DNA of 64,000 nucleotides from a virus, in the IMG/VR virus record IMGVR_UViG_2902229301_000001, positions 683-64,682 of that record; one strand, written 5' to 3'. Made by a program: the position numbers and the translations under genes. Of the stretch, positions 1 through 64,000 are shown piece after piece. A model generated the notes under the pieces. The model worked only from the letters and a program-made list of their open reading frames with translations, was not told where the DNA came from and did no database searches. How positions within the stretch are numbered: the stretch's first letter is position 1; each line of letters starts with the position of its first letter.

Positions 1-209
1 TGGCTACGGGGAAAGATATTGGTGGGGACACATGCGCCAGGCGCGGGCTTCGTTTCGTTCAGCGCTTCATCAATATGCGTCATGCTGGTAAAGCAGTAGC
101 CGCACATCATGTTTTGGCACTGGTGATAGCTACGTCGAACCAATGGGCTAAGTTCTACGCTGGTACGTGTTTTTGCAGTTGCGCGGCACTTTGGACATTT
201 GATCGCCAT
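1..209 (-). CDS. ogr: Ogr/Delta-family late transcription activator, 3' end beyond window
   Basis: Manual translation from ATG at 209: MAIKCPKCRATAKTRTS...YHQCQNMMCGYCF, Cys4 zinc finger; absent from ORF track because it runs off the edge. Confidence 0.9.
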   Translation of the reverse strand, partial: MAIKCPKCRATAKTRTSVELSPLVRRSYHQCQNMMCGYCFTSMTHIDEALNETKPAPGACVPTNIFPRS

Positions 210-259
210 GACAACCCCTCAAACGGTTGGTGTTACTGTCATTATACACAGGCGTTGCA

Positions 260-1393
260 TTAATCATCATTATCGTCTGCTGCCCAATCTGTTATTTTCA
301 CTTCAAATTCCAGCGATGTAGTAAATCCTGATTGGCTTATTTCATGTACGCAGCGTGTAATTATCCAATCGGCATTATCGATAACCGTTTTAAATCCAGA
401 CATACGGGCGTGTAATTCGGGATATAAATCGGCACGGCCTCGCGCTAACGTCATACTGAATTCTGCGGCACCACGCTGTAACTTCGACCATTTGGCCGCA
501 GCGGCGCGTTTGGCCGCTTGCTCGGTTTTAAACGTCGAACGCATAACATAAACATTACCTTCCGTTCCCTTCAGATAATTCCCCTCTTTACTGCTGGATG
601 CGGGTTCTTTCTTTTTAGCTGGCGTACTGGTTTTACGTTTATTTTTTACCTTTGTCGTTTTGGTCTTGCCAAAATTCAGATCCAGCCAGTACGCAGTAAC
701 ACCGGTGTACGCGTCGCGGTCAGCAACGCGGAAGCTGTGACTGTCTCCGCTACTGCGTGTAATGGTGATGGCCGGTAGTGGCTTGCCACTTTGTGAAACC
801 GCCTGCCCTGGGACAATGAACAGCAACATGCCGTTTTTTATTGTTGCGATTGCCCCAACCATTTCCGCCATGCGAGTAAGAAAACTGATATCTGATTCAT
901 TCGTCTGGTCGGCATGGTCAAGTTCCAGCTTCGCCAGCCGTTCTGTCACACCGGCTTTCAGCCCGTAGCGGCTGGCGATGGCAGATACCACAAACCCGAC
1001 GGTCACATTGTGCCAACTGTATTCACGCTTAACGTTAAATGTTTCTCTAAAATCCGCACTGCGGGCGCTGATAGTCAACTGATCCGGCGGGCCACGATGG
1101 GCAATTTCATCAACCGTGAATGTCCCTTTGCTGATTAGCGGTTCATTCGCCCAGCCCAGCGCCACCGTGACCTTTGCACCGCGCTCTGGCAGGGCTAATT
1201 TTCCGTCTGCATCGTCCAGCACCAATTCCAGCGAATCAGCCTCAAACCCGCGATTATCCGTCAGCGATAACGACATCAGCCGATCATTCAGCTCTGTAAC
1301 CTGCTTATCGCCAACCCTCACCATAAACGCCGGACGGGGTGAGTATTCGTCCAGCCGTCCAGAAATAGCCCCTAGCGTGTCCATTATTGACAT
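260..1393 (-). CDS. D: Late control/tail protein D
   Basis: LSLTDNRGFEAD...TVDEIAHRGPPD..ISARSADFR, P2 gpD family. Confidence 0.9.
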   Translation of the reverse strand: MSIMDTLGAISGRLDEYSPRPAFMVRVGDKQVTELNDRLMSLSLTDNRGFEADSLELVLDDADGKLALPERGAKVTVALGWANEPLISKGTFTVDEIAHRGPPDQLTISARSADFRETFNVKREYSWHNVTVGFVVSAIASRYGLKAGVTERLAKLELDHADQTNESDISFLTRMAEMVGAIATIKNGMLLFIVPGQAVSQSGKPLPAITITRSSGDSHSFRVADRDAYTGVTAYWLDLNFGKTKTTKVKNKRKTSTPAKKKEPASSSKEGNYLKGTEGNVYVMRSTFKTEQAAKRAAAAKWSKLQRGAAEFSMTLARGRADLYPELHARMSGFKTVIDNADWIITRCVHEISQSGFTTSLEFEVKITDWAADDNDD

Positions 1394-1427
1394 TGTTACC
1401 CCCTGATCTCTGCCTGAATACTCGCGT

Positions 1428-1475
1428 TACGCGCGCGTAGGGACAACCAGCCTCGGTTGTCACGCTCCTAAAACA
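1428..1475. promoter_or_regulatory. Back-to-back Ogr-type boxes for divergent D and FI late promoters
   Basis: TGT-N12-ACA at 1458-1475 (perfect); TGT-N12-GTA on minus strand at 1428-1445; matches P2 late promoter dyad. Confidence 0.65.
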
Positions 1476-1549
1476 AAGCAAACGCCGTGCACAGGCAGCG
1501 AAATCCCGCAATCATGAAGCCGGACATTTGACGCATTGAGGCAACAAGC

Positions 1550-2743
1550 ATGGCGACTAATTATCATCACGGTGTGACCGTCCGAGAAACAACGGATCTC
1601 AGCACCATCATTAACGATATCGACTCGGCAGTGATCGGCGTGGTGTGTACCGCCGATGATGCCGACGCTGATACGTTCCCGTTAAACGAACCGGTATTGT
1701 TAACCCGCGTTGCCAGCGTGTTAGGTAAGGCGGGTAAAACAGGCACGTTACACACGACTCTGAAATGCATTTCCGATCAGGCCAGCCCTCAAACGGTGGT
1801 GATCCGCGTGGCTGATGCGGCGAATGCGCAGGCAGAAGGCAGTGAACCTAAACCGACGCAGGATCAGTTAGTGATCGGCGGTTCCGATGCCAGCGGACGC
1901 TATACGGGGCTGTATGCGCTGCTGTCGGCAGAGGCGCGAATTGGTGTTCGCCCGCGCGTACTGGCCGTGCCGGAACTGGATACCCAAGCCGTTGCCGCAC
2001 AGTTGGCCGTAATAGCTGAAAAGCTAAACGCATTCGCCTATGTCAGTGCGCATGACTGCGCAACTATCGCGGCGGCGAAAACGTACCGCGAAAATTTCTC
2101 CCAGCGTGAACTTATGGTGATCTGGCCTGACTTTATCGCCTACGACACCGCCAAAGGGGAAAACGTTACCGTACCCGCGCCAGCGTTTGCGGTTGGCCTG
2201 CGTGCCAAAATTGATGCGGAAACAGGCTGGCACAAGGTGTTATCCAACGTTGCCGTAAACGGTGTGCTGGGGCTGAGCAAAGATGTGTATTTCACGCTAC
2301 AGGGAACGGATACCGACGCCGACGAGCTGAACAGCAACGGCATCACCACGCTGATTAAGCAGAACGGTTTTCGCTTTTGGGGATCACGCACCTGTGACCG
2401 TGAAACCTATCTGTTTGAAAGTTATACCCGTACCGCGCAAATCCTCGCAGACACCGTCGCAGAAGCGCATTTCTTCTACATTGATAAGCCGCTTACACCC
2501 TCACTGGCAAAGGATATTGTGGACGGCATCAACCGCAAGTTAACGGCGTTGGTCACCGCTGGCCGTCTGCTGGGTGCGAATTGTTGGTATGACAAAGAAA
2601 CCAACACCGGCGAAACGCTACGCACGGGAAAATTAACCATCAAGTACAACTACACACCCGTTCCGCCATTGGAGCACTTGGATCTGGTGCAGGAGTTTAC
2701 TGACGAATACTTCGCGACGTTCGCCAATACGTTCAGCGGGTAA
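1550..2743 (+). CDS. FI: Tail sheath protein FI
   Basis: NYHHGV..., [27 protein letters not shown] motifs. Confidence 0.95.
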   Translation: MATNYHHGVTVRETTDLSTIINDIDSAVIGVVCTADDADADTFPLNEPVLLTRVASVLGKAGKTGTLHTTLKCISDQASPQTVVIRVADAANAQAEGSEPKPTQDQLVIGGSDASGRYTGLYALLSAEARIGVRPRVLAVPELDTQAVAAQLAVIAEKLNAFAYVSAHDCATIAAAKTYRENFSQRELMVIWPDFIAYDTAKGENVTVPAPAFAVGLRAKIDAETGWHKVLSNVAVNGVLGLSKDVYFTLQGTDTDADELNSNGITTLIKQNGFRFWGSRTCDRETYLFESYTRTAQILADTVAEAHFFYIDKPLTPSLAKDIVDGINRKLTALVTAGRLLGANCWYDKETNTGETLRTGKLTIKYNYTPVPPLEHLDLVQEFTDEYFATFANTFSG

Positions 2744-2753
2744 GGGGTAAATC

Positions 2754-3269
2754 ATGTCTCTGCCAAAGAAACTTAAATACTTCAATCTGTTTATCGACGG
2801 TGACAACTATTTCGGCCAGGTGCCGGAAGTAACTCCGCCCAAACTCACGCGCAAGACGGAAGACTATCAGGCGGGCGGTATGCCTGGCTTTGTCGCGATT
2901 GACTTCGGTTTTGATGCGGGCGCGCTGGATATGGAAATCACCCTCGGCGGGCTGGATGCTGGCCTGTTGAAAAAGTGGGGCGTTTCCACTGCGGACGGTA
3001 TGCAAACGCGCTTTGCGGGTTCGTATCAGGATGAAGCCACAGGTGAAGCGGTGCCGTGTGAAATCCAGACGCGTGGCCGGTTTACCGAGCTTGACCCAGG
3101 CTCTGCCAAAGTGGGTGAAGATACGGCACATAAATACACCCTGAAAAATACCTACTTCAAGCTGACGATCAGCGGTGAAGAGGTCATGGAAGTGGATGTG
3201 CTGAACATGATTTATAAAGTGGCCGGTGTCGATATGCTGGAAAAACACCGTGCTAACGTTGGGCTATAA
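2754..3269 (+). CDS. FII: Major tail tube protein FII
   Basis: MSLPKKLKYFNLF...PKLTRKTEDYQAGGM. Confidence 0.95.
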   Translation: MSLPKKLKYFNLFIDGDNYFGQVPEVTPPKLTRKTEDYQAGGMPGFVAIDFGFDAGALDMEITLGGLDAGLLKKWGVSTADGMQTRFAGSYQDEATGEAVPCEIQTRGRFTELDPGSAKVGEDTAHKYTLKNTYFKLTISGEEVMEVDVLNMIYKVAGVDMLEKHRANVGL

Positions 3270-3275
3270 CAGGAA

Positions 3276-3596
3276 ATGTCTACCATGACTGAGAAACAAA
3301 ATAACGTCGTCATTCTGCAAAACCCGATTGCGCGTAAAGGCGGTGACGTGAAGGAAGTCGCTATTACTGGCGCACTAAAGCAGGCCGGATCGCTGCGTGG
3401 GCTGAAGGTCTACGATGTGATGACGTCCGATGTTGATACCCTGCTGACGTTGCTCCCGCGCGTCACGAGTCCGGCACTGACGAAAGAAGAACTCACAGCG
3501 ATGGATACCTGGGATTTTTGCCAGCTCTCCAATGCGGTGGCGACTTTTTTGCAACCCTCTTCCCCAGCGAGCGAGACGGGCGCGGTAACGGCGTAA
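3276..3596 (+). CDS. E: Tail assembly chaperone E
   Basis: GSLRGL...LLPRVTSPALT, position between FII and T. Confidence 0.9.
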   Translation: MSTMTEKQNNVVILQNPIARKGGDVKEVAITGALKQAGSLRGLKVYDVMTSDVDTLLTLLPRVTSPALTKEELTAMDTWDFCQLSNAVATFLQPSSPASETGAVTA

Positions 3597-3745
3597 TTCA
3601 CTGCCCGTTTAACTGTGTTGAAGAGGTGATGGCCGACATCGCAGCAATTTTCCATTGGTTGCCGTCGGCGATGGATGCCATGCCAGTAGATGAACTGCTG
3701 GCATGGCGCAGCCGAGCGGCCGTTAGAAGCGGAAACTCGGAATGA
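3545..3745 (+). other. -1 programmed frameshift site (TTTTTTG, 3545-3551) and E' extension
   Basis: P2 slippery heptamer; the -1 frame reads VEEVMADIAAIFHWLPSAMDAM (gpE' motif), stop at 3745. Confidence 0.85.
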
Positions 3746-6700
3746 CAGATCGCAATCTCAATATTCGCGTTGCCTTCAACGCGATCAACAATATGGCTCG
3801 GCCCGTCAGTGCTGCACGCAGCGGCACGGCGGCGCTGGCCGACCAAATCAGAGCAACACAAAACACCCTCAACGGATTAGGACGGCAGGCCAGCAGTTTT
3901 GACCGCCTGAGCGCCGCATCAGCAAAAACAACCCGCGAACTGGAACAGGCTAAAGCCAAAGCAGCGGCGATGCGTGCCGAATTTGGTGCCGCCAGTGCGC
4001 GAACGGACGAACAAAACGCAGCACTGAAACGGCAACGTGAGCTGATCAGGCAATTATCCACTGCTCAGGCCAATGAAACCCAACAGTTAGCACAACTACG
4101 GTCAGAACTGGCACGGCACGGCGTAATACTCGATCGCAGCCGCAGGGCAACAGATCAGATTAGCGATCAAACCGTACGCTATAACCGCATGTTAGCGGAA
4201 CAGCAACGGCGGTTAGCGGCAGTGACGCAGGCACGCGCACGCTACGATAGGATGCAGCAGACAGCGGGGAATCTGCGCAGCACAGGGGCAATGGCAATCG
4301 GCGCCAGTGCAGCCGGTGCGTATGTCGGTGCCAGAATGATGGCTCCCAACCTGCAATCAGATAAAAGCGGCGCGGTGATTGCTGCACAAAATGCCGAAGC
4401 CCCTGCAATGGGTACGCAGTATTCGAAAATCATTAAGGGGATCAATAGCGCCGGCGTGAGCAACGACCTCGCTCAGATCGCTAACACTGTATCGGCGGTG
4501 CGTAGCTCGCTAGGCGCATTAGGTGAGGTCGGTGAGGCTGAGTTAGACCGGATCTCGCGCAAAGCGTTAGATATGCAATCCGTGCTTGGCGGCGATACGG
4601 CGGAACATATCCAGATTGCCGCCATCATGATGAAGAATGGCCTGGCTCGCAGCAGCGATGACGCATTCGATTTGATGGCAGCAGGAATGCAACGCGTGTC
4701 TACTCAGATGCGCGGCGAGTTACCTGAGATATTGCACGAGTATTCAACGCACTTCAGGAACATGGGCTACAGCGGTTCTGAAGCCATGACGCTATTGGTC
4801 AATATGGCGCAGCAAGGGAAATTTGCGCTGGATAAGACAGGCGATGCCGTCAAAGAGTTTTCAATCCGTGGCTCTGATATGTCCAAGTCCAGCATCGCGG
4901 CGTATGACGCCATCGGCTTGAATGCGAAGCGCGTGTCATCAGCTATCGCCAGCGGTGGCGCACAAGCACGTAACGCGATGCAGCAAACGGCAAAGGGGCT
5001 ATTGAAGATTAAAGACCCCGCCGAACGGGCCAATGCAGCAATTGCATTATTTGGCACACCGATAGAAGACCTGTCTGTCGATCAGATCCCTAATTTCCTG
5101 TCAGCGCTGGCCAATACCAACGACCAGTTCAGCGACGTCAGCGGAACGGCCGAACGTATGGGCAGCACGTTACGCGATAACCTGTCGGGGGATATCGACA
5201 AGCTGGGTGGCGCCCTGAGTGGGCTACGTTTTGCCATCTTTGAAAATGACTCCGGCGTTTTGCGCAAACTGGCTCAGGGCGCGACGGCGTTAGTGAATAG
5301 CGTCCGCGAATGGGTGACGGCTAACCCTGAATTGGCTCAAACACTGCTCGTGGTTGTTGGCGGCGCGTTGGCGCTCACCGCTGCCATCGGCACCGTCTCT
5401 CTTGCGACTGGCATATTGATGGGGCCATTTTCCAAACTGCAACTTGGCCTATCCCTGTTAAGCGGTGGTAAGGGGATTGGCACCGTTACAAGTATGTTCA
5501 GCAGGCTTAGCGGCGTTATGACGGGTAGCCTGTCCAGCACTCGCGCGTGGGGGGGCATCCTTACCAGTATACGCAGTGGCATCGGTGGGATCGGCGGTAT
5601 TGCCCAGGGCGCTGGCCGTTCCTTGTTGATGGTATTCACCCAGCCAGGCGCAGCACTATCGGCGCTGGGTAATGGCGTGCGGATGCTGGCGACATCTGGA
5701 TTTTCTGCACTGAGTGGTTCAGGTATGGCGGTATTTAACATCCTGCGTACGGGCTTCATGTTGTTGCTCAGCCCAATCGGCATTATCGGTGCGGCAATCG
5801 TTGCGGCCGGTGTATTGATTTACAAATACTGGGAGCCGATCAGCGCATTCTTTAGTGGTTTTTTCAGTGGTCTGATGGCTGGCCTTGAACCGGTTAAACA
5901 ATCTTTTTCGGCGTTATCGCCTATTTTCGATGGGATCGGGCACGCCATTAGCGGCGTATGGGATTGGTTCACCAAACTGTTTGAACCAGTCAACGCCTCA
6001 TCTGAATCGCTGAAACAATGCACGGAAGCGGGGAAAGTATTTGGTGAAGTGGTTGGCATGGCGATTAGTGGCGTAGTGACGGTTATTTTGAAAGTTGCCG
6101 AAGGTATTGGCTGGATACTGAAAAAATTAGGGGTTATCCCTGAAGCCGCAAATGCCGCCGTTTCTGCATCAAATGCCATGAACGGCGCAATGCCGGAAAA
6201 AGGCTACGAGCCTAAAAAACCGGTGATGTACGTGTGGGATGAGAAACAAAAGAAAATGGTGGCGCAGGAATGGAAACCACAGCCCCCCAAAGAAACCGAT
6301 GTGGTGATTAAAACCGGTGAGGCAGCAAAACCACCGGCAGGCGAAGGCAACAAGCCTAAACAAACTGGCCCGTTGCAGGACCTGACGGGGAGCAATCCCA
6401 AAACAGCAAAAACAGGCAGCACAGCAAAGACAGAAGAGAAGAAAGACCCGAACAAGCTGGGCGATATCGTTTTTAAAAACGTGCCGCCGGCCGTCATGCT
6501 GGCGAACGGCTACCGTGAATCACAGGTTATGCCTGCACAGCCCAAAATTCCCTTACTCGAACGCGTGAAGCAAACCGCCGGTGTGCTGGCCGCGTCTGTC
6601 CTGCCGTTTACTGTGCAACCTGCTGGGGCGGACGTTCCGGCCATCAATTCACCTGCAGCACAGATGAAAACGGCAATGTCTGCCGGTATGGCCAGCACAG

Positions 6701-6843
6701 ATAAATATGAAATCAATATCACGATTCAGGATGCACGCAGCCTGGATGAAGACAAACTCGTCGCCAGACTGCGGCGGGAAATAGACGATATTGAACGCCG
6801 TAAGCAGCATCGCCAGCGCTCACAACTGACCGATCACGTATAG
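3742..6843 (+). CDS. T: Tail tape measure protein T
   Basis: 1033 aa helical Ala-rich protein, W-x-x-x-x-x-F-F repeats, position after E. Confidence 0.9.
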   Translation: MTDRNLNIRVAFNAINNMARPVSAARSGTAALADQIRATQNTLNGLGRQASSFDRLSAASAKTTRELEQAKAKAAAMRAEFGAASARTDEQNAALKRQRELIRQLSTAQANETQQLAQLRSELARHGVILDRSRRATDQISDQTVRYNRMLAEQQRRLAAVTQARARYDRMQQTAGNLRSTGAMAIGASAAGAYVGARMMAPNLQSDKSGAVIAAQNAEAPAMGTQYSKIIKGINSAGVSNDLAQIANTVSAVRSSLGALGEVGEAELDRISRKALDMQSVLGGDTAEHIQIAAIMMKNGLARSSDDAFDLMAAGMQRVSTQMRGELPEILHEYSTHFRNMGYSGSEAMTLLVNMAQQGKFALDKTGDAVKEFSIRGSDMSKSSIAAYDAIGLNAKRVSSAIASGGAQARNAMQQTAKGLLKIKDPAERANAAIALFGTPIEDLSVDQIPNFLSALANTNDQFSDVSGTAERMGSTLRDNLSGDIDKLGGALSGLRFAIFENDSGVLRKLAQGATALVNSVREWVTANPELAQTLLVVVGGALALTAAIGTVSLATGILMGPFSKLQLGLSLLSGGKGIGTVTSMFSRLSGVMTGSLSSTRAWGGILTSIRSGIGGIGGIAQGAGRSLLMVFTQPGAALSALGNGVRMLATSGFSALSGSGMAVFNILRTGFMLLLSPIGIIGAAIVAAGVLIYKYWEPISAFFSGFFSGLMAGLEPVKQSFSALSPIFDGIGHAISGVWDWFTKLFEPVNASSESLKQCTEAGKVFGEVVGMAISGVVTVILKVAEGIGWILKKLGVIPEAANAAVSASNAMNGAMPEKGYEPKKPVMYVWDEKQKKMVAQEWKPQPPKETDVVIKTGEAAKPPAGEGNKPKQTGPLQDLTGSNPKTAKTGSTAKTEEKKDPNKLGDIVFKNVPPAVMLANGYRESQVMPAQPKIPLLERVKQTAGVLAASVLPFTVQPAGADVPAINSPAAQMKTAMSAGMASTDKYEINITIQDARSLDEDKLVARLRREIDDIERRKQHRQRSQLTDHV

Positions 6844-6853
6844 GATTTTTATC

Positions 6854-7273
6854 ATGATGATGATTTTGGGTATGTTCGTCTTTATGCGGCAGACTACGCC
6901 GTACCAATCCCTGAGCCATGACAGCAGCTGGCGACATGTTAAAAATGACCGAGTAGGCAAATCCCCGCGTTATCAGTACATCGGGGCGGGTGAAGATAAA
7001 ATCACGCTGGCCGGTGAGCTGTATCCAGAAATAACCGGCGGCGATGTGTCGTTGAACATGCTGCAAACGATGGCCTACACAGGGAAAGCCTGGCCGCTGA
7101 TCGAGGGGACGGGCAACATCTACGGTATGTATGTGATAACCAGCATTAACGAAACCCGTTCCGAGTTTTTTAATGACGGTAAGGCGCGACATATCTCATT
7201 TACGCTGAATCTGGAACGGGTTAGCGAGGATTTGCGGGAAATGCTGGGTGATATAGATATCGACTTGCCCTAG
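6854..7273 (+). CDS. U: Tail protein U
   Basis: MMILGMFVF..QTTPYQ...GKAWPLIEGTG, P2 gpU family. Confidence 0.9.
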   Translation: MMMILGMFVFMRQTTPYQSLSHDSSWRHVKNDRVGKSPRYQYIGAGEDKITLAGELYPEITGGDVSLNMLQTMAYTGKAWPLIEGTGNIYGMYVITSINETRSEFFNDGKARHISFTLNLERVSEDLREMLGDIDIDLP

Positions 7274-7303
7274 TAACACAGATACTTTTAACTGTGAACG
7301 ATT

Positions 7304-7342
7304 AAAAAAGCCCACCAGTTGGTGACTGGTGGGCTTCGCTTT
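7304..7342. terminator. Bidirectional intrinsic terminator
   Basis: 12-bp stem AAGCCCACCAGT/ACTGGTGGGCTT with A-run and T-rich flanks. Confidence 0.75.
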
Positions 7343-7458
7343 CCCCGATGTATCATTATTATTTTAAAACCAATCACATAATGACATTCGCCGTGGTTAT
7401 TTTATAAACTTTTATACAGATCGATTACTCGTTATTGATCGGCGGTAACGATCAATTC
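7304..7458 (+). repeat. Conserved ~155-bp tail-fibre-adjacent element, copy 1 (copy 2 at 41761-41914)
   Basis: Colinear similarity across hairpin, TCATTAT/ATAATGA dyad, TTTTATAAAC-TTTATACAGATCGATTA and ATTGATCG-N7-CGATCAAT. Confidence 0.85.
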
Positions 7459-7576
7459 ACGTTTGCGATTGACTGTAAATTCAGCACTTAACTTGGATGT
7501 TCTGATAAAAACCTAAAGAAATTAGAAATCCCCCCGATAACTGTGGGTCATTGGAAATCGCACAGGGATAAGAAGT

Positions 7577-8623
7577 ATGGGGAGTTTCTCAAACCAAAAT
7601 GGCTCAAGTAATAACCAATTACACGGATTGACCATTTTCAGATTTATCGCGGCCTTTTATGTTTTCGTTTTCCATTGTCAAATCAGATACCCTCTTGATG
7701 TACCCCATTTTATTACGAGAGTAATCAATAATGGTGCCGTTGGTATGTCATTTTTTTTCGTCTTGTCGGGTTTTGTTATGGCTTGGTCTGCCAGAAATGG
7801 CATCCGAAGTGATTATGTCAAGGCAAGAATATCAAGAATATATCCAGCATATATTTTTATGGGGATAATTTCACTTCCTTTTTTATTTGATGTTGAAAGT
7901 GGAAAATTAATACCATCTCTTGTGTTGTATTTTACAGGGATGCAATCTTGGATACCTGATTCTTTTTTTTCTTGGCACTTTGGAGGGTCTTGGTCGGTCT
8001 CCACAGAACTTTTTTTCTATATGGTATTTCCTCTAATACTTCCATTGGTTAACAAGAATCCTAAAGCATCTTTATTAATAGCATATATTGTAACTTCGCT
8101 AATTATTCCTTTTGTCATGGTTTTTGGTAACTCAGATAAGATGCCATACTTTTATATAAGCCCAATACATCGGCTTCCCGAGTTTGTCATTGGAATGGCT
8201 CTTGGTGCTATGTATATAAATGGTTTTCAATTAACATTGAAAAAGCACAAGTTATTGTTAGTCGGTTTTTCTTTATTGATTCTACTTTTTGTTTCGCCAG
8301 TAGGTAATTACGGATTCATGAAGAGAAATTTCGCCACCGTACTGGCAACCGCATCTTTGGTTTTTGTTTTTGCTTGCTCAAAGATTGAAATAAATTCACT
8401 TACACGTCCGTTTGTTTGGCTAGGTAAGATAAGTTACTCTTTTTATCTTATGCAAATACCAATAATATTGTTTTTTGTAAAATATCCGAGTGTTTTTTTT
8501 GGAATGGAAAACTACCAAGTTTGGATAGTTGTAGGTGTGTTCAACCTTATGATGGCGACAATTTCCTACTATCTCATTGAAGAGAAATTCATATCAAAAA
8601 TAAAGAGAATGTCATTTGCTTAA
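7577..8623 (+). CDS. Acyltransferase-3 (OafA/YrhL-like) membrane O-acyltransferase, AT-rich moron
   Basis: L.GLTIFRFIAA, GAVGMSFFFVLSGFVM, RISRIYP, WSVSTELFFY, LGKISYSFYL; many hydrophobic segments. Confidence 0.85.
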   Translation: MGSFSNQNGSSNNQLHGLTIFRFIAAFYVFVFHCQIRYPLDVPHFITRVINNGAVGMSFFFVLSGFVMAWSARNGIRSDYVKARISRIYPAYIFMGIISLPFLFDVESGKLIPSLVLYFTGMQSWIPDSFFSWHFGGSWSVSTELFFYMVFPLILPLVNKNPKASLLIAYIVTSLIIPFVMVFGNSDKMPYFYISPIHRLPEFVIGMALGAMYINGFQLTLKKHKLLLVGFSLLILLFVSPVGNYGFMKRNFATVLATASLVFVFACSKIEINSLTRPFVWLGKISYSFYLMQIPIILFFVKYPSVFFGMENYQVWIVVGVFNLMMATISYYLIEEKFISKIKRMSFA

Positions 8624-8827
8624 AATATGTAGTTGCATTTCGCTATGAGATGCAACCACTTTACATTTATGAACTTACCGCATGTGATACAACATCAGGT
8701 AAATACACGGTACGCTGATGAATATTTATCTCTTCATCTGTAGCGGGTCTGGCACCCTCCATTTCATTTCCAATATAGATCCATCCATCCTTGTGTTTCC
8801 AATATTGAATATCCATCTATTATACCC

Positions 8828-10810
8828 CTAATAAAAAATACGAAGAATACAACGCCAATTAGCCATATTCAGTTGCTGATTGCCTATCGTGCTGGTTTTA
8901 AATGACGCAGCCAGATAGTGCATGATGTTCAACTGCACAGTGCCTGCATTTAATGCTGGCAACAACGAATAGGGATGGGCGACACCTTGCTGCATAAAAA
9001 GTGTCATGGGATTAATCGCAAACTCACCAGCGCGGTATTCGCCTTCTGCGACGACACATTTAACCAACACATCGCAACGACAGTGCAGGGGATTAATACC
9101 GACCAATCCGTGAGACACTACGATTGGCGTGCTGGTTGCAGGCGTGTACTCACCCGAAATCCATACTCGTGACCCATTTAGATCAATGTCCGATGTACCA
9201 TCAAATGCTACGCCATTAATTTTTCTGGGGGTCGCCAATTTAGTCGCCGCCGCCGCAGTTCCATCCGCTGGCAACGCCGCAGTCGCTTTTGCCAGCGCGT
9301 TAGTTGCAATAGAGTGAGCCGTAAAAAGCTGCTGCGCTGTCGCAGCAATAGTTCTGCTATTACTGTTAATTGACGAGCTCAACACCACCACACCCGCGAC
9401 GTCATATGATGCCGCGGGAACGTTTTTAATCTGTGACCAGTCAGAATCAACGATAATATCTGCCGAACCGTCAAATGCCACGCCGTTGATTTTGCGGGCT
9501 GTAGCCAGCTTAGTAGCCGCAGCCGCAGTGCCACCCGCAGTCAGCGCACCAACGTCACCAGCAGTGAGCACGATATCTGCCGATAGCGCTTTGCCGTTAA
9601 CGGTACGCCCTGACGGCACGCGGCCATTAGCGTTGGTATTCGCGTTGGTCGCTGCCGTAGCGGCATTATTCGCGGCGGTGGTTGCTGCGGTGACGCGGGT
9701 GTCGGTTTCCGCTTTGGTGTATGCCCCCACATCCCCGGCACCCAGCGCGATATCTGCCGACAGCGCTTTACCGTTGACGGTACGCCCGGACGGCACGCGG
9801 CCATTAGCGTTCGTGTTGGCGTTAGCCGCTGCGGTGGCGGCATTGTTGGCAGCGGTGGTTGCCGTGGCAACGCGGGTATCAGTTTCTGCTTTGGTATATG
9901 CCCCTACATCGGTGGCAGTAAGGGCGATATCAGCCGTTAGCGCTTTACCGTTAACCTTCCGTGCAGACGGCACGCGGCCATTGGCGTTGATATTCGCGTT
10001 AGCCGCTGCGGTGGCGGCATTGTTGGCAGCAGTGGTTGCCGTGGCAACACGGGTATCAGTTTCTGCTTTGGTATACGCCCCCACATCGGCAGCAATAAGG
10101 GCGATATCTGCTGTCAGTTCTTTACCGTTCACTTTCCGTGCAGACGGCACGCGGCCATTGGCGTTGGTATTCGCGTTAGCTGCTGCGGTGGCGGCATTGT
10201 TGGCAGCAGTAACGGCCGCTTTCACCGCTTTAGGGGTTGCGGCCAGTAGCTCACTGTCGCTGTTCGTCGCGTTGCTAAGTTGCACGAATCCCTTTGCGTT
10301 TAACGTGCCGTCAGGGTGTTTGCGGCTTTTTTCATGTGCATTGATAGCATCATCAACATAGCCCCGCGTTGCTAGCACGACTGCCGGATCGATTTTCAAC
10401 GTCACCGCGTCAGTGCTGCTGACAATCAGGATCATACGCACGGTCTGAATACGACCGCTTCCCTCTTGTAGTAATGGTTTGTACGTCTCGGCGCAGTTCC
10501 CTATTGCGACCAGATCGCCGTCAGCGTCAAACAGGCCGATTTCACGTATCCAGAATCCGCCTTCATTTTCTGGAATGACTTGTTCCGCAATAATCTGATT
10601 GGTATTTACTGGATCAACGCTCAGTGTATTGATGCCCGCCCGTCGCTTTTCATTAATCAGGGCGGTTTGTGCTGGGTTCGGTGTTGGAAGCGTGCCGCCG
10701 CCATCGCCCACAGCCATATGCGTGATATCAAGATGTGAACCTAGCACGGTGGCGTTTGCCAGCTTGGCTGCACCAATATTCGTTAGTAAGACAAAGTATT
10801 TCGTACTCAT
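8828..10810 (-). CDS. H: Tail fibre protein H
   Basis: P2 gpH N-terminal domain (AVGDGGG.LP.P...EQVIPENEGGFWIRE), HPDGT, KLATPRKINGVAFDG repeats. Confidence 0.93.
   Translation of the reverse strand: MSTKYFVLLTNIGAAKLANATVLGSHLDITHMAVGDGGGTLPTPNPAQTALINEKRRAGINTLSVDPVNTNQIIAEQVIPENEGGFWIREIGLFDADGDLVAIGNCAETYKPLLQEGSGRIQTVRMILIVSSTDAVTLKIDPAVVLATRGYVDDAINAHEKSRKHPDGTLNAKGFVQLSNATNSDSELLAATPKAVKAAVTAANNAATAAANANTNANGRVPSARKVNGKELTADIALIAADVGAYTKAETDTRVATATTAANNAATAAANANINANGRVPSARKVNGKALTADIALTATDVGAYTKAETDTRVATATTAANNAATAAANANTNANGRVPSGRTVNGKALSADIALGAGDVGAYTKAETDTRVTAATTAANNAATAATNANTNANGRVPSGRTVNGKALSADIVLTAGDVGALTAGGTAAAATKLATARKINGVAFDGSADIIVDSDWSQIKNVPAASYDVAGVVVLSSSINSNSRTIAATAQQLFTAHSIATNALAKATAALPADGTAAAATKLATPRKINGVAFDGTSDIDLNGSRVWISGEYTPATSTPIVVSHGLVGINPLHCRCDVLVKCVVAEGEYRAGEFAINPMTLFMQQGVAHPYSLLPALNAGTVQLNIMHYLAASFKTSTIGNQQLNMANWRCILRIFY
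9545..10165 (-). repeat. 177-bp (59-aa) tandem repeat in tail fibre, 3 full + 1 partial unit
   Basis: NANGRVPS units start at 10165, 9988, 9811, 9634. Confidence 0.9.
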
Positions 10811-11415
10811 TGGGTTACTCTCATCGTATCAATCAGGTGAACGCCCGCGCCGACGACATCTAATCCGCTAGCGGTAATGGTTTCAGGGAAGTAGGGGTAA
10901 ACAGTAAGCGTGTCGCCGCTGTAGCTAGTGGCCGCAACATAGGCTGCGCCCTGTGTGTCGAGGTTGATATTCAGCCCCAACAGGTGCCGACTGGCGGGTT
11001 TGGCGTCGGCAATCAACCGCTCAAGCTCGTTAAAGACCTCTTCGGTGATGCCGCTATCCTGCACGCCAATATCTAACCGAAAGGTGCCGGGCGCTTCGCC
11101 GTTCTGCCACCATTCGATGATGCGAATCAGATAACCAAACGGCTCAACCACGCGACGCAGTGCGCCGATGGTGCCTTTGTGGCGATGAATAAAGTAGGCA
11201 TCCTTTATAGCTTGACGCTTAATGACTTCCGGCCATTTTTCATCCCAGCGATCAACTGAGAATGCCCATGCCAGATAGGGCAGCAGGTTTGACGGGCAAC
11301 TGTCTGGATCACATAACTGATGTAACGGGATCGGCGTGCGGGATAATTCCGCGCAGGCTTTGGCTGCGGCAATTTCCAACTCAGATGAACCAACGGGTAG
11401 CAGGCTGTTATTCAT
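10807..11415 (-). CDS. I: Baseplate/tail protein I
   Basis: LLPYLAWAFSVDRWD...HRHKGTIGALRRVVEP. Confidence 0.95.
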   Translation of the reverse strand: MNNSLLPVGSSELEIAAAKACAELSRTPIPLHQLCDPDSCPSNLLPYLAWAFSVDRWDEKWPEVIKRQAIKDAYFIHRHKGTIGALRRVVEPFGYLIRIIEWWQNGEAPGTFRLDIGVQDSGITEEVFNELERLIADAKPASRHLLGLNINLDTQGAAYVAATSYSGDTLTVYPYFPETITASGLDVVGAGVHLIDTMRVTQ

Positions 11416-12322
11416 CTGATCCCCCGATATTCAGCACCCAGTTAGCGCAGTAAGACGCCTGGCTTTTATCAAGCACGATATCTGCGGCTGGGCTTTCCAA
11501 ATCAACGCGCTGTACACCCTCAACATGGAGTGCCGCGAAGATTGCAGATCGGCGAATATCACGGCCTAACCTATGCTGTGCGGTGATGTACGTCTGCAAG
11601 CGTGCTTCTGCTGCGATGCGAATAGGCTCGGCTTCCGGCCCCGGATAGAAATACAGCGTCGCGTTAATGCCATAGGGGATGATGACCGCTGATTGCACCG
11701 TCACACGGTCTGCAACGGGGCGCACGTTTTCGGCATTCAACGCGGTATCAACTGCCTGCAATACTTCGTTGCTGGCACTTCCATCACCTTCACGCGACAG
11801 CACGGTCACCGTAACGGCGGCAGGGCTGGGGCTAACCGCGCTGGCGTCAGCGACTCGCCCATCGGCACTACGTGCGTGAAACTCATAGGCTGCGGTTGGC
11901 CCCGCAACACTCAACCCCTCGAATGCCTGTTGTGCGCGTGTACGCAGATCGGCATCAGATTCCATGACCGCTGCAACAGGTGGGATCGCCGTTGTATCTT
12001 CTGCGGTGATAACCAGTCGCTGCACATTGACGTTAGCCGCTAGCTGATCAAGGTCGCTTCCGGCGGCGTAAGCCAGCATGTTAGCGCTGGCCGCTTCGTT
12101 AACTCGCTGACGCAATAACAGTTCATGATAGACAGACAGTTGCAGCAGCTTGGTTAGCGGCTCAGATTCCAGCGCCAGCGTGCGTGTGATGGCATCACGT
12201 TGCTCGACTGGAAACAGAGCGATAAACATCGCCTTGCGTTCCGCATACAACGTTTCGTAGTCCAGTGTTTCAACGACATCGGGGGCAGGCAGCAAGGATA
12301 AATCAATCAATCCGCTCATCAC
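11408..12322 (-). CDS. J: Baseplate assembly protein J
   Basis: IDLSLLPAPDVVE...GLSVAGP..AYEFHARSADG. Confidence 0.95.
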   Translation of the reverse strand: MMSGLIDLSLLPAPDVVETLDYETLYAERKAMFIALFPVEQRDAITRTLALESEPLTKLLQLSVYHELLLRQRVNEAASANMLAYAAGSDLDQLAANVNVQRLVITAEDTTAIPPVAAVMESDADLRTRAQQAFEGLSVAGPTAAYEFHARSADGRVADASAVSPSPAAVTVTVLSREGDGSASNEVLQAVDTALNAENVRPVADRVTVQSAVIIPYGINATLYFYPGPEAEPIRIAAEARLQTYITAQHRLGRDIRRSAIFAALHVEGVQRVDLESPAADIVLDKSQASYCANWVLNIGGSDE

Positions 12323-12675
12323 GCCCCCTGTAGTGAAATGGTGGCGCTAAATGCCGCCAGATTGTCTGTGCGCTGTGCCTGAAGTGTGACGGCAACGAGT
12401 CCGGCACCACGGGTTTCCAGCGTGATTTTTGTTGGGGTAATACGCGGCTCCCAACGCATTAATGCGCTGTAGATGGCTGACGTTATCTTTAGCTTTATTG
12501 CAGGCTCTTGAGGTTCGTCAATCAGCGAAAAAAGCTGTGAACCGTAACTGCGCCGCATTAGGCGGCTACCAACAGGGGTGAGTAAAATATCGCGCACTGA
12601 CTGGTTGATATGCTCATCATCAGTGATTGCACGTCCGTTACTGGCATTCATGCCGATGTATTTTTCATTGCTCAT
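12319..12675 (-). CDS. W: Baseplate wedge protein W (GPW/gp25)
   Basis: HINQSVRDILLTPVGSRLMRR.YGS. Confidence 0.93.
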   Translation of the reverse strand: MSNEKYIGMNASNGRAITDDEHINQSVRDILLTPVGSRLMRRSYGSQLFSLIDEPQEPAIKLKITSAIYSALMRWEPRITPTKITLETRGAGLVAVTLQAQRTDNLAAFSATISLQGA

Positions 12676-13256
12676 TGCGGGCCATCCGTTTGGCTGCCGC
12701 CGCGCTGTACGCCGCCGTGAGTATGACTGTCTACGACCACGCCATTTGATGACATTTTGCCGCCGGTGTGGGTGATATCACCCCGCATCGTGCCGCCTTT
12801 TTCTACGCTGAGCGTTTGCGTGCTGAGATGCTGAGTGCAAATCACTTTCGGGGTGTCCAGCGTGATAGATTCAGCCGCTTCAACGATCACCTTTTTGACG
12901 CCTTTAACGGTCATCGTTGAGGTGTTGGCATCATACTTTTCGCTGGCGCCATCGGGATAAACGGTGGTGTATACCTTTGGGGTGTTGCTGGGCGCACCGT
13001 GCTGACTGGAATACAGGCTTAACACGATCACAGCCGTTGCCAGATCGCCGCCTGGTGCTGCGATAAGCACCTGTTCGCCCACTGACAGCGGCCACCACGA
13101 TGTAGCATCACCCGCGCGCGCTACGCCCCAGCGTATCCAGTCCGTGGTATTCCCGCCGGTTTCCACGCGTGCCAAATGACGGGTGTGATCGACGTCAACA
13201 ACCGTACCGATACGGATCAGGTTATGCAGCAGGCGGTCAAACTCATTGGAGGTCAT
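12672..13256 (-). CDS. V: Baseplate spike protein V
   Basis: NLIRIGTV...SVGEQVL, C-terminal HTH iron-binding motif. Confidence 0.92.
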   Translation of the reverse strand: MTSNEFDRLLHNLIRIGTVVDVDHTRHLARVETGGNTTDWIRWGVARAGDATSWWPLSVGEQVLIAAPGGDLATAVIVLSLYSSQHGAPSNTPKVYTTVYPDGASEKYDANTSTMTVKGVKKVIVEAAESITLDTPKVICTQHLSTQTLSVEKGGTMRGDITHTGGKMSSNGVVVDSHTHGGVQRGGSQTDGPQ

Positions 13257-13327
13257 GGCTGGCGCTCGATAATCAATTCATAGCGCCAGTTTCAGGTGTC
13301 GCGCGCGGGCGCACAACGGAAGGGGAT

Positions 13328-13345
13328 TGTAGGGAGGCGGAGACA
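13328..13345. promoter_or_regulatory. Ogr box of V operon promoter
   Basis: TGT-AGGGAGGCGGAG-ACA, perfect TGT-N12-ACA upstream of V. Confidence 0.7.
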
Positions 13346-13354
13346 ATATAAACG

Positions 13355-13999
13355 TTATTTTCTCAATTCATCCATTAAATCGTGATAAACGAGGTTCAGT
13401 AATTTCACTTTCTCTGATGGTGACACCCCCAGTAGCTCACGCTGAGGGTAGCGTACTTTTGTTAATGCGCTCACTGTCCCCATCAAACCATATTGATGTT
13501 GGCGAGCGATATCAGCAGCTTTCCCTTTAAATTCTACAACTGCCGCATTTGGATAGGCTTTTGCATATAAAAATTGTGCGGTGCGCAATTTGCGAAACAT
13601 GGGGTAATCTCGCTTCACCGTCTGTCTTTTTTCACTTCGATTAATTTCTAAATAACGTTCTATATCATCACGATTAAATGAACGAACCGCACCTTTATTC
13701 ACATCAAAGCCAGTAATCATTCGACCTGATGACGTTTTCGATGAACGCCAATTACTGAGGGTACGCGCTTCGCCATTCCACAAGAAACGGATGCCTAATT
13801 GAGTACGTCTTAGCTTTTTTTTGCGAGGGGCATAAGAAGACCCATCCACGTTTTTTTGCTGACGAATTCGCTTTTGCTGATCGAGACGAATAGCCATCCC
13901 TAACTTACGTGCTAGTTTTTTTCTGTAGCTTGGCTTCGTTGTCCCTATTAGGGATTGCAACTCTTTTTCAAGCTCAATGAATAGGTTTTCACTCATCAT
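13355..13999 (-). CDS. S: Tail completion/virion morphogenesis protein S
   Basis: QQKRIRQQKNVDGSSYAPRK, MFRKLRTA, ARQHQYGL, YPQRELLG. Confidence 0.88.
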   Translation of the reverse strand: MMSENLFIELEKELQSLIGTTKPSYRKKLARKLGMAIRLDQQKRIRQQKNVDGSSYAPRKKKLRRTQLGIRFLWNGEARTLSNWRSSKTSSGRMITGFDVNKGAVRSFNRDDIERYLEINRSEKRQTVKRDYPMFRKLRTAQFLYAKAYPNAAVVEFKGKAADIARQHQYGLMGTVSALTKVRYPQRELLGVSPSEKVKLLNLVYHDLMDELRK

Positions 14000-14487
14000 T
14001 AACCTGCCGTAGCGTCATGAATAACTGTGCTGGCCACATCGTCTTTTACCAGTAATCCCCATGCATCCTGTCCTTCCATCGGATCAGGTGGAGGATCAGC
14101 ACGATGACGAGCGTTGATTTCGCCAGCTTCATTGCGGGTGACGATCACCGCCTCATCAGCCTGGATACGGATCAATAAATCGGCCGTACTATTACTCAGC
14201 AAATCCGCTTCAAACGTAATACCTGTTTTACGCCGTTCTGGGTTAAGTAATAAATCCGGTTGATAGATTCTCGCCCACATCAGCACTGGCACCATTAGCG
14301 TATCGATAGAATGCGGATAGTCCATTGCCAGCACTTCCAACGTGTAGCGATATTCAAAGGAGGCGGAGCGCGCACCGGTACTTATTGCATTCCCCTTCTG
14401 TACATAGACGACCAGTTGATCGGGGTTTTCCCGCAACCACGGCACCTGTTCGCTAATGGCTTTTCTCAGCAGTTCCGCTTTTAGCAT
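13999..14487 (-). CDS. R: Tail completion protein R
   Basis: Start refined to MLKAELLR; L..NPD.L, SFEYRYTL, YQPDLL.NP. Confidence 0.88.
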   Translation of the reverse strand: MLKAELLRKAISEQVPWLRENPDQLVVYVQKGNAISTGARSASFEYRYTLEVLAMDYPHSIDTLMVPVLMWARIYQPDLLLNPERRKTGITFEADLLSNSTADLLIRIQADEAVIVTRNEAGEINARHRADPPPDPMEGQDAWGLLVKDDVASTVIHDATAG

Positions 14488-14743
14488 GTTGTTGCTCTCT
14501 TTGTTGTTCAGCCTGTCGAATGAGCGCTTTATCTTTATTGGCGCTCTCCAGTGCAGCCAGCAGCAGACCATTCCAGCCAACGGACTGGCCGTAGGTCAGA
14601 CGGTTATTGACTATCGCGCCCTGTGGCATCGGTATTACCGTCGGTGCGGTTAGGTTCGCTGGCAAGGGAACGCAGGCTATCGGCACGTAAACGGTTCGCG
14701 TAGTCGAGCAACTGCACAGCAGCGCCATCAGGCACAAACTCAT
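14453..14743 (-). CDS. o-spanin (Rz1/LysC-like lipoprotein)
   Basis: Lipobox LLCSC, Pro-rich segment, overlaps i-spanin. Confidence 0.75.
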   Translation of the reverse strand: MSLCLMALLCSCSTTRTVYVPIACVPLPANLTAPTVIPMPQGAIVNNRLTYGQSVGWNGLLLAALESANKDKALIRQAEQQREQQHAKSGTAEKSH

Positions 14744-15029
14744 TAGCGCAGACCTGACCGGCCAGCGCCTGACTAATGGCCTGGCTACGCGTTTCGGCTT
14801 CCTGCTGTATCTGGCGTTTATCATGTTCAGCCTCACGTGACAGCGTGTTGAAGATTTGAAAGGTACGTTGCTGATTACTGATAATGCGCTCGGTACTGTC
14901 CCGCTCGTTGATTAAGGTTGCCAGTTCACCGGAAAGGCGCTGTGATTTTTGTCGGTAGTGGTCAGCCAGTGCGATAGCGGTGATAAACAGCAGTGCGGCA
15001 GTTAATATCGCTATAACTTTTCCAGACAT
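14604..15029 (-). CDS. i-spanin (Rz/LysB-like)
   Basis: N-terminal TM then coiled coil, follows endolysin. Confidence 0.75.
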   Translation of the reverse strand: MSGKVIAILTAALLFITAIALADHYRQKSQRLSGELATLINERDSTERIISNQQRTFQIFNTLSREAEHDKRQIQQEAETRSQAISQALAGQVCANEFVPDGAAVQLLDYANRLRADSLRSLASEPNRTDGNTDATGRDSQ

Positions 15030-15487
15030 AGCACTCTCTCGGCCTCGCGGCGATTGGTCAACCCTTGCCAGACCCGACCAGCGGCTTTGTTCCAGCGGCG
15101 TAATTCGTTACATGCGCCGGTGAGATCGCCATGGTTTAGTTTTTTAAGCAGGGTCGAACGCTCAAATGCCCCCGTCCCGACGTTGTAGATAAAACTTGCC
15201 AGTGCCGCGCGCTGTAACTCACTGAGTGGAACCGTAACTAACCGATCGATGGCATGAAAAGCAGGCTTTAAATCCTGCTGTAACAATGCGTCGCACTCAG
15301 CATCTGTTTTGTAGTCGCCGGCCTTTACATCACCGGTATGCCCGTAGCAAATCGTCCAGACTCCCGCGATATCACGGTAAGCGGTGTTCTCTTTGCCCTC
15401 AAAAAAGCCAACAAAGACGGTAGCTATCGCCAATGCGCATGCGGTAACGACGGGAATGATTCGCTGTTTCAGTACCTCAGGTAACAT
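15011..15487 (-). CDS. Endolysin, GH24 lysozyme with SAR-like N-terminus
   Basis: FEG...AYRDIAGVWTICYGHT catalytic triad; hydrophobic N-terminal helix. Confidence 0.92.
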   Translation of the reverse strand: MLPEVLKQRIIPVVTACALAIATVFVGFFEGKENTAYRDIAGVWTICYGHTGDVKAGDYKTDAECDALLQQDLKPAFHAIDRLVTVPLSELQRAALASFIYNVGTGAFERSTLLKKLNHGDLTGACNELRRWNKAAGRVWQGLTNRREAERVLCLEKL

Positions 15488-15779
15488 CACGACCTCTACG
15501 CCCTGTTTCCTGCCCATTCATCACGCGCAAAGCGTCCAGCGTTTCAGGCAGGTTTTCATGATCAACTTTCCTGACCAGCTCCCGCATTAAGTCTGTGCGC
15601 TGTGCCTGGTCACGCTCTATGTTCTTTTTGTGGTTGCGGTTCACCCAAAACGTGAGCAACCCGATAGCAATCCCTATTAGCGTTGCCCAGTCGCTCAGCG
15701 TCATTCGCCCTGCTGTAGCGATCAGCGTGGCAAGCAGATAGGTGATTGCCGATGCCACGCGATCTGTCGTCAGTCCCAT
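15477..15779 (-). CDS. Holin (HP1-like)
   Basis: Small TM protein (DWATLIGIAIGLLTFWVN) directly upstream of endolysin. Confidence 0.75.
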   Translation of the reverse strand: MGLTTDRVASAITYLLATLIATAGRMTLSDWATLIGIAIGLLTFWVNRNHKKNIERDQAQRTDLMRELVRKVDHENLPETLDALRVMNGQETGRRGRDVT

Positions 15780-15973
15780 AGCTGTATGATTTCCTGTTGT
15801 GTTGCTGCGGTGACGTCTGGCAGCGTGACCAGCAGGCCAGCCGGTAACAATGGCCCACGCTCACACAATCCCGGATTGGCCGCGTAAACCCCTTCGGTTA
15901 CGCCGTCTGTTCTGCCGTAATAGCGCCAGCACAGCAGATCAACGGTGTCATTTTGCTGTGCACGAACTTCCAT
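15770..15973 (-). CDS. X: Tail protein X (LysM-like)
   Basis: AQQNDTVDLLCWRYYG...ANPGL...QLWD. Confidence 0.93.
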   Translation of the reverse strand: MEVRAQQNDTVDLLCWRYYGRTDGVTEGVYAANPGLCERGPLLPAGLLVTLPDVTAATQQEIIQLWD

Positions 15974-16479
15974 CAGACCAACTCAGCCAGGCCGCGATTA
16001 ACACCGAGGATGTCGCGGATAGCCCAGCGGCCGTCGCGCCATAGCGTGTCAATCTGTGAACTCAACGCCTCTGCGTGCTTTTCCCCCTCGCGCGTGGTGT
16101 CGATATCGCGATAACCCTCGATCAATAACGCTTTGGTGATGGAGTACACCGCACGGCGGTAGCGCCAGACCAAAACGGACTCGCCATTGATCTGGTCGAT
16201 ATCGTCAGCGCCATCGGGTTTAACCTCTGACAGAACGGCAAGCCCACGTTGCTCTTGGCTGTTTCGCCAGTCGGCCAACTGTCCGTTAACGTGCGCAACC
16301 GCTTCTATGGCCTTATCCATCAGGCGATCCGTTGTCACTTGCCCGTCAAGACGCATCGCGCGACGCAGAGCGGACAGGACAATCACCGGCCAAAATGCAT
16401 GGCTCGTCACTTTCGCATCACCATCGTTGATGGTGTCCTGCGTGGCTGGCCTTACCGGCTCTGTGGCAATCAGGCTCAT
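15973..16479 (-). CDS. L: Head completion protein L
   Basis: FWP.I....RRAMRLDGQVT.DRL, YRRAVY, RWAIRDILG. Confidence 0.92.
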   Translation of the reverse strand: MSLIATEPVRPATQDTINDGDAKVTSHAFWPVIVLSALRRAMRLDGQVTTDRLMDKAIEAVAHVNGQLADWRNSQEQRGLAVLSEVKPDGADDIDQINGESVLVWRYRRAVYSITKALLIEGYRDIDTTREGEKHAEALSSQIDTLWRDGRWAIRDILGVNRGLAELV

Positions 16480-16575
16480 GGCATTACCTCAAAAGACAGG
16501 CGGTGGACGACGCAACACGACACAATAAATTGCCCGTATTACGCCGTGCCGCCTGGTGCGCGGGGGCACGTTTGG

Positions 16576-17385
16576 TTACGACGCGCTTTTTTTGGCGCGT
16601 GGTGTCGTAGTTCGTGATGCTTTCGCCGCCGTCGATTTACGCGGCGCTCTCGTTGCTTTGGCTGCGGGTTTGTCGGCTGGCTTATCCGCAGGCGGTGGCG
16701 CATCAGTGTTTTCTTCCTCTGGCTCAGTTGCTTTCTTGAGCGCCCGCCCCAGTAGCTCGATGTCGCGTTTAACCCCGATGCCATCAAACAGCGTGACAGC
16801 GCGTTGCAACCAGTCGCGCGCGGCGCTCAGCTCGTTGGTATCCAAACGCAGGGTGTAGCCCAACGTCTTGTAAAGTTTGGCGCGCACCTGATCAGGCATG
16901 TCTTCGCTAGCGGTAAGCCGTTCCAATTGCAACAGCAGGTCAGCAGCCAGAGGCGCAACGCTAACATCGGCTTTAAACGCTGCCAGTGCGGGATCGCAAA
17001 TCTCATCAACCAGCGCAGTGGCAACCGTGCGGGTGTACTGGTCGGGCATTGGCAGGCGATGGCGCAGGACATAATCAGCAATACGCAGCGCATCACCCAC
17101 CAATCCAGCATCAATCGACCAGATCATGATTGTGGTCAGCACTTCATCAGCGTGGCCGCTATCTGCCGCCAATACGCCATTAACCCAGCCCTGATAGTCG
17201 GGCAGCAGTTCGCGCTTTAGTTCGGCCTTTGTCGTGGCAGACTGCACCTGGCTTAAACGGGATTTATCCATCCTCAGCCGGTGCAATTGCTGTTCGTAGG
17301 CTGTGCGCTCAACGTCACCGCCGTTTGATTTGCCATGGCGCTGGGCCATGACAGTTTGAAAATGTCGCTGTGCAGGTGTCAGCAT
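16576..17385 (-). CDS. M: Terminase endonuclease subunit M
   Basis: MLTPAQRH...YEQQL..L..DK.RL, MPDQVRAKL, GVKRDIE. Confidence 0.92.
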   Translation of the reverse strand: MLTPAQRHFQTVMAQRHGKSNGGDVERTAYEQQLHRLRMDKSRLSQVQSATTKAELKRELLPDYQGWVNGVLAADSGHADEVLTTIMIWSIDAGLVGDALRIADYVLRHRLPMPDQYTRTVATALVDEICDPALAAFKADVSVAPLAADLLLQLERLTASEDMPDQVRAKLYKTLGYTLRLDTNELSAARDWLQRAVTLFDGIGVKRDIELLGRALKKATEPEEENTDAPPPADKPADKPAAKATRAPRKSTAAKASRTTTPRAKKSAS

Positions 17386-17434
17386 GATGCCCCCTTAGCA
17401 GACCGTGCGTTATCCGGCCTGCTTGCCGTTAAAA

Positions 17435-18478
17435 TTAGCCTTGCGTCGCTCCAGCAAACGTAATGCCTTCAATCAGGCATCCGGTTCCATAGTCTTCAAT
17501 GACATAGGCGTCATTCGATGACTCATAGGTCGCAATACGATTGCGCTCAGGTTCATCACGCACGGCACGGCGCTGCTTATCTTCCTGCCAGTAGATCGAC
17601 AGATTGCTAAACGGGGTCACGAACATGCTGCCATCAGGGAAAGACGGCGCAATGAAGGTTGGTAGATTGCCGATAGCCTTACGCGATACCAGCAGTTGGC
17701 CGGCCAACGCTTCAGAGTTCGGATTGTTGGTATTGATGGCGTTAATCAGCGGATATTCTTTGCTGACCATGATCTGACGACCACAGATGACCACTAAATC
17801 TTGTGATGACTTAAACCACTCATCCAGTAGCGAGTTAACGGCGTCATAGATCACGGCGTCGAGGTTGCCGTAATCTCCCTTCGCGATGATTTTATTTTCA
17901 TCATCACGGCTGGTGACAGTGATGTTTTTCATCACGCGCTGTGCGGCATGGAGGCGATATTTCTCCAGCCAGCCGATATTCACATCCTGCAACAGCGGGT
18001 TGGTTGCCAGATCGGATTTAGCGGCACGCGACGTACCGTTAAAACCAATCATGATGCGGTCGAGCGCCTTACGCTTGATGATCTGGTTGCTAATGCGCTG
18101 TTGGAAATCGGGGAACTTGGCCCACATATCCAACTGCGGATAGCTGATAAAGGTATCCGTATTGGTTTGCTCACAGCGGAATTTATCATCGTCCAGCGTG
18201 TGAACCGATTTCGGTTCACGTCGCTCGGTGCTTGATGTGTTCGAGCTTGAAATAGGGCCGCTGATACCTAACCCCAGCTTTTGCCCCTCTTGATCGGATA
18301 CACCGGTGATGTTGATTTTTTGCAACAGCTCGCTGGATTGCTGAACCTTATCTTCCAGCTTTTGCTGGATTGACGGTGCAACACTGAACTGCTTGGTAAC
18401 GTGATCAGGTTGGACGCCGTTAAGCTCAGCCTGGCGGTTAATGTAAGCGTCGTACAAAACGCGGGTTTCATTCTTCAT
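17435..18478 (-). CDS. N: Major capsid protein N
   Basis: LNGV...FSVAPSIQQKL, ALDRIMIGFNG, NPLLQDVNIGWL. Confidence 0.95.
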   Translation of the reverse strand: MKNETRVLYDAYINRQAELNGVQPDHVTKQFSVAPSIQQKLEDKVQQSSELLQKINITGVSDQEGQKLGLGISGPISSSNTSSTERREPKSVHTLDDDKFRCEQTNTDTFISYPQLDMWAKFPDFQQRISNQIIKRKALDRIMIGFNGTSRAAKSDLATNPLLQDVNIGWLEKYRLHAAQRVMKNITVTSRDDENKIIAKGDYGNLDAVIYDAVNSLLDEWFKSSQDLVVICGRQIMVSKEYPLINAINTNNPNSEALAGQLLVSRKAIGNLPTFIAPSFPDGSMFVTPFSNLSIYWQEDKQRRAVRDEPERNRIATYESSNDAYVIEDYGTGCLIEGITFAGATQG

Positions 18479-18512
18479 GTTAGGTTCCTGCGATAGTCGG
18501 TTTAAAGGGGGA

Positions 18513-19358
18513 TTAGCAGTCAGCTAACACGATGCCGGATTGCGGATTGCCGCCGGAAGCTGGGGGGCGTTGGCTAAAGTTGCCATCCTGTCCGGCAAGC
18601 TGTTCTTTCAGCTCGGTTAATGACTTATTCAGCGTCTCCACGTTGCCTTTCAGCTCGGTGTTTTGCGCTTGTAACGCGCTGAATGTTTCGGTTTTATCCA
18701 GCAGCTCACGTTGGCTTTTGGCGATCAGCTCAACCGCCTGTTTCAACTCGCCATTTTCTTTACTGAATCGTTGCTGACTGCCGGTTAGCAGCTCAGTGAT
18801 GCGGGAAAAGAAGTTTCGGCCAGCGTCGCCATTTGGCGCATCGTCTTCAAATTCAAGCGTGATCGGCATATCAGCGGCCGTGAAGAAACATTCAGGGCTG
18901 GTTTTTCGCCCGTCTAACGGGCCTTTTCCGCCGCACTTGGCGTTAAACTCCAGAATGCCGACGCCCAGACTGGCGGGATCGTCCGTCATTCCTAATCCCA
19001 TCAAATAGGCTTCTCCGGTGTCAGCAAAAGAAGGGTGAATTTCAACGCTGGGGTAAATCTTCTGGCGTTTTTTGTTCAATGCCACCATGTCATCAGTGGC
19101 ATCAATCTTGATTTGTAATGCCAGCTTGCCTTTGAGCGGCCCGTCTTGGATCTCAAATTCGCTCACTTCTTCCACGTCGCCATAGGCTCGAAAATCGCTG
19201 GTTGGCGAGTAACCGCGAATGTGTTCAAGGTTCACGCGAGCACCGCGCACCTGTTTGTTGAAGTTTTTCGCCATCTGCGAAATGTGCGCACGTTCAAGGG
19301 TGCGGCCGTCGCAGGTCGCGCCCTCAACAGCAGCAAGAAACGGTTTTGAAATCGGCAT
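18513..19358 (-). CDS. O: Capsid scaffold/protease O
   Basis: Start refined to MPISKPFLAAVEGATCDGR; NLEHIRG, TDDPASLG. Confidence 0.93.
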   Translation of the reverse strand: MPISKPFLAAVEGATCDGRTLERAHISQMAKNFNKQVRGARVNLEHIRGYSPTSDFRAYGDVEEVSEFEIQDGPLKGKLALQIKIDATDDMVALNKKRQKIYPSVEIHPSFADTGEAYLMGLGMTDDPASLGVGILEFNAKCGGKGPLDGRKTSPECFFTAADMPITLEFEDDAPNGDAGRNFFSRITELLTGSQQRFSKENGELKQAVELIAKSQRELLDKTETFSALQAQNTELKGNVETLNKSLTELKEQLAGQDGNFSQRPPASGGNPQSGIVLADC

Positions 19359-19440
19359 GGTAATGCTCCGGTGATAACAGGGTGTCTGTCTGATACCCCT
19401 ATCATCGCCACGCTTCACCGCAGGCGCTATCGGTGCCGAT

Positions 19441-19458
19441 TGTGGCGGAACCACGACA
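19441..19458. promoter_or_regulatory. Ogr box between divergent O and P
   Basis: TGT-GGCGGAACCACG-ACA. Confidence 0.7.
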
Positions 19459-19504
19459 ACGGGAGCCGATATTTTGCCGCGTGCGGGCGCGATAGCCTGT
19501 ATGC

Positions 19505-21217
19505 ATGAATCTACTCCCCGATATCCGCACAGAAGCCAAAAGCCTTTACTGGCAGGCCTATAGCATCCCTCAAATCGCGCAGCGGCTGGGGGTGAGCAAC
19601 AACACGCTCTATTCATGGCGACGGCGCGATAAGTGGGATGACAGCACGCCAATCCAGCGGGCACAGGAGCGCACAGAAGTACGCTATTTACGGCTGATAG
19701 AGAAAGACGATCTCACGCCGCATGACTTTAAAACCATCGACCTGCTAGGCCGTCAGATGGCACGTTTTTCACGCGATGAAAGAAAGGATCAGGAAAAGGA
19801 GACGCGGAAGAAAGCGCCGAAGAACCATTTTACGGACGAACAGATCGCAGAGTTGCGCGCCCTGGTACTGGAATCACTCTACGAGCATCAAAAGCGTTGG
19901 TACAAAAAGCGCAAACAGCGTAACCGCGCGATACTGAAAAGCCGGCAGATTGGCGCAAGCTGGTATTTTGCGCGTGAAGCGCTGCTGGATGCACTGGAAA
20001 CCGGCACGAACCAAATCTTTCTGTCAGCCAGTCGGGCGCAGGCTTACCAGTTCAAACGGTTTATTCAACTGCTGGCGTCCAGCATTGGCGTGGAACTGAA
20101 AGGCGGGGACGCGATTGTGCTGTCGAACGGCGCAACACTGTACTTCCTCGGTACGTCAGCGGCAACCGCACAGAGCTACACCGGCAATCTGTACTTTGAT
20201 GAATTCTTTTGGGTTAGCAACTTTCTTAACCTGCGTAAAGTCGCGGCGGGGATGGCAACGCAAAAAGGGTTACGCCGCACGTATTTTTCCACGCCATCTA
20301 GTGAAGAACATGAAGCCTACACGTTCTGGACAGGGGATTTCTTTAACAAAAGCCGCCCTAAAGCGGAACGGGTAGAAATCGACGTTACCCATAAGGTACT
20401 GAAGAAAGGGCTGCTGTGCGGGGACAATATCTGGCGGCAGATCGTCACCATTCATGACACGTTAGAGCAAGGTTTTGACCTGGTTGATCTGGATGAAATT
20501 AAGTCTGAAAACAGCCCTGACGATTTTGAAAACCTCTACGCCTGCCGCTTTGTCAGCGTCGGTGAGCGCGCCTTTGACTATACCGCGCTGATTAACTGCG
20601 GTGTTGATGGCTATAACGATGATGTCTGGCCGGACTGGCGACCCTACACGCAGCGGCCGTTAGGTAACCGCCCCGTATGGATAGGCTACGATCCGAGCGG
20701 TGACAGCGGCACGGGGGACAGTGCCGGTTTGTCCATCGTTTCCCCGCCCGCTGTTCCTGGCGGCAAGTTCCGCGTGATCGAGATACGACAGTTACGCGGC
20801 ATGACCTTTGAAAAACAGGCCGAAGTCATTAAAGAGCTGACCCACCAATACAACGTGCAGTTTATCGGCATTGATAGCACTGGCAACGGTAGCGCCGTGC
20901 ATCAGCTTGTTGTTAAGTTTTTCCCCGCCGCCGTGAAATATCAATACTCGCCCAGCGTGAAACGTGAACTGGTACTGAAAGCCCAAATGCTGATCCGCGC
21001 GGGGCGGTTTGAGTATGACGCGGGGATGATGGAGCTGGCCCGTTCCTTTATGACAGTACGGAAATTTGTGACGCAGGGCGGCATGACGTCGTATGCATCA
21101 GACAGGACAAAAGGCAGCAGCCACGGTGACATTGCCTGGGCAACCATGCACGCGTTACACAATGAACCAATCGGCAGCGAGTCGGGCGGTAATGATGGAT
21201 TTATTCAGGAGTTCTAA
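19505..21217 (+). CDS. P: Terminase ATPase subunit P
   Basis: KSRQIGASWYFAREAL, AQSYTGNLYFDE, HGDIAWATMHAL. Confidence 0.95.
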   Translation: MNLLPDIRTEAKSLYWQAYSIPQIAQRLGVSNNTLYSWRRRDKWDDSTPIQRAQERTEVRYLRLIEKDDLTPHDFKTIDLLGRQMARFSRDERKDQEKETRKKAPKNHFTDEQIAELRALVLESLYEHQKRWYKKRKQRNRAILKSRQIGASWYFAREALLDALETGTNQIFLSASRAQAYQFKRFIQLLASSIGVELKGGDAIVLSNGATLYFLGTSAATAQSYTGNLYFDEFFWVSNFLNLRKVAAGMATQKGLRRTYFSTPSSEEHEAYTFWTGDFFNKSRPKAERVEIDVTHKVLKKGLLCGDNIWRQIVTIHDTLEQGFDLVDLDEIKSENSPDDFENLYACRFVSVGERAFDYTALINCGVDGYNDDVWPDWRPYTQRPLGNRPVWIGYDPSGDSGTGDSAGLSIVSPPAVPGGKFRVIEIRQLRGMTFEKQAEVIKELTHQYNVQFIGIDSTGNGSAVHQLVVKFFPAAVKYQYSPSVKRELVLKAQMLIRAGRFEYDAGMMELARSFMTVRKFVTQGGMTSYASDRTKGSSHGDIAWATMHALHNEPIGSESGGNDGFIQEF

Positions 21218-21219
21218 CC

Positions 21220-22287
21220 ATGTCACGTAAGAAACAGCACTCGCGCACAGCCAGTCAACGCAGCACAGAGGCACAGACACCCGTAACGGGGGAATTGATT
21301 CAACAGCCGATTGAGTCACTACAGTCTTTCTCGTTTGGCGACGCACAACCCATCATGGACAGACGCGACCTGTTGGACTGCATGGAGTGCGCCAGAAATG
21401 GCCGTTGGTATGAACCACCGATCAGCACCTACGGCCTAGCGCGAATGTTTGACGTCGCCGTGCATCATCAGTCACCGATACTGTTCAAACGCAATGTCAT
21501 TATGTCCTGCTACGAGCCACACCCGCTGTTATCACGGCAGGATGCCAGCGCCTTTGTACTCGATTGGCTGGTATTCGGTAACGCCTATCTGGAACTGAGA
21601 AAGAACCGCTTCGGCCAACCGCTGAAGCTGAAGCATACCCACGCAAAGTACACCCGACGTGGGGAGAACCTGGATCAATACTGGTTCGTGACGTACTACG
21701 CCAACGATCACGAATTCGAGCCAGGCAGCGTGTTTCACGTTAAAAGCCCCAGCATTCACCAGGAAATCTACGGCACACCGGAATACATGGCGGTGATCCA
21801 ATCTGCAATGCTGAATGGGGAAGCCACGCTTTTCCGGCGCAATTACTACATCAACGGGAGCCATGCGGGGGTGATCGTCTACCTCACCGATCCCATCACC
21901 AACAATGCTGACGTCGAGCAATTGAAGAAATCGCTGAAAGATGCGCGTGGCAATGGGGCATTTAAGAACCTGTTTGTTTACGCGGCAGGCGGGAAGAAAG
22001 ACGGCCTGCAAATCCTGCCATTTAGCCAGATTGCGGCCAAAGATGAGTTTACCGGCATCAAGGACGCTACCCGCGACGACATGTTAGCCGCGCACCGTGT
22101 CCCACCCAATTTAATGGGGATTATGCCGAACAATGCAGGGGGATTTGGTGACGTGGAGAAAGCCGCGAAGGTATTCGCCATCAACGAACTCATGCCAATT
22201 ATGGAAAGTCTGAAAGAACTTAACGATTGGTTAGGGATAGAAGTGCTTCGGTTCAAGCCTTATGCTCTGGCCGAAGGTGCAATGTAA
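21220..22287 (+). CDS. Q: Portal protein Q
   Basis: WYEPP, HHQSPI.FKRN, NGSHAG, AAHRVPP.LMG. Confidence 0.95.
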   Translation: MSRKKQHSRTASQRSTEAQTPVTGELIQQPIESLQSFSFGDAQPIMDRRDLLDCMECARNGRWYEPPISTYGLARMFDVAVHHQSPILFKRNVIMSCYEPHPLLSRQDASAFVLDWLVFGNAYLELRKNRFGQPLKLKHTHAKYTRRGENLDQYWFVTYYANDHEFEPGSVFHVKSPSIHQEIYGTPEYMAVIQSAMLNGEATLFRRNYYINGSHAGVIVYLTDPITNNADVEQLKKSLKDARGNGAFKNLFVYAAGGKKDGLQILPFSQIAAKDEFTGIKDATRDDMLAAHRVPPNLMGIMPNNAGGFGDVEKAAKVFAINELMPIMESLKELNDWLGIEVLRFKPYALAEGAM

Positions 22288-22332
22288 CCGCGAAAGTCAT
22301 TCAAAACCATTCACCCAGCTACCAAACACAAG

Positions 22333-22363
22333 ACCGGACAGCCGTAAGGTTGCCCGGTTTTTT
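22333..22363 (+). terminator. Intrinsic terminator after Q
   Basis: ACCGGACAGC...GTTGCCCGGT hairpin followed by T-run. Confidence 0.6.
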
Positions 22364-22516
22364 CATGTCTGCATAAAAGCGCTTGAATGCCATTCTGAGC
22401 ACCGCAACAGGAGAATGATGTCGCGATTGACCGAGATCGAGACAGCGCAATAGCGACGTGATGAGGATGCAGCAGCATATGAACCAGCATACCCCTCTTA
22501 TCCCCCTCAGCGCGCG

Positions 22517-22535
22517 AGGGTTCCCCCGCCACGCC
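22517..22535 (-). other. Putative cos site of prophage 1
   Basis: GGCGTGGCGGGGGAACCCT resembles P2/186 19-nt cohesive ends; located between Q and A. Confidence 0.65.
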
Positions 22536-22710
22536 CGCACACGAAAGTAGCGCGTTTCTATGCAGCTGTGCAGTAGGGACAAACCCGCGCCAGATCTGGC
22601 ACGGGTAGGGGGTAGTAGCATCAAAAAAATTGTGCATTGATGTGCGGGGTTGTGCAGTGATTTTTACTAAAAAAATGCCCCACTGATGGGGCATAGATAG
22701 TGCTTATTTT

Positions 22711-23025
22711 TTACCCTTTTTTAAACTCTTCATAAGCTTTTTTATGAGCATCATTATTATCAACAACCCAGCTAACAACATCAGTGCGAGACTGAGTGCC
22801 TGAAGGAAGAAATTGCCTGATTGACCATTCAATACGTTGCTTTGTTTCAATAGACATCTTATCGCTGTTAGAAAAACCCTCATTTAACAAATACAGCATT
22901 TCATACCCTTCGTACCGACTAAAACGCTCTCCGTCAGATTTCTTTTTCTTCGGATCATCGCCTTGCTGCTTGGCTTTCCAATTATAATCGTCATATAAGA
23001 GGTCATCTTTTGTAATATCAGTCAT
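22711..23025 (-). CDS. Hypothetical 104-aa protein in the A-Q accessory hotspot
   Basis: AT-rich ORF with RBS (AAAGGA) and own terminator hairpin at ~22676-22695. Confidence 0.8.
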   Translation of the reverse strand: MTDITKDDLLYDDYNWKAKQQGDDPKKKKSDGERFSRYEGYEMLYLLNEGFSNSDKMSIETKQRIEWSIRQFLPSGTQSRTDVVSWVVDNNDAHKKAYEEFKKG

Positions 23026-23272
23026 TTTACTTTCCTTTAGTCAGAGTAATTTGATTACCAAATGAGTAATCATTGAAAGGAATATCTGAAATCGATCACT
23101 TAGCCAACATTTAGTAACCCGCTAATATTAATGACATTGGTGACTAATTTTTTCTATAAATTATATCCATCTATTTTATTTAACTCAGCCATCACCGCCA
23201 ACCGTTCTGCTGGCGTCATGCCCGATACTTAGCCGCCCATCTTTCTGCTTTTCGCTTGATACGATGCCGACT

Positions 23273-23533
23273 TCATTTGTCGTTTTCTTGCTTGTCCCGA
23301 TATTTCTTTTCTGCTGCGGCGATCATCGCTTGATGCTCTGGATAATCACGAAACACATTGCCGTCAGGCTGTTCAGTGAGTTGCTGTGTTTCCGACAAGC
23401 TATTGTTGCACGGTTTTTTATCTGAATCAGACTGTTTGTGCTGTAATTCCCGCGCCTCGTGCGAGTATTCGCGATAATGAAGCCAGCGCTGATAACTCTC
23501 TTCGTTTTCAAAATCATCGTCATACTTTCCCAT
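23273..23533 (-). CDS. Hypothetical 86-aa protein downstream of A
   Basis: ATG at 23533 overlapping A stop, GGG-containing RBS; no family recognised. Confidence 0.55.
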   Translation of the reverse strand: MGKYDDDFENEESYQRWLHYREYSHEARELQHKQSDSDKKPCNNSLSETQQLTEQPDGNVFRDYPEHQAMIAAAEKKYRDKQENDK

Positions 23534-26144
23534 ACTGCCCCCTGTTAATGAGTGCAACTTTAAGTCTTTGCAAAAGCACATCATTTTCTTGCTTTCTTTC
23601 AGCTTTATGCCTTTGCTCCGCTTCTTCATGGCGCTGTTCAATCGCTGCCGTTCCGATCAGCTTCGCTGTACATGCAAGACATAAACTTTCGTTGCCATAT
23701 TCATGATCTTCCTGAGTTAACTCAGTATGACAATGCTTTGCACGACAATATGATGCTTTGGTTTTTTCTATCAGGTAACCGTCCTTGAGATAAACCCGCC
23801 GATCACCGAAAGAAAGCGCTGCGCCGCACCGAAGAACGTAAATATCACGCTCCGATTTTATGCCCCAGGCTGAAAGCTGATATCTAAGGGTATCAGTCAT
23901 TGGTACAGGGTGCGCTGTGCTGATTTTCCTTATCGGTGCGTTATTACGGATCGCGGCGGCGGCTTTCATATAGCTTTCAGCCCTTACCTGATCTGTGCCA
24001 TCACAATCTGCTGACATAATGGTGTTAGCCATCGACTCAAACATAGCAACAGGTGACTGTTGACGTTCTGGTTTGTAATTTTTGAGGCTTTCACTCAGTC
24101 GTTTTTTCTTCTCACGAGTCATTTGGCCGATTTCAAACTGTTCTGGCTCTTCCGATGGTGGTTTTTTAATCAATGTATTTGTTTGTTTTTTGACCTCGGT
24201 ACAGTTATTGACACGAGTCCTAGAGGGCGCGGGCGCGCCCCGAAGGTCAAAAGCAACGTCAACGGCCTGGCCTGCGCCGTCTGAAATTACCGATTTCATC
24301 TTCACAATACGGTAGGTATGCAAACGGGTTTCGATGGGTGGGATAGGCGCGGTAGGCATCACCAACCCCTTAATAAGACTCTGATACTCACCGTAAGCGT
24401 TAGGCTCGTCTTTTTGTTGATACCAGATGCGTAGCGGAAGATTGCGACGGGCAACCAGCGCGCCGCCTTGCAACATCGTATATTCCTGCCAATCGCCACC
24501 ATCAGCAGCGCGGTGTAGCTCAGCAAATAGCGGGTTTATCTTGTCAGCTAATGTCTGGTTGCGAAAACGGCGTAACTCGCGCCAGACAGAAACCGGCGCA
24601 CCGCCTAAAAATTGAAACTGACGAATGCCCCAACATGAAGCCCATGCGGTAGCATGCTTAGACGTTTCTTTTAGCGGTTTACCGCTTTCGTCGTCGGTTT
24701 CGTCGTCAAGGGCGTAGCCATCAATATTCTTACTGATGTACTTCACCACATAGCCGGTAGCACTGCCGATTTCATGATCGATAGGTTTCATTTCAAACCG
24801 TGGCCGTTTGCCGTGCTTTCCCTGCAATTCTTCTGCGTCTTCACGGGTGGCGTAGTCCTGCATCACTTCCAGTAACTCGCCAGCATGCTCCGGTAATGAG
24901 AACAGCAAACCATGCCAGTGCGGTGTGCCGTCATGATGTGACTCTGCCACTCGCAGGCCAAAGACAGGGATTTCACGGCGCGCCAATTCTGCACGGATCT
25001 GCTGCCAAACCCGATTAAGATAACGTTGCGTTAATCTGGGGCTAGCCCCGTTCCATTTAGGGTTACGATGCCCAAACATGGTGTAGGCGTGATATTTAGA
25101 GGGGGCGGTCAGTGTAAAAAATTGACCAGAAAAACCACTGTCGTTGGCGACCTTCTCAAACCCGCCAATACGAGTCATAAGCTCTACGCGACGTAGCGCG
25201 GGGTTAGATATGCTTTTATCGATCTGCTCAATCAGTGAAATACGCTCTTTTGTATCCTGATCTTCCAGCTCAAGACGCGCCATGATTGCGCGACTGCGTT
25301 TACGCCTGGCGTCCCACTCTTCAACATGGTGCTTACTGCAATAAGGTGCTGCTCCGCGCTTCACATCGCCAAAAGCAATGTGCAGGTGCTCGCGCCAACG
25401 TATTGCGTATTTTTTAAGATTGCGGTGCCAGTAGCCCTCATCCAGCATTTTACTGATGCCAGATGCCGCATCATCAATAAACAGTTTTCCTCGGCAATAC
25501 TTCCCCCACCTCGGAGGAGCGAGGAAGAAAAGCCGCGCAAGGTTTGCCGCTTCGGTGTAAAGGTATCCCGCGCACTGATGGTCATCTAATGCGGTCACGG
25601 TTTCATTCACTTCACTCAAGACCGCACGCATGTAGATAGCCACATCCTGTGCCAGTAACTCAACATCTTCAGGGGTGAAATCTGGCAGGTGGTTAAAGCG
25701 CTCAACCAATCCGTGAAGGGTAGTGAACGTATGGTGGAGCGGATTTAGCTCACTGAATACCGTGTCATTTTGGGATATCGCATCCTCGTTTGTCGCAATC
25801 GCGTATTGCTCATTAACCATGTTGATGTGAGGCAGATCCCTGCGAATAATATCGCGCAGTGACAGACGGGCTATATGCCTGCCTTTCATGGTGTGAATGC
25901 TGTCAATACGCGACGTTAGACGCAGGCGGATAAAGCGAGGTAGCGGCGCGAGGGTTCGTTTTACCCACGCCAAAAACTCCTGTTCTTGACCCAGCTCAGC
26001 GAGATCAACAACAGGAGTCTTATCAACAAAAATAGCGGCTTTGGGCTTCTGCCATTCGTAATCGTACTGGGTAGCGTCTGGTGCGCTACCCAGAAACGGT
26101 GGGGGTGGTGTTGGGGTTGCTCGTCCGCGTGATTTCGGCGTCAC
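23520..26144 (-). CDS. A: Rolling-circle replication initiator A
   Basis: FFTLTAPSKYH, E.HHDGTPHWH (HUH), YVVKYISKNIDGY. Confidence 0.95.
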   Translation of the reverse strand: MTPKSRGRATPTPPPPFLGSAPDATQYDYEWQKPKAAIFVDKTPVVDLAELGQEQEFLAWVKRTLAPLPRFIRLRLTSRIDSIHTMKGRHIARLSLRDIIRRDLPHINMVNEQYAIATNEDAISQNDTVFSELNPLHHTFTTLHGLVERFNHLPDFTPEDVELLAQDVAIYMRAVLSEVNETVTALDDHQCAGYLYTEAANLARLFFLAPPRWGKYCRGKLFIDDAASGISKMLDEGYWHRNLKKYAIRWREHLHIAFGDVKRGAAPYCSKHHVEEWDARRKRSRAIMARLELEDQDTKERISLIEQIDKSISNPALRRVELMTRIGGFEKVANDSGFSGQFFTLTAPSKYHAYTMFGHRNPKWNGASPRLTQRYLNRVWQQIRAELARREIPVFGLRVAESHHDGTPHWHGLLFSLPEHAGELLEVMQDYATREDAEELQGKHGKRPRFEMKPIDHEIGSATGYVVKYISKNIDGYALDDETDDESGKPLKETSKHATAWASCWGIRQFQFLGGAPVSVWRELRRFRNQTLADKINPLFAELHRAADGGDWQEYTMLQGGALVARRNLPLRIWYQQKDEPNAYGEYQSLIKGLVMPTAPIPPIETRLHTYRIVKMKSVISDGAGQAVDVAFDLRGAPAPSRTRVNNCTEVKKQTNTLIKKPPSEEPEQFEIGQMTREKKKRLSESLKNYKPERQQSPVAMFESMANTIMSADCDGTDQVRAESYMKAAAAIRNNAPIRKISTAHPVPMTDTLRYQLSAWGIKSERDIYVLRCGAALSFGDRRVYLKDGYLIEKTKASYCRAKHCHTELTQEDHEYGNESLCLACTAKLIGTAAIEQRHEEAEQRHKAERKQENDVLLQRLKVALINRGQYGKV
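24201..24230 (-). other. Putative rolling-circle ori within A
   Basis: GCGCCCTCTAGGACTCGTGTCAATAACTGT, similar to P2 ori and at the equivalent VNNC codons. Confidence 0.6.
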
Positions 26145-26995
26145 TCACAAACCCCAGCAAATATTCCGCCACAGGTTTTCAGCACGCCGATCACTTCTTT
26201 TGCGGCACCGCGAGTGATGACGTTTGCGCTGATAGAGCGGTGAACCGCGATTTCATGGAATTGATAGTTTTGATAAATCTCGCGTGTGGCGGGCGTATCG
26301 CTGTTTGAGATAACAATCGATGCACCCGTTTCACGGTTAACGCGTAACAGCACATCAGCTAACTCCCTGTGCTGGGCTGGTGTAAATGCAGATGTATGAT
26401 ATTGCGTGAAATTGGCTGTATCACTGGAGGGAAGATACGGCGGGTCGCAATAGATAACGGTGCTTTTGTTTATCCCTTTGATTGTCAGAGTCTTGCGGAA
26501 ATCTGCCACGGAAAAAATGGTTTCAGTGTCGTTGGCTTTTTCTGCAAACTGTCTGATTTCCTGTTCGGGAAAATAGGTTTTTTTGTATTGTCCGAATGGG
26601 ATATTAAAATCCCCTGAATTGTTATAACGGCACAGCCCGTTAAAGCCATGCCGATTCAAATATAAAAATAGCGCGGCTGTAACTGTGCTAGGGTTTGATT
26701 TTTGATAGTTAAAGCTAAGTCGATTGCTGTTATACGTATCTACATTATTGCCGCCATTAAACAGATCCTGCGCCGTTGTTATTAACCGCTTTGTATCATA
26801 AGCGGCGCATTGATATAAATTAATCAGATCAGGGTTGATATCGGCCAGCACGTAGCTGGGATAGTCGGTATTCAGGAACACAGACGCGCCGCCGACAAAG
26901 GGTTCGATGAGGCAATCACCTTTTGGCAGGATCGGCAGTAAATCAGGCAGGACGCGGGTTTTACCCCCCGCCCATTTGATGAACGGGCGGATCAT
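26141..26995 (-). CDS. dam: DNA adenine methyltransferase
   Basis: KWAGGK, EPFVGGASVF, YCDPPY motifs. Confidence 0.93.
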   Translation of the reverse strand: MIRPFIKWAGGKTRVLPDLLPILPKGDCLIEPFVGGASVFLNTDYPSYVLADINPDLINLYQCAAYDTKRLITTAQDLFNGGNNVDTYNSNRLSFNYQKSNPSTVTAALFLYLNRHGFNGLCRYNNSGDFNIPFGQYKKTYFPEQEIRQFAEKANDTETIFSVADFRKTLTIKGINKSTVIYCDPPYLPSSDTANFTQYHTSAFTPAQHRELADVLLRVNRETGASIVISNSDTPATREIYQNYQFHEIAVHRSISANVITRGAAKEVIGVLKTCGGIFAGVCE

Positions 26996-27225
26996 ATGAT
27001 GATCTCCTGTGACGAATGCTCAAACCGCTCAGCTTCTTTGCGCAGCAACTCGATAACCTCTGCGGCTGAAAACTCTTTTTGCTGCGCATGAAGTGCCAGC
27101 GCTGCAAGACGTTGAGAAAATGACCAGTGCTGGTCTTTTTTTTCTTCCAAACGTGCTTTTCCCAGCAGTGAAACAAGTGCATCGCTGCCGGCTACTTGCA
27201 TCGCTTTAACTTCTGCATTTCTCAT
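26992..27225 (-). CDS. DUF2732-like early protein
   Basis: LL..AR.EE+K....FS.RL..LA......SA.E.IELLR.EAE; homologue at 60461-60709. Confidence 0.75.
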   Translation of the reverse strand: MRNAEVKAMQVAGSDALVSLLGKARLEEKKDQHWSFSQRLAALALHAQQKEFSAAEVIELLRKEAERFEHSSQEIII

Positions 27226-27295
27226 CGTGATTTCCTTTTTTCAGGTAATAGAAAGCCCGGCGGGTTTACGCCTTTAAAAACGGGAGTTATTAAAG

Positions 27296-27658
27296 TTAAA
27301 GAGTTAAATGTTTGGGGAATAAACTCACAACTGCTTTAAGTTTATTCATCGCCTTAATCAGCTTTGCTTTTTCTTCAGTTGTCAGTTCATTAAATCTCAG
27401 GTTATGCCGTTCCTTATTAATATCTGCTAATTCAAATATCGCTGATAGCACGCGCATATTATCTGAATGCGTTGATTTTCTATCCTTACGGTTTCCGTCA
27501 TAAAATCTTTCATCGCGCAGATCATCAATAAATCGGCACATTTCTTTTTCACTGTTTGTGTGGAAGTGTTTCCCTCTCAGCATTGCTATGTGATTAAGCC
27601 CGTCAGTTCTGGCCGCGATACTCAGCGGAACGGCGCGGGCGGCTTCGGTATTAGCCAT
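27296..27658 (-). CDS. Early protein, DUF5347/gpB-position family
   Basis: GLNHIAMLRGKHF...LT.EEK..LIKAMN; syntenic with gpB. Confidence 0.6.
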   Translation of the reverse strand: MANTEAARAVPLSIAARTDGLNHIAMLRGKHFHTNSEKEMCRFIDDLRDERFYDGNRKDRKSTHSDNMRVLSAIFELADINKERHNLRFNELTTEEKAKLIKAMNKLKAVVSLFPKHLTL

Positions 27659-27663
27659 GACGG

Positions 27664-27861
27664 TTACGCCGCAATACCCATCAGGCGGGCAAACCAGCGG
27701 CGTTTTTTAGGCGCTGGCATATAGGGCTTTTTGCTCCAGGGTGCAAAGTAAGCCTGGGCGGGAGTTGGCTGGAAACGCTTGCCGTTTGGTAATTCCAACC
27801 AACCTTTTTCTTGCTGCGGGGATGGTGATTTTTCCTTTAATAAACGCGCTGTGCTAATCAT
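27664..27861 (-). CDS. fil: Fil-like (DUF2724) filamentation protein
   Basis: MIS.ARLLK..SPSP...GW.ELPNG.R.QP; homologue at 61269-61502. Confidence 0.7.
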   Translation of the reverse strand: MISTARLLKEKSPSPQQEKGWLELPNGKRFQPTPAQAYFAPWSKKPYMPAPKKRRWFARLMGIAA

Positions 27862-28067
27862 ATTACCGCCTCTAAAATTTTCTTGGTTAAGTAAAAAATA
27901 AAAAGCGCAGATACTGCAACTACAGCTACTTTTAAAAAAACAATATATGTGTTTATTAAATCTCTGTGGAAAGGTAGTTCTTTATCCCTCCATCGTTTAG
28001 TTACAACCACACCTAGGAATAAACAAACAATGATTTCTGAAAGAATGAATATTAGATTGTCACGCAT
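27858..28067 (-). CDS. Small AT-rich two-TM membrane protein
   Basis: Two hydrophobic segments; overlaps both neighbours (translational coupling). Confidence 0.6.
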   Translation of the reverse strand: MRDNLIFILSEIIVCLFLGVVVTKRWRDKELPFHRDLINTYIVFLKVAVVAVSALFIFYLTKKILEAVI

Positions 28068-28296
28068 GAATACAACCTCTCATTTCGTGCAGTCCATTAA
28101 TATAAGAAGTTGCTTGCCCTAATGCGTCAAATAACCCGAATGATTGATCGCCTTGACTCACTCGATAACGCGTTATCGGGTTAGTTGCTGTTCTGGGGCA
28201 GCGAATAATAGAAAATCCGCGATAAACGCTGGTATGTTCGCTGACTTTAATTAATGCATGATCGATACCTAAAAATACCAGCCGATTTTTTTCCAT
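28060..28296 (-). CDS. DUF4761-like early protein
   Basis: H...YRGF.I...PR...NPITRYRV....Q.FG.FDAL. Confidence 0.65.
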   Translation of the reverse strand: MEKNRLVFLGIDHALIKVSEHTSVYRGFSIIRCPRTATNPITRYRVSQGDQSFGLFDALGQATSYINGLHEMRGCIHA

Positions 28297-28298
28297 GA

Positions 28299-28511
28299 TT
28301 AAATTTCGCTATTGGTTATCGCATCACGAAGCATGGCGATTAAATTAACTTCGACTTTCTCCATTCGCGCTTTTTTGGGGCGAATGATTATCCGTCCGTC
28401 AGAAACCATTCCTTCGCAAGTGCGTAGAGGAATACCTGTCATTTCTGAATATGTTTTTAATGAAACATATGGAGTAGGGACGGTGATATTAATGTTTAAT
28501 GCCTTAGCCAT
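28299..28511 (-). CDS. cox: Cox/Apl-like excisionase-repressor
   Basis: I.VPTPYVSL..YS..TG.P.RT....V..GR+.IRPK...VN+.A+. Confidence 0.85.
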   Translation of the reverse strand: MAKALNINITVPTPYVSLKTYSEMTGIPLRTCEGMVSDGRIIIRPKKARMEKVEVNLIAMLRDAITNSEI

Positions 28512-28522
28512 TTCACCACCTA

Positions 28523-28714
28523 CTATCCTTGTGAGTTAAAAGATTCCAGTCCCCGCAGAAACACCAGACGGGCCATGCTTGAAAGCGAGCGACTTTCTTG
28601 TGCTGCCAATGCCGCTAACTTGTCGCGCTCATCGTCCGATAAGCGCATTGGGGTAGGGTTTTTGGACGCGATACCACGCGGTAAACGCGATCTCTGTTCA
28701 CTAATAGCTGCCAT
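28523..28714 (-). CDS. Ribbon-helix-helix (CopG-like) DNA-binding protein
   Basis: PMRLSDDERDKLAALA..ESRSLSSMARL. Confidence 0.75.
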   Translation of the reverse strand: MAAISEQRSRLPRGIASKNPTPMRLSDDERDKLAALAAQESRSLSSMARLVFLRGLESFNSQG

Positions 28715-28744
28715 TGTTACTTCTCCCACTATTAAGGTTTATAT

Positions 28745-28775
28745 GCCGGAATGTTTAGCCACGTCCGGCGCGTGG
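28745..28775 (-). ncRNA. Putative H-type pseudoknot element, copy 1
   Basis: CCACG-C-GCCGGA-CGTGG-CTAAACAT-TCCGGC; copies at 29564-29594 and 61557-61585 with covariation. Confidence 0.65.
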
Positions 28776-28780
28776 TTTTG

Positions 28781-28789
28781 TGATAGGCT
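28781..28789 (+). promoter_or_regulatory. Extended -10 promoter for antisense gene X1
   Basis: TG-A-TAGGCT; equivalents at 29592-29600 and 61591-61599. Confidence 0.55.
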
Positions 28790-28827
28790 TCAAGTGCTAC
28801 CAATCAACCAACCACAAAGGGAAATTT

Positions 28828-29295
28828 ATGGAACTTAATCTAACTTCCTGTCTTCGCACTTATAACCGTATTTCTGCTAATATCGCCAGTGCTTTAAAAA
28901 TTGATAATCCAGACAATACAAAGATTGCTCCATTTATAACTAATCGCTCTCTAATTATTTTTAAGCTTGAGCTTATTCTTTTTTATCACCGTGAAGAATT
29001 CGATAAGGAACGTAAAATTCTTTCTGGTGTAAATGCACTCACTCATTATTTGTTTTACAAAAAAAATGTATCCATTTTAGATGCGAGAAATATTAGGTTG
29101 CATGATGCAATAGTTATCTTATGTGATGAAATCAACCGCTATGTAATTCCAAATAATGTAATTAATTTCATCATCGAACATGGTGATAACTACAGTTCAT
29201 CCGATGAAAATATATCTCAACTTACGGAAAGGTTCTCTTCTTACATAAATAATGAATGGGATGCTAATTTTGCTGATGAACTACTTCGGCAATAA
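28828..29295 (+). CDS. Hypothetical AT-rich protein X1 (possibly ECs1072-family), antisense to early operon
   Basis: ATG at 28828 after AAAGGG RBS; family guess from memory only. Confidence 0.7.
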   Translation: MELNLTSCLRTYNRISANIASALKIDNPDNTKIAPFITNRSLIIFKLELILFYHREEFDKERKILSGVNALTHYLFYKKNVSILDARNIRLHDAIVILCDEINRYVIPNNVINFIIEHGDNYSSSDENISQLTERFSSYINNEWDANFADELLRQ

Positions 29296-29539
29296 ATTCG
29301 TCGAGTTCAGCTAACCTTTTTTCCGATTCATCAGCATTAGCCCGCAGCTTTTCAGGTTTTCCACGGAGAGAACTGCGGGTATCCAGTGTATCAGCGGTTT
29401 CACGCAGGAATTTAATCAACTCACCATCGCTCAACCCTGCGCTGAAAATTTTAGGTCGTTTTTGAGCCTCTACCTCTGCACCTACAGCACATTCCCTGGT
29501 GTTGGACTGTGCGCTCAGATGATGATTTTCTTGTGTCAT
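29264..29539 (-). CDS. Hypothetical protein Y1 (MTQENHH...)
   Basis: GGAG RBS; first 22 codons shared with Y2. Confidence 0.7.
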   Translation of the reverse strand: MTQENHHLSAQSNTRECAVGAEVEAQKRPKIFSAGLSDGELIKFLRETADTLDTRSSLRGKPEKLRANADESEKRLAELDEFIAEVVHQQN

Positions 29540-29540
29540 A
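29474..29540. repeat. 67-bp direct repeat copy 1 (copy 2 at 30022-30088)
   Basis: CTCTGCACCTACAGCAC...GGTGTTGGACTGTGCGCTCAGAT.ATGATTTTCTTGTGTCATA. Confidence 0.9.
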
Positions 29541-29563
29541 TATTTCTCCATTTTTAAGTATGT

Positions 29564-29594
29564 GCCGGAGTTTTTAGCCACGTCCGGCGCGTGG
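29564..29594 (-). ncRNA. Putative H-type pseudoknot element, copy 2
   Basis: CCACG-C-GCCGGA-CGTGG-CTAAAAAC-TCCGGC. Confidence 0.65.
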
Positions 29595-29633
29595 TATCCT
29601 CACTGCTCTCACACAAAGTAAGGATGTTATGAA

Positions 29634-29840
29634 ATGACAAACAAAGAACTACAAATAAAAGAAACTGGTGAAGTGATAAAAGCTGCATTAAATAATGGTT
29701 CTCTCCAGCAATTATCTCAGTTAGTTGCAAATCAGCTTCCGGCTAGAAGTGATGGTTCATTCCCCGCACACAACTCAATTACTTTCGAAGAGTTGTACGC
29801 AACCGTATTCAATGCAGTAGGCAAAGCTATCAAGTCTTAA
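29634..29840 (+). CDS. Hypothetical 68-aa protein X2, antisense to early operon
   Basis: AAGGA RBS; TGGTATCCT extended -10 upstream. Confidence 0.65.
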   Translation: MTNKELQIKETGEVIKAALNNGSLQQLSQLVANQLPARSDGSFPAHNSITFEELYATVFNAVGKAIKS

Positions 29841-30087
29841 CCGCTGATCCAGATAGCACATTGCAAGACTCTGTTTCTGCTGCCACTGCTAGTGTCAGAA
29901 TAATTTTTATATCTCGGCTGAAGACCTTTTTTCCAAGCTCTTCAGCCTTTTTATTAATACTTTCCGTAAGGCTGGCTGCGATACTCAGTCGCTCATTATT
30001 TTCCAATACCCCCAAGTTCTTCTCTGCACCTACAGCACGATCCCCGGTGTTGGACTGTGCGCTCAGATCATGATTTTCTTGTGTCAT
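29830..30087 (-). CDS. Hypothetical protein Y2 (MTQENHD...), first gene of early operon
   Basis: Directly downstream of the early promoter; shares N-terminus with Y1. Confidence 0.65.
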   Translation of the reverse strand: MTQENHDLSAQSNTGDRAVGAEKNLGVLENNERLSIAASLTESINKKAEELGKKVFSRDIKIILTLAVAAETESCNVLSGSAVKT

Positions 30088-30088
30088 A
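30022..30088. repeat. 67-bp direct repeat copy 2
   Basis: Near-identical to 29474-29540. Confidence 0.9.
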
Positions 30089-30089
30089 A

Positions 30090-30155
30090 TGGTATGTTGT
30101 GATCCACTGTTAGCCTGTGAAAATCATTATGAGATCTATTGATCTCTTTTGTCAA
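30090..30155. promoter_or_regulatory. Face-to-face lytic/lysogenic promoters with operator
   Basis: Minus strand TTGACA (30150-55)-N18-CATAAT (30126-31); GAGATC-N4-GATCTC palindrome 30131-30146; plus strand TGGTATGTT 30090-98. Confidence 0.6.
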
Positions 30156-30164
30156 GGTAGAAAA

Positions 30165-30557
30165 GTGACTTTTAGATCTCTTTGTGTCGAGCGACTGAAA
30201 TCCGAACGGAAACGGCTATCCCTGAATCAGGCAGATGTGGCCGAATTGTGCGGAGTGTCGAGGGAAACATGGGGTAAATACGAAAGGGGCTCTATGGTGC
30301 CAGGAGGAGATGTTTTGCTCTCTTTTGCCATGGCGGGAGCAAACATCCAATTTGTTCTGACTGGTGAAGAATCTGGCGGTGTTGCTCTTTCGCGAGATGA
30401 AATTGAACTGGTCAAAAGCTTTAGAGCGGCTCCTTTGGCAGTAAAAGCTGCTGCGCTGGGCGCATTGACGGCGGGTAGCTCTGCAACAGCATCGATAAAC
30501 GTAACGGGTAGCGGCCAGCGTGTAGCGGGCAGGGACTATCACGAAGGTAAGAAGTAG
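30165..30557 (+). CDS. cI: XRE-family immunity repressor
   Basis: ERLKSERKRLSLNQADVAELCGVSRETWGKYERG HTH; GTG start at 30165 preferred. Confidence 0.88.
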   Translation: MTFRSLCVERLKSERKRLSLNQADVAELCGVSRETWGKYERGSMVPGGDVLLSFAMAGANIQFVLTGEESGGVALSRDEIELVKSFRAAPLAVKAAALGALTAGSSATASINVTGSGQRVAGRDYHEGKK

Positions 30558-30579
30558 CGAAGCATCAAGGATGTAATGG

Positions 30580-31182
30580 ATGACCGTAGAGGCTCAAGGG
30601 GATAGTAATCGGGTCGCAGGACGTGATTATTACGAAAAAAATATCAATATTGCCGCCCCACAAACTAAAGAAGATTTGCGCCCGTTGGTTAGCGCACAGC
30701 GTTCCCAATTAAACCAACTGGTAAAAGATATTGCGGAAGCAGGGCGTGAAGATGTGCGTTTTGTTTGGCGGCGTTTACATGCTGAGCTTGGTGTGAATGG
30801 TATTGAAGAAATCACCATCAGCCAGTATTCCACGGCGCTAAGTTTCCTGAATGCATTACATGATCGCAGTCGGGAAAAGGATGCTAATAACAAATTAGTG
30901 TCCCAATTATTAAGAAGCACACAGCAGAACGAATTACGTGAACAGCTTACGCGGTTCTGTCACATCAATTTTGGTACAAGCCGGTTAATTGATTTAACTC
31001 GCCCCCAGCTTCAGCAAGCAATGAGATGGCTGGATGAACGGCAGGGCAGAACTACACCCAATGCATCACCCCCAAAAGCGCAGACGTGGCAAGATGCGGT
31101 AAATACCTTAAAAGCAGAACCTCGGATTTTTGGCGCAGTGCTTGCGACGGGTATCGTGCTGGGAATGTTGTTGGCGCATTGA
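30580..31182 (+). CDS. Membrane-anchored protein with N-terminal RVAGRDY motif and ORF6C-like segment
   Basis: C-terminal TM (IFGAVLATGIVLGMLLA); VWRRLH..LGV..I.EI...QY..AL.FL. Confidence 0.7.
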   Translation: MTVEAQGDSNRVAGRDYYEKNINIAAPQTKEDLRPLVSAQRSQLNQLVKDIAEAGREDVRFVWRRLHAELGVNGIEEITISQYSTALSFLNALHDRSREKDANNKLVSQLLRSTQQNELREQLTRFCHINFGTSRLIDLTRPQLQQAMRWLDERQGRTTPNASPPKAQTWQDAVNTLKAEPRIFGAVLATGIVLGMLLAH

Positions 31183-31230
31183 TATCAGTTTCTCTAAGAA
31201 TATAAATTTAACTATATTAGCGAGCTAATC

Positions 31231-32061
31231 ATGACTGATGAAAATACCTCTGAAAATGATAAGTCTTCTGGAAATAATAAAGTCGCGGAAACTATTAATG
31301 CTGTGACTGGGCTTACACAGTCAGTGCCAGTGTATCAGGATTTGATACAGCCAGCAGCGCAGGAGCTAGGCAAAGGTCTTGCGGTTATTGCCAAATCAAT
31401 AAATGTTGCTCTTTCGCCGTTAAGCGTAATGGTTTGGGGGTATGAAAAGATTCAAGATCAGTTTATGCCTAAAGTGGCCGAAAAATTAAAAAATACCAAG
31501 CCAGAAGATATCATCACACCTAAACCCAATGTTGCGGTTCCTGCGATTGAAGCATTACGGTATACGGCAGATGATGAGTCTTTAAGTGATTTGTTTGCAG
31601 GGTTACTATCTTCTGCTATGGATAAAAATAAATCAAGCAAAGCACACCCTGCCTTCGTTGAAATTATTAAGCAATTAACAGCAGATGAAGCGAAAATAAT
31701 TACAGTAATCAAAGATAAAAGGGGGATTCCGTTAATAGATATTGTTGTTTTTAATGATGAAATTAATTCTCAAAATATTGTCTATAGCAATCTTTCTTCT
31801 TTTTCATTTGGGAGGGGATTGGAACAACCACAACAATTCTCATCTTATGTTTATAACTTATGTCGACTTGGGTTACTTGAAATACCAGCAGAGTATATTT
31901 ATCTAGACTCCGATGTTTATGATGAAATTATCAATAGTTCCTTTTGGAAGGAGGTGAGTGACGCTGTGAAGTTAAAAGAAAATCAAAGCTTTCATTATGA
32001 TAGAAAAGTATTAACTATTACAGCTATGGGGAAACAGTTTATATCTGTGTGTATTGGTTAA
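31231..32061 (+). CDS. DUF4393/Abi-alpha family protein
   Basis: PAAQELG, PKPNVAVPAIE...LF..LL.SAMD, HPAFVEIIKQLT.DEA, L.RLGLL. Confidence 0.8.
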   Translation: MTDENTSENDKSSGNNKVAETINAVTGLTQSVPVYQDLIQPAAQELGKGLAVIAKSINVALSPLSVMVWGYEKIQDQFMPKVAEKLKNTKPEDIITPKPNVAVPAIEALRYTADDESLSDLFAGLLSSAMDKNKSSKAHPAFVEIIKQLTADEAKIITVIKDKRGIPLIDIVVFNDEINSQNIVYSNLSSFSFGRGLEQPQQFSSYVYNLCRLGLLEIPAEYIYLDSDVYDEIINSSFWKEVSDAVKLKENQSFHYDRKVLTITAMGKQFISVCIG

Positions 32062-32090
32062 CTAGTCATTTCCATATAGAGCAATCGAGA

Positions 32091-33101
32091 ATGAGTGTAA
32101 GCAAACTCCCATCTGGCAAATGGCTTTGCCAGTGCTTCCCTTATGGCCGTGATGGTAAACGTATCCGCAAACAGTTCGCCACCCGTGGCGAGGCGCTTTC
32201 CTATGAGCGCCGCCTTATGGCCGATAAAAAAGGCATTGATACCACAACCAGTAATATCACTCTGAAAGATTTGGTTCAGCGCTGGTATGACATGCACGGT
32301 AAAACGCTATCGTCCGGTGATTCTCGCTATACGAAATTACTCGCTATCTGTGAACGTTTGGGCGATCCGTTTGCTATCGACGTTGATAAAAATATGTTTG
32401 CCGTGTACCGAGAACGACGCCTTAAAGGTGAGTGGAATCCGAAGGGGAAAGCCGTTCTGAAAGAAGCAACGGTTAACCGTGAATACTCTTACCTGCGTGC
32501 GGTCTTTTCCGAGCTGAAAAGGATGGGGGAGTGGGACAAAGAAAATCCGCTGGATGGTATACGCCAATTCAAAGAAGGTGATCAGGAGCTGGCATTTCTC
32601 TATCCAGATGAAATAAAGCGCCTGCTGGCTGCGTGTGATGAATCAGATAATAAAGATTTGGGTATCATCGTTCGTCTGTGCCTGGCGACAGGAGCACGGT
32701 GGGGGGAGGCGCAAGATTTAAGACAGTCTCAAATCCTGCCAAACCGCGTTACTTTCACCAGGACGAAAGGCAACAAGAACAGAACGGTGCCCATTTCGGA
32801 AAAGATGCGCAGCCTGTTGCCTAAAAAACGCGGAGCACTTTTCACTCCAGCTTATGAGTCTTTCAAGTACGCCATTAAACGTGCAGGCATTGAACTACCG
32901 GGCGGGCAGCTTACCCACGTTTTACGTCACTCATTCGCATCACACTTCATGATGAACGGCGGAAACATTCTGGTACTGCAACAGATTTTAGGCCACAGCA
33001 CTATCACCATGACAATGCGTTACGCCCACTTTTCGCCGGATCATTTGGATGCGGCCGTTACCTTAAACCCATTTGATAATATTGATAAGGAACTTTCATG
33101 A
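32091..33101 (+). CDS. int: Tyrosine integrase (186/HP1-type)
   Basis: LATGARWGE, TK..K.R, HVLRHSFASH, LGHS.I.MTMRY catalytic residues. Confidence 0.97.
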   Translation: MSVSKLPSGKWLCQCFPYGRDGKRIRKQFATRGEALSYERRLMADKKGIDTTTSNITLKDLVQRWYDMHGKTLSSGDSRYTKLLAICERLGDPFAIDVDKNMFAVYRERRLKGEWNPKGKAVLKEATVNREYSYLRAVFSELKRMGEWDKENPLDGIRQFKEGDQELAFLYPDEIKRLLAACDESDNKDLGIIVRLCLATGARWGEAQDLRQSQILPNRVTFTRTKGNKNRTVPISEKMRSLLPKKRGALFTPAYESFKYAIKRAGIELPGGQLTHVLRHSFASHFMMNGGNILVLQQILGHSTITMTMRYAHFSPDHLDAAVTLNPFDNIDKELS

Positions 33102-34267
33102 CTAAGCCAGATTTGGATTATGGTGCAATCTGTATTGATAATTCCAGCTTAAAAAGCTTGGGTTACAAATTTGAAGAAGGCCTGCTTTTTCAATTACGCC
33201 AATTTAAAAATAGTTCAATAAAGTTAATCCAGCCGGATGTTATTCATAAAGAAATAATAAAGCATTTATCAAACCCCATTCATGAGTTGGATAAAAACTT
33301 TGATAAAATGATTAAAGATTTAAATAGATTGGTTGGTGCCGATATAGATACTGTTACTAGTATAGTTTCCGAACTGAAAAAATTTACAAATGCTGAATTA
33401 ATAACAAAGGATAGAGTTAATAAATTTTATGAAGAAGTTAATGGGGAGGTTTTAAAATGCTCTGAGCATCTTGATGTTAATTTGTTGCTTGATATGTATT
33501 TTGATATTGACGCTCCATTCGAAGATAATAAAGAAAAGAGAAAAGAATTCCCTGACGCTATTGCGTTACTTAGTTTAGAATCTTGGGCTGTTAAACAGGG
33601 GTTCAAAGTAATTATTGTCAGCAATGATAATGGGTGGATGAATTACGCAGACACTTCTGAAAATTTAGTGTTTTTTAAAGAGCTACCCGATGCGCTTGCG
33701 GAAATCCAGCCGCATGCGGAAGCCCAAAAAATAATAAAACTATTAATGGAATCCGATTTTATTCTTGATAGTAATAATTTAATCAGTGAGATATCAGAGC
33801 TTATAGAAGCAGAAGTTAACGGTGTTGATCCATGGGTAGTGTCTATTGATGCAACATCAGATCAAATCTATGACTATGATGATATTACAGTGGAGTATAC
33901 TACATGTGATGTTTTAGTAAAAAAAGAATCGAGAGATACACCAATAAAAATAATAAAAATAAATAGTGACGAGATAGTTTTAAACCTAACAATAAAAATA
34001 TTTTGTAATGTTAGTGCTTCTTTTGATTTTTCTGTGGAGGATGGAATTGATCATGATTATGTTTCTGTGGGCTCCTCGAGGGAAACGGTATCGGCCGATT
34101 TCATTACTGATGCTATCTTAACAATTTCAGGAGATTTTTCAGCGGGAGTTGAAGCGCTCAGTGTTGATAATGTGGAACTGCAAGGGTTTTTATCTTCCGT
34201 TGACTTTGGTTATATAGAACCTAGTTATGAAGAATACTTTGACTATGAAGAAGAGTCGGAACAGTGA
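33098..34267 (+). CDS. PIN-like domain protein (DUF4935/PIN_12-like)
   Basis: ICIDNSSL, PDVIHKEI, PF...K.EFPDA...LSL, IVSND.GW; acidic C-terminus; AT-rich. Confidence 0.75.
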   Translation: MTKPDLDYGAICIDNSSLKSLGYKFEEGLLFQLRQFKNSSIKLIQPDVIHKEIIKHLSNPIHELDKNFDKMIKDLNRLVGADIDTVTSIVSELKKFTNAELITKDRVNKFYEEVNGEVLKCSEHLDVNLLLDMYFDIDAPFEDNKEKRKEFPDAIALLSLESWAVKQGFKVIIVSNDNGWMNYADTSENLVFFKELPDALAEIQPHAEAQKIIKLLMESDFILDSNNLISEISELIEAEVNGVDPWVVSIDATSDQIYDYDDITVEYTTCDVLVKKESRDTPIKIIKINSDEIVLNLTIKIFCNVSASFDFSVEDGIDHDYVSVGSSRETVSADFITDAILTISGDFSAGVEALSVDNVELQGFLSSVDFGYIEPSYEEYFDYEEESEQ

Positions 34268-34491
34268 GGTTAACCTTTATAGTATATAGCCAGTCATAAT
34301 ACTCTGCGCGGTTGTTAGAGCCTGATTTTTGAGTCCAGTGCATGGTAGTGCGGTTGGTAAGTGTTATGTGCTGTATGCTTAGTAACTAGTATATCTGTTA
34401 ATTAGATATGAATAATAGAACAGCCTAAGGACATAGAATCAGTGGCAGCAAAAACGAGCATAGCGCAATATTTCGTACAATACCGTAATTG

Positions 34492-34504
34492 CAACTCATT
34501 GATA
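34492..34504 (-). promoter_or_regulatory. IHF site in att arm
   Basis: TATCAATGAGTTG fits WATCAR-N4-TTR; a second, 1-mismatch site at 34616-34628. Confidence 0.6.
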
Positions 34505-34542
34505 TCATTTAACCTATTGTTTTATTTAATGTGGTGTAACTT

Positions 34543-34597
34543 TTTAAAATCCCTCGGCGTTCGCGCTGTGCGGGTTCAAGTCCCGCCCCGGGCACCA
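34543..34597 (+). repeat. att core = 3' half of tRNA-Leu(TAA), leuZ-type; junction between prophages
   Basis: TTTAAAATCCCTCGGCGTTCGCGCTGTGCGGGTTCAAGTCCCGCCCCGGGCACCA; 5' acceptor/D arms absent. Confidence 0.9.
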
Positions 34598-34642
34598 TTG
34601 ATTTAAAAAGAATTAAAACAAGCACTTATGTGCAATGTCGTG

Positions 34643-34665
34643 AACCGCCGAGAGGCGGTTTTTTT
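34643..34665 (+). terminator. Phage-supplied terminator after tRNA 3' end
   Basis: AACCGCC-GAGA-GGCGGTT-TTTTT. Confidence 0.8.
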
Positions 34666-34681
34666 GTGCCTGAAAAATAGC

Positions 34682-34714
34682 AAGTGGCGGCAAAATGGCG
34701 ACAGAGTGGCGACG
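34682..34714 (+). repeat. Three 11-bp-periodic TGGCGRC repeats, probable integrase arm sites
   Basis: TGGCG at 34685, 34696, 34707; related TGGCAGCA at 34443 on the other arm. Confidence 0.6.
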
Positions 34715-34808
34715 CTTATTTTGAGTTTATGATAAATGGTTATTGTTATGACTGAAGGATGAGTTATTTATTAAGGCCTGTCTTTTACTAATTATTCATT
34801 TTTATTGA

Positions 34809-35027
34809 TTATACCCACATCTGGAATTGCTTATTAGAAGCAGGGTGGGGTGTCACTGGATCTATCTTCCCAGGCTCAACTATTGAGCGGGTGACGCTTT
34901 CAAGTGTAACAAACGTATGGCCGCAATTGATGTTTGTACATTGGTGATAGCGTTCTTTAGTAGATTCGCTTAAGTAGCGGCTTGAACGAGCATGGGCAGC
35001 ATGTCGGCAGAGTGGGCAATGCATCAT
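34809..35027 (-). CDS. ogr: Ogr late activator
   Basis: MMHCPLC...ERYHQCTNINCGHTF, 72 aa. Confidence 0.95.
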   Translation of the reverse strand: MMHCPLCRHAAHARSSRYLSESTKERYHQCTNINCGHTFVTLESVTRSIVEPGKIDPVTPHPASNKQFQMWV

Positions 35028-35113
35028 AATTTTATCCTTAACTGGCTTTTTTCTATCTAATATTACCATTTAATTCAAATAATGGAATTTTGTTCAAAAA
35101 ATTGATTTTAATC

Positions 35114-36271
35114 TTATTCACTTCCCTCATACTCAATATCAGACAGCAGCACCTCCAATTCCAACGCGGTAACGTATCCTGAATTACTCAAACTGTGCGT
35201 CACTTTTGAGATTGTCCATTCCTGTTCGTCGATCACCTGCTTAAAGCCGCTCACCTGAACAGGGGTTTCCGGGAACAGGTCAGCGCGCCCCATTGCTAGC
35301 GTAATAGAAAACTCCGCGACACCCCGTTGCAGTTTGTCCCACTTTGCCTGTGCGGCACGCATGGCTTGTGCTTTGGTCGCAAATACCGTGGTCAATGCCA
35401 ACACATTTTCATCGGTGCCGACCAGATAATCACCCTCGCGAGCTTCTGGCTCCTTCTTTGTCTTTTTCGATTTAGGGTGTGGCTTCTGGGGTTGTGGCCC
35501 TTGATGCAATAGCACTTTCTTCTGACGTTTTACCTTTACCGTTTTCGGTTTTTCATGCTGCGGCTCTTTGGTATGCAGCCAGCTTGCCGTGACGCCTGTG
35601 TACGCGCCCCGGTCAGCCAGACTAAAACTGTGCTGATCGCCGTCGCTGCGCTCAATTATCTGCTGCGGGATAGGTTTGCCGCTGGCCGTCTTCCCCGTTC
35701 CAGGACGGATAAACAGCAAACGCCCGGCCTTGATCGCCACTATTGCCCCGTTGCGCTCAGCCAGCCGGGTAATAAATACCGCGTCGGTTTCCTGCGTCTG
35801 GTCGATGTGCGGAATTTTTATCCCCGCGAATCCGTCGGCCAGCATCGGCGCAAGATTGTTACGCTTCGCCACCTGTTCAACAATCGCCCCCAGCGTCATA
35901 TCGTGATACGACTGCTCACGCCGGGCGTTCAGCGACCCGCGAAAATCGGCACTCCGCGCCCTGATGGTGAGCGTATCCGGCGTGCCACGGTGTTCTATTT
36001 CATCCACCGTAAAATCGCCTTTGCCGATCAGCGCGTCTCCTTCCCAGCCCAAAAACACCGACAGCACCGCGCCCCGGCGGGGTAACTGCAACAGCCCGTC
36101 GCTGTCGTCCAGCTCGATGTCGAGCTGATCGGCTTCAAATCCCCGGTTATCGGTCAGGCTCAGTGACAACAGGCGCGGACTGATAACGGTCGTGATGTCC
36201 TGCTCATTGAGTCGCAGCAGGTACGCGGGAGCGATTTTACTGCCAGCGCGAACATTCAGCGGGTTAATCAT
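35114..36271 (-). CDS. D: Late control/tail protein D
   Basis: LTDNRGFEADQLDIELDD. Confidence 0.93.
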   Translation of the reverse strand: MINPLNVRAGSKIAPAYLLRLNEQDITTVISPRLLSLSLTDNRGFEADQLDIELDDSDGLLQLPRRGAVLSVFLGWEGDALIGKGDFTVDEIEHRGTPDTLTIRARSADFRGSLNARREQSYHDMTLGAIVEQVAKRNNLAPMLADGFAGIKIPHIDQTQETDAVFITRLAERNGAIVAIKAGRLLFIRPGTGKTASGKPIPQQIIERSDGDQHSFSLADRGAYTGVTASWLHTKEPQHEKPKTVKVKRQKKVLLHQGPQPQKPHPKSKKTKKEPEAREGDYLVGTDENVLALTTVFATKAQAMRAAQAKWDKLQRGVAEFSITLAMGRADLFPETPVQVSGFKQVIDEQEWTISKVTHSLSNSGYVTALELEVLLSDIEYEGSE

Positions 36272-36753
36272 GCGAATAATCCTCCGATGGCAGATTGCGC
36301 CCGGTTAGCCATTTCCCCGGCGCTGCCGATCAAGCCCTCCGCCTGCTGGCGTAAATCGCCCAGCATGGCAGACAGCGACGAGTCCACGCGGGTCAGCGTG
36401 ATGGTAAACTCAATCCGCCGGGAGCGGCCATCGGTGAAAAAATCGGTTTTTTTCTGGCTGATACTGTTCACCACAAATACGCCGTAAATGGTGCCGCTGC
36501 CCTCAATTAGCGGCCATGCACGCCCCTGATCGGCCATCGTCTCCAGCATCAGCAACGACAGTGTGCCGCCTGTGATTTCCGGCAACAGTTCGCCTGACAG
36601 CGTGATTTTCTCGTCTTCAACGCCTAAGAACTGCAACGCCGGACGCTGACCGACGCGGCTGTTTGACGGCCAGCGGTAATCAACGTTGCGCTGCATGTTC
36701 TGGTAAGGCAGGGTCTGGAGCTGGAAGACAAACAGCCCTAATGTGAGCATCAT
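36268..36753 (-). CDS. U: Tail protein U
   Basis: Start refined to MMLTLGLFVF. Confidence 0.92.
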   Translation of the reverse strand: MMLTLGLFVFQLQTLPYQNMQRNVDYRWPSNSRVGQRPALQFLGVEDEKITLSGELLPEITGGTLSLLMLETMADQGRAWPLIEGSGTIYGVFVVNSISQKKTDFFTDGRSRRIEFTITLTRVDSSLSAMLGDLRQQAEGLIGSAGEMANRAQSAIGGLFA

Positions 36754-36757
36754 CGAA

Positions 36758-39433
36758 TTAACCTCCCTGATAACTGTACTGACTGAACGCGCGTGACCGC
36801 GCCGCCCGTTCCCGCTGCTCAAGCTGGCGCGTGACTTCCTGCGCGATGTCCTGCGCACTTTGGCCGGGCTGGGCAACAATGCTAATTGGCGCGTGAATGC
36901 TGACCGGGGACGATGCCGCGCTGGCCTGAACCGTTGGCGCTATCGGGCGATAGGCTGACATGTTCATGGCTGCGGACGCCAGCGCCGCCGTTTTTTTACG
37001 GCTGGTGACATTGGCCGGACCCTCAACGATTTCCGGCCCATGTTCACCGACGACGGCAAACTCTCCCAGCTTGATCCCACCGCCGTTATCGCGTACACCG
37101 CTGTATCGGGCAGCAATTGACGTTGCGTCGACCCCCTGCGGTGTCGGGGCGCGGCTCACACCCGCGTTTAATGCGGCGGCGCCTTCTGGGGTCAACGCCT
37201 CTTTAGGGACTTTATCGCCAAGGCCATCTGATTTTTTATCAATAACACCGAGTTTTTCCAGCACCCAGTCAATGCCGCCTCGCAACAGATTCAATGCCTT
37301 TACAGGCATGGTCAGCGCATTTGCCAACATCTCACCGAATGCAACACCTGCATTACGGCAACTGTCTAACGTTTCCTGAGTTGATTTAACTGGGGCGACC
37401 AACTGTTTAAACCATTCCCATGCCGCCGATAGCTTTTCCCCCAGCCAGTCAAATACAGGCTTTAGTGGTGCAAACAGCTCGGCTATTGGCGCAAACGCGA
37501 TTTTCAGCCCTTCAAGTACGCCGCCGAAAAATGCACCGATTGGCTCCCAATATTTACGGATCAGCAACGCGCCAACAACGATTGCCGCAATAGCCCCAGC
37601 AAAAATAGCGACAACACTCAATATGGGTAACGACAGTGCAGTCATTGCCGTTGTAATGACGCCCCCGGCCATACTGAATCCAACGCTGAGCAACCCCGCT
37701 CCAGCAATCAGGGCATTAACCCCCGCCATCACAGGCCACGCAACCAGCCCGATCCCACCCAGTACCGTAATTAACGCCGTGGCGGCTGCGCCTACCATCA
37801 CTATCTGGCGCGTCAGCTCCGGGTTAGCCTTGACCCATTCATTGACGCGGGTTAACCACTCCGTCGCGGCCTGCGTCAGTTTGCGCAGTGCGCCGTCATC
37901 GTCATTGAACAGGTTAAAGCGCAGGCTGGCCATCACGCCCTGAAGCCGCCCGATATCCCCTTGCAGGTTATCGCGCAGGGTATCCCCCATCCGGTCAGCC
38001 GCCCCGGACACGTCGCCCAGCTTGTTTTCGGTTCCGGCCAGCGCGGCCAGAAATTTCGGTATCTGGTCGATAGAAAGGTCTTCAATCGGCGTACCAAACA
38101 GGGCAATGGCAGCATTTGCCCGTTCTGCCGGGTCTTTGATTTTCAGCAGCCCGTTGGCGGTTTTCTGCATTGCCGCCCGCGCTTTATCGCCCCCGCTGGC
38201 GATGGCGTTAGACATTTTTGCCGCATTGAGTCCGATGGCGTCATACGCTTCAATGCTGGCCTTTGACATGTCCGACCCGCGAATACTGAATTCCTTAATC
38301 GCGTCGCCTGTTTTGTCCAGCGCGAACTTGCCTTGCTGCGCCATCTCAACCAGCAGCGTCATGGCTTCCGATCCGCTGAATCCCATGTTGCGGAAGTGGG
38401 TTGAATATTCATGTAGGATTTCCGGCAGTTCTCCGCGCATCTGTGCAGACACGCGCTGCATCCCGGATACCATCAAATCAAACGCCTCATCGCTATTTTT
38501 CGCGAGGCCGTTTTTCATCATGATGGCGGCTATCTGGATACTCTCCGCCGCATCACTGCCGAGCGCCGTTTGTACGTCCAGCGCTTTACGGGAGATCCGC
38601 GCAAGCTCGGTTGCCCCTACATCACCCAGCGCACCGAGCGTACTACGCGCGGCGGCCACCGCGTCTGCTATCTGGTTGATGTCGCCACTGACTCCAGAGG
38701 CGTTAATCTCCTTGATAACACGGGTGTACTGTTCGCCGTCGGCCGCATTTCCGCCCGTCTGCGCCGCAATGCGCGCCCCGTGTCCGTCGGCCTGAACCGA
38801 GGGGGCAATTAGCCGACTGCCTGCATACAGTGCCGCTGACCCGCCCGCAAAGGCTGCCGCGCTGGTATTGCGTACGGCGGCGGTAATTTCTTTGCCTTTC
38901 TCGTAGCGCTTTTTGACCGCATTCAGTTTTTCCTGTTGCTGGCTCACGCGTGCCAGCGCTGCCCGTTGTCGGTTCAGGGTGTCGGTAGCGGCAGCAATAT
39001 TCGTTCTGAGTTGTCGCTCGGCACTTGCCAGATTGCGCGTATCGATGCCCGCCGCCCGCAATGCACCGCGCTGGTTCTGAACAGACTGTCGCAGGCGGTT
39101 TTGTTGCGCCTGTAACTCCGTGGCTTTTTTGCGCGCCTCTTCCAGCGCCTTAGTCTGGGCGCGGGTTGGGTTGGCGGTGTTTCGGAACGCAACCGCCAAC
39201 GCGGCGGCGTCAGCTTTTGCCTTTTCCAGCGCCCGTCCCGTATTTGCCAGTTCTGTGCTGGTTCGCCGGAATCCCTCAATGCGCCCGGCCTGTGCGTTCA
39301 GGCTGCGCAACTGGTCTTGCGACCCCTGAATTTCACCCGACAGTGTGCGCGCCGCATCCTGCACCGCCCGAAAGGGGCGGGTTGCCTGATCAACGGCGCG
39401 CAACAATACACTGAGTTGTAGACTGTTACTCAT
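36758..39433 (-). CDS. T: Tail tape measure protein T
   Basis: MSNSLQLSVLLRAVDQATRPF, 891 aa. Confidence 0.93.
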   Translation of the reverse strand: MSNSLQLSVLLRAVDQATRPFRAVQDAARTLSGEIQGSQDQLRSLNAQAGRIEGFRRTSTELANTGRALEKAKADAAALAVAFRNTANPTRAQTKALEEARKKATELQAQQNRLRQSVQNQRGALRAAGIDTRNLASAERQLRTNIAAATDTLNRQRAALARVSQQQEKLNAVKKRYEKGKEITAAVRNTSAAAFAGGSAALYAGSRLIAPSVQADGHGARIAAQTGGNAADGEQYTRVIKEINASGVSGDINQIADAVAAARSTLGALGDVGATELARISRKALDVQTALGSDAAESIQIAAIMMKNGLAKNSDEAFDLMVSGMQRVSAQMRGELPEILHEYSTHFRNMGFSGSEAMTLLVEMAQQGKFALDKTGDAIKEFSIRGSDMSKASIEAYDAIGLNAAKMSNAIASGGDKARAAMQKTANGLLKIKDPAERANAAIALFGTPIEDLSIDQIPKFLAALAGTENKLGDVSGAADRMGDTLRDNLQGDIGRLQGVMASLRFNLFNDDDGALRKLTQAATEWLTRVNEWVKANPELTRQIVMVGAAATALITVLGGIGLVAWPVMAGVNALIAGAGLLSVGFSMAGGVITTAMTALSLPILSVVAIFAGAIAAIVVGALLIRKYWEPIGAFFGGVLEGLKIAFAPIAELFAPLKPVFDWLGEKLSAAWEWFKQLVAPVKSTQETLDSCRNAGVAFGEMLANALTMPVKALNLLRGGIDWVLEKLGVIDKKSDGLGDKVPKEALTPEGAAALNAGVSRAPTPQGVDATSIAARYSGVRDNGGGIKLGEFAVVGEHGPEIVEGPANVTSRKKTAALASAAMNMSAYRPIAPTVQASAASSPVSIHAPISIVAQPGQSAQDIAQEVTRQLEQRERAARSRAFSQYSYQGG

Positions 39434-39608
39434 TGTTATGGTGTCCGCTGCGTTTCAGCGCTTTGTCGCGCCACAAAATCAACTCGGTGAGGGTCATCGG
39501 GTACAGCTCGGATGGCGGCCAGTGAAAAATCACTGCGATATCCGCCATCAGCTCATCAACACTCAGGCTTCGGGGTAGTCCGCCTGTTGCGATTTCGGCG
39601 TCAAAAAA
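39426..39608 (-). other. -1 frameshift site (TTTTTTG at 39602-39608) and E' extension
   Basis: The -1 frame reads DELMADIAVIFHWPPSEL, stop at 39426-39428. Confidence 0.85.
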
Positions 39609-39859
39609 CCGATCACCTTGCCTGCGATGGTAATCATATCCGGCAATTCCATACGGGCGATTTCGGTTTCGGTCAGTGCTGGCAGCGTCATGCGTGGCAG
39701 CACTTTAATCATCGCGTCTACGTCCGACCCGGCCAGCGCCGCCAGGCTGACGCCGCGCAGCGTTCCGGTAGTTGGTTTAATCAGGGTGATAGTGTCGATG
39801 ACGGTTTCGCCGCGCTTGATAGGGGTTTCCAGTGTTACCACGTTGTCGTGTTTGTTCAT
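39563..39859 (-). CDS. E: Tail assembly chaperone E
   Basis: MNKHDNVVTLETPIKRG...GTLRGVSL. Confidence 0.9.
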   Translation of the reverse strand: MNKHDNVVTLETPIKRGETVIDTITLIKPTTGTLRGVSLAALAGSDVDAMIKVLPRMTLPALTETEIARMELPDMITIAGKVIGFLTPKSQQADYPEA

Positions 39860-39926
39860 GATGTTGCCTCTGTGTTCAAATAGAAAATAGAAAGAAGTCG
39901 GCCAGCACCGTGCTGGCCGGACAGGG

Positions 39927-40448
39927 TTACGCCAGACCAATCGCCCGGCGGTGTTGTTCCAGACGGTCAACGCCGTTGACACGCTCAATCATGTTGATGG
40001 TGTCAATCTCGATCATTTCTTTGCCGTCCACGGTCAGCTTGTAATAGGTACATTGAGTGGAAATTTTTGTTTCTGTGTCTTCGCCCTGTTTGCTTTCGCC
40101 GCCGTCGATTTCTTTATGACGGCCACGCATCACAACCTCTACCGTCACAATTGCCCCGGTGTCGTCACGCTGATACGACCCGGTAAAGCGCAGCAGCACC
40201 GCATCGGCACCCGGTGCGGCATACTGTGCCAACAACGTTTCGTCAGCGAATCCGCCCATTGTCCATTCCATCGATAGCGCGTCATCGTCCAGACCAAAAT
40301 CAATCGGCGCGGTGCCGTTCATGCCGCCGCCGCGATAGTTCTCCAGCTTGCGCGTGAGTTTCGGCAGCGTAACGGCGGTGGCGACACCCATGTAGCTCAT
40401 GCCGTCATTGAACAGGTTCATAAATTTTAGTTTGCGAGGCAGTGCCAT
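39927..40448 (-). CDS. FII: Major tail tube protein FII
   Basis: MALPRKLKFMNLFNDG. Confidence 0.96.
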   Translation of the reverse strand: MALPRKLKFMNLFNDGMSYMGVATAVTLPKLTRKLENYRGGGMNGTAPIDFGLDDDALSMEWTMGGFADETLLAQYAAPGADAVLLRFTGSYQRDDTGAIVTVEVVMRGRHKEIDGGESKQGEDTETKISTQCTYYKLTVDGKEMIEIDTINMIERVNGVDRLEQHRRAIGLA

Positions 40449-40462
40449 AGCGCGGTAGCTCC

Positions 40463-41632
40463 TTAGCTGTTGACCGACGCGGCCAGATTCACCAGATATT
40501 TATCGGTGATGCGCTGGCGCAGGGTGAGATTTTCCAGTGGGGGAACGGGGGTATAGTCGTAATCGATATATAACTTCCCAGCCTTGAGCGTTTCCTTATC
40601 GTTGGCGGTGTCGTCATACCAGCAATCGGCATCAATGATGTAGCCGTTAGATTTCAGCTCACGGAATTTCGCCTTGATACCTTCGATAATGTCTTTGATA
40701 AGCGTTGGCGTAACAGGCTTATCCACCGCCCACATGTGTGCTTCGGCCATCGTATCGGCCAGTACCTGTGCGGTGCGAGTGTAGTTCTCAAACAGGAACA
40801 GCGGATCGTCAGAACAGGTGCGGTTACCCCAGAAGCGGAAGCCGTCCTTACGAACCAGCGTGGTGACACCTGCTTCATTCAGTAAATCCGCGTCGGTGCC
40901 GGGTGCCTGCAAATCCCAATACACCGAGGCGCTGATACCCGTCACGCCGTTCACGCCGACGTTAGACAGGGTTTTATGCCAGCCTGTCTCTTGGTCGATT
41001 TTGGCACGCAATCCCAGAGCGCGGGCGGTGGCATACGCTGTGGCGCTGGCGTTGGCCGTGGTGTCCCACGCGATAAAATCCGGCCAGATCACCATCAGTT
41101 CACGCTGGCTGAAATTTTCCCGGTAGTTGATGGCGTCCGACAGGGTTTTGCAGCCCCACGCGCTGACGTAACCAAAAGCATGCAGCGACTGACAAATGGA
41201 CGCTAACGCCGTGGCAACGGGCAGCGAGTCCAGCCCCGGCGCACCGAGAATGCGCGGCTTCACGCCTGTTACCGACAGGGCATCTAACAGGGCTTTCATC
41301 CCGGTGTATTTGCCGTTTTCGTCGCTGCCGCCGATCACATTGCTGATGGTTTCGGCTTCATCTTTACCCTCGGCCACACGCACCACAACGGTGACGGGTT
41401 TGGACTGGTCGGCGATGGCAGACAGGGCAGCGGCCAGCGTGCCTTTTTTCCCGGCCTTGCCGACGGCAGACAGCACATTGGTAATCAGTACCGGGATATT
41501 GAGGGGAAAGGTTGCCGCATCAGCATCGGCGGCGGTACACACCATGCCGATAATGGCCGTTGATACAGTAGAAATAACGCGCGTACCGTCGTTGACTTCG
41601 ACGACCTGCACGCCGTGGTGAAAATCACTCAT
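40463..41632 (-). CDS. FI: Tail sheath protein FI
   Basis: [10 protein letters not shown]...[13 protein letters not shown]. Confidence 0.96.
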
Positions 41633-41760
41633 AAATTCAGGCTCCAGCTAATAGCACTATTGCTGCATTAGGAGCGGTTATTGTCCGGTGTGGTGCGAGC
41701 GTGGGCGAGTGATGCGGGTACGGTGGGGGCTGGTACAACAAAGAGACGGAAAACAGGCAC

Positions 41761-41914
41761 AAAAAAAGCCCACCGTCTCGCTAACGGTGGGCTTTGCTTT
41801 CCCTGACATGTCATTATTTTTAAAACCAACAACATAATGGCATTTTGGGTGACTATTTTATAAACGTTTATACAGATCGATTAAGCGTTATTGATCGGCG
41901 GTAGCGATCAATTC
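41761..41914 (+). repeat. Conserved tail-fibre-adjacent element, copy 2 (no cargo gene), with terminator hairpin
   Basis: Colinear with 7304-7458; hairpin AAAGCCCACCGT/ACGGTGGGCTTT. Confidence 0.85.
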
Positions 41915-41923
41915 TGACTTATA

Positions 41924-43999
41924 TCAGAAGTCGTAAACCATAACGGTAACCATCGGTGTTCTTATGATGTTATCCATGTTGTTATCTGATACACAAATCG
42001 ATAGATGACTGTTATCTAGAAAATCCGCATGAGGAATGGCAGCGAATCGCTGATTAGCAAAATTTTTTCGTCCGTATATTTGAATAGGGAGTCCGATGTA
42101 TGCATCTATCTCAGATTCAGCATGAGCAATGATGGGGGCACGAATGTTTGAAACAGGAGAGTCTAGCTCAACATTCATCTGATATTGCAGCCCATCAATT
42201 TCAGCAACCTGTCCAATCGCGCGCATACCCACTTCACGGTAAACCAATCCCATAATATAGAAAGATTTTTTTGAACCAGCTGCAATCCCGTGGTTGGGGT
42301 AGTTAATTTCCCACATACCATTAGATGCATTCATGCCAGCGTCCATTGTAATTTTGGTCACTGGAAAACTGCCGATAAAACGGCGGCGGACATACGGTGC
42401 ACTGATCACATCGGTCAGCGTTGCGTCAACCAAAACCATTTTTGTCACACCCAGCTCGACATAAAAGCCCTGGTCTTGGCGAGTAATGTAGCAACGCAGT
42501 GTATTTGCATTCATCGCAGTAAATTCAACACCAATAGCATTCATCGGTGAATATTGACCAAACGCCTTCATCGTGATGCCCAGATTCAAATTAATATCAG
42601 ATGTTCCATCAAAAATTACGCCATTAATCTTACGCGGCGTTGCCAATTTAGTCGCCGCCGCCGCAGTTCCATCCGCTGGCAACGCTGCATTCGCTTTTGC
42701 CTGCGCGTTAGTTGCAATAGAGTGAGCCGTAAAAAGCTGCTGCGCTGTCGCAGCAATAGTTCTGCTATTAGTGTTAATTGACGAGCTCAACGCCACCACA
42801 CCCGCGACGTCATATGATGCCGCGGGAACGTTTTTAATCTGTGACCAGTCAGAATCAACGCTAATATCTGCCGTACCGTCAAATGCCACGCCGTTGATTT
42901 TTCGGGCTGTAGCAAGCTTAGTCGCCGCAGCCGCAGTGCCACCCGCAGTCAGCGCACCAACGTCACCAGCAGTGAGCACGATATCTGCCGACAGCGCTTT
43001 GCCGTTAACGGTACGGCCAGACGGCACACGTCCATTGGCATTGGTATTCGCGTTAGTCGCTGCCGTAGCGGCATTATTCGCGGCGGTGGTTGCTGCGGTG
43101 ACGCGTGTGTCAGTTTCTACTTTGGTGTATGCCCCCACATCCCCTGCACCCAGCGCGATATCTGCCGACAGCGCTTTACCGTTAACGGTACGGCCAGACG
43201 GCACACGTCCATTGGCATTGGTATTCGCGTTAGCCGCTGCCGTAGCGGCCGTGTTCGCGGCAGCTACGGCGACAGAAACAGCCGTATCGGTTTCCAGTTT
43301 GGTATATGCCCCGACATCTCCGGCACCCAGCGTAATGTCAGCCGTCAGCGCCTTACCGTTAACCTTACGGCCAGACGGCACCCGCCCGTTGGCATTATCA
43401 TTCACGGCCTTTACTGCTTTCGGGGTTGCGGCCAGTACGTCACTGTCGCTGTTCGTCGCGTTGCTCAGTTGCACGAATCCTTTTGCCGTCAGTGTCCCGT
43501 CAGGGTGTTTGCGACTCTTTTCATGCTCCGCCAGTGCATCATCCACATACCCCCGCGTTGCCAGTACCACAGCCGGGTCAATTTTCAGTGTCACGGCGTC
43601 GGTACTGCTGACAATCAAAATCATGCGCACAGTCTGAATACGGCCGCTTCCCTCTTGTAGCTGGGGTTTGTAGGTTTCAGGGCAATTGGCGACAGCAATC
43701 AGATTGCCGTCGTCATCAAACAGGCCGACTTCCCGCACCCACCAACCGCCTTCATTTTCGGGGATCACTTGCTCGGCGATAATCTGGCTGGGGTTTTTCG
43801 GGTCAATGCTCAGGTTGTTGAGTGCCGCCCGGCGCTTTTCGTTAATCAGCGTGGTTTGTGCCGGGTTTGGGGTTGGCAATACGCCGCCGCCGTCACCCAC
43901 GGCCATCCGGGTGATGTTCAGACGACTACCCAGCGTAGTGGCGTTAGCCAGTTTGGCTGCGCCGATGTTGGTTAACAGGGCAAAATAGGTTGCACTCAT
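41924..43999 (-). CDS. H: Tail fibre protein H
   Basis: gpH N-terminal domain, 59-aa repeats, distinct C-terminal tip. Confidence 0.93.
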   Translation of the reverse strand: MSATYFALLTNIGAAKLANATTLGSRLNITRMAVGDGGGVLPTPNPAQTTLINEKRRAALNNLSIDPKNPSQIIAEQVIPENEGGWWVREVGLFDDDGNLIAVANCPETYKPQLQEGSGRIQTVRMILIVSSTDAVTLKIDPAVVLATRGYVDDALAEHEKSRKHPDGTLTAKGFVQLSNATNSDSDVLAATPKAVKAVNDNANGRVPSGRKVNGKALTADITLGAGDVGAYTKLETDTAVSVAVAAANTAATAAANANTNANGRVPSGRTVNGKALSADIALGAGDVGAYTKVETDTRVTAATTAANNAATAATNANTNANGRVPSGRTVNGKALSADIVLTAGDVGALTAGGTAAAATKLATARKINGVAFDGTADISVDSDWSQIKNVPAASYDVAGVVALSSSINTNSRTIAATAQQLFTAHSIATNAQAKANAALPADGTAAAATKLATPRKINGVIFDGTSDINLNLGITMKAFGQYSPMNAIGVEFTAMNANTLRCYITRQDQGFYVELGVTKMVLVDATLTDVISAPYVRRRFIGSFPVTKITMDAGMNASNGMWEINYPNHGIAAGSKKSFYIMGLVYREVGMRAIGQVAEIDGLQYQMNVELDSPVSNIRAPIIAHAESEIDAYIGLPIQIYGRKNFANQRFAAIPHADFLDNSHLSICVSDNNMDNIIRTPMVTVMVYDF
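42953..43396 (-). repeat. 177-bp tail fibre repeat, 2 full + 1 partial unit
   Basis: Units start at 43396, 43219, 43042. Confidence 0.9.
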
Positions 44000-44607
44000 G
44001 CGGTTATGCTCACGTTGTCGATTAAATGAAGTGCTGCCCCGGTCACATCCAGACCGGACACAGTAATGGTTTCAGGAAAATAGGGGTAAATGGTCAGGTC
44101 ATCACCGCTGTATGTTGTAGCGGCAACATAGGCCGCACCTTGTGTGTCGAGGTTGATATTCAGCCCCAGCAGGTGACGTGACGCGGGTTTCGCGTCGGCA
44201 ATCAGGCGTTCCAGCTCGTAAAAGGTTTCTTCGGTGATGCCGTTATCCTGCACGCCGATGTCCAGTCGGAACGTGCCAGGCTCGCCGCCGTTCTGAAACC
44301 ATTCACTGATACGGATCAGATAACCAAACGGCTCCACCACACGCCGCAGCGCGCCGATGGTGCCTTTGTGGCGATGGATAAAGAACGCATCGCGGATCAC
44401 TTGACGTTTCACGCTCTCCGGCCACGCCTCATCCCAGCGGTCAACGGAAAACGCCCACGCCAGATACGGCAGCAAGTGCGCGGGGCAGGTGTCCGGGTTC
44501 CACAGCAGACGCAGGGGAACCGGTACGCGGGTAATCTCTGCACAGGCAGTGGCGGCGGCGACTTCCAGCGCGGACGATCCGACAGGCAGCAAGCGGGTAT
44601 CACTCAT
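43996..44607 (-). CDS. I: Tail protein I
   Basis: LLPYLAWAFSVDRWD. Confidence 0.95.
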   Translation of the reverse strand: MSDTRLLPVGSSALEVAAATACAEITRVPVPLRLLWNPDTCPAHLLPYLAWAFSVDRWDEAWPESVKRQVIRDAFFIHRHKGTIGALRRVVEPFGYLIRISEWFQNGGEPGTFRLDIGVQDNGITEETFYELERLIADAKPASRHLLGLNINLDTQGAAYVAATTYSGDDLTIYPYFPETITVSGLDVTGAALHLIDNVSITA

Positions 44608-45508
44608 CGGCACCGCCTACACCCAGCCGATAGCCGGAACAGTAGGACGCCTGCCCGGCGGTCAGCACGATATCAGCGGCGGGTGTCGTCAGCTCGACCC
44701 GTTGCACGCCCTCGACGTGCAGCGCAGCGTAAATCGCCGAGCGACGAATATCCCGCCCCAATCGGTGCTGCGCACTGATATAGGCTTTCAGCCTCTGCTC
44801 GGCAGCGGCGCGCACTGGCTCCGCTTCGGGACTCCGATACAGGTACAGCGTGGCGTCAATCTCATAAGGCACAATGGCTGCGGATTGCACCGTTACCCGG
44901 TCAGCCACCGGGCGCACGTCTTCGCCGTTCAGCGCAGTAGCGACGATAGCGACCAGTTCCGGGCTGGCGCTGCCGTCCCCTTCGCGTGACAGTACCGACA
45001 CCGTAACGCTGGCCGGGCTGGGGCTGATAACCGACACATCCGCCACACGCCCGTCGGCGCTGCGTCCGTGGTACTGATAGGCACCAACCGACCCGGCAAC
45101 GCTTAATCCCTCGAAAGACTGCTGAATGCGCAGGCGAAAATCGCTGTCGGATTCCATCAGGGCAGGCGTTGGCGGCAGGGTTGAATCGTCAGCCGGGGTG
45201 ATCACCAGACGGGCAACGCTAAAATTCGCGCCGAGCTGGTCGAGGTCATCCCCCTGCGCATACGCCACCATCACGGCGCGAGCGGCTTCATTGACGCGCT
45301 GGCGCCATATCAGTTCACGATAGGCGTTTTCCTGTAGCAGCTTGACCAGCGGATCGGATTCCAGCGTCAGCGTGCGGGCAACGGCGGCGCGCTGGTCTTC
45401 CGGGTAGAGCGACAGCAGCACCGCTTTGCGCTCGATGTAAATTGCCTCGTAGTCCAGTTCTTCCACCACGGCAGGTGCGGGAAGCTGGCTTAAATCAATC
45501 ATCGCCAT
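44600..45508 (-). CDS. J: Baseplate protein J
   Basis: IDLSQLPAPAVVEELDYE. Confidence 0.95.
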   Translation of the reverse strand: MAMIDLSQLPAPAVVEELDYEAIYIERKAVLLSLYPEDQRAAVARTLTLESDPLVKLLQENAYRELIWRQRVNEAARAVMVAYAQGDDLDQLGANFSVARLVITPADDSTLPPTPALMESDSDFRLRIQQSFEGLSVAGSVGAYQYHGRSADGRVADVSVISPSPASVTVSVLSREGDGSASPELVAIVATALNGEDVRPVADRVTVQSAAIVPYEIDATLYLYRSPEAEPVRAAAEQRLKAYISAQHRLGRDIRRSAIYAALHVEGVQRVELTTPAADIVLTAGQASYCSGYRLGVGGADE

Positions 45509-45511
45509 GTG

Positions 45512-45856
45512 TCAGCTCACAGGAACAGAAAGGGAAACGGCGTTGCTGTCAGCCAGCACGCCCGTAATATCAACGGCCAGCTTGCCGTCGAATGTGCTGG
45601 TAAGGTTGATGGCCGTCAGCGTGATGCGTGGCTCCCAGCGCAGCAGCGCCATGTAACACGCGGCCATCACCTGCAATTTCACAGCGGGATTTTGCGGCTG
45701 GTCGACCAGCGCCGACAGCAGCGACCCGTAATCCCGGCGCATCACCCGCGACCCGACGGGGGTAATGAGAATATCGCGCACGCTCTGGCGAATGTGTTCG
45801 ATATCGCCGAGGGTCTGGCCGCTGTCACGGCTCATGCCGAGGTAACGTGCTGTCAT
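45512..45856 (-). CDS. W: Baseplate protein W
   Basis: HIRQSVRDILITPVGSRVMRRDYGS. Confidence 0.95.
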   Translation of the reverse strand: MTARYLGMSRDSGQTLGDIEHIRQSVRDILITPVGSRVMRRDYGSLLSALVDQPQNPAVKLQVMAACYMALLRWEPRITLTAINLTSTFDGKLAVDITGVLADSNAVSLSVPVS

Positions 45857-46488
45857 AGTGGCGCACCCGTTATGCCGCCGCTGTCGCCGGGGTGTTTGTG
45901 GGTGTGTAACACTTTGCCATTGGACGACAGCGACCCGCCGGAATGCTCTATGTTGCCGCTCATCGTGCCGCCTTGTTTCACCTCCAGCGTTCCCGTAATC
46001 AGTTTGTTGGTACAGACCACTTCGGGCGTGTCTAATGTGATGCGGGTTGACGCTTTCACCGTGACCAGTGGCACCGTGGCGGTGAGGGATTCAGATGCGG
46101 TGATATCGGCGGTTTTAATCCCGCTGACGGTCAGCGCCCCGGTTGCGGGTTCGTACTCAATCACCGCACCGTCGGGAAAGGTGACGTGATACGCATCGGC
46201 AGACGCCGACGGCGCGGGGTGGTCATCGGAATAGATGCCGGGCAACACAAAGGCGGTATCCAGCTCGCCACCGATGGACAGGATCAACACCTGCTCACCG
46301 ATGGACGGTGCCCACCAGTCGCGGGAGCGTCCGGCACGGCGGGTTAACCAGTTCAACCAGCCTGTGGTCATGTCGCCAGTTTGCACCCGGCACAGGGCGT
46401 CCGCGGTGTTGACGTGGGTCACGACGCCGACACGGATCAGATTGCGCAGTAGGCGCTGAATTTCGGTAAGGGTGGCTTGTGTTTTCAT
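45853..46488 (-). CDS. V: Baseplate spike V
   Basis: Start refined; 211 aa; WWAPSIGEQVL, HTHKH. Confidence 0.95.
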   Translation of the reverse strand: MKTQATLTEIQRLLRNLIRVGVVTHVNTADALCRVQTGDMTTGWLNWLTRRAGRSRDWWAPSIGEQVLILSIGGELDTAFVLPGIYSDDHPAPSASADAYHVTFPDGAVIEYEPATGALTVSGIKTADITASESLTATVPLVTVKASTRITLDTPEVVCTNKLITGTLEVKQGGTMSGNIEHSGGSLSSNGKVLHTHKHPGDSGGITGAPL

Positions 46489-46560
46489 GGGGAAAAGAAT
46501 GCCGCCGGGGGAGAACAGCGGCAATGTGATGCGGTTTGCTGGTCAGTCAGACAACAAGAG

Positions 46561-47010
46561 TTATTGCCTCAAGTGGTCGATTAATACCTCGTCCATTTTT
46601 TTTATGTCCTCCGTACTAAATCCCAACAATTGCCGGGCTGGATAGCGTACTACAGGGCTGAACCGCGTGGGTTTATCTCTCAATCCGTATTGATGCACTC
46701 GCGCAATCCGTTGTACGCGCCCGATGAATTCGACACTAGCAGCATCAGACGTTCCCTTTGACTTCAGGTATTTTGCAGCACGTAACTTCTGAAACATCTG
46801 ACGTTTAACCCGCTCACGTTTATTACGAATCGGGGAGGGTTGACGTGGCTCATATTGAGCGCCATCCGGGGATTGTTGCTTTTTAATGCGCTGCTGCTGT
46901 CCTGCCCGTAACGCCTTCGCCATTTTCCCTGCTAACTGACGCCGCCCCGGTGCTGTCAAACTCTCTAACAACGCCGCTAATTTATCCTCAAACGGTTTCA
47001 GCTCATTCAT
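46561..47010 (-). CDS. S: Tail completion protein S
   Basis: QQQRIKKQQSPDG, MFQKLR, HQYGL. Confidence 0.93.
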   Translation of the reverse strand: MNELKPFEDKLAALLESLTAPGRRQLAGKMAKALRAGQQQRIKKQQSPDGAQYEPRQPSPIRNKRERVKRQMFQKLRAAKYLKSKGTSDAASVEFIGRVQRIARVHQYGLRDKPTRFSPVVRYPARQLLGFSTEDIKKMDEVLIDHLRQ

Positions 47011-47458
47011 TCCACGTACTCACTAACTCGCCGCTGATGTACAGCGATACCGGGCGCTCGACGGGAACAGGTAGCGGCGGCTCTGGCGCATGGGTGACGT
47101 GTAATGCTTTGTCTACCTCTTTGACGATCACGCGCTCGGTGAGTTTCAGGCTGATGCTGATATCACAGCTACCGTTATCGTTAATGTCAGCGATGTAGGT
47201 AAAACCTTTGCTGTCATGGGTGATATCCGGCTGGTTTTCACGTAACCACGCCTGAATCGGCACCAGTAGCCAGTCGATATCGTCAGTAAAATCCGTGATG
47301 ACCAGATTCAGCGTGTACTGGTTCTCAAACGACAGCGACGCGGCCAGCGTGGACACCACAGCGCCGCTGTCGATAAAGACACGCAACATATCCGGGTTAT
47401 TTTTCAGTACCGGCACCGCGTCACTTAATGCGCTGCGTAGGCTGTTGGGTTTCAGCAT
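47003..47458 (-). CDS. R: Tail completion protein R
   Basis: MLKPNSLR...LRENQPDI. Confidence 0.92.
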   Translation of the reverse strand: MLKPNSLRSALSDAVPVLKNNPDMLRVFIDSGAVVSTLAASLSFENQYTLNLVITDFTDDIDWLLVPIQAWLRENQPDITHDSKGFTYIADINDNGSCDISISLKLTERVIVKEVDKALHVTHAPEPPLPVPVERPVSLYISGELVSTWNE

Positions 47459-47711
47459 CGTGTTGTTCCTGACAGTGTTTGATGGTTTCGACCTGTAGCG
47501 CACAGCTCACCAGGGCGCTTTCCAGTTGTCGGTTATCGGCGCTTAAATCACCGTTCGTTTCTGGGCGGCTGCCCGGTATCGGGCAGCTCGTTACTTTCGG
47601 ACAGCCAACGTAAATAAGCGTCGGGGTTGTCAAAGGCGGGGCGGTGGTGCAGCCGCTTAATATCGTCAGGCAAAGCAGTGCCATACCAGCGGCGCAGATC
47701 GGCATTTTCAT
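47421..47711 (-). CDS. lysC: o-spanin LysC-like lipoprotein
   Basis: Lipobox LSGC; CPKVTSCP...TNGDLSAD. Confidence 0.85.
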   Translation of the reverse strand: MKMPICAAGMALLCLTILSGCTTAPPLTTPTLIYVGCPKVTSCPIPGSRPETNGDLSADNRQLESALVSCALQVETIKHCQEQHDAETQQPTQRIK

Positions 47712-47991
47712 TAAGCAACCTCATGATTTTTTTATCGCGGGACGCGGCCAGTTGCCCGGCCTGTGACAATCTCGTGCGGAGTTCCGCCTGTGCCTGTTCG
47801 TTGCGTATCGCACTGGACTGCAACTCGTCGATCACTCCATCCCTGACCAGCAGTTCAAGCGACTGTTTAACCAGCGTTGCGCTCTGTTCGCTAATCAGTG
47901 TTTCCGCGTCAGACAGTTGCCGCTTAGTCACGTACAGCAGCACGATGAACAACGCGGCAACAACAAGGATTACGCGGGTAAACGTGCTCAT
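47548..47991 (-). CDS. lysB: i-spanin LysB-like
   Basis: N-terminal TM, RLLNEN..LRRWY..ALPDDI. Confidence 0.85.
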   Translation of the reverse strand: MSTFTRVILVVAALFIVLLYVTKRQLSDAETLISEQSATLVKQSLELLVRDGVIDELQSSAIRNEQAQAELRTRLSQAGQLAASRDKKIMRLLNENADLRRWYGTALPDDIKRLHHRPAFDNPDAYLRWLSESNELPDTGQPPRNER

Positions 47992-48497
47992 GCTGCCCCC
48001 TTAAGGCAGACGGCGCGCTCACGCTGGCGACGGGTTTCAATACCGCGTGATACCTCACCGTTGACATACACCCAGCGTAATAGTTGGTCACAGGCGTTGC
48101 GCCACTGGCCTTTGTTGATGAAAAACGCCAGCGTAGAGCGGCACGCCGCACCGACGCCGACATTAAACGCAAAGCTCACGATGGCGTCATAGACGGCCTG
48201 CGGCATGTCAACGGCCATACAGCGTGCCAGCGCCTTTTCGACCCGCAACACATCGGCAACCAGATTGACCGCCGCTTCACGTTCGGTGATGGTCTTCCCC
48301 GGCAACACGCCTGCGGTGTGTCCGATCCCATTCGTCCACACGTTCGCGCTGCATTGGTACGGGCTTAAGCGACAGCCCTCAAGGCCAGCAATCAGCGCCA
48401 GCCCCTCTTGTGACGTTTTCAGCAAGGAAAAATCTGGCACTAACGCGGCCAGCGCTAACACCGTGGCGATGACGCAGCGTTTAACGAGTGATTTCAT
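47988..48497 (-). CDS. Endolysin, GH24 lysozyme
   Basis: LEGCRLSPYQCSANVWTNGIGHT. Confidence 0.92.
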   Translation of the reverse strand: MKSLVKRCVIATVLALAALVPDFSLLKTSQEGLALIAGLEGCRLSPYQCSANVWTNGIGHTAGVLPGKTITEREAAVNLVADVLRVEKALARCMAVDMPQAVYDAIVSFAFNVGVGAACRSTLAFFINKGQWRNACDQLLRWVYVNGEVSRGIETRRQRERAVCLKGAA

Positions 48498-48693
48498 TGA
48501 TAACCTCGCGGGGGCTGTCGATAGTCTTCAATAGCTGGTAACTCTTTCGGCGGTAGTACCAGTTAACGCCAACAGTGAACACCACCCCTAGCGCCCCAAA
48601 ATAGGCCGCGAAATCCTGCGGCGTCATCGCCCCAAAAAAAGCCAGCGCGACGCTTATCCAGTACGCGATAAACGACGTGATTCTTTCCATATT
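48481..48693 (-). CDS. Holin (HP1 family)
   Basis: MERITSFIAY...T+GVNWYYRRK. Confidence 0.85.
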   Translation of the reverse strand, partial: NMERITSFIAYWISVALAFFGAMTPQDFAAYFGALGVVFTVGVNWYYRRKSYQLLKTIDSPREVINEITR

Positions 48694-48896
48694 CAATCCC
48701 ATAAGCTCACCGTTTCTGCGACAGGGGCGGCGGCAATATCCGGCAGGGTGACGGCGGTGCCGTGGGGTAAAATCGCCCCGAATTCAGCCAGCCCCGGATT
48801 AGCGGCTAATACCGACTCGACAGCACCCTGCGTGCGCCCGTAGTGGCGATAACACAGGGCGTCCAGCGTGTCGCCCTGTTGTGCGATAACGTTCAT
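48693..48896 (-). CDS. X: Tail protein X
   Basis: AQQGDTLDALC.RHYGRTQG. Confidence 0.95.
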   Translation of the reverse strand: MNVIAQQGDTLDALCYRHYGRTQGAVESVLAANPGLAEFGAILPHGTAVTLPDIAAAPVAETVSLWD

Positions 48897-49399
48897 CAGA
48901 TATGCCCGATGATGCAGCGGGGCTTATCCTGCAAGTGGCTGATTGACCAGCGCGCATCGCGCCACAGCTCATCAATCGTGCCGTCGAGCGCATCGGCCTT
49001 GCGGTCTCCTTTGGCGCTGGCGTCATAGCTCCGGTAACGTTCGTACAGCGTCGCCGTGGTAATGGAACTGACCGCACGCAGGTAGTGATGATGCTTTTCG
49101 CTCTGGCCATCGAGCTGCTCGGCGGGAACGCTTGCCAGTGTGGTAAACCCTGCCGCCCATTGTTCTTTTCGGTACTCGTACAGCTCAGCATTCACTTCTG
49201 AAATCGCGGTTAATGCGGCATGACGCAGGCGCTCCGGCGTGACGGTGTTTTCAAGACGCATCAGCGTGCGCAGGGTTCCCGGCTCCACATCCGGCCAGAA
49301 GAATGTGTTTTTGATTACGGCATCCTGTTGCGCAGGCACAGGAATAACCACCGCATCCGGGTGTGGCTCCGCTTTCGCGGGGAAAATCATTGTCGTCAT
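48896..49399 (-). CDS. L: Head completion protein L
   Basis: IKNTFFWPDV, TPERLR, WRDARWSIS. Confidence 0.93.
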   Translation of the reverse strand: MTTMIFPAKAEPHPDAVVIPVPAQQDAVIKNTFFWPDVEPGTLRTLMRLENTVTPERLRHAALTAISEVNAELYEYRKEQWAAGFTTLASVPAEQLDGQSEKHHHYLRAVSSITTATLYERYRSYDASAKGDRKADALDGTIDELWRDARWSISHLQDKPRCIIGHI

Positions 49400-49490
49400 G
49401 ACAACCTCTGAATAGGTGGGCGGTGGACACAGGCACAGAAAACAGTGAACTGTTCCGGCCTGTGTGCCGCCCGGCGCGGGGCGCGTTGGG

Positions 49491-50150
49491 TTAACGGTTG
49501 GCCGCTGCTTTGCGCAGCGCGGTTTCCAGCCGCTCTATGTCTTTTTTTACACCGCTTCGGCTATCAAGCTGAAAGGCGCGTTTCAGGTGAAACAGGGCTT
49601 GCTCCGGCTTGCCGCTACGCAGTATCAGGCCAATGATTTTGTGCAGCTTGGCGCGCACCTGATCGGGCATGTCTTCGGCGTCGGTCAGCGTCAGCGTGTC
49701 GATCAGCAGGTCAATGTTGACCGTCTGCCCGGCGGTATGGGCGCGGGTTGCGGCGTCGGCTACATCTTCGGCCAACAGGTACGGCGTCGGGCGGGTGTAT
49801 CCCTCCGGCATCACCAGTTTGTGCTGAATGGCATAACGGGCAATCTCCAGCGCACCGGGGATGTCTCCGGCGTCGAGCTTCCAGACCATGACCGTCATCA
49901 ATACCGCATCCTGTGCGCCGCGACCGCTGGCGAGGACACCCGCCACCCACGGTGCATAGCCCGGCAGCAAGACATTTTTCATCTCGGCTTTACGCTCGAT
50001 TGAGCGCACCTGTTTTAACGTGCGTTTGTCAGCCGCAAGCCGGAACAGCATTTGCTCGTATCCGGTGGCCTGTCGCAGCGGATCATTCTCCCGCTGCGAC
50101 GCCTCAGCAGCCGACACCCGCATCATGTGACGCTGGGCGGGGCTTAGCAT
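49491..50150 (-). CDS. M: Terminase endonuclease subunit M
   Basis: MLSPAQRHMMRV, MPDQVRAKLHK. Confidence 0.95.
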   Translation of the reverse strand: MLSPAQRHMMRVSAAEASQRENDPLRQATGYEQMLFRLAADKRTLKQVRSIERKAEMKNVLLPGYAPWVAGVLASGRGAQDAVLMTVMVWKLDAGDIPGALEIARYAIQHKLVMPEGYTRPTPYLLAEDVADAATRAHTAGQTVNIDLLIDTLTLTDAEDMPDQVRAKLHKIIGLILRSGKPEQALFHLKRAFQLDSRSGVKKDIERLETALRKAAANR

Positions 50151-50153
50151 GGT

Positions 50154-51281
50154 TTAGGCTCCGGCGTTATCGGTTGAGGTTTCAGTCGGGTTTTCAGTAC
50201 CTGACGGGGCTGGCTCAGCGGCTTTTTCCGCTTCCGGCGGTTTCGGGAACTTACCGAGCTGGATGTTTTCGATCACGCAACCACAGCCATAATCTTCCAC
50301 GACGTAATCCTGTTTAATGGATTCGTAGTTTTCGATACGGTCACGTTTAGCGACTTCCTCAATGTGTCGGCGGTGGCTATCGTCCATGTAGTAAATGGAC
50401 AGGTTATCCAGACGGTTCACCATCAGGGCATTGGCCGGGAAATACGGCACACGCACCGCAGGCAGATTGCCGATGCGCTTCTGGCTGACAATCACATCAG
50501 CGGCCAGTATTTCGCTGTTTTCCTGCTGTTTGTTGACCAGTGGGAAATATTTATCGGACAGCAACTGACGGCCACAAATCACCACCAAGTCGGGGTCTTC
50601 CTGATGCCATTCGTCGATCATGGTGTTGGTCGCATCCATCACCAGCGCGTCGAGGCTTTCATAATCGCCGTTCTCACCGACACGGATTTGCTCGGAAATC
50701 ACGGTGCCATCCTCCGCGACAACACGCCCCATCACGCGCTTGGCTGATTCGTTACGGTATTTTTGCAGCCAGCCCACCGCCACATCCTGCAACAGCGGGT
50801 TTTTAGCACGGTCAGAGGTCGCCGCACGTTTCACGCCATGCCATCCGGCCATGATGTAATCCAGCGACTGACGTTTGGCGATGGCGTTGCGTAAACGCAA
50901 CTGGAAATCCTGAAAACGCGCCCACAGGTCGAGGGTGTTGTAACGGATATGGAAATCAAAGTTCATCTGTTCGCACTTGTACTGACGCGCTTCCAGACTC
51001 AGTAGATCGGCAGTTTCGCGCTCGTCACCGCTTGAGGTGTCCGTGGTGCTGGCAACCGACCCGGATACGCCGAGGCCGATTTTTTCCCCGGTCAGCTCGG
51101 CAACCGGCACGATGTTAATACGGGTCAGGAAGTCGCTGGATTCCTGCACAACTTCCATCAGCGCCTGCGTGACGGACGGCTCAACGCTGAATTTCTTACT
51201 CAGGGTTTCCACGTCAACGCCATTCAGTGCGGCAAGCTGGGTCATGTAGGCATTAAATTTAAAACGGGTTTCTTTACGCAT
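50154..51281 (-). CDS. N: Major capsid protein N
   Basis: MRKETRFKFNAY...NPLLQDVAVGWLQK. Confidence 0.96.
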   Translation of the reverse strand: MRKETRFKFNAYMTQLAALNGVDVETLSKKFSVEPSVTQALMEVVQESSDFLTRINIVPVAELTGEKIGLGVSGSVASTTDTSSGDERETADLLSLEARQYKCEQMNFDFHIRYNTLDLWARFQDFQLRLRNAIAKRQSLDYIMAGWHGVKRAATSDRAKNPLLQDVAVGWLQKYRNESAKRVMGRVVAEDGTVISEQIRVGENGDYESLDALVMDATNTMIDEWHQEDPDLVVICGRQLLSDKYFPLVNKQQENSEILAADVIVSQKRIGNLPAVRVPYFPANALMVNRLDNLSIYYMDDSHRRHIEEVAKRDRIENYESIKQDYVVEDYGCGCVIENIQLGKFPKPPEAEKAAEPAPSGTENPTETSTDNAGA

Positions 51282-51330
51282 TGTTTTTCCTGTTCTTTCT
51301 GAAAAAGGGGTTAGCGGGGCAGCGCCCCGA

Positions 51331-52185
51331 TTAGCAGTTTGTTAGCAGCGAGGCTTCGCCGTCGCCACCTGTTGCCGAGGGGCGTCGCTTCTGCGACAGG
51401 CTTTCGGTGCCGTCCAGCGTTGCTTTGAGGTCGATGATTTCTTGTTTCGCCTGCTCGGTCTGGCGGGATGCGTCCTGCTTATAAACCGCAAGGTCAACTT
51501 CAATCTTTGAAATGCGCTGATAGACATCATCAAAGCCGCTCTGTACATGTTCACCAACCGCAGTAACCGCCTCATGCACATCATTAAATCGGGCGTCATC
51601 GCTGGACTGTTTGCGGCCAAACAGGGCTTTCACGCGGGTTAACAGCGTCGGCTCAACGTCTGGCAGGTCTTCAAACTCAAGAGTCACTTCGGTGGCGACA
51701 GAAAAGAGGTTTTCTGGGGAGGATTTACGGGTTGCCAGCGGGCTATGTTTGGCTTTGGCGCTGAATTCCAGCATTTCCGTGCCGAGGCTGGCCGGATCGT
51801 CAGTAACCGCCAGACCGACTAGATAGGCTTTGCCTGTGTTGGCAAAATTGGGCTGGATCTCCATTGAGGTATAGACCTTTTGTGAGGCCTTATTCAGGGC
51901 GATCAGCTCGTCAGTGGGGGTGATTTTGGCAAACAGCGCCAGCTTGCCTTTTATGGCTGAATCATCATCAATCGCCTCGGCTTTCAGCTCGACCACATCG
52001 CCGTAGCGGCGGAAGGGGCTGTCAGGCAGCAAGCCTTTCAGGTGCTCAAGGTTGATGCGGCAACCATAGACGCGCGGATCGAACGTCTCCGCCATGTTTT
52101 GAATATCGGTCGCGTCAATCACGCGACCGTCGCAGGTGTCACCCTCGACACCAACGCGGAACCATTTAGAAACTTTCTTTGCCAT
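51331..52185 (-). CDS. O: Capsid scaffold/protease O
   Basis: Start refined to MAKKVSKWFRVGVEGDTCDGR. Confidence 0.95.
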   Translation of the reverse strand: MAKKVSKWFRVGVEGDTCDGRVIDATDIQNMAETFDPRVYGCRINLEHLKGLLPDSPFRRYGDVVELKAEAIDDDSAIKGKLALFAKITPTDELIALNKASQKVYTSMEIQPNFANTGKAYLVGLAVTDDPASLGTEMLEFSAKAKHSPLATRKSSPENLFSVATEVTLEFEDLPDVEPTLLTRVKALFGRKQSSDDARFNDVHEAVTAVGEHVQSGFDDVYQRISKIEVDLAVYKQDASRQTEQAKQEIIDLKATLDGTESLSQKRRPSATGGDGEASLLTNC

Positions 52186-52324
52186 TTTCTCATCCGTTGT
52201 TTGCGGGAAGTCGGGGCGAGTATCCGGCGTGACATCCTGCCGCGCCATCAATCACGGTTCGCTAACCGCTGGCACAACAGGCACTTAAGGCGGGAATGGT
52301 CGGCGCTGACGTAGCCTTGCCGTC

Positions 52325-54094
52325 ATGAATACAGCCATCGATACCACCATCATCAGCGACCCACGACGACAAGCAGCCTTGCTCTATTGGCAGGGCTTTT
52401 CGGTGCGTCAGATTGGGGAAATGCTGAACCAGAAAACGCCGACCGTTCAGAGCTGGAAGCAGCGCGACGGCTGGGACGCTATCGCCCCGGTATCGCGTGT
52501 TGAAGCCAGTCTGGAAGCGCGGTTGATCCAGCTCATCATGAAGACGAAAAAGGAGGGGCATGACTACAAAGAGATTGACCTGTTAGGCCGTCAGATTGAG
52601 CGGCTGGCGCGGGTGAACCGCTACAGCCAGACGGGCAACGAGGCCGATCTCAATCCCAACGTGCGCAACAGGAATAAAGGCGAACGCAAGGCACCAGAAA
52701 AGAACGCGTTCAGCGATGCGGCTATCGAGAAGCTGAACGGCATTTTCCTGAGTGAGATTTTCGAGTACCAACGCGGCTGGCATCAGGCCGGGCTACAACA
52801 CCGTATCCGCAATATCCTGAAATCGCGCCAGATTGGGGCGACGTTCTATTTTGCGCGGGAGGCGCTGATTGATGCGCTGACCACCGGGCGCAATCAGATT
52901 TTCCTCAGTGCCAGTAAGGCGCAGGCACACGTCTTTAAAAATTACATCATCGACTTTGCCCGGCTGGTTGACGTTGACCTGAAAGGCGATCCGATGGTGC
53001 TGCCCAACGGGGCGCGCCTGTTCTTCCTCGGCACCAACATCCGCACCGCGCAGAGCTACACCGGAAACCTGTATCTGGATGAATATTTCTGGATCCCCAA
53101 GTTTCAGGAACTGCGCAAGGTCGCCAGCGGCATGTCACTGCACAAGAAATGGCGCAGCACGTATTTCTCCACACCGTCGAGTCTGGCGCACAGTGCTTAC
53201 CCGTTCTGGTCGGGTGAGCTGTTCAACAAGGGACGCAGCAACAAGGCCGATCACCTCCATCTGGATTTAAGCCACGCGAATTTGTCCGGCGGCGTGCTGT
53301 GCGGTGACGGCCAGTGGCGGCAGATTGTGACGGTGGAAGATGCGCTGGCCGGGGGCTGCAACCTGTTCGACCTTGACCAGCTCACGCTGGAATACAGCCC
53401 GGCAGAGTATCAAAACCTGCTGATGTGTGAGTTTGTCGACGATAAGGCGTCAGTGTTCCCGTTTGAGGAATTGCAGCGCTGTATGGTCGATGCACTGGAA
53501 GAATGGGAAGACTTTAACCCCTACGCGCTGCGCCCGTTTGCCTATAAACCTGTCTGGATTGGTTACGACCCGTCACACACAGGCGACAGCGCGGGCTGTG
53601 TGGTACTGGCACCGCCACAGGCTCCGGGCGGCAAGTTTCGTATCCTTGAGCGCTTCCAGTGGAAAGGCATGGACTTTGCCGCACAGGCCGACGCTATCAA
53701 GCTGCTGACGGAAAAATATATCGTTGAATACATCGGCATTGATGCAACCGGCATCGGTCAGGGTGTTTACCAGCTTGTGCGCGGCTTCTTCCCAGCCGCA
53801 CGCGAAATCAAATACTCACCGGAAATTAAAACCGCGATGGTGCTCAAGGCGAAAGACACCATCACCAGCGGGCGGCTGGAGTACGACACCAGCCACACCG
53901 ACATCACTCAATCGTTCATGGCCATACGCAAAACCATGACGGCCAGCGGTAACCGCACCACCTATGAAGCCAGCCGCAGCGAGGAAATCAGCCACGCCGA
54001 TGTGGCATGGGCAACCATGCACGCGCTGTTAAACGAACCCCTGACCGCGATTAACGGTCATGTCCCTGTCAGCATTTTGGATTTTAACGAATGA
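52325..54094 (+). CDS. P: Terminase ATPase subunit P
   Basis: DPRRQAALLYWQG, KSRQIGATFYFAREAL. Confidence 0.97.
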   Translation: MNTAIDTTIISDPRRQAALLYWQGFSVRQIGEMLNQKTPTVQSWKQRDGWDAIAPVSRVEASLEARLIQLIMKTKKEGHDYKEIDLLGRQIERLARVNRYSQTGNEADLNPNVRNRNKGERKAPEKNAFSDAAIEKLNGIFLSEIFEYQRGWHQAGLQHRIRNILKSRQIGATFYFAREALIDALTTGRNQIFLSASKAQAHVFKNYIIDFARLVDVDLKGDPMVLPNGARLFFLGTNIRTAQSYTGNLYLDEYFWIPKFQELRKVASGMSLHKKWRSTYFSTPSSLAHSAYPFWSGELFNKGRSNKADHLHLDLSHANLSGGVLCGDGQWRQIVTVEDALAGGCNLFDLDQLTLEYSPAEYQNLLMCEFVDDKASVFPFEELQRCMVDALEEWEDFNPYALRPFAYKPVWIGYDPSHTGDSAGCVVLAPPQAPGGKFRILERFQWKGMDFAAQADAIKLLTEKYIVEYIGIDATGIGQGVYQLVRGFFPAAREIKYSPEIKTAMVLKAKDTITSGRLEYDTSHTDITQSFMAIRKTMTASGNRTTYEASRSEEISHADVAWATMHALLNEPLTAINGHVPVSILDFNE

Positions 54095-55110
54095 AAAAGC
54101 GTAAATATCGCCAGCCAACATCAGCACCCGTTAGCCAGGCACAATCGATAGAGGCATTCACCTTTGGGGAACCCTCAGCCGTGCTGGATCGCCGCGACAT
54201 TCTGGACTATGCCGAGTGTATCCATAATGGCCGATGGATTGAGCCGCCGATCAACTTCAGCGGACTGGCTAAAAGCCTGCGTGCGGCGGTACACCACAGC
54301 TCACCGATTTACGTGAAACGTAACATTCTGGCGAGTACGTTTATCCCGCACCCGCTATTGAGTCAGCAGGATTTTAGCCGCTTTGCGCTGGATTATCTGG
54401 TGTTTGGTAATGCGTTTCTGGAAAAGCGCCTTAATCGCACAGGCGGCATCCTGCGCCTAGACTCCAGCCCGGCAAAATACACCCGGCGCGGGGTAGAGGA
54501 CGATGTTTACTGGTTCGTGCAGTCATTCAAAGAGCCGCACCGCTTCGAACCGGGTAGCGTGTTTCATCTGCTTGAGCCGGATATCAATCAGGAAATGTAC
54601 GGCCTGCCGGAATATATCAGCTCGTTAAACTCGGCATGGCTGAATGAGTCGGCGACGCTGTTCCGGCGCAAGTATTACCAGAATGGCGCGCACGCGGGTT
54701 ACATCATGTATGTGACCGACGCGGCACAAAGTGGCACCGACGTAGACAAGCTGCGCGCAGCGATGAGTAATACAAAGGGGCTGGGGAATTTTAAGAACCT
54801 GTTTTTCTATGCCCCTAATGGTAAGCCCGACGGCATCAAGATTGTGCCGCTCAGCGAGGTGGCAACCAAAGACGATTTCTTTAACATCAAGAACGCCAGC
54901 CGTGACGATCTGCTCAGCGCCCACCGCGTTCCGCCGCAGATGATGGGGATAATCCCGAATAATTCGGGCGGTTTCGGGGATGTGGTAAATGCCAGTCAGG
55001 TGTTTGTTCGTAATGAATTGATGCCGCTACAGGAACGCATGAAGGAAATTAATGATGTGGTGGGGATGGAGGTGATTGACTTTAAGCCCTATAAGCTACA
55101 AGAGGAATAA
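54091..55110 (+). CDS. Q: Portal protein Q
   Basis: FTFGEP, HHSSPIYVKRN, AHRVPPQMMG. Confidence 0.97.
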   Translation: MKKRKYRQPTSAPVSQAQSIEAFTFGEPSAVLDRRDILDYAECIHNGRWIEPPINFSGLAKSLRAAVHHSSPIYVKRNILASTFIPHPLLSQQDFSRFALDYLVFGNAFLEKRLNRTGGILRLDSSPAKYTRRGVEDDVYWFVQSFKEPHRFEPGSVFHLLEPDINQEMYGLPEYISSLNSAWLNESATLFRRKYYQNGAHAGYIMYVTDAAQSGTDVDKLRAAMSNTKGLGNFKNLFFYAPNGKPDGIKIVPLSEVATKDDFFNIKNASRDDLLSAHRVPPQMMGIIPNNSGGFGDVVNASQVFVRNELMPLQERMKEINDVVGMEVIDFKPYKLQEE

Positions 55111-55113
55111 CGA

Positions 55114-55140
55114 ACGAGGCCACCGATACAGTGGCCTCGT
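55114..55140. terminator. Hairpin between convergent Q and hicB
   Basis: ACGAGGCCAC/GTGGCCTCGT stem. Confidence 0.6.
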
Positions 55141-55142
55141 CA

Positions 55143-55484
55143 TTATGAATGCCGTTCAATGACGAGATCGACACCTTCATTTAACAGTTCGTTAATTGAC
55201 ACCCCGTTAGCCTGTGCCGTTACTGCTAACGCTGCGTGGCGTTCCGGTGTGAGGCGTGTAGTCACTTTACCGCTGTATGATTTATACGGTTCAATGCCAT
55301 CATTACGGCACTCATCAAGAAATACGGCAAGCGATGTGGCACCTTCTTTTTTTAACTCTTCCACGCTGTAAGCATAGAAATCCGCGCCGCCGTTAAGACC
55401 GACAAATTCCCCACGAAACATCTCAATTTCTGGGTCAAAAGCGATGACGGCCGTGTGGCCGTCGATTTGCAGTGTATTAATCAT
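55143..55484 (-). CDS. hicB: HicB-family antitoxin
   Basis: G.TAVI.FDPE..MFRGEFVGLNGGADFY...YSGK..RLTPE.H. Confidence 0.9.
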   Translation of the reverse strand: MINTLQIDGHTAVIAFDPEIEMFRGEFVGLNGGADFYAYSVEELKKEGATSLAVFLDECRNDGIEPYKSYSGKVTTRLTPERHAALAVTAQANGVSINELLNEGVDLVIERHS

Positions 55485-55735
55485 GGCCTTATTCCTAAAC
55501 TGTCTAACCATACCCGAATGGAGTTAACCGCTCCCTTGTCAGTGGTTGGTCTAGGGTGGGGACGATGAAAAATTCTTTTCTCACCCTTCAGCAGTACCGC
55601 AACCCTTGAACCTTCCCTTTCATGTACTTCTGCACCCAGCGCGATAAACAAAGATTCAATATCGTTCCACTTTATCGAGCCGCTAACTGGGCGGGAAAAT
55701 ATATCTGACAGTGTTTTCTGGTGTCGTTTGTTCAT
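55481..55735 (-). CDS. hicA: HicA-family toxin
   Basis: HQKTL..IF..P....IKW.DIE.LF..LG...EGSRV...HRPHP. Confidence 0.92.
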   Translation of the reverse strand: MNKRHQKTLSDIFSRPVSGSIKWNDIESLFIALGAEVHEREGSRVAVLLKGEKRIFHRPHPRPTTDKGAVNSIRVWLDSLGIRP

Positions 55736-55759
55736 AGAAGAATATACCATGGAAAGTCC

Positions 55760-55790
55760 ACTTATGGTATCACTATATGATACCATAAGT
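55760..55790. promoter_or_regulatory. hicAB operator palindrome
   Basis: Perfect 13-bp IR ACTTATGGTATCA-N5-TGATACCATAAGT just upstream of hicA. Confidence 0.7.
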
Positions 55791-55827
55791 GTTTTTAGTG
55801 TCATTATTTGGTGTCACATTATAATTA

Positions 55828-56490
55828 CTATTGTGACAGTAAACCACACTCTGATCGCTTTTCTTTCAATAACCGCATCAGCAGGTTAATGGTATCAATC
55901 GCAGAACTATACTCACGATCCAGCATGGGGAACAGCTTCTGGATATGCGGCCAAAAATCCGTTGTCAGGTAATCGACGGAGTGGAATAACGCATTGAGTT
56001 GCGTGATTTCCCGGTGGTTGAAGGTGAGTGTGGCTTCAGGAATATAGAATTCCAATTCGCAAGGGTGAACAGGCTTTTTCTGTTCGGGCTGAACGGCTTT
56101 AGCCTGTGGGTTGAAGTAGCTTTCTTCCAGCCACTCGAACACATCCCACGCCTGATCGGTTTCAAGCATCTTCGCGTGACGTGCTGCGCCGCGTTCCGTC
56201 CAGAGGATGAGGCTGCGAGCTTGCCTTGCGACAGACTGACTATCTGTCAGTCTGTTTTTAAATTCTCGTAAATCAGTACCTTCCAACTTGAAATAATGTT
56301 TACCGTTAATGAAGCGAGTAGCATTGCGTTTGAAGTTCTGCTGAATACTATTCACGTTAGCACCGTACAGATTCGCCAGCAGATCGGTAGTAATGACAGG
56401 AAAACCTTTGTGGGCGATGACAGACAGGGATTCAACGGAAACTGAACCAACGGACGTGTTATGTAAAACCATTTCGTTTACACTATTCAT
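55828..56490 (-). CDS. ORF6N-domain antirepressor-like protein
   Basis: VITT.LLA.LYG.....QNF.RN..RF..GKHYFKLEG..L, LWTERGAARHAKMLETDQAW. Confidence 0.88.
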   Translation of the reverse strand: MNSVNEMVLHNTSVGSVSVESLSVIAHKGFPVITTDLLANLYGANVNSIQQNFKRNATRFINGKHYFKLEGTDLREFKNRLTDSQSVARQARSLILWTERGAARHAKMLETDQAWDVFEWLEESYFNPQAKAVQPEQKKPVHPCELEFYIPEATLTFNHREITQLNALFHSVDYLTTDFWPHIQKLFPMLDREYSSAIDTINLLMRLLKEKRSECGLLSQ

Positions 56491-56562
56491 GTCTTTTATC
56501 CTTGCTTGGATGGGGACGAAATAGAGACCCTGACTGTTACCGCAGTTGGGGTCTCGTCATTT

Positions 56563-56620
56563 ATGGTATCCATTGGCTACCATATGTTGAAATGTTAGTA
56601 TCCATGGGCTACCATGTCAA
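56563..56620. promoter_or_regulatory. Overlapping divergent promoters with two Arc-type 21-bp operators
   Basis: Minus TTGACA-17-TAACAT; plus TTGAAA-17-TACCAT; ATGGTATCCATTGGCTACCAT (56563-83) and TTAGTATCCATGGGCTACCAT (56595-615). Confidence 0.7.
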
Positions 56621-56646
56621 CACAATATTTGAACAGAGTAATTGGC

Positions 56647-56958
56647 ATGGGTACGAAGAGAAATCCACAATTCAATGTCAGAATACCGCCAGAACTAAAA
56701 GAGAAGGTAGTAACACTGGCAGAAAGAAATAAACGGTCAGTGAATGCTGAGATTGTTGCTGCGCTTGAACTTGTGTGTAGAAAAGCGTTTGGTGAAATTA
56801 TTGAGCATGACGCTGGGGTAGAGATCGTTCTGAATGAGCATGAATCTAAGCTGCTTGAATCATCTATTGAAACATTGAAGAAAGTATCTGAAACGGAAAA
56901 AAAACTTGATGAGTTAATGGCTGAACTGAAGAAGCTAAATAGCGAAAGGGGACAGTAA
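56647..56958 (+). CDS. Arc/Mnt-family RHH repressor with C-terminal coiled coil
   Basis: PQFNVRIPPELKE.+...AERN.RSVNAEI. Confidence 0.88.
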   Translation: MGTKRNPQFNVRIPPELKEKVVTLAERNKRSVNAEIVAALELVCRKAFGEIIEHDAGVEIVLNEHESKLLESSIETLKKVSETEKKLDELMAELKKLNSERGQ

Positions 56959-57145
56959 AAAGGCCACAATCCGTGCTCACCAAATGCCGCCTAACCCGCG
57001 GCTTTTTTACACCCGCTCAAACCTCACCAATCGCGTTCTACACGCACCAGTGAAAAACCAACCCCACGCACGATATCAGAGTAGAACACATCACAGCGAG
57101 GCGCAGCGGCACGGGATGAATCGCGTCTAAACGCCCTTGCGCGCA

Positions 57146-57164
57146 ATGCTATCCCCGCCACGCC
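57146..57164 (-). other. cos site of prophage 2
   Basis: GGCGTGGCGGGGATAGCAT, very close to the 186/P2 19-nt cohesive end. Confidence 0.8.
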
Positions 57165-57309
57165 TGCCCGCTTTGTGTGTCGCTTTTCATGCAGTTGCAC
57201 GATCCAGCGCGATCCATGTAGGGCAGGGCGTCATAAGGTTTTTGAGCTAAGGGATCCTGCATGCAAATTCATGCACATCCATGCGATGAGCACGGCATAC
57301 TTTATAGCG

Positions 57310-57498
57310 TTAATTTTTAGTGTCGTAAACAGTAGTTGGACTCACCAGGCCATGTGTTTTTAGTTCGACCTCGACCAGGTGGGATATGGTAGCTAACGCT
57401 GTCTGTAGGTCTTTCTTGTCGCAATCAGCTACTAACGCTATCTCAGCGATAAATTGCACACGAGAAAGTGCAAGCTGTGCGTTTTCTAAGGTTTCCAT
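57310..57498 (-). CDS. tum: Tum-like SOS antirepressor (short form)
   Basis: RV..IA......C...D...AL..I pattern resembles the 186 Tum N-terminus; position after A; LexA box upstream. Confidence 0.65.
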   Translation of the reverse strand: METLENAQLALSRVQFIAEIALVADCDKKDLQTALATISHLVEVELKTHGLVSPTTVYDTKN

Positions 57499-57510
57499 AC
57501 TATTCCTTTT

Positions 57511-57530
57511 TACTGTTCTTATATACAGTA
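57511..57530. promoter_or_regulatory. LexA (SOS) box overlapping a minus-strand promoter
   Basis: TACTGT-TCTTATAT-ACAGTA; TTGACT-17-AATACT. Confidence 0.85.
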
Positions 57531-57646
57531 TTTTTCAAAATGAAACGGCAGTCAATAAATTATTCAACGTGTTGTAAATTAAAGATTAAACCGTTTTATT
57601 GGTGATTCTGATACATCAGCGAAGTGCTAATAGCCTGGTATCCAAG

Positions 57647-59947
57647 CTATTCCAGGAAACTCTCACTAAACCCCGGCCACTCATCAGCCGCCGGATATGA
57701 AATAAGTTCACCGTCTATCTTCATTTTTGCCCCACGCGCCAGCGCTTCCAGCTCCCAGCGTTGAACACTGATACCACGCTGCATCAAATCACGCTGAATA
57801 TGAGGTATCCGCTCCCGTTCTTCGCCCGTTAATCTGGCCGACGGTGACGGATCGCGGAGGGTATTGGGGTTAAAGTCGCGTTGTTTATGATTCTTCCTGA
57901 CGGATTGCTCACGTAGACGCATTCCTAGCGCCCTCACAGCCGCGTTGTCACTCCAATCAATCGGTGGGTTATCGGTTTCTAATGTCGTTGCTATGCTGCT
58001 GTTTTCGGCCTGCTTTTTGACATCTGCGCCCGACCGTTGAGAACCCAACCCACAGTTATTGACAGGACTCCGAGGCGCGCCGGGGGCGCTTTTTAAAGTC
58101 AAAGGCTCAACGGCAACGGCTTTAGAAACGATGCGCCACTCGGTTGTCCGGGTTTCAAAAACATGTCCTTCGCCCAAGTGCGGGGCGAAAATCCCGACAA
58201 CCTTTTGCACCTCTTCGTCATACTCGTTGAGCTTGTCCGACACCCGGCGCGCAACGCGTACCGTTTGCAGCTCACGGGAAACATTCGCGCCGCCCTGTGC
58301 GGCCATGTAGGCGTCAAATTTGCCCGCGTCAGCAGCACAGCGAACCGCCTCGACCTGTTCGTCGAACTGGTCAGTAAGATTGACGCTGCGTAACGTGCCG
58401 CTTCGGCACTCGCGGTACGCGCCCATTGTGGGGATACCGATAGCTTTAAATTGAGGGATGCGCCACGTTGACGCCCACGCAGTGACGGCGGCGGCCATGT
58501 CCCGCAGTGGCTTTCCGGTGTCTTTGTCGATCTCGCCATCGAGCGCGTAGCCATCGATATTTTTGGCGATGTACTTAGCAATATAGCCAGCGGCACCGCC
58601 TTTATTGAGGTGTTTACATTCAAAGCGGTATGTTGCTGCGCCGCGTTCGTTGCCGTCTTCTTTCAGGGCATAGCGACGCATAATATCGATGACTGACTGA
58701 CGATGCGCGCGCTTGCAAAACAACATCATGTGCCAGTGAGGTGTTCCGTCGTGATGTGGTTCGACAACGCGCATCCCGTACACCTTCAGGTCGTTGTCCT
58801 TAAATGCTGTGCGCATCTTGCCCCATATCTTCACTAGATAGCGCTGGCCGTCTTTCGGCGTAAAGGCTTCATTGTCCCAGCTTCGGTTAAACTGGACTTT
58901 CTCGTTAGCGCTGCCCTTGCCGATCACGCGGGTCGGGTGATACTTCGACGGCGTGGTGATAGTGATAAACATCCCGACATCTCGCTGTTCGCTGGCGTAA
59001 CGCTCAATCCCGGCGATGGTACTCATCAGTTCCATACGGCGGATTTCAGGGTTGGATATACTCGCCATTACCTTGTCGATCAGGTCGATACGTTCGCCTG
59101 TTGCGACGTTCTCCAGCTCACAGTTTTTCAGGTAATCCATATTGGCGAGGCGACGCGACTGTACATCGCGGATCGCCATCTTGCTGGCATACGGGGACGC
59201 CTTTTTACTGACCTGACCGACTGCAATATTCAACGCCTCACGCCAGCGGGTGCGTTGGGCTTTAAGCTGTCGAGTCCACCATTCCTCATTAATCAGGCGG
59301 GAAATGCTGGCTATCGCTTTGCGTATATTCAGCGTTCCTTTGCGGTAGTTCTTCCAGAAAAGCGGAGTGATATTGAACGCACGCGCCATGCTGGCGACAT
59401 GGCCGAAAAGCTCGGTCTGTGCCGCGTCGGTAAAGAGTGCGTCCGGCTGGCCGCCGAGCTGCGCTTTCATGGCATCGCTCATTTCCTCATACGCAGAAAA
59501 TATCTGGCCGGAAATACGCGCAGCCAGACGCCCCAGCGCCTTGTCATTCATGCCGGGTAGCGTTTGATAAGCGTCAGATTCAGACAGGAAACGCTCGGAG
59601 GCGTGGCGGTTCATGGCATGGCGGGCATTGATCGCCTCAATACGCGGCCACATGCGCTGCATAAAACTGTTAACCAGAAAACGATGGGCGCTGAGCTGGC
59701 CTTTATTCTTTTGCAGGTAAACGTAGCGACTCAGGCAGATTTCGCGCAAGAAGTGCGGTTGTTGGTTAATTTTCGCTAAAACGGCTTGCCCCTGAGTCCA
59801 TTCCTCACGGGTAAGCTGCCTTTCTTCCGGCACGATGGCCGGGCGGGGGGCGTTCCACGGATACGCACCCACGAACGCATCGCGGGTGCTGCCGGGGAAA
59901 GGTGGCGGCGGGGTGGGAGCGGAGCGCCCTCGGCGGGTGGCGGTCAT
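57647..59947 (-). CDS. A: Replication initiator A
   Basis: TITTPSKYHP, EPHHDGTPHWH, YIAKYIAKNIDGY. Confidence 0.96.
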   Translation of the reverse strand: MTATRRGRSAPTPPPPFPGSTRDAFVGAYPWNAPRPAIVPEERQLTREEWTQGQAVLAKINQQPHFLREICLSRYVYLQKNKGQLSAHRFLVNSFMQRMWPRIEAINARHAMNRHASERFLSESDAYQTLPGMNDKALGRLAARISGQIFSAYEEMSDAMKAQLGGQPDALFTDAAQTELFGHVASMARAFNITPLFWKNYRKGTLNIRKAIASISRLINEEWWTRQLKAQRTRWREALNIAVGQVSKKASPYASKMAIRDVQSRRLANMDYLKNCELENVATGERIDLIDKVMASISNPEIRRMELMSTIAGIERYASEQRDVGMFITITTPSKYHPTRVIGKGSANEKVQFNRSWDNEAFTPKDGQRYLVKIWGKMRTAFKDNDLKVYGMRVVEPHHDGTPHWHMMLFCKRAHRQSVIDIMRRYALKEDGNERGAATYRFECKHLNKGGAAGYIAKYIAKNIDGYALDGEIDKDTGKPLRDMAAAVTAWASTWRIPQFKAIGIPTMGAYRECRSGTLRSVNLTDQFDEQVEAVRCAADAGKFDAYMAAQGGANVSRELQTVRVARRVSDKLNEYDEEVQKVVGIFAPHLGEGHVFETRTTEWRIVSKAVAVEPLTLKSAPGAPRSPVNNCGLGSQRSGADVKKQAENSSIATTLETDNPPIDWSDNAAVRALGMRLREQSVRKNHKQRDFNPNTLRDPSPSARLTGEERERIPHIQRDLMQRGISVQRWELEALARGAKMKIDGELISYPAADEWPGFSESFLE
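58052..58080 (-). other. P2-type rolling-circle ori
   Basis: GCGCCTCGGAGTCCTGTCAATAACTGT matches the P2 ori. Confidence 0.8.
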
Positions 59948-60153
59948 TGATGATCGCGCATCACTGATTCAACACGCGCCATTAATGCCGCCTGCATTTC
60001 TTCCGGCATCTCTGGTGTGCCGGGCTGGCCGATACCTGCAAAAAAATCACTAATTTCACTTAGAACCAGTTGAGTTAAATCGTCTGTGTCTCGCTCTGAC
60101 TCGACAATCTCTCTCACCATTGCGTACCCCACGAGGCTAGAACGGCGGCTCAT
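59944..60153 (-). CDS. Hypothetical early protein
   Basis: Coupled overlaps with both neighbours. Confidence 0.6.
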   Translation of the reverse strand: MSRRSSLVGYAMVREIVESERDTDDLTQLVLSEISDFFAGIGQPGTPEMPEEMQAALMARVESVMRDHQ

Positions 60154-60461
60154 AAATCTTGCCCCTTATCGTTATTGAGCTGGTCAAAGGCTGACTGGCA
60201 CAGCGCCGCAAAGCGTTTGCTTTCTGTCAGCAGCTTCTTTGAGTCGGTGACATTGCCGCGCCAAATTTCGGTGGCGATAGCACGATGCACAAAATCGTTA
60301 ATCAGGCTGACGGGATTCTGATAAACGGCCAGCGTGGATAAATACGGCTGATCGCCGTCTTCTTTCCCGCATTTGATTTCGCCCAGCGCAAAGTCATAGC
60401 CGACTTTCGCTATTGCATAATTACCGTTGATATCAACGCGGTTATAAGCGGGGTTTTCCAT
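60150..60461 (-). CDS. DUF5405-like early protein
   Basis: I...+AI....F.L.E.K......YL.TL..Y.....LI pattern; synteny. Confidence 0.55.
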   Translation of the reverse strand: MENPAYNRVDINGNYAIAKVGYDFALGEIKCGKEDGDQPYLSTLAVYQNPVSLINDFVHRAIATEIWRGNVTDSKKLLTESKRFAALCQSAFDQLNNDKGQDL

Positions 60462-60709
60462 TACATCACCGCCTTAATATCTGAACCGGAATTATTAAAG
60501 GCGTCGGATTCCTGCCGTAATAATTCGATAATTTCCACACTGCTTAATTCGTGGATAGCGGCATGAGTCGCCAGCTTATCCAGACGTGAAGAAAAAGACG
60601 TGTGTGCATCGGCTTTCGCCTCGGTGCGTGCCTGAGAAAGCATTAACTGAATGCCCTCGCTTTCAGCCTTGCGATGCATCGCCTGACCGACTGTTTTATA
60701 CATGTGCAT
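60461..60709 (-). CDS. DUF2732-like early protein
   Basis: LSQARTEAK....FSSRLDKLA....S.VEIIELLRQE. Confidence 0.75.
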   Translation of the reverse strand: MHMYKTVGQAMHRKAESEGIQLMLSQARTEAKADAHTSFSSRLDKLATHAAIHELSSVEIIELLRQESDAFNNSGSDIKAVM

Positions 60710-60771
60710 ATAATCCTCAGATAAAGGGAGTCCCGACGCGGTTAAGCGCCTAATTAATTTCAGGTGGTTAT

Positions 60772-61272
60772 TTAATTCAGATATTCTTCGGGTTTAATTG
60801 CCGTCAGAATGTCGGGGGCAGCATCAAATAAACTCACAAGCTCATTTAATGCGCGTAATATTAGTTTACGCCATTGGCATGATTCATCGTCAATACGCCA
60901 ATAAGGTTGATTAAATTCTTTTTCAGTTAACCCCGCGTGCATAAATAAGGTTTTTCTCTCGCCGACATTTAACCAGCTCAGAAACGTTGACGTATTCACA
61001 CCACGGATGCGACCTTTTGAGAAAGCCCGGCGCAGTTCATCAATGGCGCAGACAATCCGCTCACGCTCTGCGGTTGGCATTTCCTCCAGACGGTAAACGG
61101 TCTGGCTCTTTTTCATCTGCGCATGAAAGCAGAGGGTCAAACGGTCACGCTCATGCAGGCTATTGTAATACGCGCAGATTTCACGCCAGCGGCTATCAGC
61201 AAAGTGCTTGCCGATCACGTTGCGCAGCCCAGCGGGTAAATTCTGCATACTGCTGACGGTAAAGGCTGTCAT
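60772..61272 (-). CDS. B: Replication protein B-like
   Basis: LPAGLR..IG.HF...RW...C..Y.S...RLTLCFHA, IV.AIDELR. Confidence 0.8.
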   Translation of the reverse strand: MTAFTVSSMQNLPAGLRNVIGKHFADSRWREICAYYNSLHERDRLTLCFHAQMKKSQTVYRLEEMPTAERERIVCAIDELRRAFSKGRIRGVNTSTFLSWLNVGERKTLFMHAGLTEKEFNQPYWRIDDESCQWRKLILRALNELVSLFDAAPDILTAIKPEEYLN

Positions 61273-61502
61273 GCTTTCCCCCTCAGTCCAACAATACGGT
61301 GCAATAGCGATATTAGTCGCAACGGCAACGCACGATGTTTTTGTTCAGGCATATAAGGCTTACTGCTCCACGGAGCGAAATAAACCTGGTGAGGTTTTGG
61401 CTGGCAGCGTTGACCATTCGACAGCTCAAACCAGCCTTTACCCTGGTTCATCAGTCCCGGTGCAGGCGACTGACTAATGAGTAAACGAGCAATGGAAATC
61501 AT
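61269..61502 (-). CDS. fil: Fil-like (DUF2724) protein
   Basis: MISIARLL..QSPAP...GW..L.NG.R..P. Confidence 0.7.
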   Translation of the reverse strand: MISIARLLISQSPAPGLMNQGKGWFELSNGQRCQPKPHQVYFAPWSSKPYMPEQKHRALPLRLISLLHRIVGLRGKA

Positions 61503-61556
61503 TGTTTTCCTCCTTCCTATTGGTAACCGCCCACGTATAGGCGGTTGCGAATAGGT

Positions 61557-61585
61557 GCCGGGTTTTAGCCATGCCCGGCGCATGG
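61557..61585 (-). ncRNA. Putative H-type pseudoknot element, copy 3
   Basis: CCATG-C-GCCGGG-CATGG-CTAAAA-CCCGGC; both stems covary relative to copies 1 and 2. Confidence 0.65.
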
Positions 61586-61637
61586 TCTTGTGGTAGGATT
61601 GAATCGCCAAAAACAACCAACCACAAAAGAGGGAATC

Positions 61638-61826
61638 ATGATTGAAAAGGAAATAATCAATCTTCTCGATAAAACGCTTTCAAAAACTCTCGACGTTATT
61701 GAACCGATCAAGTTGTCCGAAAATGACCGTCATGAAGTTGAAAGCCTCTATAAACAATTAGGCAAAGCACTTGACCGTAGTTTAGGAACTAACATCAGCC
61801 CTAAAGGATTTGTGGGGAACATTTAA
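61638..61826 (+). CDS. Hypothetical 62-aa protein X3, antisense to early operon
   Basis: GAGGG RBS; TGGTAGGAT extended -10. Confidence 0.7.
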   Translation: MIEKEIINLLDKTLSKTLDVIEPIKLSENDRHEVESLYKQLGKALDRSLGTNISPKGFVGNI

Positions 61827-62422
61827 ATACCGACGGGGCGTTTAATCGTCCCGCGTTCTCTCCCCAAATAATCCAAAAAAACAGATGCAACTTTTTCATA
61901 AGAAAGGCCAGTATCAAATTCCTTACCTGAATTAAGATGTATAACAGCGGTTACATCATATTTTCTTTTAATTTCAGAAATCGCCACTATGGAATCAGAT
62001 TTGATAACAATACGGCCATCAATCGTATTAATACGCATACAGCCATATGTGTCTTTTGATAGTGTTTTTTCCTCTATAAATCGGGAGGAAATGAAATCGT
62101 CAATACCATCAACGACACTAGATACGCTGCCATAATTTTTATCAGTAAAGCATTCAACCATATAGTGAACATTGCCGACATGTTCACCATGTAAATGATA
62201 TTGGCGGCATAAAGGGGCTGTATGTTTACTGTCTTTATTCAAGTTAACGAAACAGTTACCTGACGGCTGGGATGATGCTTTCAGTTCATTAATCTCATTA
62301 CTCATTTCACGAGCATATTCTTCCAGATTATCAAGGAACAAATTCGCACTCTTAATACTGAGGTTTCCGTTTTTCAAATCGGCACGCCCCGCATTAATAA
62401 AACCAAAAATTGGCATTTCCAT
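61823..62422 (-). CDS. Hypothetical AT-rich 199-aa protein Y3
   Basis: Long ORF between cII and fil, converging on X3. Confidence 0.7.
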   Translation of the reverse strand: MEMPIFGFINAGRADLKNGNLSIKSANLFLDNLEEYAREMSNEINELKASSQPSGNCFVNLNKDSKHTAPLCRQYHLHGEHVGNVHYMVECFTDKNYGSVSSVVDGIDDFISSRFIEEKTLSKDTYGCMRINTIDGRIVIKSDSIVAISEIKRKYDVTAVIHLNSGKEFDTGLSYEKVASVFLDYLGRERGTIKRPVGI

Positions 62423-62432
62423 TTTTTCTTAC

Positions 62433-62948
62433 TCACCCAACATTCAAAGACGCCCCGATCCCGCTCAGTGCATCTACGGTGGAAGCCATTGCGGGATTGG
62501 CTTGTATTCTGGTTTGCAGCGTCAACCCGACTAACGACAGATAGCGAATGCCGGAATTGATGCTTTCCATAAAAGAATTTCGCCGTGTTTGACTCATTCG
62601 CTCAGTAGAGAGGCTTTCCGCTGCGACAGCGCCGACGGCTGCGGTTGCCTGCAACACGTAAGTGGTAAGGCGTTCTGCTTTCGCTTCGTTGACGGGAACG
62701 GCAGGCAGGCAATTAAGCTGTGCCAGCAGGCCGTCGATCAGCGTTGAATCCTCAGAGGCATCCGTGATGGTCAACAGGTCATCGCACGTTAAGCGGTGAG
62801 GCTGTTCCGGGTTCAACTTGTTGCGCAGCATCTGTGGGTTCATGCCTACCATTTCCGCCAGTTCAACCAGGTTGTGCCTGGTGGCAAATGCGCGACACGC
62901 ATTGGCATAGTGCGGGTGTTTTGCGATTTGGTAATCAAACATGGTCAA
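62433..62948 (-). CDS. cII: CII lysogeny-establishment activator (186-type)
   Basis: MFDYQ..KHPH...ACR.FA..HNL.ELA....M..Q.LRNKLNP.QPH.LT. Confidence 0.9.
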   Translation of the reverse strand: MTMFDYQIAKHPHYANACRAFATRHNLVELAEMVGMNPQMLRNKLNPEQPHRLTCDDLLTITDASEDSTLIDGLLAQLNCLPAVPVNEAKAERLTTYVLQATAAVGAVAAESLSTERMSQTRRNSFMESINSGIRYLSLVGLTLQTRIQANPAMASTVDALSGIGASLNVG

Positions 62949-62987
62949 ATCCCTATTGAAATCGATAATAAATTCACAAATTTGAAT

Positions 62988-63200
62988 TTATGCACCAAGC
63001 CGTGCTTCCCATTCGGCTTCTTTTGTTAGCGCCAGGAGGTTAATCATGGTTCGCTCGTTTTTCGCGGTTTTAGCCCGGATAGGCAGCTTTCCCAGGTGTA
63101 CCCACTGGTAGCAGGTCGCCATTGGTAACCCACTAATACGAGAAAACTCTTTTAATGTGACGTACGGTGTAGCCAGAGTGATTGAAAGTGGCGTTTTCAT
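62988..63200 (-). CDS. apl: Apl/Cox excisionase-repressor
   Basis: ITLATPYVTLKEFSRISGLP...LPIR.K....INL.AL. Confidence 0.85.
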   Translation of the reverse strand: MKTPLSITLATPYVTLKEFSRISGLPMATCYQWVHLGKLPIRAKTAKNERTMINLLALTKEAEWEARLGA

Positions 63201-63264
63201 AAGGCATTCTGTTCTGTTAGTTAAGTAATGTTGTAGATAGCTTGTTTTTTCATAATTGCCACTT

Positions 63265-63293
63265 AGGCTAATCTCAGCATTTCATATTGTCAA
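63265..63293 (-). promoter_or_regulatory. Early lytic promoter (pR-like)
   Basis: TTGACA-17-TAGCCT upstream of apl. Confidence 0.65.
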
Positions 63294-63316
63294 CTTTATC
63301 CTAAGGTTTTTGTGAA

Positions 63317-63904
63317 ATGAAACTCCAGGGCGGTGAAGCCGCTGTACAGCGCTTGATGCAGGCATATGGGTTCAAAATGAAGAAGGAATTGAGCGACCAC
63401 TTCGGTGCTGGTACAGGAACTATCAGTACTTGGGTTAAGCGTGACTATTTTCCTGGTGAAGCTGTTGTGCGCTGTGCCCTTGAGACTGGAGCTTCGCTAA
63501 CATGGTTAGCAACAGGTGAAGGCCAAATGTTTCAAGATCTTGCAAAGCCTGCCGAAAGTGCTATTAATAGTGCCTACATCTCATTGAAAAAGATCAGAAT
63601 TGTAGGCGGAAGATTACAAGACGCTGGCACATGGATTGCTGACGGCACACTGCTTGATGATTCTGTTTCCGAACCCGCTTTCATAGAGAAAGGTAACAAT
63701 GCTTGGATCGCCGATATGTCTGTTACCCAGGTCAGCAATGGCCGTTGGTTGTTAGATATTGATGGTGATGTGGACGTGTACGACGTAGCGCGCATCCCAG
63801 GTAACCGTATTCAGGTATCCGGTAACGCAACTAAATTCGAGTGTTCGATAGATGAGGTTAAGGGCGTTGGGATGGTTATTATTACTCTTGAAAATAATTC
63901 ATAA
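63317..63904 (+). CDS. cI: 186-type CI repressor
   Basis: GG.AA+.RL+.AYGF...L..H.G...GT+STW..RDYFP...VV.CALETG.SL.WL.TG.G; C-terminal G.WL+DIDG. Confidence 0.92.
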   Translation: MKLQGGEAAVQRLMQAYGFKMKKELSDHFGAGTGTISTWVKRDYFPGEAVVRCALETGASLTWLATGEGQMFQDLAKPAESAINSAYISLKKIRIVGGRLQDAGTWIADGTLLDDSVSEPAFIEKGNNAWIADMSVTQVSNGRWLLDIDGDVDVYDVARIPGNRIQVSGNATKFECSIDEVKGVGMVIITLENNS

Positions 63905-64000
63905 AATATTGATAACGTATATTATCTTATATATTACACACGATCTCTAAGGACTTGATTTATGGAGCTTCATGCATATACCAGAACTATCTCTGATGTC

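Follow-up and report, generated by a model that had tools for sequence, protein, structure and literature searches.

Why does the same small pseudoknot occur three times on the minus strand of the window (the whole 64,000-nucleotide stretch of viral DNA analysed here), each time beside the start of a gene of opposite orientation? The first-pass annotation had described three minus-strand copies, and both their coordinates and their sequences proved exact. Copies 1 and 2 read CCACG-C-GCCGGA-CGTGG-N8-TCCGGC in full, and copy 3 reads CCATG-C-GCCGGG-CATGG-N6-CCCGGC. Scanning the window with a degenerate 22-mer returned exactly these three sites, against 0.00 expected from 100 shuffles; chance predicts none. 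The covariance model, run with its filters off, found no fourth copy in the window. With model R1, the three copies scored 63.3 bits (E 8e-18), 60.1 bits and 46.5 bits, respectively. Together with their neighbours they are arranged as follows.

28523–28714, minus strand: RHH gene, the first lytic-strand gene past copy 1, 30 nt downstream
28745–28775, minus strand: pseudoknot copy 1; S1 CCACG/CGTGG, L1 C, S2 GCCGGA/TCCGGC, L3 CTAAACAT
28781–28789, plus strand: candidate extended −10 of the X1 promoter (TGATAGGCT), read from the sequence, 5 nt from copy 1
28825–29295, plus strand: X1, counter-oriented accessory gene, 156 aa
29264–29539, minus strand: Y1, lytic-strand gene, 24 nt past copy 2
29564–29594, minus strand: pseudoknot copy 2; stems as in copy 1, L3 CTAAAAAC
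29592–29600, plus strand: candidate extended −10 of the X2 promoter (TGGTATCCT), its TGG being the complement of the first bases of copy 2
29634–29840, plus strand: X2, counter-oriented accessory gene, 68 aa
30126–30155, minus strand: putative early lytic promoter of prophage 1, TTGACA-18-CATAAT, from promoter scan and sequence
61269–61502, minus strand: fil-like gene, 54 nt past copy 3, named by similarity seen by eye
61516–61555, minus strand: variable hairpin CCTATT...AATAGG, directly past copy 3 and ending at the fil Shine-Dalgarno
61557–61585, minus strand: pseudoknot copy 3; S1 CCATG/CATGG, S2 GCCGGG/CCCGGC, L3 CTAAAA
61591–61599, plus strand: candidate extended −10 of the X3 promoter (TGGTAGGAT), from the sequence; the RNA-seq ends of the X3 mRNA lie nearby
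61638–61826, plus strand: X3, counter-oriented accessory gene, 62 aa, strongly transcribed in a lysogen

The start codons 24–54 nt downstream of the copies had been noted before and are confirmed at the distances listed. Absent from that earlier entry was the start of a divergent plus-strand gene 39–52 nt from each copy, and each copy abuts the extended −10 promoter of this gene. A transcript from the putative promoter at 30126–30155 would run through Y2, antisense to X2, across copy 2, through Y1, antisense to X1 and across copy 1; no match to a sigma-70 promoter adjoins any of the three copies on the element strand. The copies were rejected as intrinsic terminators: a scan calls none at the three sites, and on the minus strand S2 is not followed by a run of T. 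As for the neighbouring genes, a homologue of the RHH gene gave a weak Pfam RHH_5 match (19.6 bits, under the family cut-off of 26), and a different downstream gene family, L020, matches Pfam Phage_186_Fil. Hairpins or terminators occupy the position of the copy-3 hairpin in related contexts. Homologues of X1, sought as examples of a cassette without the element, were found neither in the phage collection nor in IMG/VR.

The compensatory stem changes described in the first-pass annotation are borne out, and a much larger sample shows them too. Among related copies that were not selected by the exact pattern (the covariance-model sample), 99.6% of cells are paired, as against 94.2% in shuffles and 29–38% when the partners are slid, and in 7 of the 11 pairs both partners have changed, a result matched by 0 of 500 shuffles. 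A larger second set, derived from the pattern itself, is paired in 98.8% of cells and has four covarying pairs. The wobbles bear on the strand: all those in the covariance-model sample are G·U on the element (lytic) strand, while the pattern-derived set holds eight element-strand G·U wobbles against at most three A·C or C·A cells, which correspond to wobbles of the opposite strand and were tallied only as "other", their identity being read from the rows. The first S1 pair occurs as the series C-G, U·G and U-A, with the G·U intermediate on the element strand, and two lambda-type variants likewise have G·U on that strand. Pairing and wobble data together support the original proposal of a conserved, covarying H-type pseudoknot acting as an RNA of the minus (lytic) strand.

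Several structural leads were discarded. Upstream folding energies, compared between the strands, made the element strand the more stable in 56 of 75 contexts, but this comparison is confounded by G+U richness and was not used. A long-range helix of TTTGTGGT with ACCACAAA, which seemingly enclosed an inner hairpin, was dropped as evidence for a larger structure because TTTGTGGT is the TRTG of the extended −10 and ACCACAAA belongs to a generic CA-rich leader that precedes start codons in many unrelated phage contigs. A preQ1-like riboswitch, considered for the size of the element and its downstream terminator, was set aside on structural reasoning, since the 6-bp G+C stem 2 would be expected to fold even with no ligand bound, and we saw no alternative pairing that would involve the terminator.

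More than 100 phage contigs in IMG/VR carry related copies, as do 82 of 5426 complete E. coli genomes; of the 151 Enterobacteriaceae species sampled, 21 have them. The carriers include temperate phages of both the P2-like and the lambdoid family. By script, the start of a divergent gene lies upstream in 114 of 125 contexts, mostly at 33–100 nt, and inspection revealed one in most of the others; the backwards genes adjoining the element fall into at least 33 families, and such a gene is missing upstream in a few copies (the L036 family, the third copy of L111, and L104). The extended −10 motif TGnTAnnnT stands at an offset of −3 or of +4 to +6 in 75 of 115 unique contexts. Downstream, 121 of 125 contexts have a lytic-strand start codon, at 18–38 nt in 57 of these; the genes that follow belong to at least 44 unrelated families, among them Cox, DUF4761, DUF5347, Fil, TerB and RHH. 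Many lambdoid-type contexts have an intrinsic terminator 12–17 nt past the element, resulting in a layout of antisense segment, pseudoknot and terminator, and in type (a) contexts and HK225 the next gene is beyond the terminator. Terminator-like sequence follows the element in 42 of 115 contexts, P2-like contexts being mostly without one. Flank homology is shared on the upstream side only in 52 context pairs and on the downstream side only in 66. The linkage of the element to the X side is no tighter than that to the downstream gene: both flanks recombine about equally often.

Stranded RNA-seq of a relative of the window prophage, from uninduced cells of a lysogen, located the 5' ends of the X3 mRNA downstream of the element. 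Fragments of this mRNA end at 61617/61618, and the depth drops from above 100 to below 5 towards the element. Minus-strand transcription across the element is absent in the uninduced lysogen, which is expected under repression and is uninformative. The element is on the lytic-operon strand and directly borders, on the outer side, the promoter of a prophage-expressed gene that faces the other way.

The same arrangement occurs in lambda and P22, which carry, around lambda 34397–34428 and P22 29653–29684, a diverged form of the element adjoining sieB (ACCAC-CGA-GCCTG-AY-GTGGT-TAAAAGA-CAGGC). Both helices are kept in this form by compensatory changes, for example from GCCGG/CCGGC to GCCUG/CAGGC. 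The P22 form scores just 11.3 bits with model R1, so its homology to the canonical element rests on position and structure; in the P22-like phage MW790496, the canonical form is found at the exact position of the P22 form. With the sieB transcript start annotated at 29727, the P22 element lies outside the sieB mRNA, and it ends 6 bp from the annotated sieB promoter. The nutL site is annotated apart from it, at 30816–30849. An antisense RNA of this region, sas, is already known from P22 (Ranade and Poteete 1993, as cited in PMC12197685), and according to reviews it switches sieB translation from SieB to Esc (PMC12197685, PMC7067206). Small-RNA-seq detected sas as a 127-nt RNA at 1321 RPM in infected cells (PMC13397905, Table 2), and it is for P22 only that accumulation of the discrete small RNA is documented (PMC13397905). 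On mapping, this RNA begins at the complement of the sieB start codon, spans the element and stops 17 nt beyond it, short of the next gene. By its position and its compensated helices, the element is homologous in sequence and structure to the 3' part of P22 sas RNA.

We favour, as modestly probable, the reading that the element makes up the structured 3' domain of antisense RNAs of the sas type, which are cut from the lytic transcript and silence or re-programme the backwards gene. P2-like and lambdoid temperate phages carry small accessory genes (X) inserted backwards in long lytic operons, each X being transcribed in the lysogen from its own promoter. When induction or superinfection fires the surrounding operon, read-through would produce RNA antisense to the 5' UTR and start codon of X, and the transcript would next cross the X promoter region and then the pseudoknot. 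In P22, that stretch accumulates as discrete sas RNA and shifts sieB translation; Ranade and Poteete reportedly described sas in 1993 as being cut out of the read-through operon transcript. By analogy, we infer that copies 1–3 may do likewise for X1, X2 and X3, and that sas-like RNAs would be made in P2-like phages. Where a terminator is absent, we can only infer that the pseudoknot would define and protect the 3' end of the processed antisense RNA, possibly through blocking 3'-to-5' exonucleases. A bolder version, which we consider rather doubtful, would make the pseudoknot a self-contained, portable module by which any lytic read-through becomes a stable small RNA, with the pseudoknot as a bacterial exoribonuclease-resistant cap and with trans-silencing of exclusion or defence genes of resident prophages through shared leaders. 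Many cassettes share one leader, so antisense RNA from an incoming or induced phage could silence genes of resident prophages in trans; if true, the portable module would be a general RNA-based counter-defence key common to P2-like and lambdoid phages.

The downstream gene offers another candidate partner, and a gene-32-like translational operator or enhancer had been proposed in the first-pass annotation. More broadly, the element could be a leader at or near the 5' end of a processed downstream mRNA, serving as operator, enhancer, standby site or 5' stabiliser. This would suit the lytic-strand start codon that follows in nearly all contexts, the A/U-rich spacer, which resembles the T4 gene 32 leader, and the few copies that sit between co-directional genes without a backwards gene. 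Yet the unrelatedness of the families that follow excludes autoregulation by the downstream product, terminators separate the element from the next gene in type (a) contexts and HK225, and the abundant P22 RNA ends so soon after the pseudoknot that a downstream mRNA fragment would be without it. We find a leader function unlikely in general. The gene-32-like operator or enhancer is unlikely for the same reasons, and its autoregulatory T4 type was rejected on account of the unrelated downstream families and the lack of a single-stranded DNA-binding protein: no match to an SSB domain was obtained among the ten commonest downstream families scanned. A DNA-level operator or upstream element of the backwards-gene promoter, with a host or phage protein binding the two overlapping dyads, is in our view quite improbable. 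It would account for the outward-facing promoter that always abuts the element, for the short distance to the sieB promoter in P22, and for the activity of the backwards-gene promoter in lysogens while the lytic strand is silent. Against it, the element occupies at least three position classes that are out of helical phase (dyad centres at about −21, −29 and −53, by our own reading), two interleaved covarying dyads with one-strand G·U intermediates fit a dimeric DNA-binding protein poorly, the lambda and canonical forms differ in sequence with pairing kept, and some copies persist without a backwards gene. A sigma-70 element or operator of fixed phase was likewise discarded, the offsets being −3, +4 to +6 or, for sieB-type promoters, about 30 bp further.

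That the element marks mosaic joints among many gene families, with homology breaking about equally on both sides, is what one would expect of a recombination linker, a short shared sequence kept for cassette swaps by homologous recombination and having no RNA role. A linker needs identity rather than base-pairing, though, and the compensatory changes together with the tolerated loop variation favour selection on structure; moreover, 30 nt of identity is short for efficient homologous exchange, and we judge the linker very improbable. We think just as little of a cis-acting RNA that modifies RNA polymerase, in the manner of put- or nut-like antitermination, to carry the lytic transcript past cassette terminators and the convergent promoter. 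It would explain why the element sits just upstream of a terminator in type (a) phages and HK225, where the distal operon genes are still needed, but the element follows the untranslated antisense stretch instead of preceding it, a separate nutL is annotated in P22, and most P2-like contexts have no terminator to be passed. The element has no resemblance to boxA/boxB or to the two put stem-loops, and with neither motif present and nutL annotated separately it was not retained as a nut or put site.

The antisense reading places the element beside several known systems. With sieB-esc-sas of P22 and lambda it shares the pseudoknot architecture, the lytic-operon strand and the position beside the promoter of a counter-oriented prophage-expressed gene, and the P22 element is inside the sequenced sas RNA (PMC13397905). 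The window differs in that the partners are three unrelated small proteins instead of sieB, the operon is a P2-type early operon instead of PL, and the sequence type is CCAYG/GCCGGR instead of ACCAC/GCCTG. The T2/T4 gene 32 operator is likewise a compact H-type pseudoknot: its loop 1 is a single nucleotide, its A-rich loop crosses stem 1, and an A/U-rich stretch leads on to a ribosome-binding site. It differs in having an autoregulated ssDNA-binding protein downstream, where the present element has more than 40 unrelated gene families. Terminators often follow the present element; the two are unrelated in sequence, and the P22 element is near an RNA 3' end rather than an mRNA 5' end. P22 sar and lambda OOP are also short temperate-phage RNAs that pair with an oppositely oriented mRNA and set the balance of lysogenic and lytic expression. 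They have their own promoters and ordinary terminator hairpins, whereas the present element brings a pseudoknot and moves, as a portable module, in the company of many different genes. The definition of morons fits the backwards X genes, which have a promoter of their own and are expressed from the prophage. Classic morons have a promoter and a terminator of their own and no built-in antisense device; here, in contrast, a conserved RNA structure of the opposite strand travels with the X slot.

The element had also been put forward as undescribed. No Rfam family matches it: Rfam 15 scans at gathering score gave no matches for the window and five related loci, and in E-value scans of copies 1 and 2, the P22 region and four related loci the sole overlap was a non-significant one with STnc320 (18 bits against a gathering score of 50, E 1.7). 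We found no description of the sas pseudoknot in the literature. What stands of the claim is the pseudoknot and its spread to P2-like phages, for which no description was found; the RNA that carries it in P22 is known. The element is an undescribed structural part within a known kind of regulator, not a new kind, and builds on the sas paradigm of 1993. The genomes of lambda and P22 belong to the best studied of all, and yet this 30-nt structure beside sieB has neither an Rfam family nor a description that we could find. With it, P2-like and lambdoid prophages can be searched for a widespread accessory-gene slot, and it provides a testable hypothesis of how prophage-expressed exclusion and defence genes may be switched off when their own phage turns lytic. 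As a compact natural pseudoknot with good covariation, it is in addition a candidate RNA-stabilising part.

All three copies of the pseudoknot-like element reported on the minus strand of the window by the first-pass annotation are correctly placed, at 28745-28775 (copy 1), 29564-29594 (copy 2) and 61557-61585 (copy 3), with the next minus-strand start codon 30, 24 and 54 nt away, respectively. A degenerate 22-mer matched three sites in the 64-kb window, which are these copies (chance expectation 0.00), and a covariance model run on the window with filters off did not find a fourth. In IMG/VR the window is recorded as a provirus, and it contains two P2-like prophages. Each copy occupies a divergent intergenic region, where a small plus-strand gene, backwards with respect to the lytic genes, starts 39-52 nt from the element, and where a plus-strand extended -10 (TGnTAnnnT) adjoins or overlaps the 5' edge of the element. 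The divergent genes are:

28825-29295, plus strand: X1, small gene divergent from copy 1
29634-29840, plus strand: X2, small gene divergent from copy 2
61638-61826, plus strand: X3, small gene divergent from copy 3

The minus-strand genes Y1 and Y2 share a near-identical 22-codon N-terminus (29474-29539 and 30022-30087), and Y2 is the first gene past the early promoter (30126-30155) of prophage 1, which carries copies 1 and 2; the appearance of its two Y/X cassettes suggests a tandem duplication or exchange. Since several other prophages also hold two or three element copies within ~1.5 kb (three in L111, two each in L430 and L434/L455), such stacking is recurrent.

The proposal of a covarying H-type pseudoknot was borne out by a model-based alignment of hits from 21 Enterobacteriaceae species and P22. 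Standard pairs filled 99.6% of its cells (column shuffles, 94.2%; partners slid, 29-38%), and 7 of the 11 pairs showed changes on both sides, a number reached by 0 of 500 shuffles. A pattern-derived set, part of which comes from loci fetched by patterns fixing some stem positions, was 98.8% paired with four covarying pairs. The first loop, L1, is C, T, A, G, absent, or CGA/CAA/CTC, and L3 varies from 5 to 8 nt, with three or more consecutive A in all cases; this free variation is the behavior of an H-type pseudoknot and not of a simple repeat. Nested folding predicted the second stem, S2, alone.

Several features assign the functional molecule to the lytic strand. Every wobble in the model-based alignment is a G.U on the element strand; the pattern-derived set contains eight such wobbles, and at most three of its other cells, read by eye from the rows, are A.C or C.A, corresponding to opposite-strand wobbles. 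The first pair of stem S1 runs through C-G, U.G and U-A, the path expected on the element strand. The loop geometry pointed out in the first-pass annotation, with 1 nt crossing the 6-bp S2 and an A-rich loop crossing S1, agrees with its assignment to a minus-strand RNA.

IMG/VR was searched by three exact-pattern scans, each leaving different stem positions free, which together returned well over 100 phage contigs. Discarding chance hits left 149 instances, among which 33 different core sequences were judged genuine. With S1 free, we found CCACG/CGTGG, CCATG/CATGG, CCCTG/CAGGG, TCACG/CGTGG (U.G) and TCACG/CGTGA; with S2 free, GCCGAG/CTCGGC was also seen. Chance matches in high-GC genomes, which served as an internal control, had no second S2 arm and poor S1 pairing. 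The canonical form (CCAYG/GCCGGR type) occurs in 82 of 5426 complete E. coli genomes, in every case without annotation, and genuine matches in the genome collection were exclusively from Enterobacterales (Escherichia, Pectobacterium, Xenorhabdus, Serratia, Pantoea, Brenneria, Sodalis, Kosakonia and Izhakiella). A covariance model built from 22 copies and run on 151 Enterobacteriaceae species genomes, a sample independent of the exact patterns, matched in 21 of them and added CCCCG/CGGGG, GCACG/CGTGC, GCTGGG/CCCAGC, GCCGAG/CTCGGC and G.U variants.

The arrangement seen in the window is general. Among 125 non-identical contexts, a lytic-strand gene start lies downstream of the element in 121 and a divergent gene start upstream in 114, with most of the other 11 also having one on inspection; a few copies are without a backwards gene. 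The upstream genes fall into 33 families, for which a PHROGs comparison gave no known function. Those downstream fall into 44, including Cox, DUF4761, DUF5347, Fil, TerB and RHH, and the suggested translational operator resembling that of gene 32 failed its defining test. Recombination of the flanks is about equally frequent on both sides. Lambdoid phages show a second class of context: the promoter is flanked by two direct repeats, and an intrinsic terminator follows 12-17 nt past the element. HK225 carries the unit of backwards gene, promoter, pseudoknot and terminator between its Q antiterminator and holin genes (L416 1085-1640), the position of stx in Stx phages.

One stranded RNA-seq run (X23), from a lysogen of a relative of the window prophage, covers the region of copy 3 and X3. 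X3 was strongly transcribed (depth 109-260), with fragments ending at 61617/61618, 18-19 nt past the -10, and depth fell below 5 over the element; the backwards promoter is thus active in lysogens and the element lies outside the X mRNA. Contigs of two further RNA runs end at 61632 and 61653. No lytic-strand-oriented reads crossed the element in the lysogen run, in keeping with repression of the early operon. No other feature of 61617-61837 (plus strand) came near X3 (62 aa) in transcription in this run; X3 appears as a short transcript of ~220 nt, many of whose 3' ends fall at 61816-61820, level with or slightly ahead of the stop codon (61824-61826).

A DNA-level site, either an operator or an upstream element of the backwards-gene promoter, would account for an element that neighbors an active promoter in every case. 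Among 115 contexts, 75 have the extended -10 at an offset of -3 or +4 to +6. We consider the DNA reading improbable, as it fails both on spacing to the promoter and on the one-strand wobbles.

The sieB region of P22 and lambda offers another reading. In a P22-like phage, sieB is the backwards gene and starts ~75 nt from the canonical element. P22 and lambda themselves carry a diverged element at the same place, between sieB and the small ORF preceding ral, annotated in neither record:

P22 NC_002371 29653-29684, minus strand: diverged element, behind the same CTGTAGGGGT repeats
lambda NC_001416 34397-34428, minus strand: diverged element, behind the same CTGTAGGGGT repeats
P22 29690-29720: sieB promoter (P22 record annotation)
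P22 29727: sieB transcript start (P22 record annotation)

Both helices of this form (ACCAC-CGA-GCCTG-AY-GTGGT-TAAAAGA-CAGGC) are preserved by compensatory changes, and IMG/VR holds more than 100 copies of the lambda type. The annotated promoter and transcript start leave the P22 element outside the sieB mRNA. It is instead contained in sas, described as a 105-nt cis-antisense RNA switching sieB translation (review PMC12197685; also PMC7067206) and detected in P22-infected cells as a 127-nt RNA at 1321 RPM (2026 small-RNA-seq, PMC13397905 Table 2). Starting from the complement of the start codon of sieB, the latter sequence crosses the repeats and then the element, past which it extends for a further 17 nt.

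We favor, with some reserve, an interpretation in which the lytic transcript gives rise to sas-type antisense RNAs and the element forms their structured 3' domain. During lytic growth, these RNAs would pair with the backwards gene at its leader and start. As the element lies 17 nt from the 3' end of the P22 RNA and other phages use a terminator just after it, the pseudoknot may fix and protect the RNA 3' end where a terminator is absent.

Some neighboring features were also recorded. Around P22 29690-29760 and at loci with a terminator between the element and the next gene (e.g. L007:720-785, L016, L055), 10-12 bp direct repeats spaced by ~33 bp flank the sieB-type -10; they co-vary between phages (gactgtggaa, ctgttgggga, ctgtaggggt), like the operator sites of a regulator. 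In a ~290-nt noncoding stretch of P2/186-like early operons (L036:4969-5254, with L107, L113, L148, L166 and L174), the element, whose first pair is U.G, is accompanied by several long hairpins, a 14-bp A/U hairpin and a terminator-like site, with neither a backwards gene nor an Rfam match; this stretch could represent a longer ncRNA or else a cassette in decay. Finally, a leader with the sequence AACCAACCACAAAGG and an ATG a few bases further on recurs ahead of start codons in many phage contigs that are unrelated (IMG/VR loci L316-L413). It seems to be a strong context for translation initiation that is used generically, not a component of the cassette.

Follow-up and report, generated by a model that had tools for sequence, protein, structure and literature searches.

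How a prophage avoids harm from its own defence genes is, to our knowledge, known for very few systems. For phage P22, the sieB/sas principle was reportedly published by Ranade and Poteete in 1993 (Genes Dev 7:1498), and Juhala et al. are said to have described morons, in 2000, as autonomous promoter-gene-terminator units in prophages. The antisense RNA of the P22 system, sas, was sequenced from infected cells as a 127-nt species with its 5' end at approximately the complement of the sieB AUG, two bases beyond it (PMC13397905, Table 2). In P2-like phages, morons have been recognised only at the positions A-Q and G-FI, none of them being located in the early operon (PMC3573123). In the P22 record, the sieB promoter is found at 29690-29720, the RNA start at 29727, and the ATG at 29758, and a pseudoknot can be drawn on the opposite strand at 29653-29683, adjoining the promoter. 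This module, previously known only from the sieB exclusion gene of P22 and lambda, is probably present in two P2-like prophages, in which it is joined to three unrelated small genes. A literature search did not reveal a description of the pseudoknot as a conserved covarying element, of its occurrence, fused to an extended -10 promoter, among P2/186-like phages, or of its use as a cassette common to dozens of unrelated genes.

The DNA analysed here, referred to as the window, is 64,000 nt long and covers the larger part of a 69.8-kb provirus record from IMG/VR. Two early regions of the P2/186-like type are present in it, and each is transcribed on the minus strand. The host of the provirus is probably a soft-rot enterobacterium since close relatives of one of its proteins, X1, occur in Pectobacterium (87-91% identity) and Dickeya (67%). 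The 22-nt core TTTAGCCAYGYCCGGCGCRTGG is present three times in the window, at 28754-28775, 29573-29594, and 61564-61585, where 0 occurrences were expected on the basis of 100 shuffles. The three ORFs next to these copies, X1, X2, and X3, are located on the plus strand, are preceded by Shine-Dalgarno (SD) sites, and are embedded between early genes of the minus strand that follow the early promoter (Table 1). In the original prediction, the stretches in front of X1 and X3 were regarded as one leader, alike from end to end. Global alignment of 28745-28830 with 61557-61640 did indeed show 67 of 88 positions to be identical (76%, over approximately 86 nt), against a mean of 49% and a maximum of 58% for random pairs of window segments. 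The motifs that had been named, TGATAGGCT (copy 1), TGGTAGGAT (copy 3), CAACCAACCACAAA, a GGGAA Shine-Dalgarno sequence, and an ATG (28828 and 61638, respectively), were all found. The likeness ends at the ATG, as had been stated: identity over the next 90 nt of the two ORFs is 52%, which equals the background, and X1 (155 aa) and X3 (62 aa) are unrelated, with X1, X2 (68 aa), and X3 falling into separate BLAST clusters. In the 60 nt beyond the pseudoknot side, copies 1 and 3 are 55% identical, again at background level. Copy 2 (29564-29636) had been taken for a shortened version of copy 1; its TGGTATCCT does abut the pseudoknot, but the copy belongs to a separate, widespread subtype, called type I here, of which 23 instances occur elsewhere. 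An origin of the copies by chance or by simple recent duplication was rejected, since copy 3 differs from copy 1 by two compensatory changes and more than 100 instances occur elsewhere.

Table 1. Features of the two early regions (positions in the window; promoter and RNA features as predicted)
Feature	Position	Strand	Description
Arc-like ribbon-helix-helix protein	28523-28714	-	63 aa; early-operon gene downstream of pseudoknot 1
Pseudoknot copy 1	28745-28775	-	Stem 1 CCACG/CGUGG, loop 1 C, stem 2 GCCGGA/UCCGGC, A-rich loop 3 CUAAACAU; from sequence and covariation, 57 variants
Leader 1, type II	28776-28827	+	TG at 28781-82, TAGGCT at 28784-89, predicted start ~28796, CA-rich 5'UTR, SD AAGGGAA at 28817-23
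Cargo X1	28828-29295	+	155 aa; ECs1072-family phage-associated protein (phrog_5286)
Y1	29264-29539	-	91 aa; early gene downstream of pseudoknot 2; 3' end convergent with and overlapping X1
Pseudoknot copy 2	29564-29594	-	Stem 1 CCACG/CGUGG, stem 2 GCCGGA/UCCGGC
Leader 2, type I	29592-29633	+	Extended -10 TGGTATCCT at 29592-29600, overlapping stem 1; predicted start ~29607; SD TAAGGA at 29619-24
Cargo X2	29634-29840	+	68 aa; clusters with 71-77 aa cargo elsewhere, e.g., L044 and L058
Y2	29830-30087	-	85 aa; first early gene; convergent on X2
Likely early promoter, prophage 1	30126-30155	-	TTGACA-18-CATAAT, 11/12
Fil-like gene (PF10893)	61269-61502	-	Downstream of pseudoknot 3
Long hairpin	61516-61555	-	40 nt; between pseudoknot 3 and fil
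Pseudoknot copy 3	61557-61585	-	Stem 1 CCAUG/CAUGG, stem 2 GCCGGG/CCCGGC
Leader 3, type II	61586-61637	+	TG at 61591-92, TAGGAT at 61594-99, predicted start ~61606, SD AGAGGGAA at 61629-35
Cargo X3	61638-61826	+	62 aa; without family match

The early promoter at 30155-30126 is the likely source of a transcript that would hold both antisense elements of prophage 1. The first 22 residues of Y1 and Y2 are common to the two proteins (MTQENH.LSAQSNT..AVGAE), which diverge after that. Each of the stacked cassettes of prophage 1 is therefore bounded by a pseudoknot on one side and by a constant Y N-terminus on the other, an arrangement that looks like stacking by recombination. In prophage 2, the hairpin at 61516-61555 has counterparts elsewhere: it is kept together with the knot (CACCTATTCGCAACCG...) in at least 10 other loci, whatever lies upstream, and this pairing is seen in many 186-like loci.

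On the minus strand, the core reads ACCAYG-C-GCCGGR-CRUGG-(6-8 nt, A-rich)-YCCGGC-A and contains two interleaved helices. It has the build of an H-type pseudoknot, with a stem 1 of 5 bp, a loop 1 of 1 nt, a stem 2 of 6 bp, and a loop 3 of 6-8 nt consisting for 62% of A. Going from copy 1 to copy 3, a C-G pair in stem 1 is replaced by U-A and an A-U pair in stem 2 by G-C, so that both stems carry compensatory changes. Among 57 variants, pair 4 of stem 1 is C-G in 32 and U-A in 25 and is never mixed, even though the search pattern permitted mixing; pair 6 of stem 2 alternates between G-C and A-U, and G-U wobbles occur at pair 1 of stem 2 in four cases. Paired cells amount to 98.7% in these variants as compared to 29-40% when the 3' partners were slid. 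The covariation score of 0.143, against 0.083±0.007 for shuffles, was reached by 0 of 500 shuffles. As the search pattern prescribed the majority of the stem letters, these figures are carried mainly by two pairs. Independent support is given by variants outside this pattern, which were found in lambda and P22 (stem 2 GCCUG/CAGGC), in the Rac prophage of K-12 (stem 1 CCACC/GGUGG, stem 2 GCCCGG/CCGGGC), and in Fels-2 (stem 1 GCACG/CGUGU); in all of them, both helices are kept with different letters. On the minus strand, loop 1 has 1 nt and the A-rich loop 3 has 6-8 nt, which is the classical geometry, whereas the reverse complement needs a sterically implausible loop 3 of 1 nt. The wobble pairs favour the minus strand over the opposite one by 6 to 2. 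Because of the loop geometry, the wobble pairs, and the location of the P22 RNA on the same strand, the pseudoknot was assigned to the minus strand; judged by its pairing, the core represents an RNA pseudoknot of the H type, encoded by the strand of the early lytic operon.

At the gathering score, Rfam gave 0 matches in the whole window. STnc320, picked up in a local Rfam search with E up to 10, scored 18 bits with a cut-off of 50 (E 0.41) and was rejected as a chance match. A riboswitch of the preQ1 or SAM-II kind was dropped as a candidate in view of the absent Rfam similarity, the unrelated downstream genes, and the tie of the element to a counter-oriented promoter. No RefSeq annotation was present beneath the matches in 82 E. 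coli genomes.

The element is widespread. At least 118 IMG/VR viral loci matched the core pattern in a pattern scan. Among the matches listed, the removal of 7 GC-rich coding false positives left 119 full pseudoknots in 103 distinct sequence contexts, 87 of which have a counter-oriented ORF with an SD site starting 20-100 nt from the knot; the corresponding rate for randomly chosen positions of these loci was 11%. Megablast of both early regions against phage records gave no match, and a sensitive blastn search of these records recovered only the core of approximately 40 nt. A pattern scan of genome contigs yielded a true pseudoknot in 3 of 120 loci, including Pseudocitrobacter and Escherichia albertii, the rest being chance matches in high-GC genomes. 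In the named P2-like phages, the two features go together: P2 and 186 are without pseudoknot and without counter-oriented early gene; both are present in SEN5, vB_YpM_115, vB_YenM_42.18, and Fels-2, the small ORF being unannotated in the last two. The early terminators that are called anti-terminated in lytic development in the 186 record include tR1 (L131 1885-1913). The pseudoknot region of Fels-2 (L255:1470-1590, minus strand) corresponds to approximately 30150-30270 of NC_010463; the unannotated counter-oriented ORF, of approximately 26 aa (MSDSDNFHVLPRPAP...), lies in and overlaps the gap between STM2733 and STM2733.1 and is like the 37-39 aa cargo of loci L006 and L023. In the Yersinia phage vB_YenM_42.18 (L006:2129-2521), the annotated start of gpB overlaps the pseudoknot and is probably placed too far upstream. 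The unannotated 39-aa counter-oriented ORF of this phage (2615-2731) has a good SD and overlaps an annotated minus-strand CDS of 221 aa. Several knots can be present in one early operon, as in L086 (two) and L013 (three). In a 186-like subclass, comprising 5 of the 103 contexts listed (L086:1545-1600, L061, L113, L115, and L116), the knot is located right after the cII stop codon, at a distance of 16 nt, and there is no counter-oriented gene; the pseudoknot can thus exist without cargo.

The genes that accompany the element are diverse. Among the matches listed, 73 distinct counter-oriented ORFs were grouped into 31 BLAST clusters, and the median length of 87 counter-oriented ORFs was 78 aa. 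Identical type I leaders stand before completely different coding sequences, with similarity stopping at the ATG. The unit had been predicted to be portable between phages and joined to unrelated genes, which agrees with the at least 31 cargo families found; the leader is not tied to one gene family, and the subtype of copies 1 and 3 alone carries at least 8 ORFs. The translations of 33 cargo representatives were assigned to 17 different PHROGs, all of unknown function, and to a few unrelated Pfam families, and PADLOC gave one weak hit only for these 33. The cargo includes SieB as well as a homologue of Rip1, the latter being a 190-aa protein encoded behind a type I leader at L045:10646-11215 (+) and in L103 (PDB 9oox_L, E 2e-42). 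Rip1 is a pore-forming anti-phage defence protein reportedly triggered by phage terminase or portal rings (PMC13434031). Such a trigger might come from the induced prophage itself. The translations of X1, X2, and X3 contain no internal methionine, and the translational switch from SieB to Esc in P22 therefore has no counterpart here.

On the cargo strand, the extended -10 motif TGnTAnnnT is present directly beyond the pseudoknot, at a fixed offset, in all P2-type leaders. TG, T-12, A-11, and T-7 are retained in each of the 45 distinct variants of the type I and type II leaders, and positions -10 to -8 vary almost freely. This pattern of base conservation is that expected of an extended -10 sigma-70 promoter and not of an RNA helix. 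In type I leaders, such as that of copy 2, the TG of the putative promoter lies inside stem 1 and the ATG at 32-41 nt from the knot; in type II leaders (copies 1 and 3), the motif is located 9-11 nt further out and the ATG at 48-82 nt from the knot. Lambdoid leaders, designated type III, coincide in position with the mapped P22 promoter and have a -35 sequence TTTCCA, a spacing of 17 nt, and a TAAATT-like -10. Folding predicted the plus-strand 5'UTRs to be unstructured, and placed on the minus-strand RNA single-stranded anti-SD/anti-AUG bases, followed by a hairpin and then the knot. Leader 1 has such a predicted hairpin and a single-stranded anti-SD/anti-AUG segment on its minus strand, and an 8-bp hairpin with one G-U pair would sequester the anti-SD in leader 2. 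The type I leader hairpin is kept by compensatory changes (CUUGG/CCAAG, UCUGG/CCAGA, UCUGU/ACAGA, and CUGAC/GUCAG); in that of copy 2, there is a U-G pair, for which the opposite strand would have a C-A mismatch.

The core adjoins sieB in a P22-like Salmonella phage. In P22, its version of the pseudoknot corresponds to approximately nt 81-110 of the 127-nt sas, and this RNA ends 17 nt past the knot and includes none of ral. When P22, lambda, Rac, and the P22-like phage were aligned over the sas region, they were near-identical up to the pseudoknot, at whose position three different pseudoknot sequences are present; the P22-like locus L007 is near-identical to P22 upstream of the knot and yet has the canonical knot form. 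As three pseudoknot variants occupy one position in homologous sas regions, the window element is, by this comparison, the counterpart of the sas 3' domain and the leader is that of the sieB promoter and 5'UTR. An nhmmer search with the core profile did not reach the P22-type variant (E = 17), so that the link to P22 rests on position, flanking homology, and structure. The knot belongs to the strand of the early operon and directly precedes the putative cargo promoter, the distance to the cargo AUG being 30-110 nt. In P22, no credible promoter was seen ahead of the 5' end of sas, as would be expected if sas were processed from the PL transcript. The Rac variant, upstream of sieB, is located at approximately 3050-3088 of L132 on the minus strand (approximately 1418549-1418587 of NC_000913). 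The annotated small RNA KilS (b4833), which lies approximately 47 nt further downstream on the same strand as the Rac pseudoknot, forms a unit by itself and has a terminator of its own.

Taken together, we consider it rather probable that each copy is a control cassette of the sieB/sas type that acts on both strands. In the lysogen, the extended -10 sigma-70 promoter just past the knot would direct plus-strand synthesis of a short, unstructured, CA-rich 5'UTR and the cargo. Upon induction or infection, the early lytic transcript, in prophage 1 that from 30155-30126, would cross the cassette on the minus strand and would contain, in this order, a segment complementary to the start codon and SD of the cargo, the hairpin, and the compact H-type pseudoknot. 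By analogy with P22 sas, this segment may be released, or may persist, as a stable antisense RNA and would then block translation of the cargo when the lytic programme starts. The pseudoknot would be the 3' structural domain of the antisense RNA and, unlike an intrinsic terminator, could define or protect the 3' end without terminating transcription of the operon. A dual-function unit had been part of the original prediction, and its two halves, an RNA pseudoknot on one strand and a promoter-like extended -10 with a 5'UTR on the other, are borne out by the sequence motifs; the structured strand, described there as an RNA structure, is now read as a probable sas-like antisense regulator of the cargo. 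Possible, and put forward tentatively, is a joint reading in which the knot is a non-terminating 3'-end module and the cassette a self-silencing adaptor. A triple-helix-like knot may halt 3' exonucleases or direct processing, by which a stable RNA could be carved from the middle of an operon without an intrinsic terminator. The adaptor would be used by at least three enterobacterial temperate lineages (P2/186-like, lambda-like, and P22-like) for dozens of potentially self-harmful genes, such as those for SieB and Rip1, which would be turned off upon induction of their own prophage.

The pseudoknot might instead be a cis element of the early operon that stabilises the 5' end, enhances translation or offers a standby site, or directs processing for the next gene (the Arc-like gene, Y1, or fil), its closeness to the counter-oriented promoter being a by-product of sharing the only intergenic space. 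The knots without cargo right after cII in L086, L061, L113, L115, and L116 would be in line with this, and the same-strand gene nearly always begins 9-155 nt downstream of the pseudoknot. This downstream distance is, however, highly variable, the downstream genes are unrelated, and one and the same type of upstream leader is found with many different flanks on the other side. In many 186-like loci, pseudoknot, downstream hairpin, and fil occur as a group, which is just as compatible with a function on behalf of the gene downstream. The stable RNA of P22, on the other hand, spans the upstream antisense part and 17 nt past the knot, without ral (PMC13397905), and the overlap of the type I extended -10 with stem 1 argues for co-evolution with the promoter. 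Action in cis, or a general role in processing or stability, is, all in all, unlikely compared with the sieB/sas reading, yet a serious rival to it.

An element acting on transcription, either as a put-like RNA modifying RNA polymerase or as an anti-Rho element, might let the early transcript survive its untranslated antisense stretch and pass terminators. That stretch would be expected to face Rho, and in the 186 record several early terminators are described as 'anti-terminated during early lytic' development by a factor that is left unnamed. Yet, the knot comes after the untranslated stretch and not before it, 186 itself is without the element, lambdoid carriers already have N antitermination, and the knot does not resemble the put RNAs with their two hairpins, which makes such an activity quite improbable. 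Least credible of all is a site working at the DNA level, be it a protein operator or a recombination or attachment 'landing pad' for the insertion of cargo. The element does form a mosaic boundary at which different cargo genes and different downstream genes are joined, and the stacked cassettes of prophage 1 have a knot at one side and the shared 22-codon Y N-terminus at the other. Its complementary pairs are interleaved, however, an arrangement of which neither double-stranded DNA nor dyad-symmetric binding proteins make use; the compensatory changes and the G-U pairs point to selection for pairing in RNA, and RNA holding the element accumulates in P22 infection. A recombinase was not found associated with the cassette. 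The 'fixed landing pad' of the original prediction was not supported: the cassette behaves as a mosaic joint that recombines with varied cargo and downstream genes, and no insertion mechanism is evident.

Defence genes of the SieB and Rip1 type respond to events of late phage development, which an induced prophage also produces. Should the sieB/sas-type cassette work like P22 sas, a general answer to this problem would be a portable unit that lets the first lytic transcript shut the gene off. In that case, dozens of small genes that lack annotation could be recognised as probably expressed in lysogeny, and a new RNA family, absent from Rfam, would become available for the annotation of enterobacterial prophages. 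The early operon would become a third moron position beside the two recognised in P2-like phages. A pseudoknot as the terminator-free 3' domain of a small RNA would, in addition, be of interest to RNA biology.

The window cassettes share a number of properties with known systems. Like morons, they consist of an extra gene with its own, here predicted, promoter that would be expressed in the prophage and that varies between related phages. They differ from morons in the presence of a dedicated antisense element and in the absence of a terminator of their own: no terminator-like site was found at the ends of X1 or X3, the nearest plus-strand site after X2 is approximately 135 nt downstream, inside Y2, and the 3' ends of X1-X3 overlap convergent early genes. 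With P22 sar, lambda OOP, and C4 of P1/P7, the predicted minus-strand RNA has in common that it is small, structured, and complementary to a translation initiation region, and would control an accessory function in lysogeny or lysis. Both sar and OOP end in hairpins or terminators, and C4 is cut out by RNase P. We know of no report of any of these three with an H-type pseudoknot as 3' domain or as a cassette common to many cargo genes. The leader pseudoknot of T4 gene 32 and other compact H-type knots resemble the window knots in topology: loop 1 is short and crosses the deep groove of stem 2, and loop 3, which is rich in A, runs along stem 1. A further likeness is the location in the leader of a phage mRNA, with a start codon 20-65 nt further on. 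The T4 element has no sequence relation to the window knots and nucleates binding of its own protein, whereas here no autoregulatory protein is evident and the downstream genes are mutually unrelated.

From the sieB/esc/sas system of P22, the predicted cassettes in the window differ in several respects. They reside in P2/186-like instead of lambdoid phages, and two of them are stacked in one operon, unlike in P22. The predicted extended -10 promoter abuts or overlaps the knot, where P22 has a -35/-10 pair at a distance of 44 nt, and the cargo consists of three unrelated small proteins, not SieB, without an internal start of the Esc type. In both cases, however, a counter-oriented gene that is expressed in the prophage (here as predicted) lies inside the early lytic operon, and its promoter (also predicted here) and short 5'UTR are positioned directly beside a pseudoknot on the opposite strand. 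The order on the early strand, with the complement of the cargo AUG and SD first, then a hairpin, and then the pseudoknot, is the same in the two systems, and the spacing of these parts matches.

Follow-up and report, generated by a model that had tools for sequence, protein, structure and literature searches.

Introduction

In phages lambda and P22, the exclusion gene sieB lies antisense inside the early leftward operon, an arrangement that resembles the one described here. The sieB, esc and sas functions form a known exclusion-and-escape system, in which sieB is expressed from the prophage and early transcription provides both an antisense RNA and an escape function (PMC12197685). In lambda, sieB (34482-35036, + strand) abuts N (35037-35438, - strand) without a gap, so that the two genes meet tail to tail like the X and Y genes of this study.

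A second precedent is provided by morons and other prophage accessory loci (the Hendrix/Juhala concept; Owen et al. 2020). An antisense orientation together with a promoter of their own is typical of accessory loci that are expressed from prophages (PMC7067206). Studies of P2-like phages delimit defence hotspots by the core genes on either side and by established models of defence systems (Rousset et al. 2022, PMC9122126; PMC13586616), and the P2 interval from the integrase gene to gpA is a minor hotspot that holds 8% of P2 defence systems (PMC13586616).

Convergent gene pairs in two prophages

The window, that is, the whole 64,000-nucleotide stretch analysed here, comes from Pectobacterium and contains two P2/186-type prophages with three small two-gene add-ons inside the early lytic operon. 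In each add-on, gene X reads against the operon, toward the repressor and integrase genes, and gene Y has the orientation of the operon and is read from its early lytic promoter (Pe). We confirmed the positions, strands and overlaps of these ORFs as placed by a first-pass annotation of the same DNA: the convergent pairs X1/Y1, X2/Y2 and X3/Y3 overlap by 32, 11 and 4 bp, respectively. The statement that no terminator fits between the paired genes was borne out as well, given that a scan found a terminator-like site at none of the three junctions. Thus, transcripts that cross the X/Y junctions are necessarily antisense to each other. The G+C content of X1, X2 and X3 is 31%, 38% and 37%, compared with ~50% for gpA, Arc and C.

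In prophage 1, Pe (TTGACA-N18-CATAAT; 30126-30155, - strand) has 11 of 12 consensus matches and carries an operator-like palindrome (GAGATC-N4-GATCTC) in its spacer. Face to face with it is a putative extended -10 motif of the repressor operon promoter Pc (TGgTATGTT; 30090-30098, + strand), which we infer from a reading of the sequence and which is found in the same place in the cassette-free relative L013. The C/CI-type HTH repressor gene (30117-30557, + strand; Pfam HTH_31/HTH_3) possibly starts at a GTG at 30165 instead. The repressor operon, which adjoins the slot occupied by the cassettes, also includes an Abi_alpha/PDC-S47 gene.

The first gene after Pe is Y2 (29830-30087, - strand), which encodes a 22-residue constant N-terminus and a Y2-type C-terminal domain. 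Its partner is the antisense gene X2 (29634-29840, + strand; 68 aa). Ahead of X2 we read an extended -10 motif (TGgTATCCT; 29592-29600, + strand) that abuts element 2, a conserved 31-nt sequence with two interleaved stems (29564-29594). The next gene, Y1 (29264-29539, - strand; 91 aa), combines the constant N-terminus with a Y1-type C-terminal domain; a GTG start at 29581 was set aside, the true start being the ATG at 29539. X1 (28828-29295, + strand; 155 aa) belongs to NCBIfam NF033230, "ECs1072 family phage-associated protein". Its candidate extended -10 motif (TGaTAGGCT; 28781-28789, + strand) is followed by a CA-rich leader, a Shine-Dalgarno site and the ATG at 28828, and element 1 occupies 28745-28775. 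Beyond element 1 come an Arc-like ribbon-helix-helix gene (28523-28714, - strand; phrog_3431), which is the first early gene in its displaced position, and a cox/apl-like excisionase-repressor gene (28299-28511, - strand; phrog_575). The cassettes had been described as sitting ahead of cox. They do lie between the early promoter and cox, but not directly ahead of it, as the Arc-like gene intervenes between element 1 and the cox/apl-like gene.

Prophage 2 has a single module, between cII and fil. The early gene upstream is cII (CP76; 62433-62948, - strand; Pfam PF06892), followed by the early-sense gene Y3 (61823-62422, - strand; 199 aa) and the antisense gene X3 (61638-61826, + strand; 62 aa). 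X3 has a putative extended -10 motif (TGgTAGGAT; 61591-61599, + strand) and a 29-nt variant of the element, element 3 (61557-61585), downstream of which is the fil-like early gene (61269-61499, - strand; Pfam PF10893).

Insertion site

The two modules of prophage 1 stand in tandem within the first early gene, the Arc-like gene, which they interrupt at codon 7. In relatives without a cassette (L013, L016 and L017), this gene is directly beside the switch region. Its product starts with MTQENHDQRSRLPRG in cassette-free relatives, and with MTQENHD in L013, L016 and L017. The displaced gene of prophage 1 now starts MAAISEQ, and the end of the cassette supplies its new start codon and ribosome-binding site, a strong Shine-Dalgarno site. 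Insertion in codon 7 explains the N-terminus common to Y1 and Y2, and the Y N-termini are those of backbone genes. Some modules are remote from the switch: the one in prophage 2 follows cII, and those of other phages can follow cox or precede gpB. These observations support the earlier suggestion of a variable slot with differing gene content.

A shared element ahead of each X gene

Ahead of each X gene come a conserved element of 29-31 nt, then an extended -10 motif and a leader that is shared as well. We found ~99 copies of the element ahead of dozens of unrelated genes in P2-like phages, and the same leader is used by dozens of unrelated X proteins. The motif TGnTAnnnT is present just downstream of the element at 74 of 88 loci, compared with 2/88 upstream, 1/88 on the other strand and 9/88 in shuffled sequence. 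This promoter-like motif suggests that X has a promoter of its own. The first-pass annotation had proposed a mutually exclusive lysogenic X and lytic Y. X indeed reads in the lysogenic direction behind its own promoter-like motif, and Y from the early lytic promoter; that the two exclude each other we can only infer.

The element had also been described as a pseudoknot that could protect the downstream message. Its two interleaved stems do covary; the protection is a conjecture. The two stem positions left free (the other nine stem pairs are fixed by the search pattern) are CG 48 / UA 31 with no mismatch, and GC 62 / AU 11 / other 5. Across the stems, 99.4% of cells are paired, as opposed to 27-43% with the partners slid. 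Both stems of element 3 carry compensatory changes when compared with elements 1 and 2, and a further compensatory change can be seen by eye in the diverged copies of L096 and lambda. By inspection, a pseudoknot is feasible in the early-sense RNA (S1 of 5 bp, L1 of 1 nt, S2 of 6 bp and L3 of 5-9 nt), while in the X-sense RNA 1 nt would have to cross a 6-bp stem. Three copies have a G-T combination that is a wobble pair only in the X-sense. The element may instead act at the DNA level. Nested RNA folds, computed for both strands, are no guide to a pseudoknot.

Other roles for the element were considered and rejected. As a terminator, it has no U-run in the early-sense RNA, and the U-run in the X-sense RNA is weak and inconstant. 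A core promoter or activator site was dropped because the distance to the -10 motif varies from 0 to ~30 nt. The same element accompanies different regulators, which rules it out as an operator for the C, Cox or Arc protein of the phage that carries it. Rfam covariance models run against positions 27500-31500 with E values up to 10 gave nothing near a gathering score, only chance-level rows. The exact element was not found in genome contigs, where a degenerate pattern was swamped by G+C-rich chance matches, and a literature search by the sequence of the element turned up no paper.

X and Y are real genes

The X and Y ORFs are genuine genes. X1 matches NF033230 over its full length (E 2.9e-33; 114.9 bits, cut-off 70). 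This family is a "hypothetical equivalog" with no function assigned, so membership names X1 and does not explain it. X1 is under purifying selection (dN/dS 0.15-0.21), and its AlphaFold2 model is all-helical (pLDDT 90). A Foldseek search of the model against the PDB gave nothing at E values up to 0.001, its AFDB cluster matches are all unnamed and the best VIA-align Z score was 4.3; it thus resembles no known fold. X1 had no tblastn match in phages, and at the DNA level the region gave no useful megablast match in INPHARED phages or in E. coli genomes.

The dN/dS of Y1 is 0.27-0.53, with one close pair at 2.7 on only 11 changes. Conserved homologues exist for Y1, Y2 and Y3. Those of Y3 number 16, with identity down to 43%; the Y3 model (pLDDT 59) is too poor for a fold search. 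X2 has relatives with 36-50% identity in L110, L085 and L103. For Y1, Y2, X2, X3 and Y3, no match worth keeping came from Pfam, PHROGs, PADLOC or NCBIfam, and no X or Y protein matched a defence, toxin or antitoxin family in these collections, including the PADLOC models. Weak rows for JAB (Y3) and for cyclase and HisB (X3) were rejected as chance. Weak HEPN fold rows (TM 0.25) in the toxin/antitoxin test were also rejected. A SLATT-like identity for one family of X proteins, the 2-TM family, was a guess without Pfam backing and was set aside.

Pairing of X and Y across relatives

By a crude ORF call, X and Y have overlapping ends at 34 of the 86 scorable IMG/VR P2-like loci and lie 0-30 nt apart at 18 more. 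The same layout, an element followed by X that converges on Y, is found in Salmonella SEN4/SEN5 and Yersinia vB_YpM_115. Its recurrence in the IMG/VR P2-like contigs and in these named phages shows that the architecture is more than chance.

All three pairs of the window recur as pairs in diverged relatives. Relatives of X1, with identity down to 33%, overlap a convergent ORF with a Y1-type C-terminal domain at 11/11 IMG/VR loci (hmmsearch E 1e-17 to 7e-51), and Dickeya zeae has an X1/Y1 pair with the same 32-nt overlap. An Enterobacter P2-type prophage encodes X3 (64% identical) and Y3 (44% identical) with a 4-nt overlap and the element, at an operon position different from that in the window. 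X2/Y2 recur in one other lineage: in L110, a Y2-type domain adjoins the X2 relative (E 2e-5). The partner in L103 resembles Y2 of the window weakly (E 0.15). Among locus pairs with homologous X, 17/101 have a common Y C-terminus, compared with 11/2365 pairs with unrelated X. In these comparisons, the C-terminal domain of Y varies with the X type beside it.

The first-pass annotation had called for a survey of pair diversity, in which random pairing would count against it. Pairing is non-random for X1/Y1, X2/Y2 and X3/Y3, but it is not universal. Y1 (82% identical) is found beside an unrelated 2-TM X in L012 and L273, and the 2-TM family meets nine different Y C-termini; a dedicated partner is thus no general rule. 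X1 was never seen without a Y1-type partner, and Y1 does occur without X1.

Function of the pairs

The pairs are best read as moron-like modules. We give an even chance to our preferred explanation: tail-to-tail accessory modules in the early lytic operon, with a lysogenic X and a lytic Y that would counteract or replace X. The repressed prophage would produce X, an accessory protein that probably serves phage exclusion. An array signal was recorded in an uninduced O157 lysogen for ECs1072, a member of the X1 family (PMC2241611). After induction, transcription from Pe would run antisense through X and could reduce X expression, either by interfering with its promoter or by forming a duplex with its RNA. 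The same transcript would yield Y, which would counteract or replace its own X and so spare lytic growth. Perhaps Y counteracts X as in the sieB system of lambda and P22, and the function of the pairs may be to exclude rival phages.

The rival that survives best, although we consider it unlikely, is that X and Y are independent cargo, morons in one permissive slot that are kept together by their overlap and by recombination at conserved flanks. The overlap of their ends could by itself hold the two genes together, even if nothing ties them functionally. This would fit the different X beside Y1 in L012 and L273, the nine neighbours of the 2-TM family, a common Y end in only 17/101 homologous-X locus pairs, and Y N-termini that belong to backbone genes. 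However, X1 relatives down to 33% identity, in differing backbones and operon positions, always keep the Y1-type domain, X3/Y3 moved together between 186-type and P2-type operons, and the pairs persist even though their surroundings are mosaic.

We also give a low probability to a further-reaching reading, in which the pairs belong to a large, undescribed class of P2-like exclusion-escape modules that has a diverged relative at lambda sieB. In these, each of dozens of unrelated X proteins expressed from the prophage would be disarmed by an early-expressed Y domain matched to it. The cassettes would be mobile and bounded by the one element, which would fold as a pseudoknot in the early RNA and secure the expression of the early genes displaced downstream.

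We think it improbable that the modules are mainly regulatory, with X transcription acting as an antisense brake on Pe, perhaps with read-through into C, so as to tune the choice between lysis and lysogeny, and the proteins mattering little. X2 is followed directly, on its own strand, by Pc and C, and no clear terminator separates them. Interference between promoters that face each other is well established in the 186 pR/pL switch. Yet X1 is under purifying selection and has a confident fold, modules are also found far from the switch (after cII, after cox and before gpB), and dozens of unrelated X proteins stand behind the same leader.

About as improbable is a toxin-antitoxin or addiction pair (the first-pass annotation had raised a toxin-antitoxin-like pair), in which a toxic X (or Y) neutralised by its partner would stabilise the prophage or abort infection: the two-gene modules are small, mobile and variable, and X1 is never seen without a Y1-type partner, whereas Y1 does occur without X1, but the genes are convergent with different promoters, unlike the co-directional genes of a single type II operon, they match no toxin or antitoxin family (Pfam, NCBIfam, PADLOC), X1-X3 are unlike the small hydrophobic peptides of type I, and a repressed lysogen would make X only, so that a toxic X would go unopposed.

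Returning to the accessory modules with a lysogenic X and a lytic Y, if X is made in lysogens and is anti-phage, the slot would be a reservoir of some 30-40 small gene families. If the Y domains are matched inhibitors, each module would be a ready-made defence/counter-defence pair. The gene families of the slot are not recognised by current defence models. The shared element is a simple sequence handle for finding such cassettes, and it raises the structural question of whether it folds as a pseudoknot in the early RNA or serves as a site in the DNA. The analysis also accounts for a common annotation error, the calling of long spurious ORFs on the strand opposite the true antisense genes, for instance in Yersinia phage vB_YenM_42.18.

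Comparison with known systems

The X/Y slot resembles the P2-like defence hotspots in being placed between the integrase gene and gpA. We found no account of the element, of the antisense orientation or of the X/Y pairing in the two hotspot studies (PMC9122126; PMC13586616).

With sieB, the modules share the layout of a gene that is antisense in the early operon and tail to tail with an early gene. An element-like sequence is also visible by eye upstream of lambda sieB. nhmmer with the element profile did not detect this copy, which is too diverged, so the link between lambda and the element is one of inspection. The X proteins scanned had no match to the PHROG SieB family, and lambda SieB aligned to the 2-TM X family by BLASTP with an E value of 59. 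Unlike in sieB, where the escape function is an in-frame internal product, the proposed escape gene here is separate and on the other strand. We know of no N-like antitermination in P2-type phages.

Like morons, the modules are present or absent at the same site among close relatives (L013, L016 and L017 lack them), have an AT-rich, foreign composition unlike that of the backbone, carry a promoter-like motif of their own and are antisense to lytic genes. They differ in having no factor-independent terminator of their own, none being found at the X/Y junctions. In further contrast to morons, they come as convergent pairs whose ends often overlap, one member of the pair has the start of a backbone gene joined to it in frame, and a conserved element bounds every cassette.

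Prophage context of the cassettes

The window is part of a 69.8-kb IMG/VR provirus record and contains two adjoining P2/186-type prophages, with closest protein homologues from Pectobacterium (by source name) and further relatives in Dickeya. The early lytic operon of prophage 1 is on the minus strand. It begins at a predicted early lytic promoter (Pe, TTGACA-N18-CATAAT, 30155-30126, matching 11 of 12 consensus positions), followed by Y2, Y1, an Arc-like ribbon-helix-helix gene (28714-28523, third after Pe) and, directly after it, a cox/apl-like gene (28511-28299). Small genes, a fil-like gene and a Dam methylase gene come next, then gpA (26144-23520). An HTH repressor (30117-30557), a 200-aa protein, an Abi_alpha gene and an integrase are encoded on the plus strand. 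Prophage 2 has the 186 layout, its plus strand encoding CI and its minus strand apl, cII, Y3 and fil.

Several features accompany this layout. This phage group has the Arc-like and the cox/apl-like gene together at the start of its early lytic genes (28299-28714 in the window), and in sister loci (L003, L005, L019, L020) a single P2-type Cox takes the place of the two. The Abi_alpha gene (PF14337; PADLOC PDC-S47; 31231-32061), within the repressor-integrase operon, is a candidate prophage defence gene, and relatives have different genes at its position. Within 30504-30636, the end of the repressor (...GQRVAGRDYHEGKK) and the start of the next protein (...NRVAGRDYYEKN) share a motif; this next protein has a weak score on the NCBIfam Flk model.

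Convergent gene pairs and selection

The first-pass annotation proposed three convergent pairs, X on the plus and Y on the minus strand. All six ORFs are present, with the same overlaps of 32, 11 and 4 bp (X1/Y1, X2/Y2 and X3/Y3), and none of the three junctions contains a terminator-like hairpin; its account of gene orientation and of junctions free of terminators thus holds. For Y1, the most likely start codon is the ATG at 29539, which follows GGAG and gives a 91-residue protein. Y1 has in common with Y2 a stretch of 67 nt at 94% identity that encodes 22 shared N-terminal residues. The X genes are AT-rich (31-38% G+C versus ~50% for the backbone). A 31-33-nt element is present in two copies, at 28745 and 29564, and a diverged third copy (61557-61585) precedes X3.

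X1 matches NCBIfam NF033230 ('ECs1072 family phage-associated protein') along its whole length and has homologues at 28% to 91% identity. AlphaFold2 models it confidently as an all-helical protein (pLDDT 90, pTM 0.88); comparison with solved or named folds gave no convincing match. Homologues of Y1 occur in Pectobacterium and Dickeya, and a domain of ~60 residues is conserved in the protein. Both X1 and Y1 are under selection: dN/dS is 0.15-0.21 for X1 and 0.27-0.53 for Y1 in two comparisons (2.7 in one very close pair with just 11 changes). Relatives of X2 share 36-50% identity, Y3 has 16 homologues (lowest identity 43%) and X3 has a homologue at 64% identity.

Insertion of the cassettes behind codon 7 of the Arc-like gene

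Using a conserved 78-aa early gene as anchor, we retrieved 23 related IMG/VR loci, three of which (L013, L016 and L017) lack X, Y and the element. There the early operon opens with the Arc-like gene, which adjoins the switch region and starts with MTQENHDQRSRLPRG. In the window, the Arc-like gene starts with MAAISEQRSRLPRG behind a strong Shine-Dalgarno site, and MTQENHD stands at the N-terminus of Y2, with a second copy at that of Y1. This puts the point of cassette insertion behind the seventh codon of the original first early gene. At its far end, each cassette supplies the element, a new ribosome-binding site and a new start codon for the displaced gene; its other strand holds the X promoter-like motif and leader.

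Codons 1-7 overlap the stretch upstream of the likely -10 of the repressor promoter Pc (TGnTATGTT), a motif kept in both L013 and the window. Within 30088-30165, Pe and Pc appear to lie face to face, ~15-20 nt apart. A Shine-Dalgarno sequence is absent from the first early gene, whether this is Y2, as in the window, or the Arc-like gene, as in relatives without cassettes. Two elements also occur in one early region of L123 (10735, 11620), L144 (1077, 1654) and L275 (1811-1858, 2403-2448), so tandem cassettes are not unique to the window.

A conserved element with covarying stems and a promoter-like motif

An exact-pattern scan for the element found six more IMG/VR contigs, and a degenerate pattern, in which two stem positions were left open, gave more than 118 stretches, ~99 of them genuine distinct contexts. 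By BLAST, the element is also present in Salmonella phages SEN4/SEN5 and Yersinia phages vB_YpM_115/117 and vB_YenM_42.18. Rfam has no family matching it, and a literature search for the sequence gave no match. The first free stem pair is CG in 48 and UA in 31 cases with 0 mismatches, and the second is GC in 62, AU in 11 and other in 5. In the stems, 99.4% of cells are paired overall versus 27-43% with partners slid; variation outside the two free pairs is confined to loops. The longer stem in diverged copies has one more compensatory change (by eye). Since the stems interleave, the element can form an H-type pseudoknot. Covariation at the two free pairs supports the interleaved stems of the pseudoknot suggested in the first-pass annotation; by inspection, its loop lengths are feasible in the early-sense RNA only (S1 5 bp, L1 1 nt, S2 6 bp, L3 5-9 nt). 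Three copies have a G-T that is a wobble pair in X-sense RNA only, and the element may have a role at the DNA level. The distance from the element to the start of the early gene that follows it in early-sense RNA is at most 40 nt in 48/95 loci and at most 70 nt in 76/95.

On the X-sense strand, 74/88 loci have an extended -10 motif, TGnTAnnnT, downstream of the element (controls: 2/88 upstream, 1/88 other strand, 9/88 shuffled), with offsets of -3, +4 to +6 and +29 favoured. X is thus preceded by a promoter-like motif.

In the leader (28776-28827) and its equivalents in other loci, 6-8 nt after the element, overlapping the -10, are complementary to 6-8 nt before the Shine-Dalgarno sequence. 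The pairs are, by leader class, TTTGTGGT/ACCACAAA, TTCTGG/CCAGAA and TCTTGG/CCAAGA. This complementarity hints at an additional RNA stem that only early-sense or read-through transcripts would contain whole. In a third leader class (L033, L052, L091, L147 and others), two copies of TTCCACAGNCAA flank the -10-like motif, and two copies of CCCCTACAG are arranged likewise upstream of lambda sieB (L274, 600-680); these may be operator sites.

Pairing of X with Y

Pairing across genomes is not random for the window's three pairs, a point on which the first-pass annotation had let its X/Y idea depend. With the X1-family alignment as query we retrieved 11 IMG/VR loci (X1 identity 54% down to 33%) in differing backbones and operon positions. 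In all 11, a convergent ORF overlapping the X 3' end by 29 to 77 nt encodes the Y1-type C-terminal domain (hmmsearch E-values 1e-17 to 7e-51), and these Y proteins, of 78 to 202 residues, differ in their N-terminal parts. Dickeya zeae has an X1/Y1 pair with the identical 32-nt overlap. The X3/Y3 pair, with its 4-nt overlap and element, is found again in an Enterobacter P2-type prophage and in a Logan contig, positioned after cox, not after cII. A 151-aa protein adjoining an X2 relative in L110 has a Y2-like C-terminus (E 2e-5), and its N-terminal part is that fused to the Y1-type domain in X1-bearing L279-L282; the L103 partner resembles Y2 weakly (E 0.15). From these shared fronts and tails, Y proteins are modular, the front belonging to the backbone and the tail following X.

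Specific pairing is not a general rule. In L012 and P. aroidearum, Y1 (82% identity) adjoins an unrelated cassette that consists of a 37-aa ORF and a 160-aa two-transmembrane (2-TM) protein, and the 2-TM X family has nine different Y ends. Cross-locus ORF calls came from a simple script, which makes the number of Y ends and the following counts approximate: genes behind the element form ~30-40 sequence clusters, and over the full set of loci a Y C-terminus is shared in 17/101 locus pairs with homologous X versus 11/2365 with unrelated X.

Yersinia phage vB_YenM_42.18 (L271) has a deposited 221-aa CDS on the minus strand (2551-3216), probably a false call. Behind the element, its plus strand has an acidic ORF of 39 aa (2615-2734) followed by a 2-TM gene of 156 aa (2737-3207, phrog_6315), the commonest cassette in the set.

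A possible switch and its known counterparts

We propose that X would be made in the lysogen, that transcription from Pe would silence X and yield Y, and that Y would act against X. As RNA, the element would help the displaced early genes to be expressed. In the early transcript, the stretches antisense to X are untranslated and C-poor (14-18% C); this low C content, a slight indication, may limit Rho loading.

PMC13586616 lists the integrase-to-gpA interval among the minor defence hotspots in P2-like phages; in that account we found no mention of the element, the orientation or X/Y pairing. According to Owen et al. (PMC7067206), accessory loci that are expressed typically run antisense and have a promoter of their own. 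In lambda, sieB (34482-35036, plus strand) abuts N (35037-35438, minus strand) with zero gap and is antisense within the pL operon. By eye, an element-like sequence with a compensatory change lies upstream of sieB; nhmmer did not detect it. In the P22 sieB/esc/sas system, the phage itself supplies an antisense RNA and an escape protein that counter an exclusion gene of the prophage (PMC12197685).
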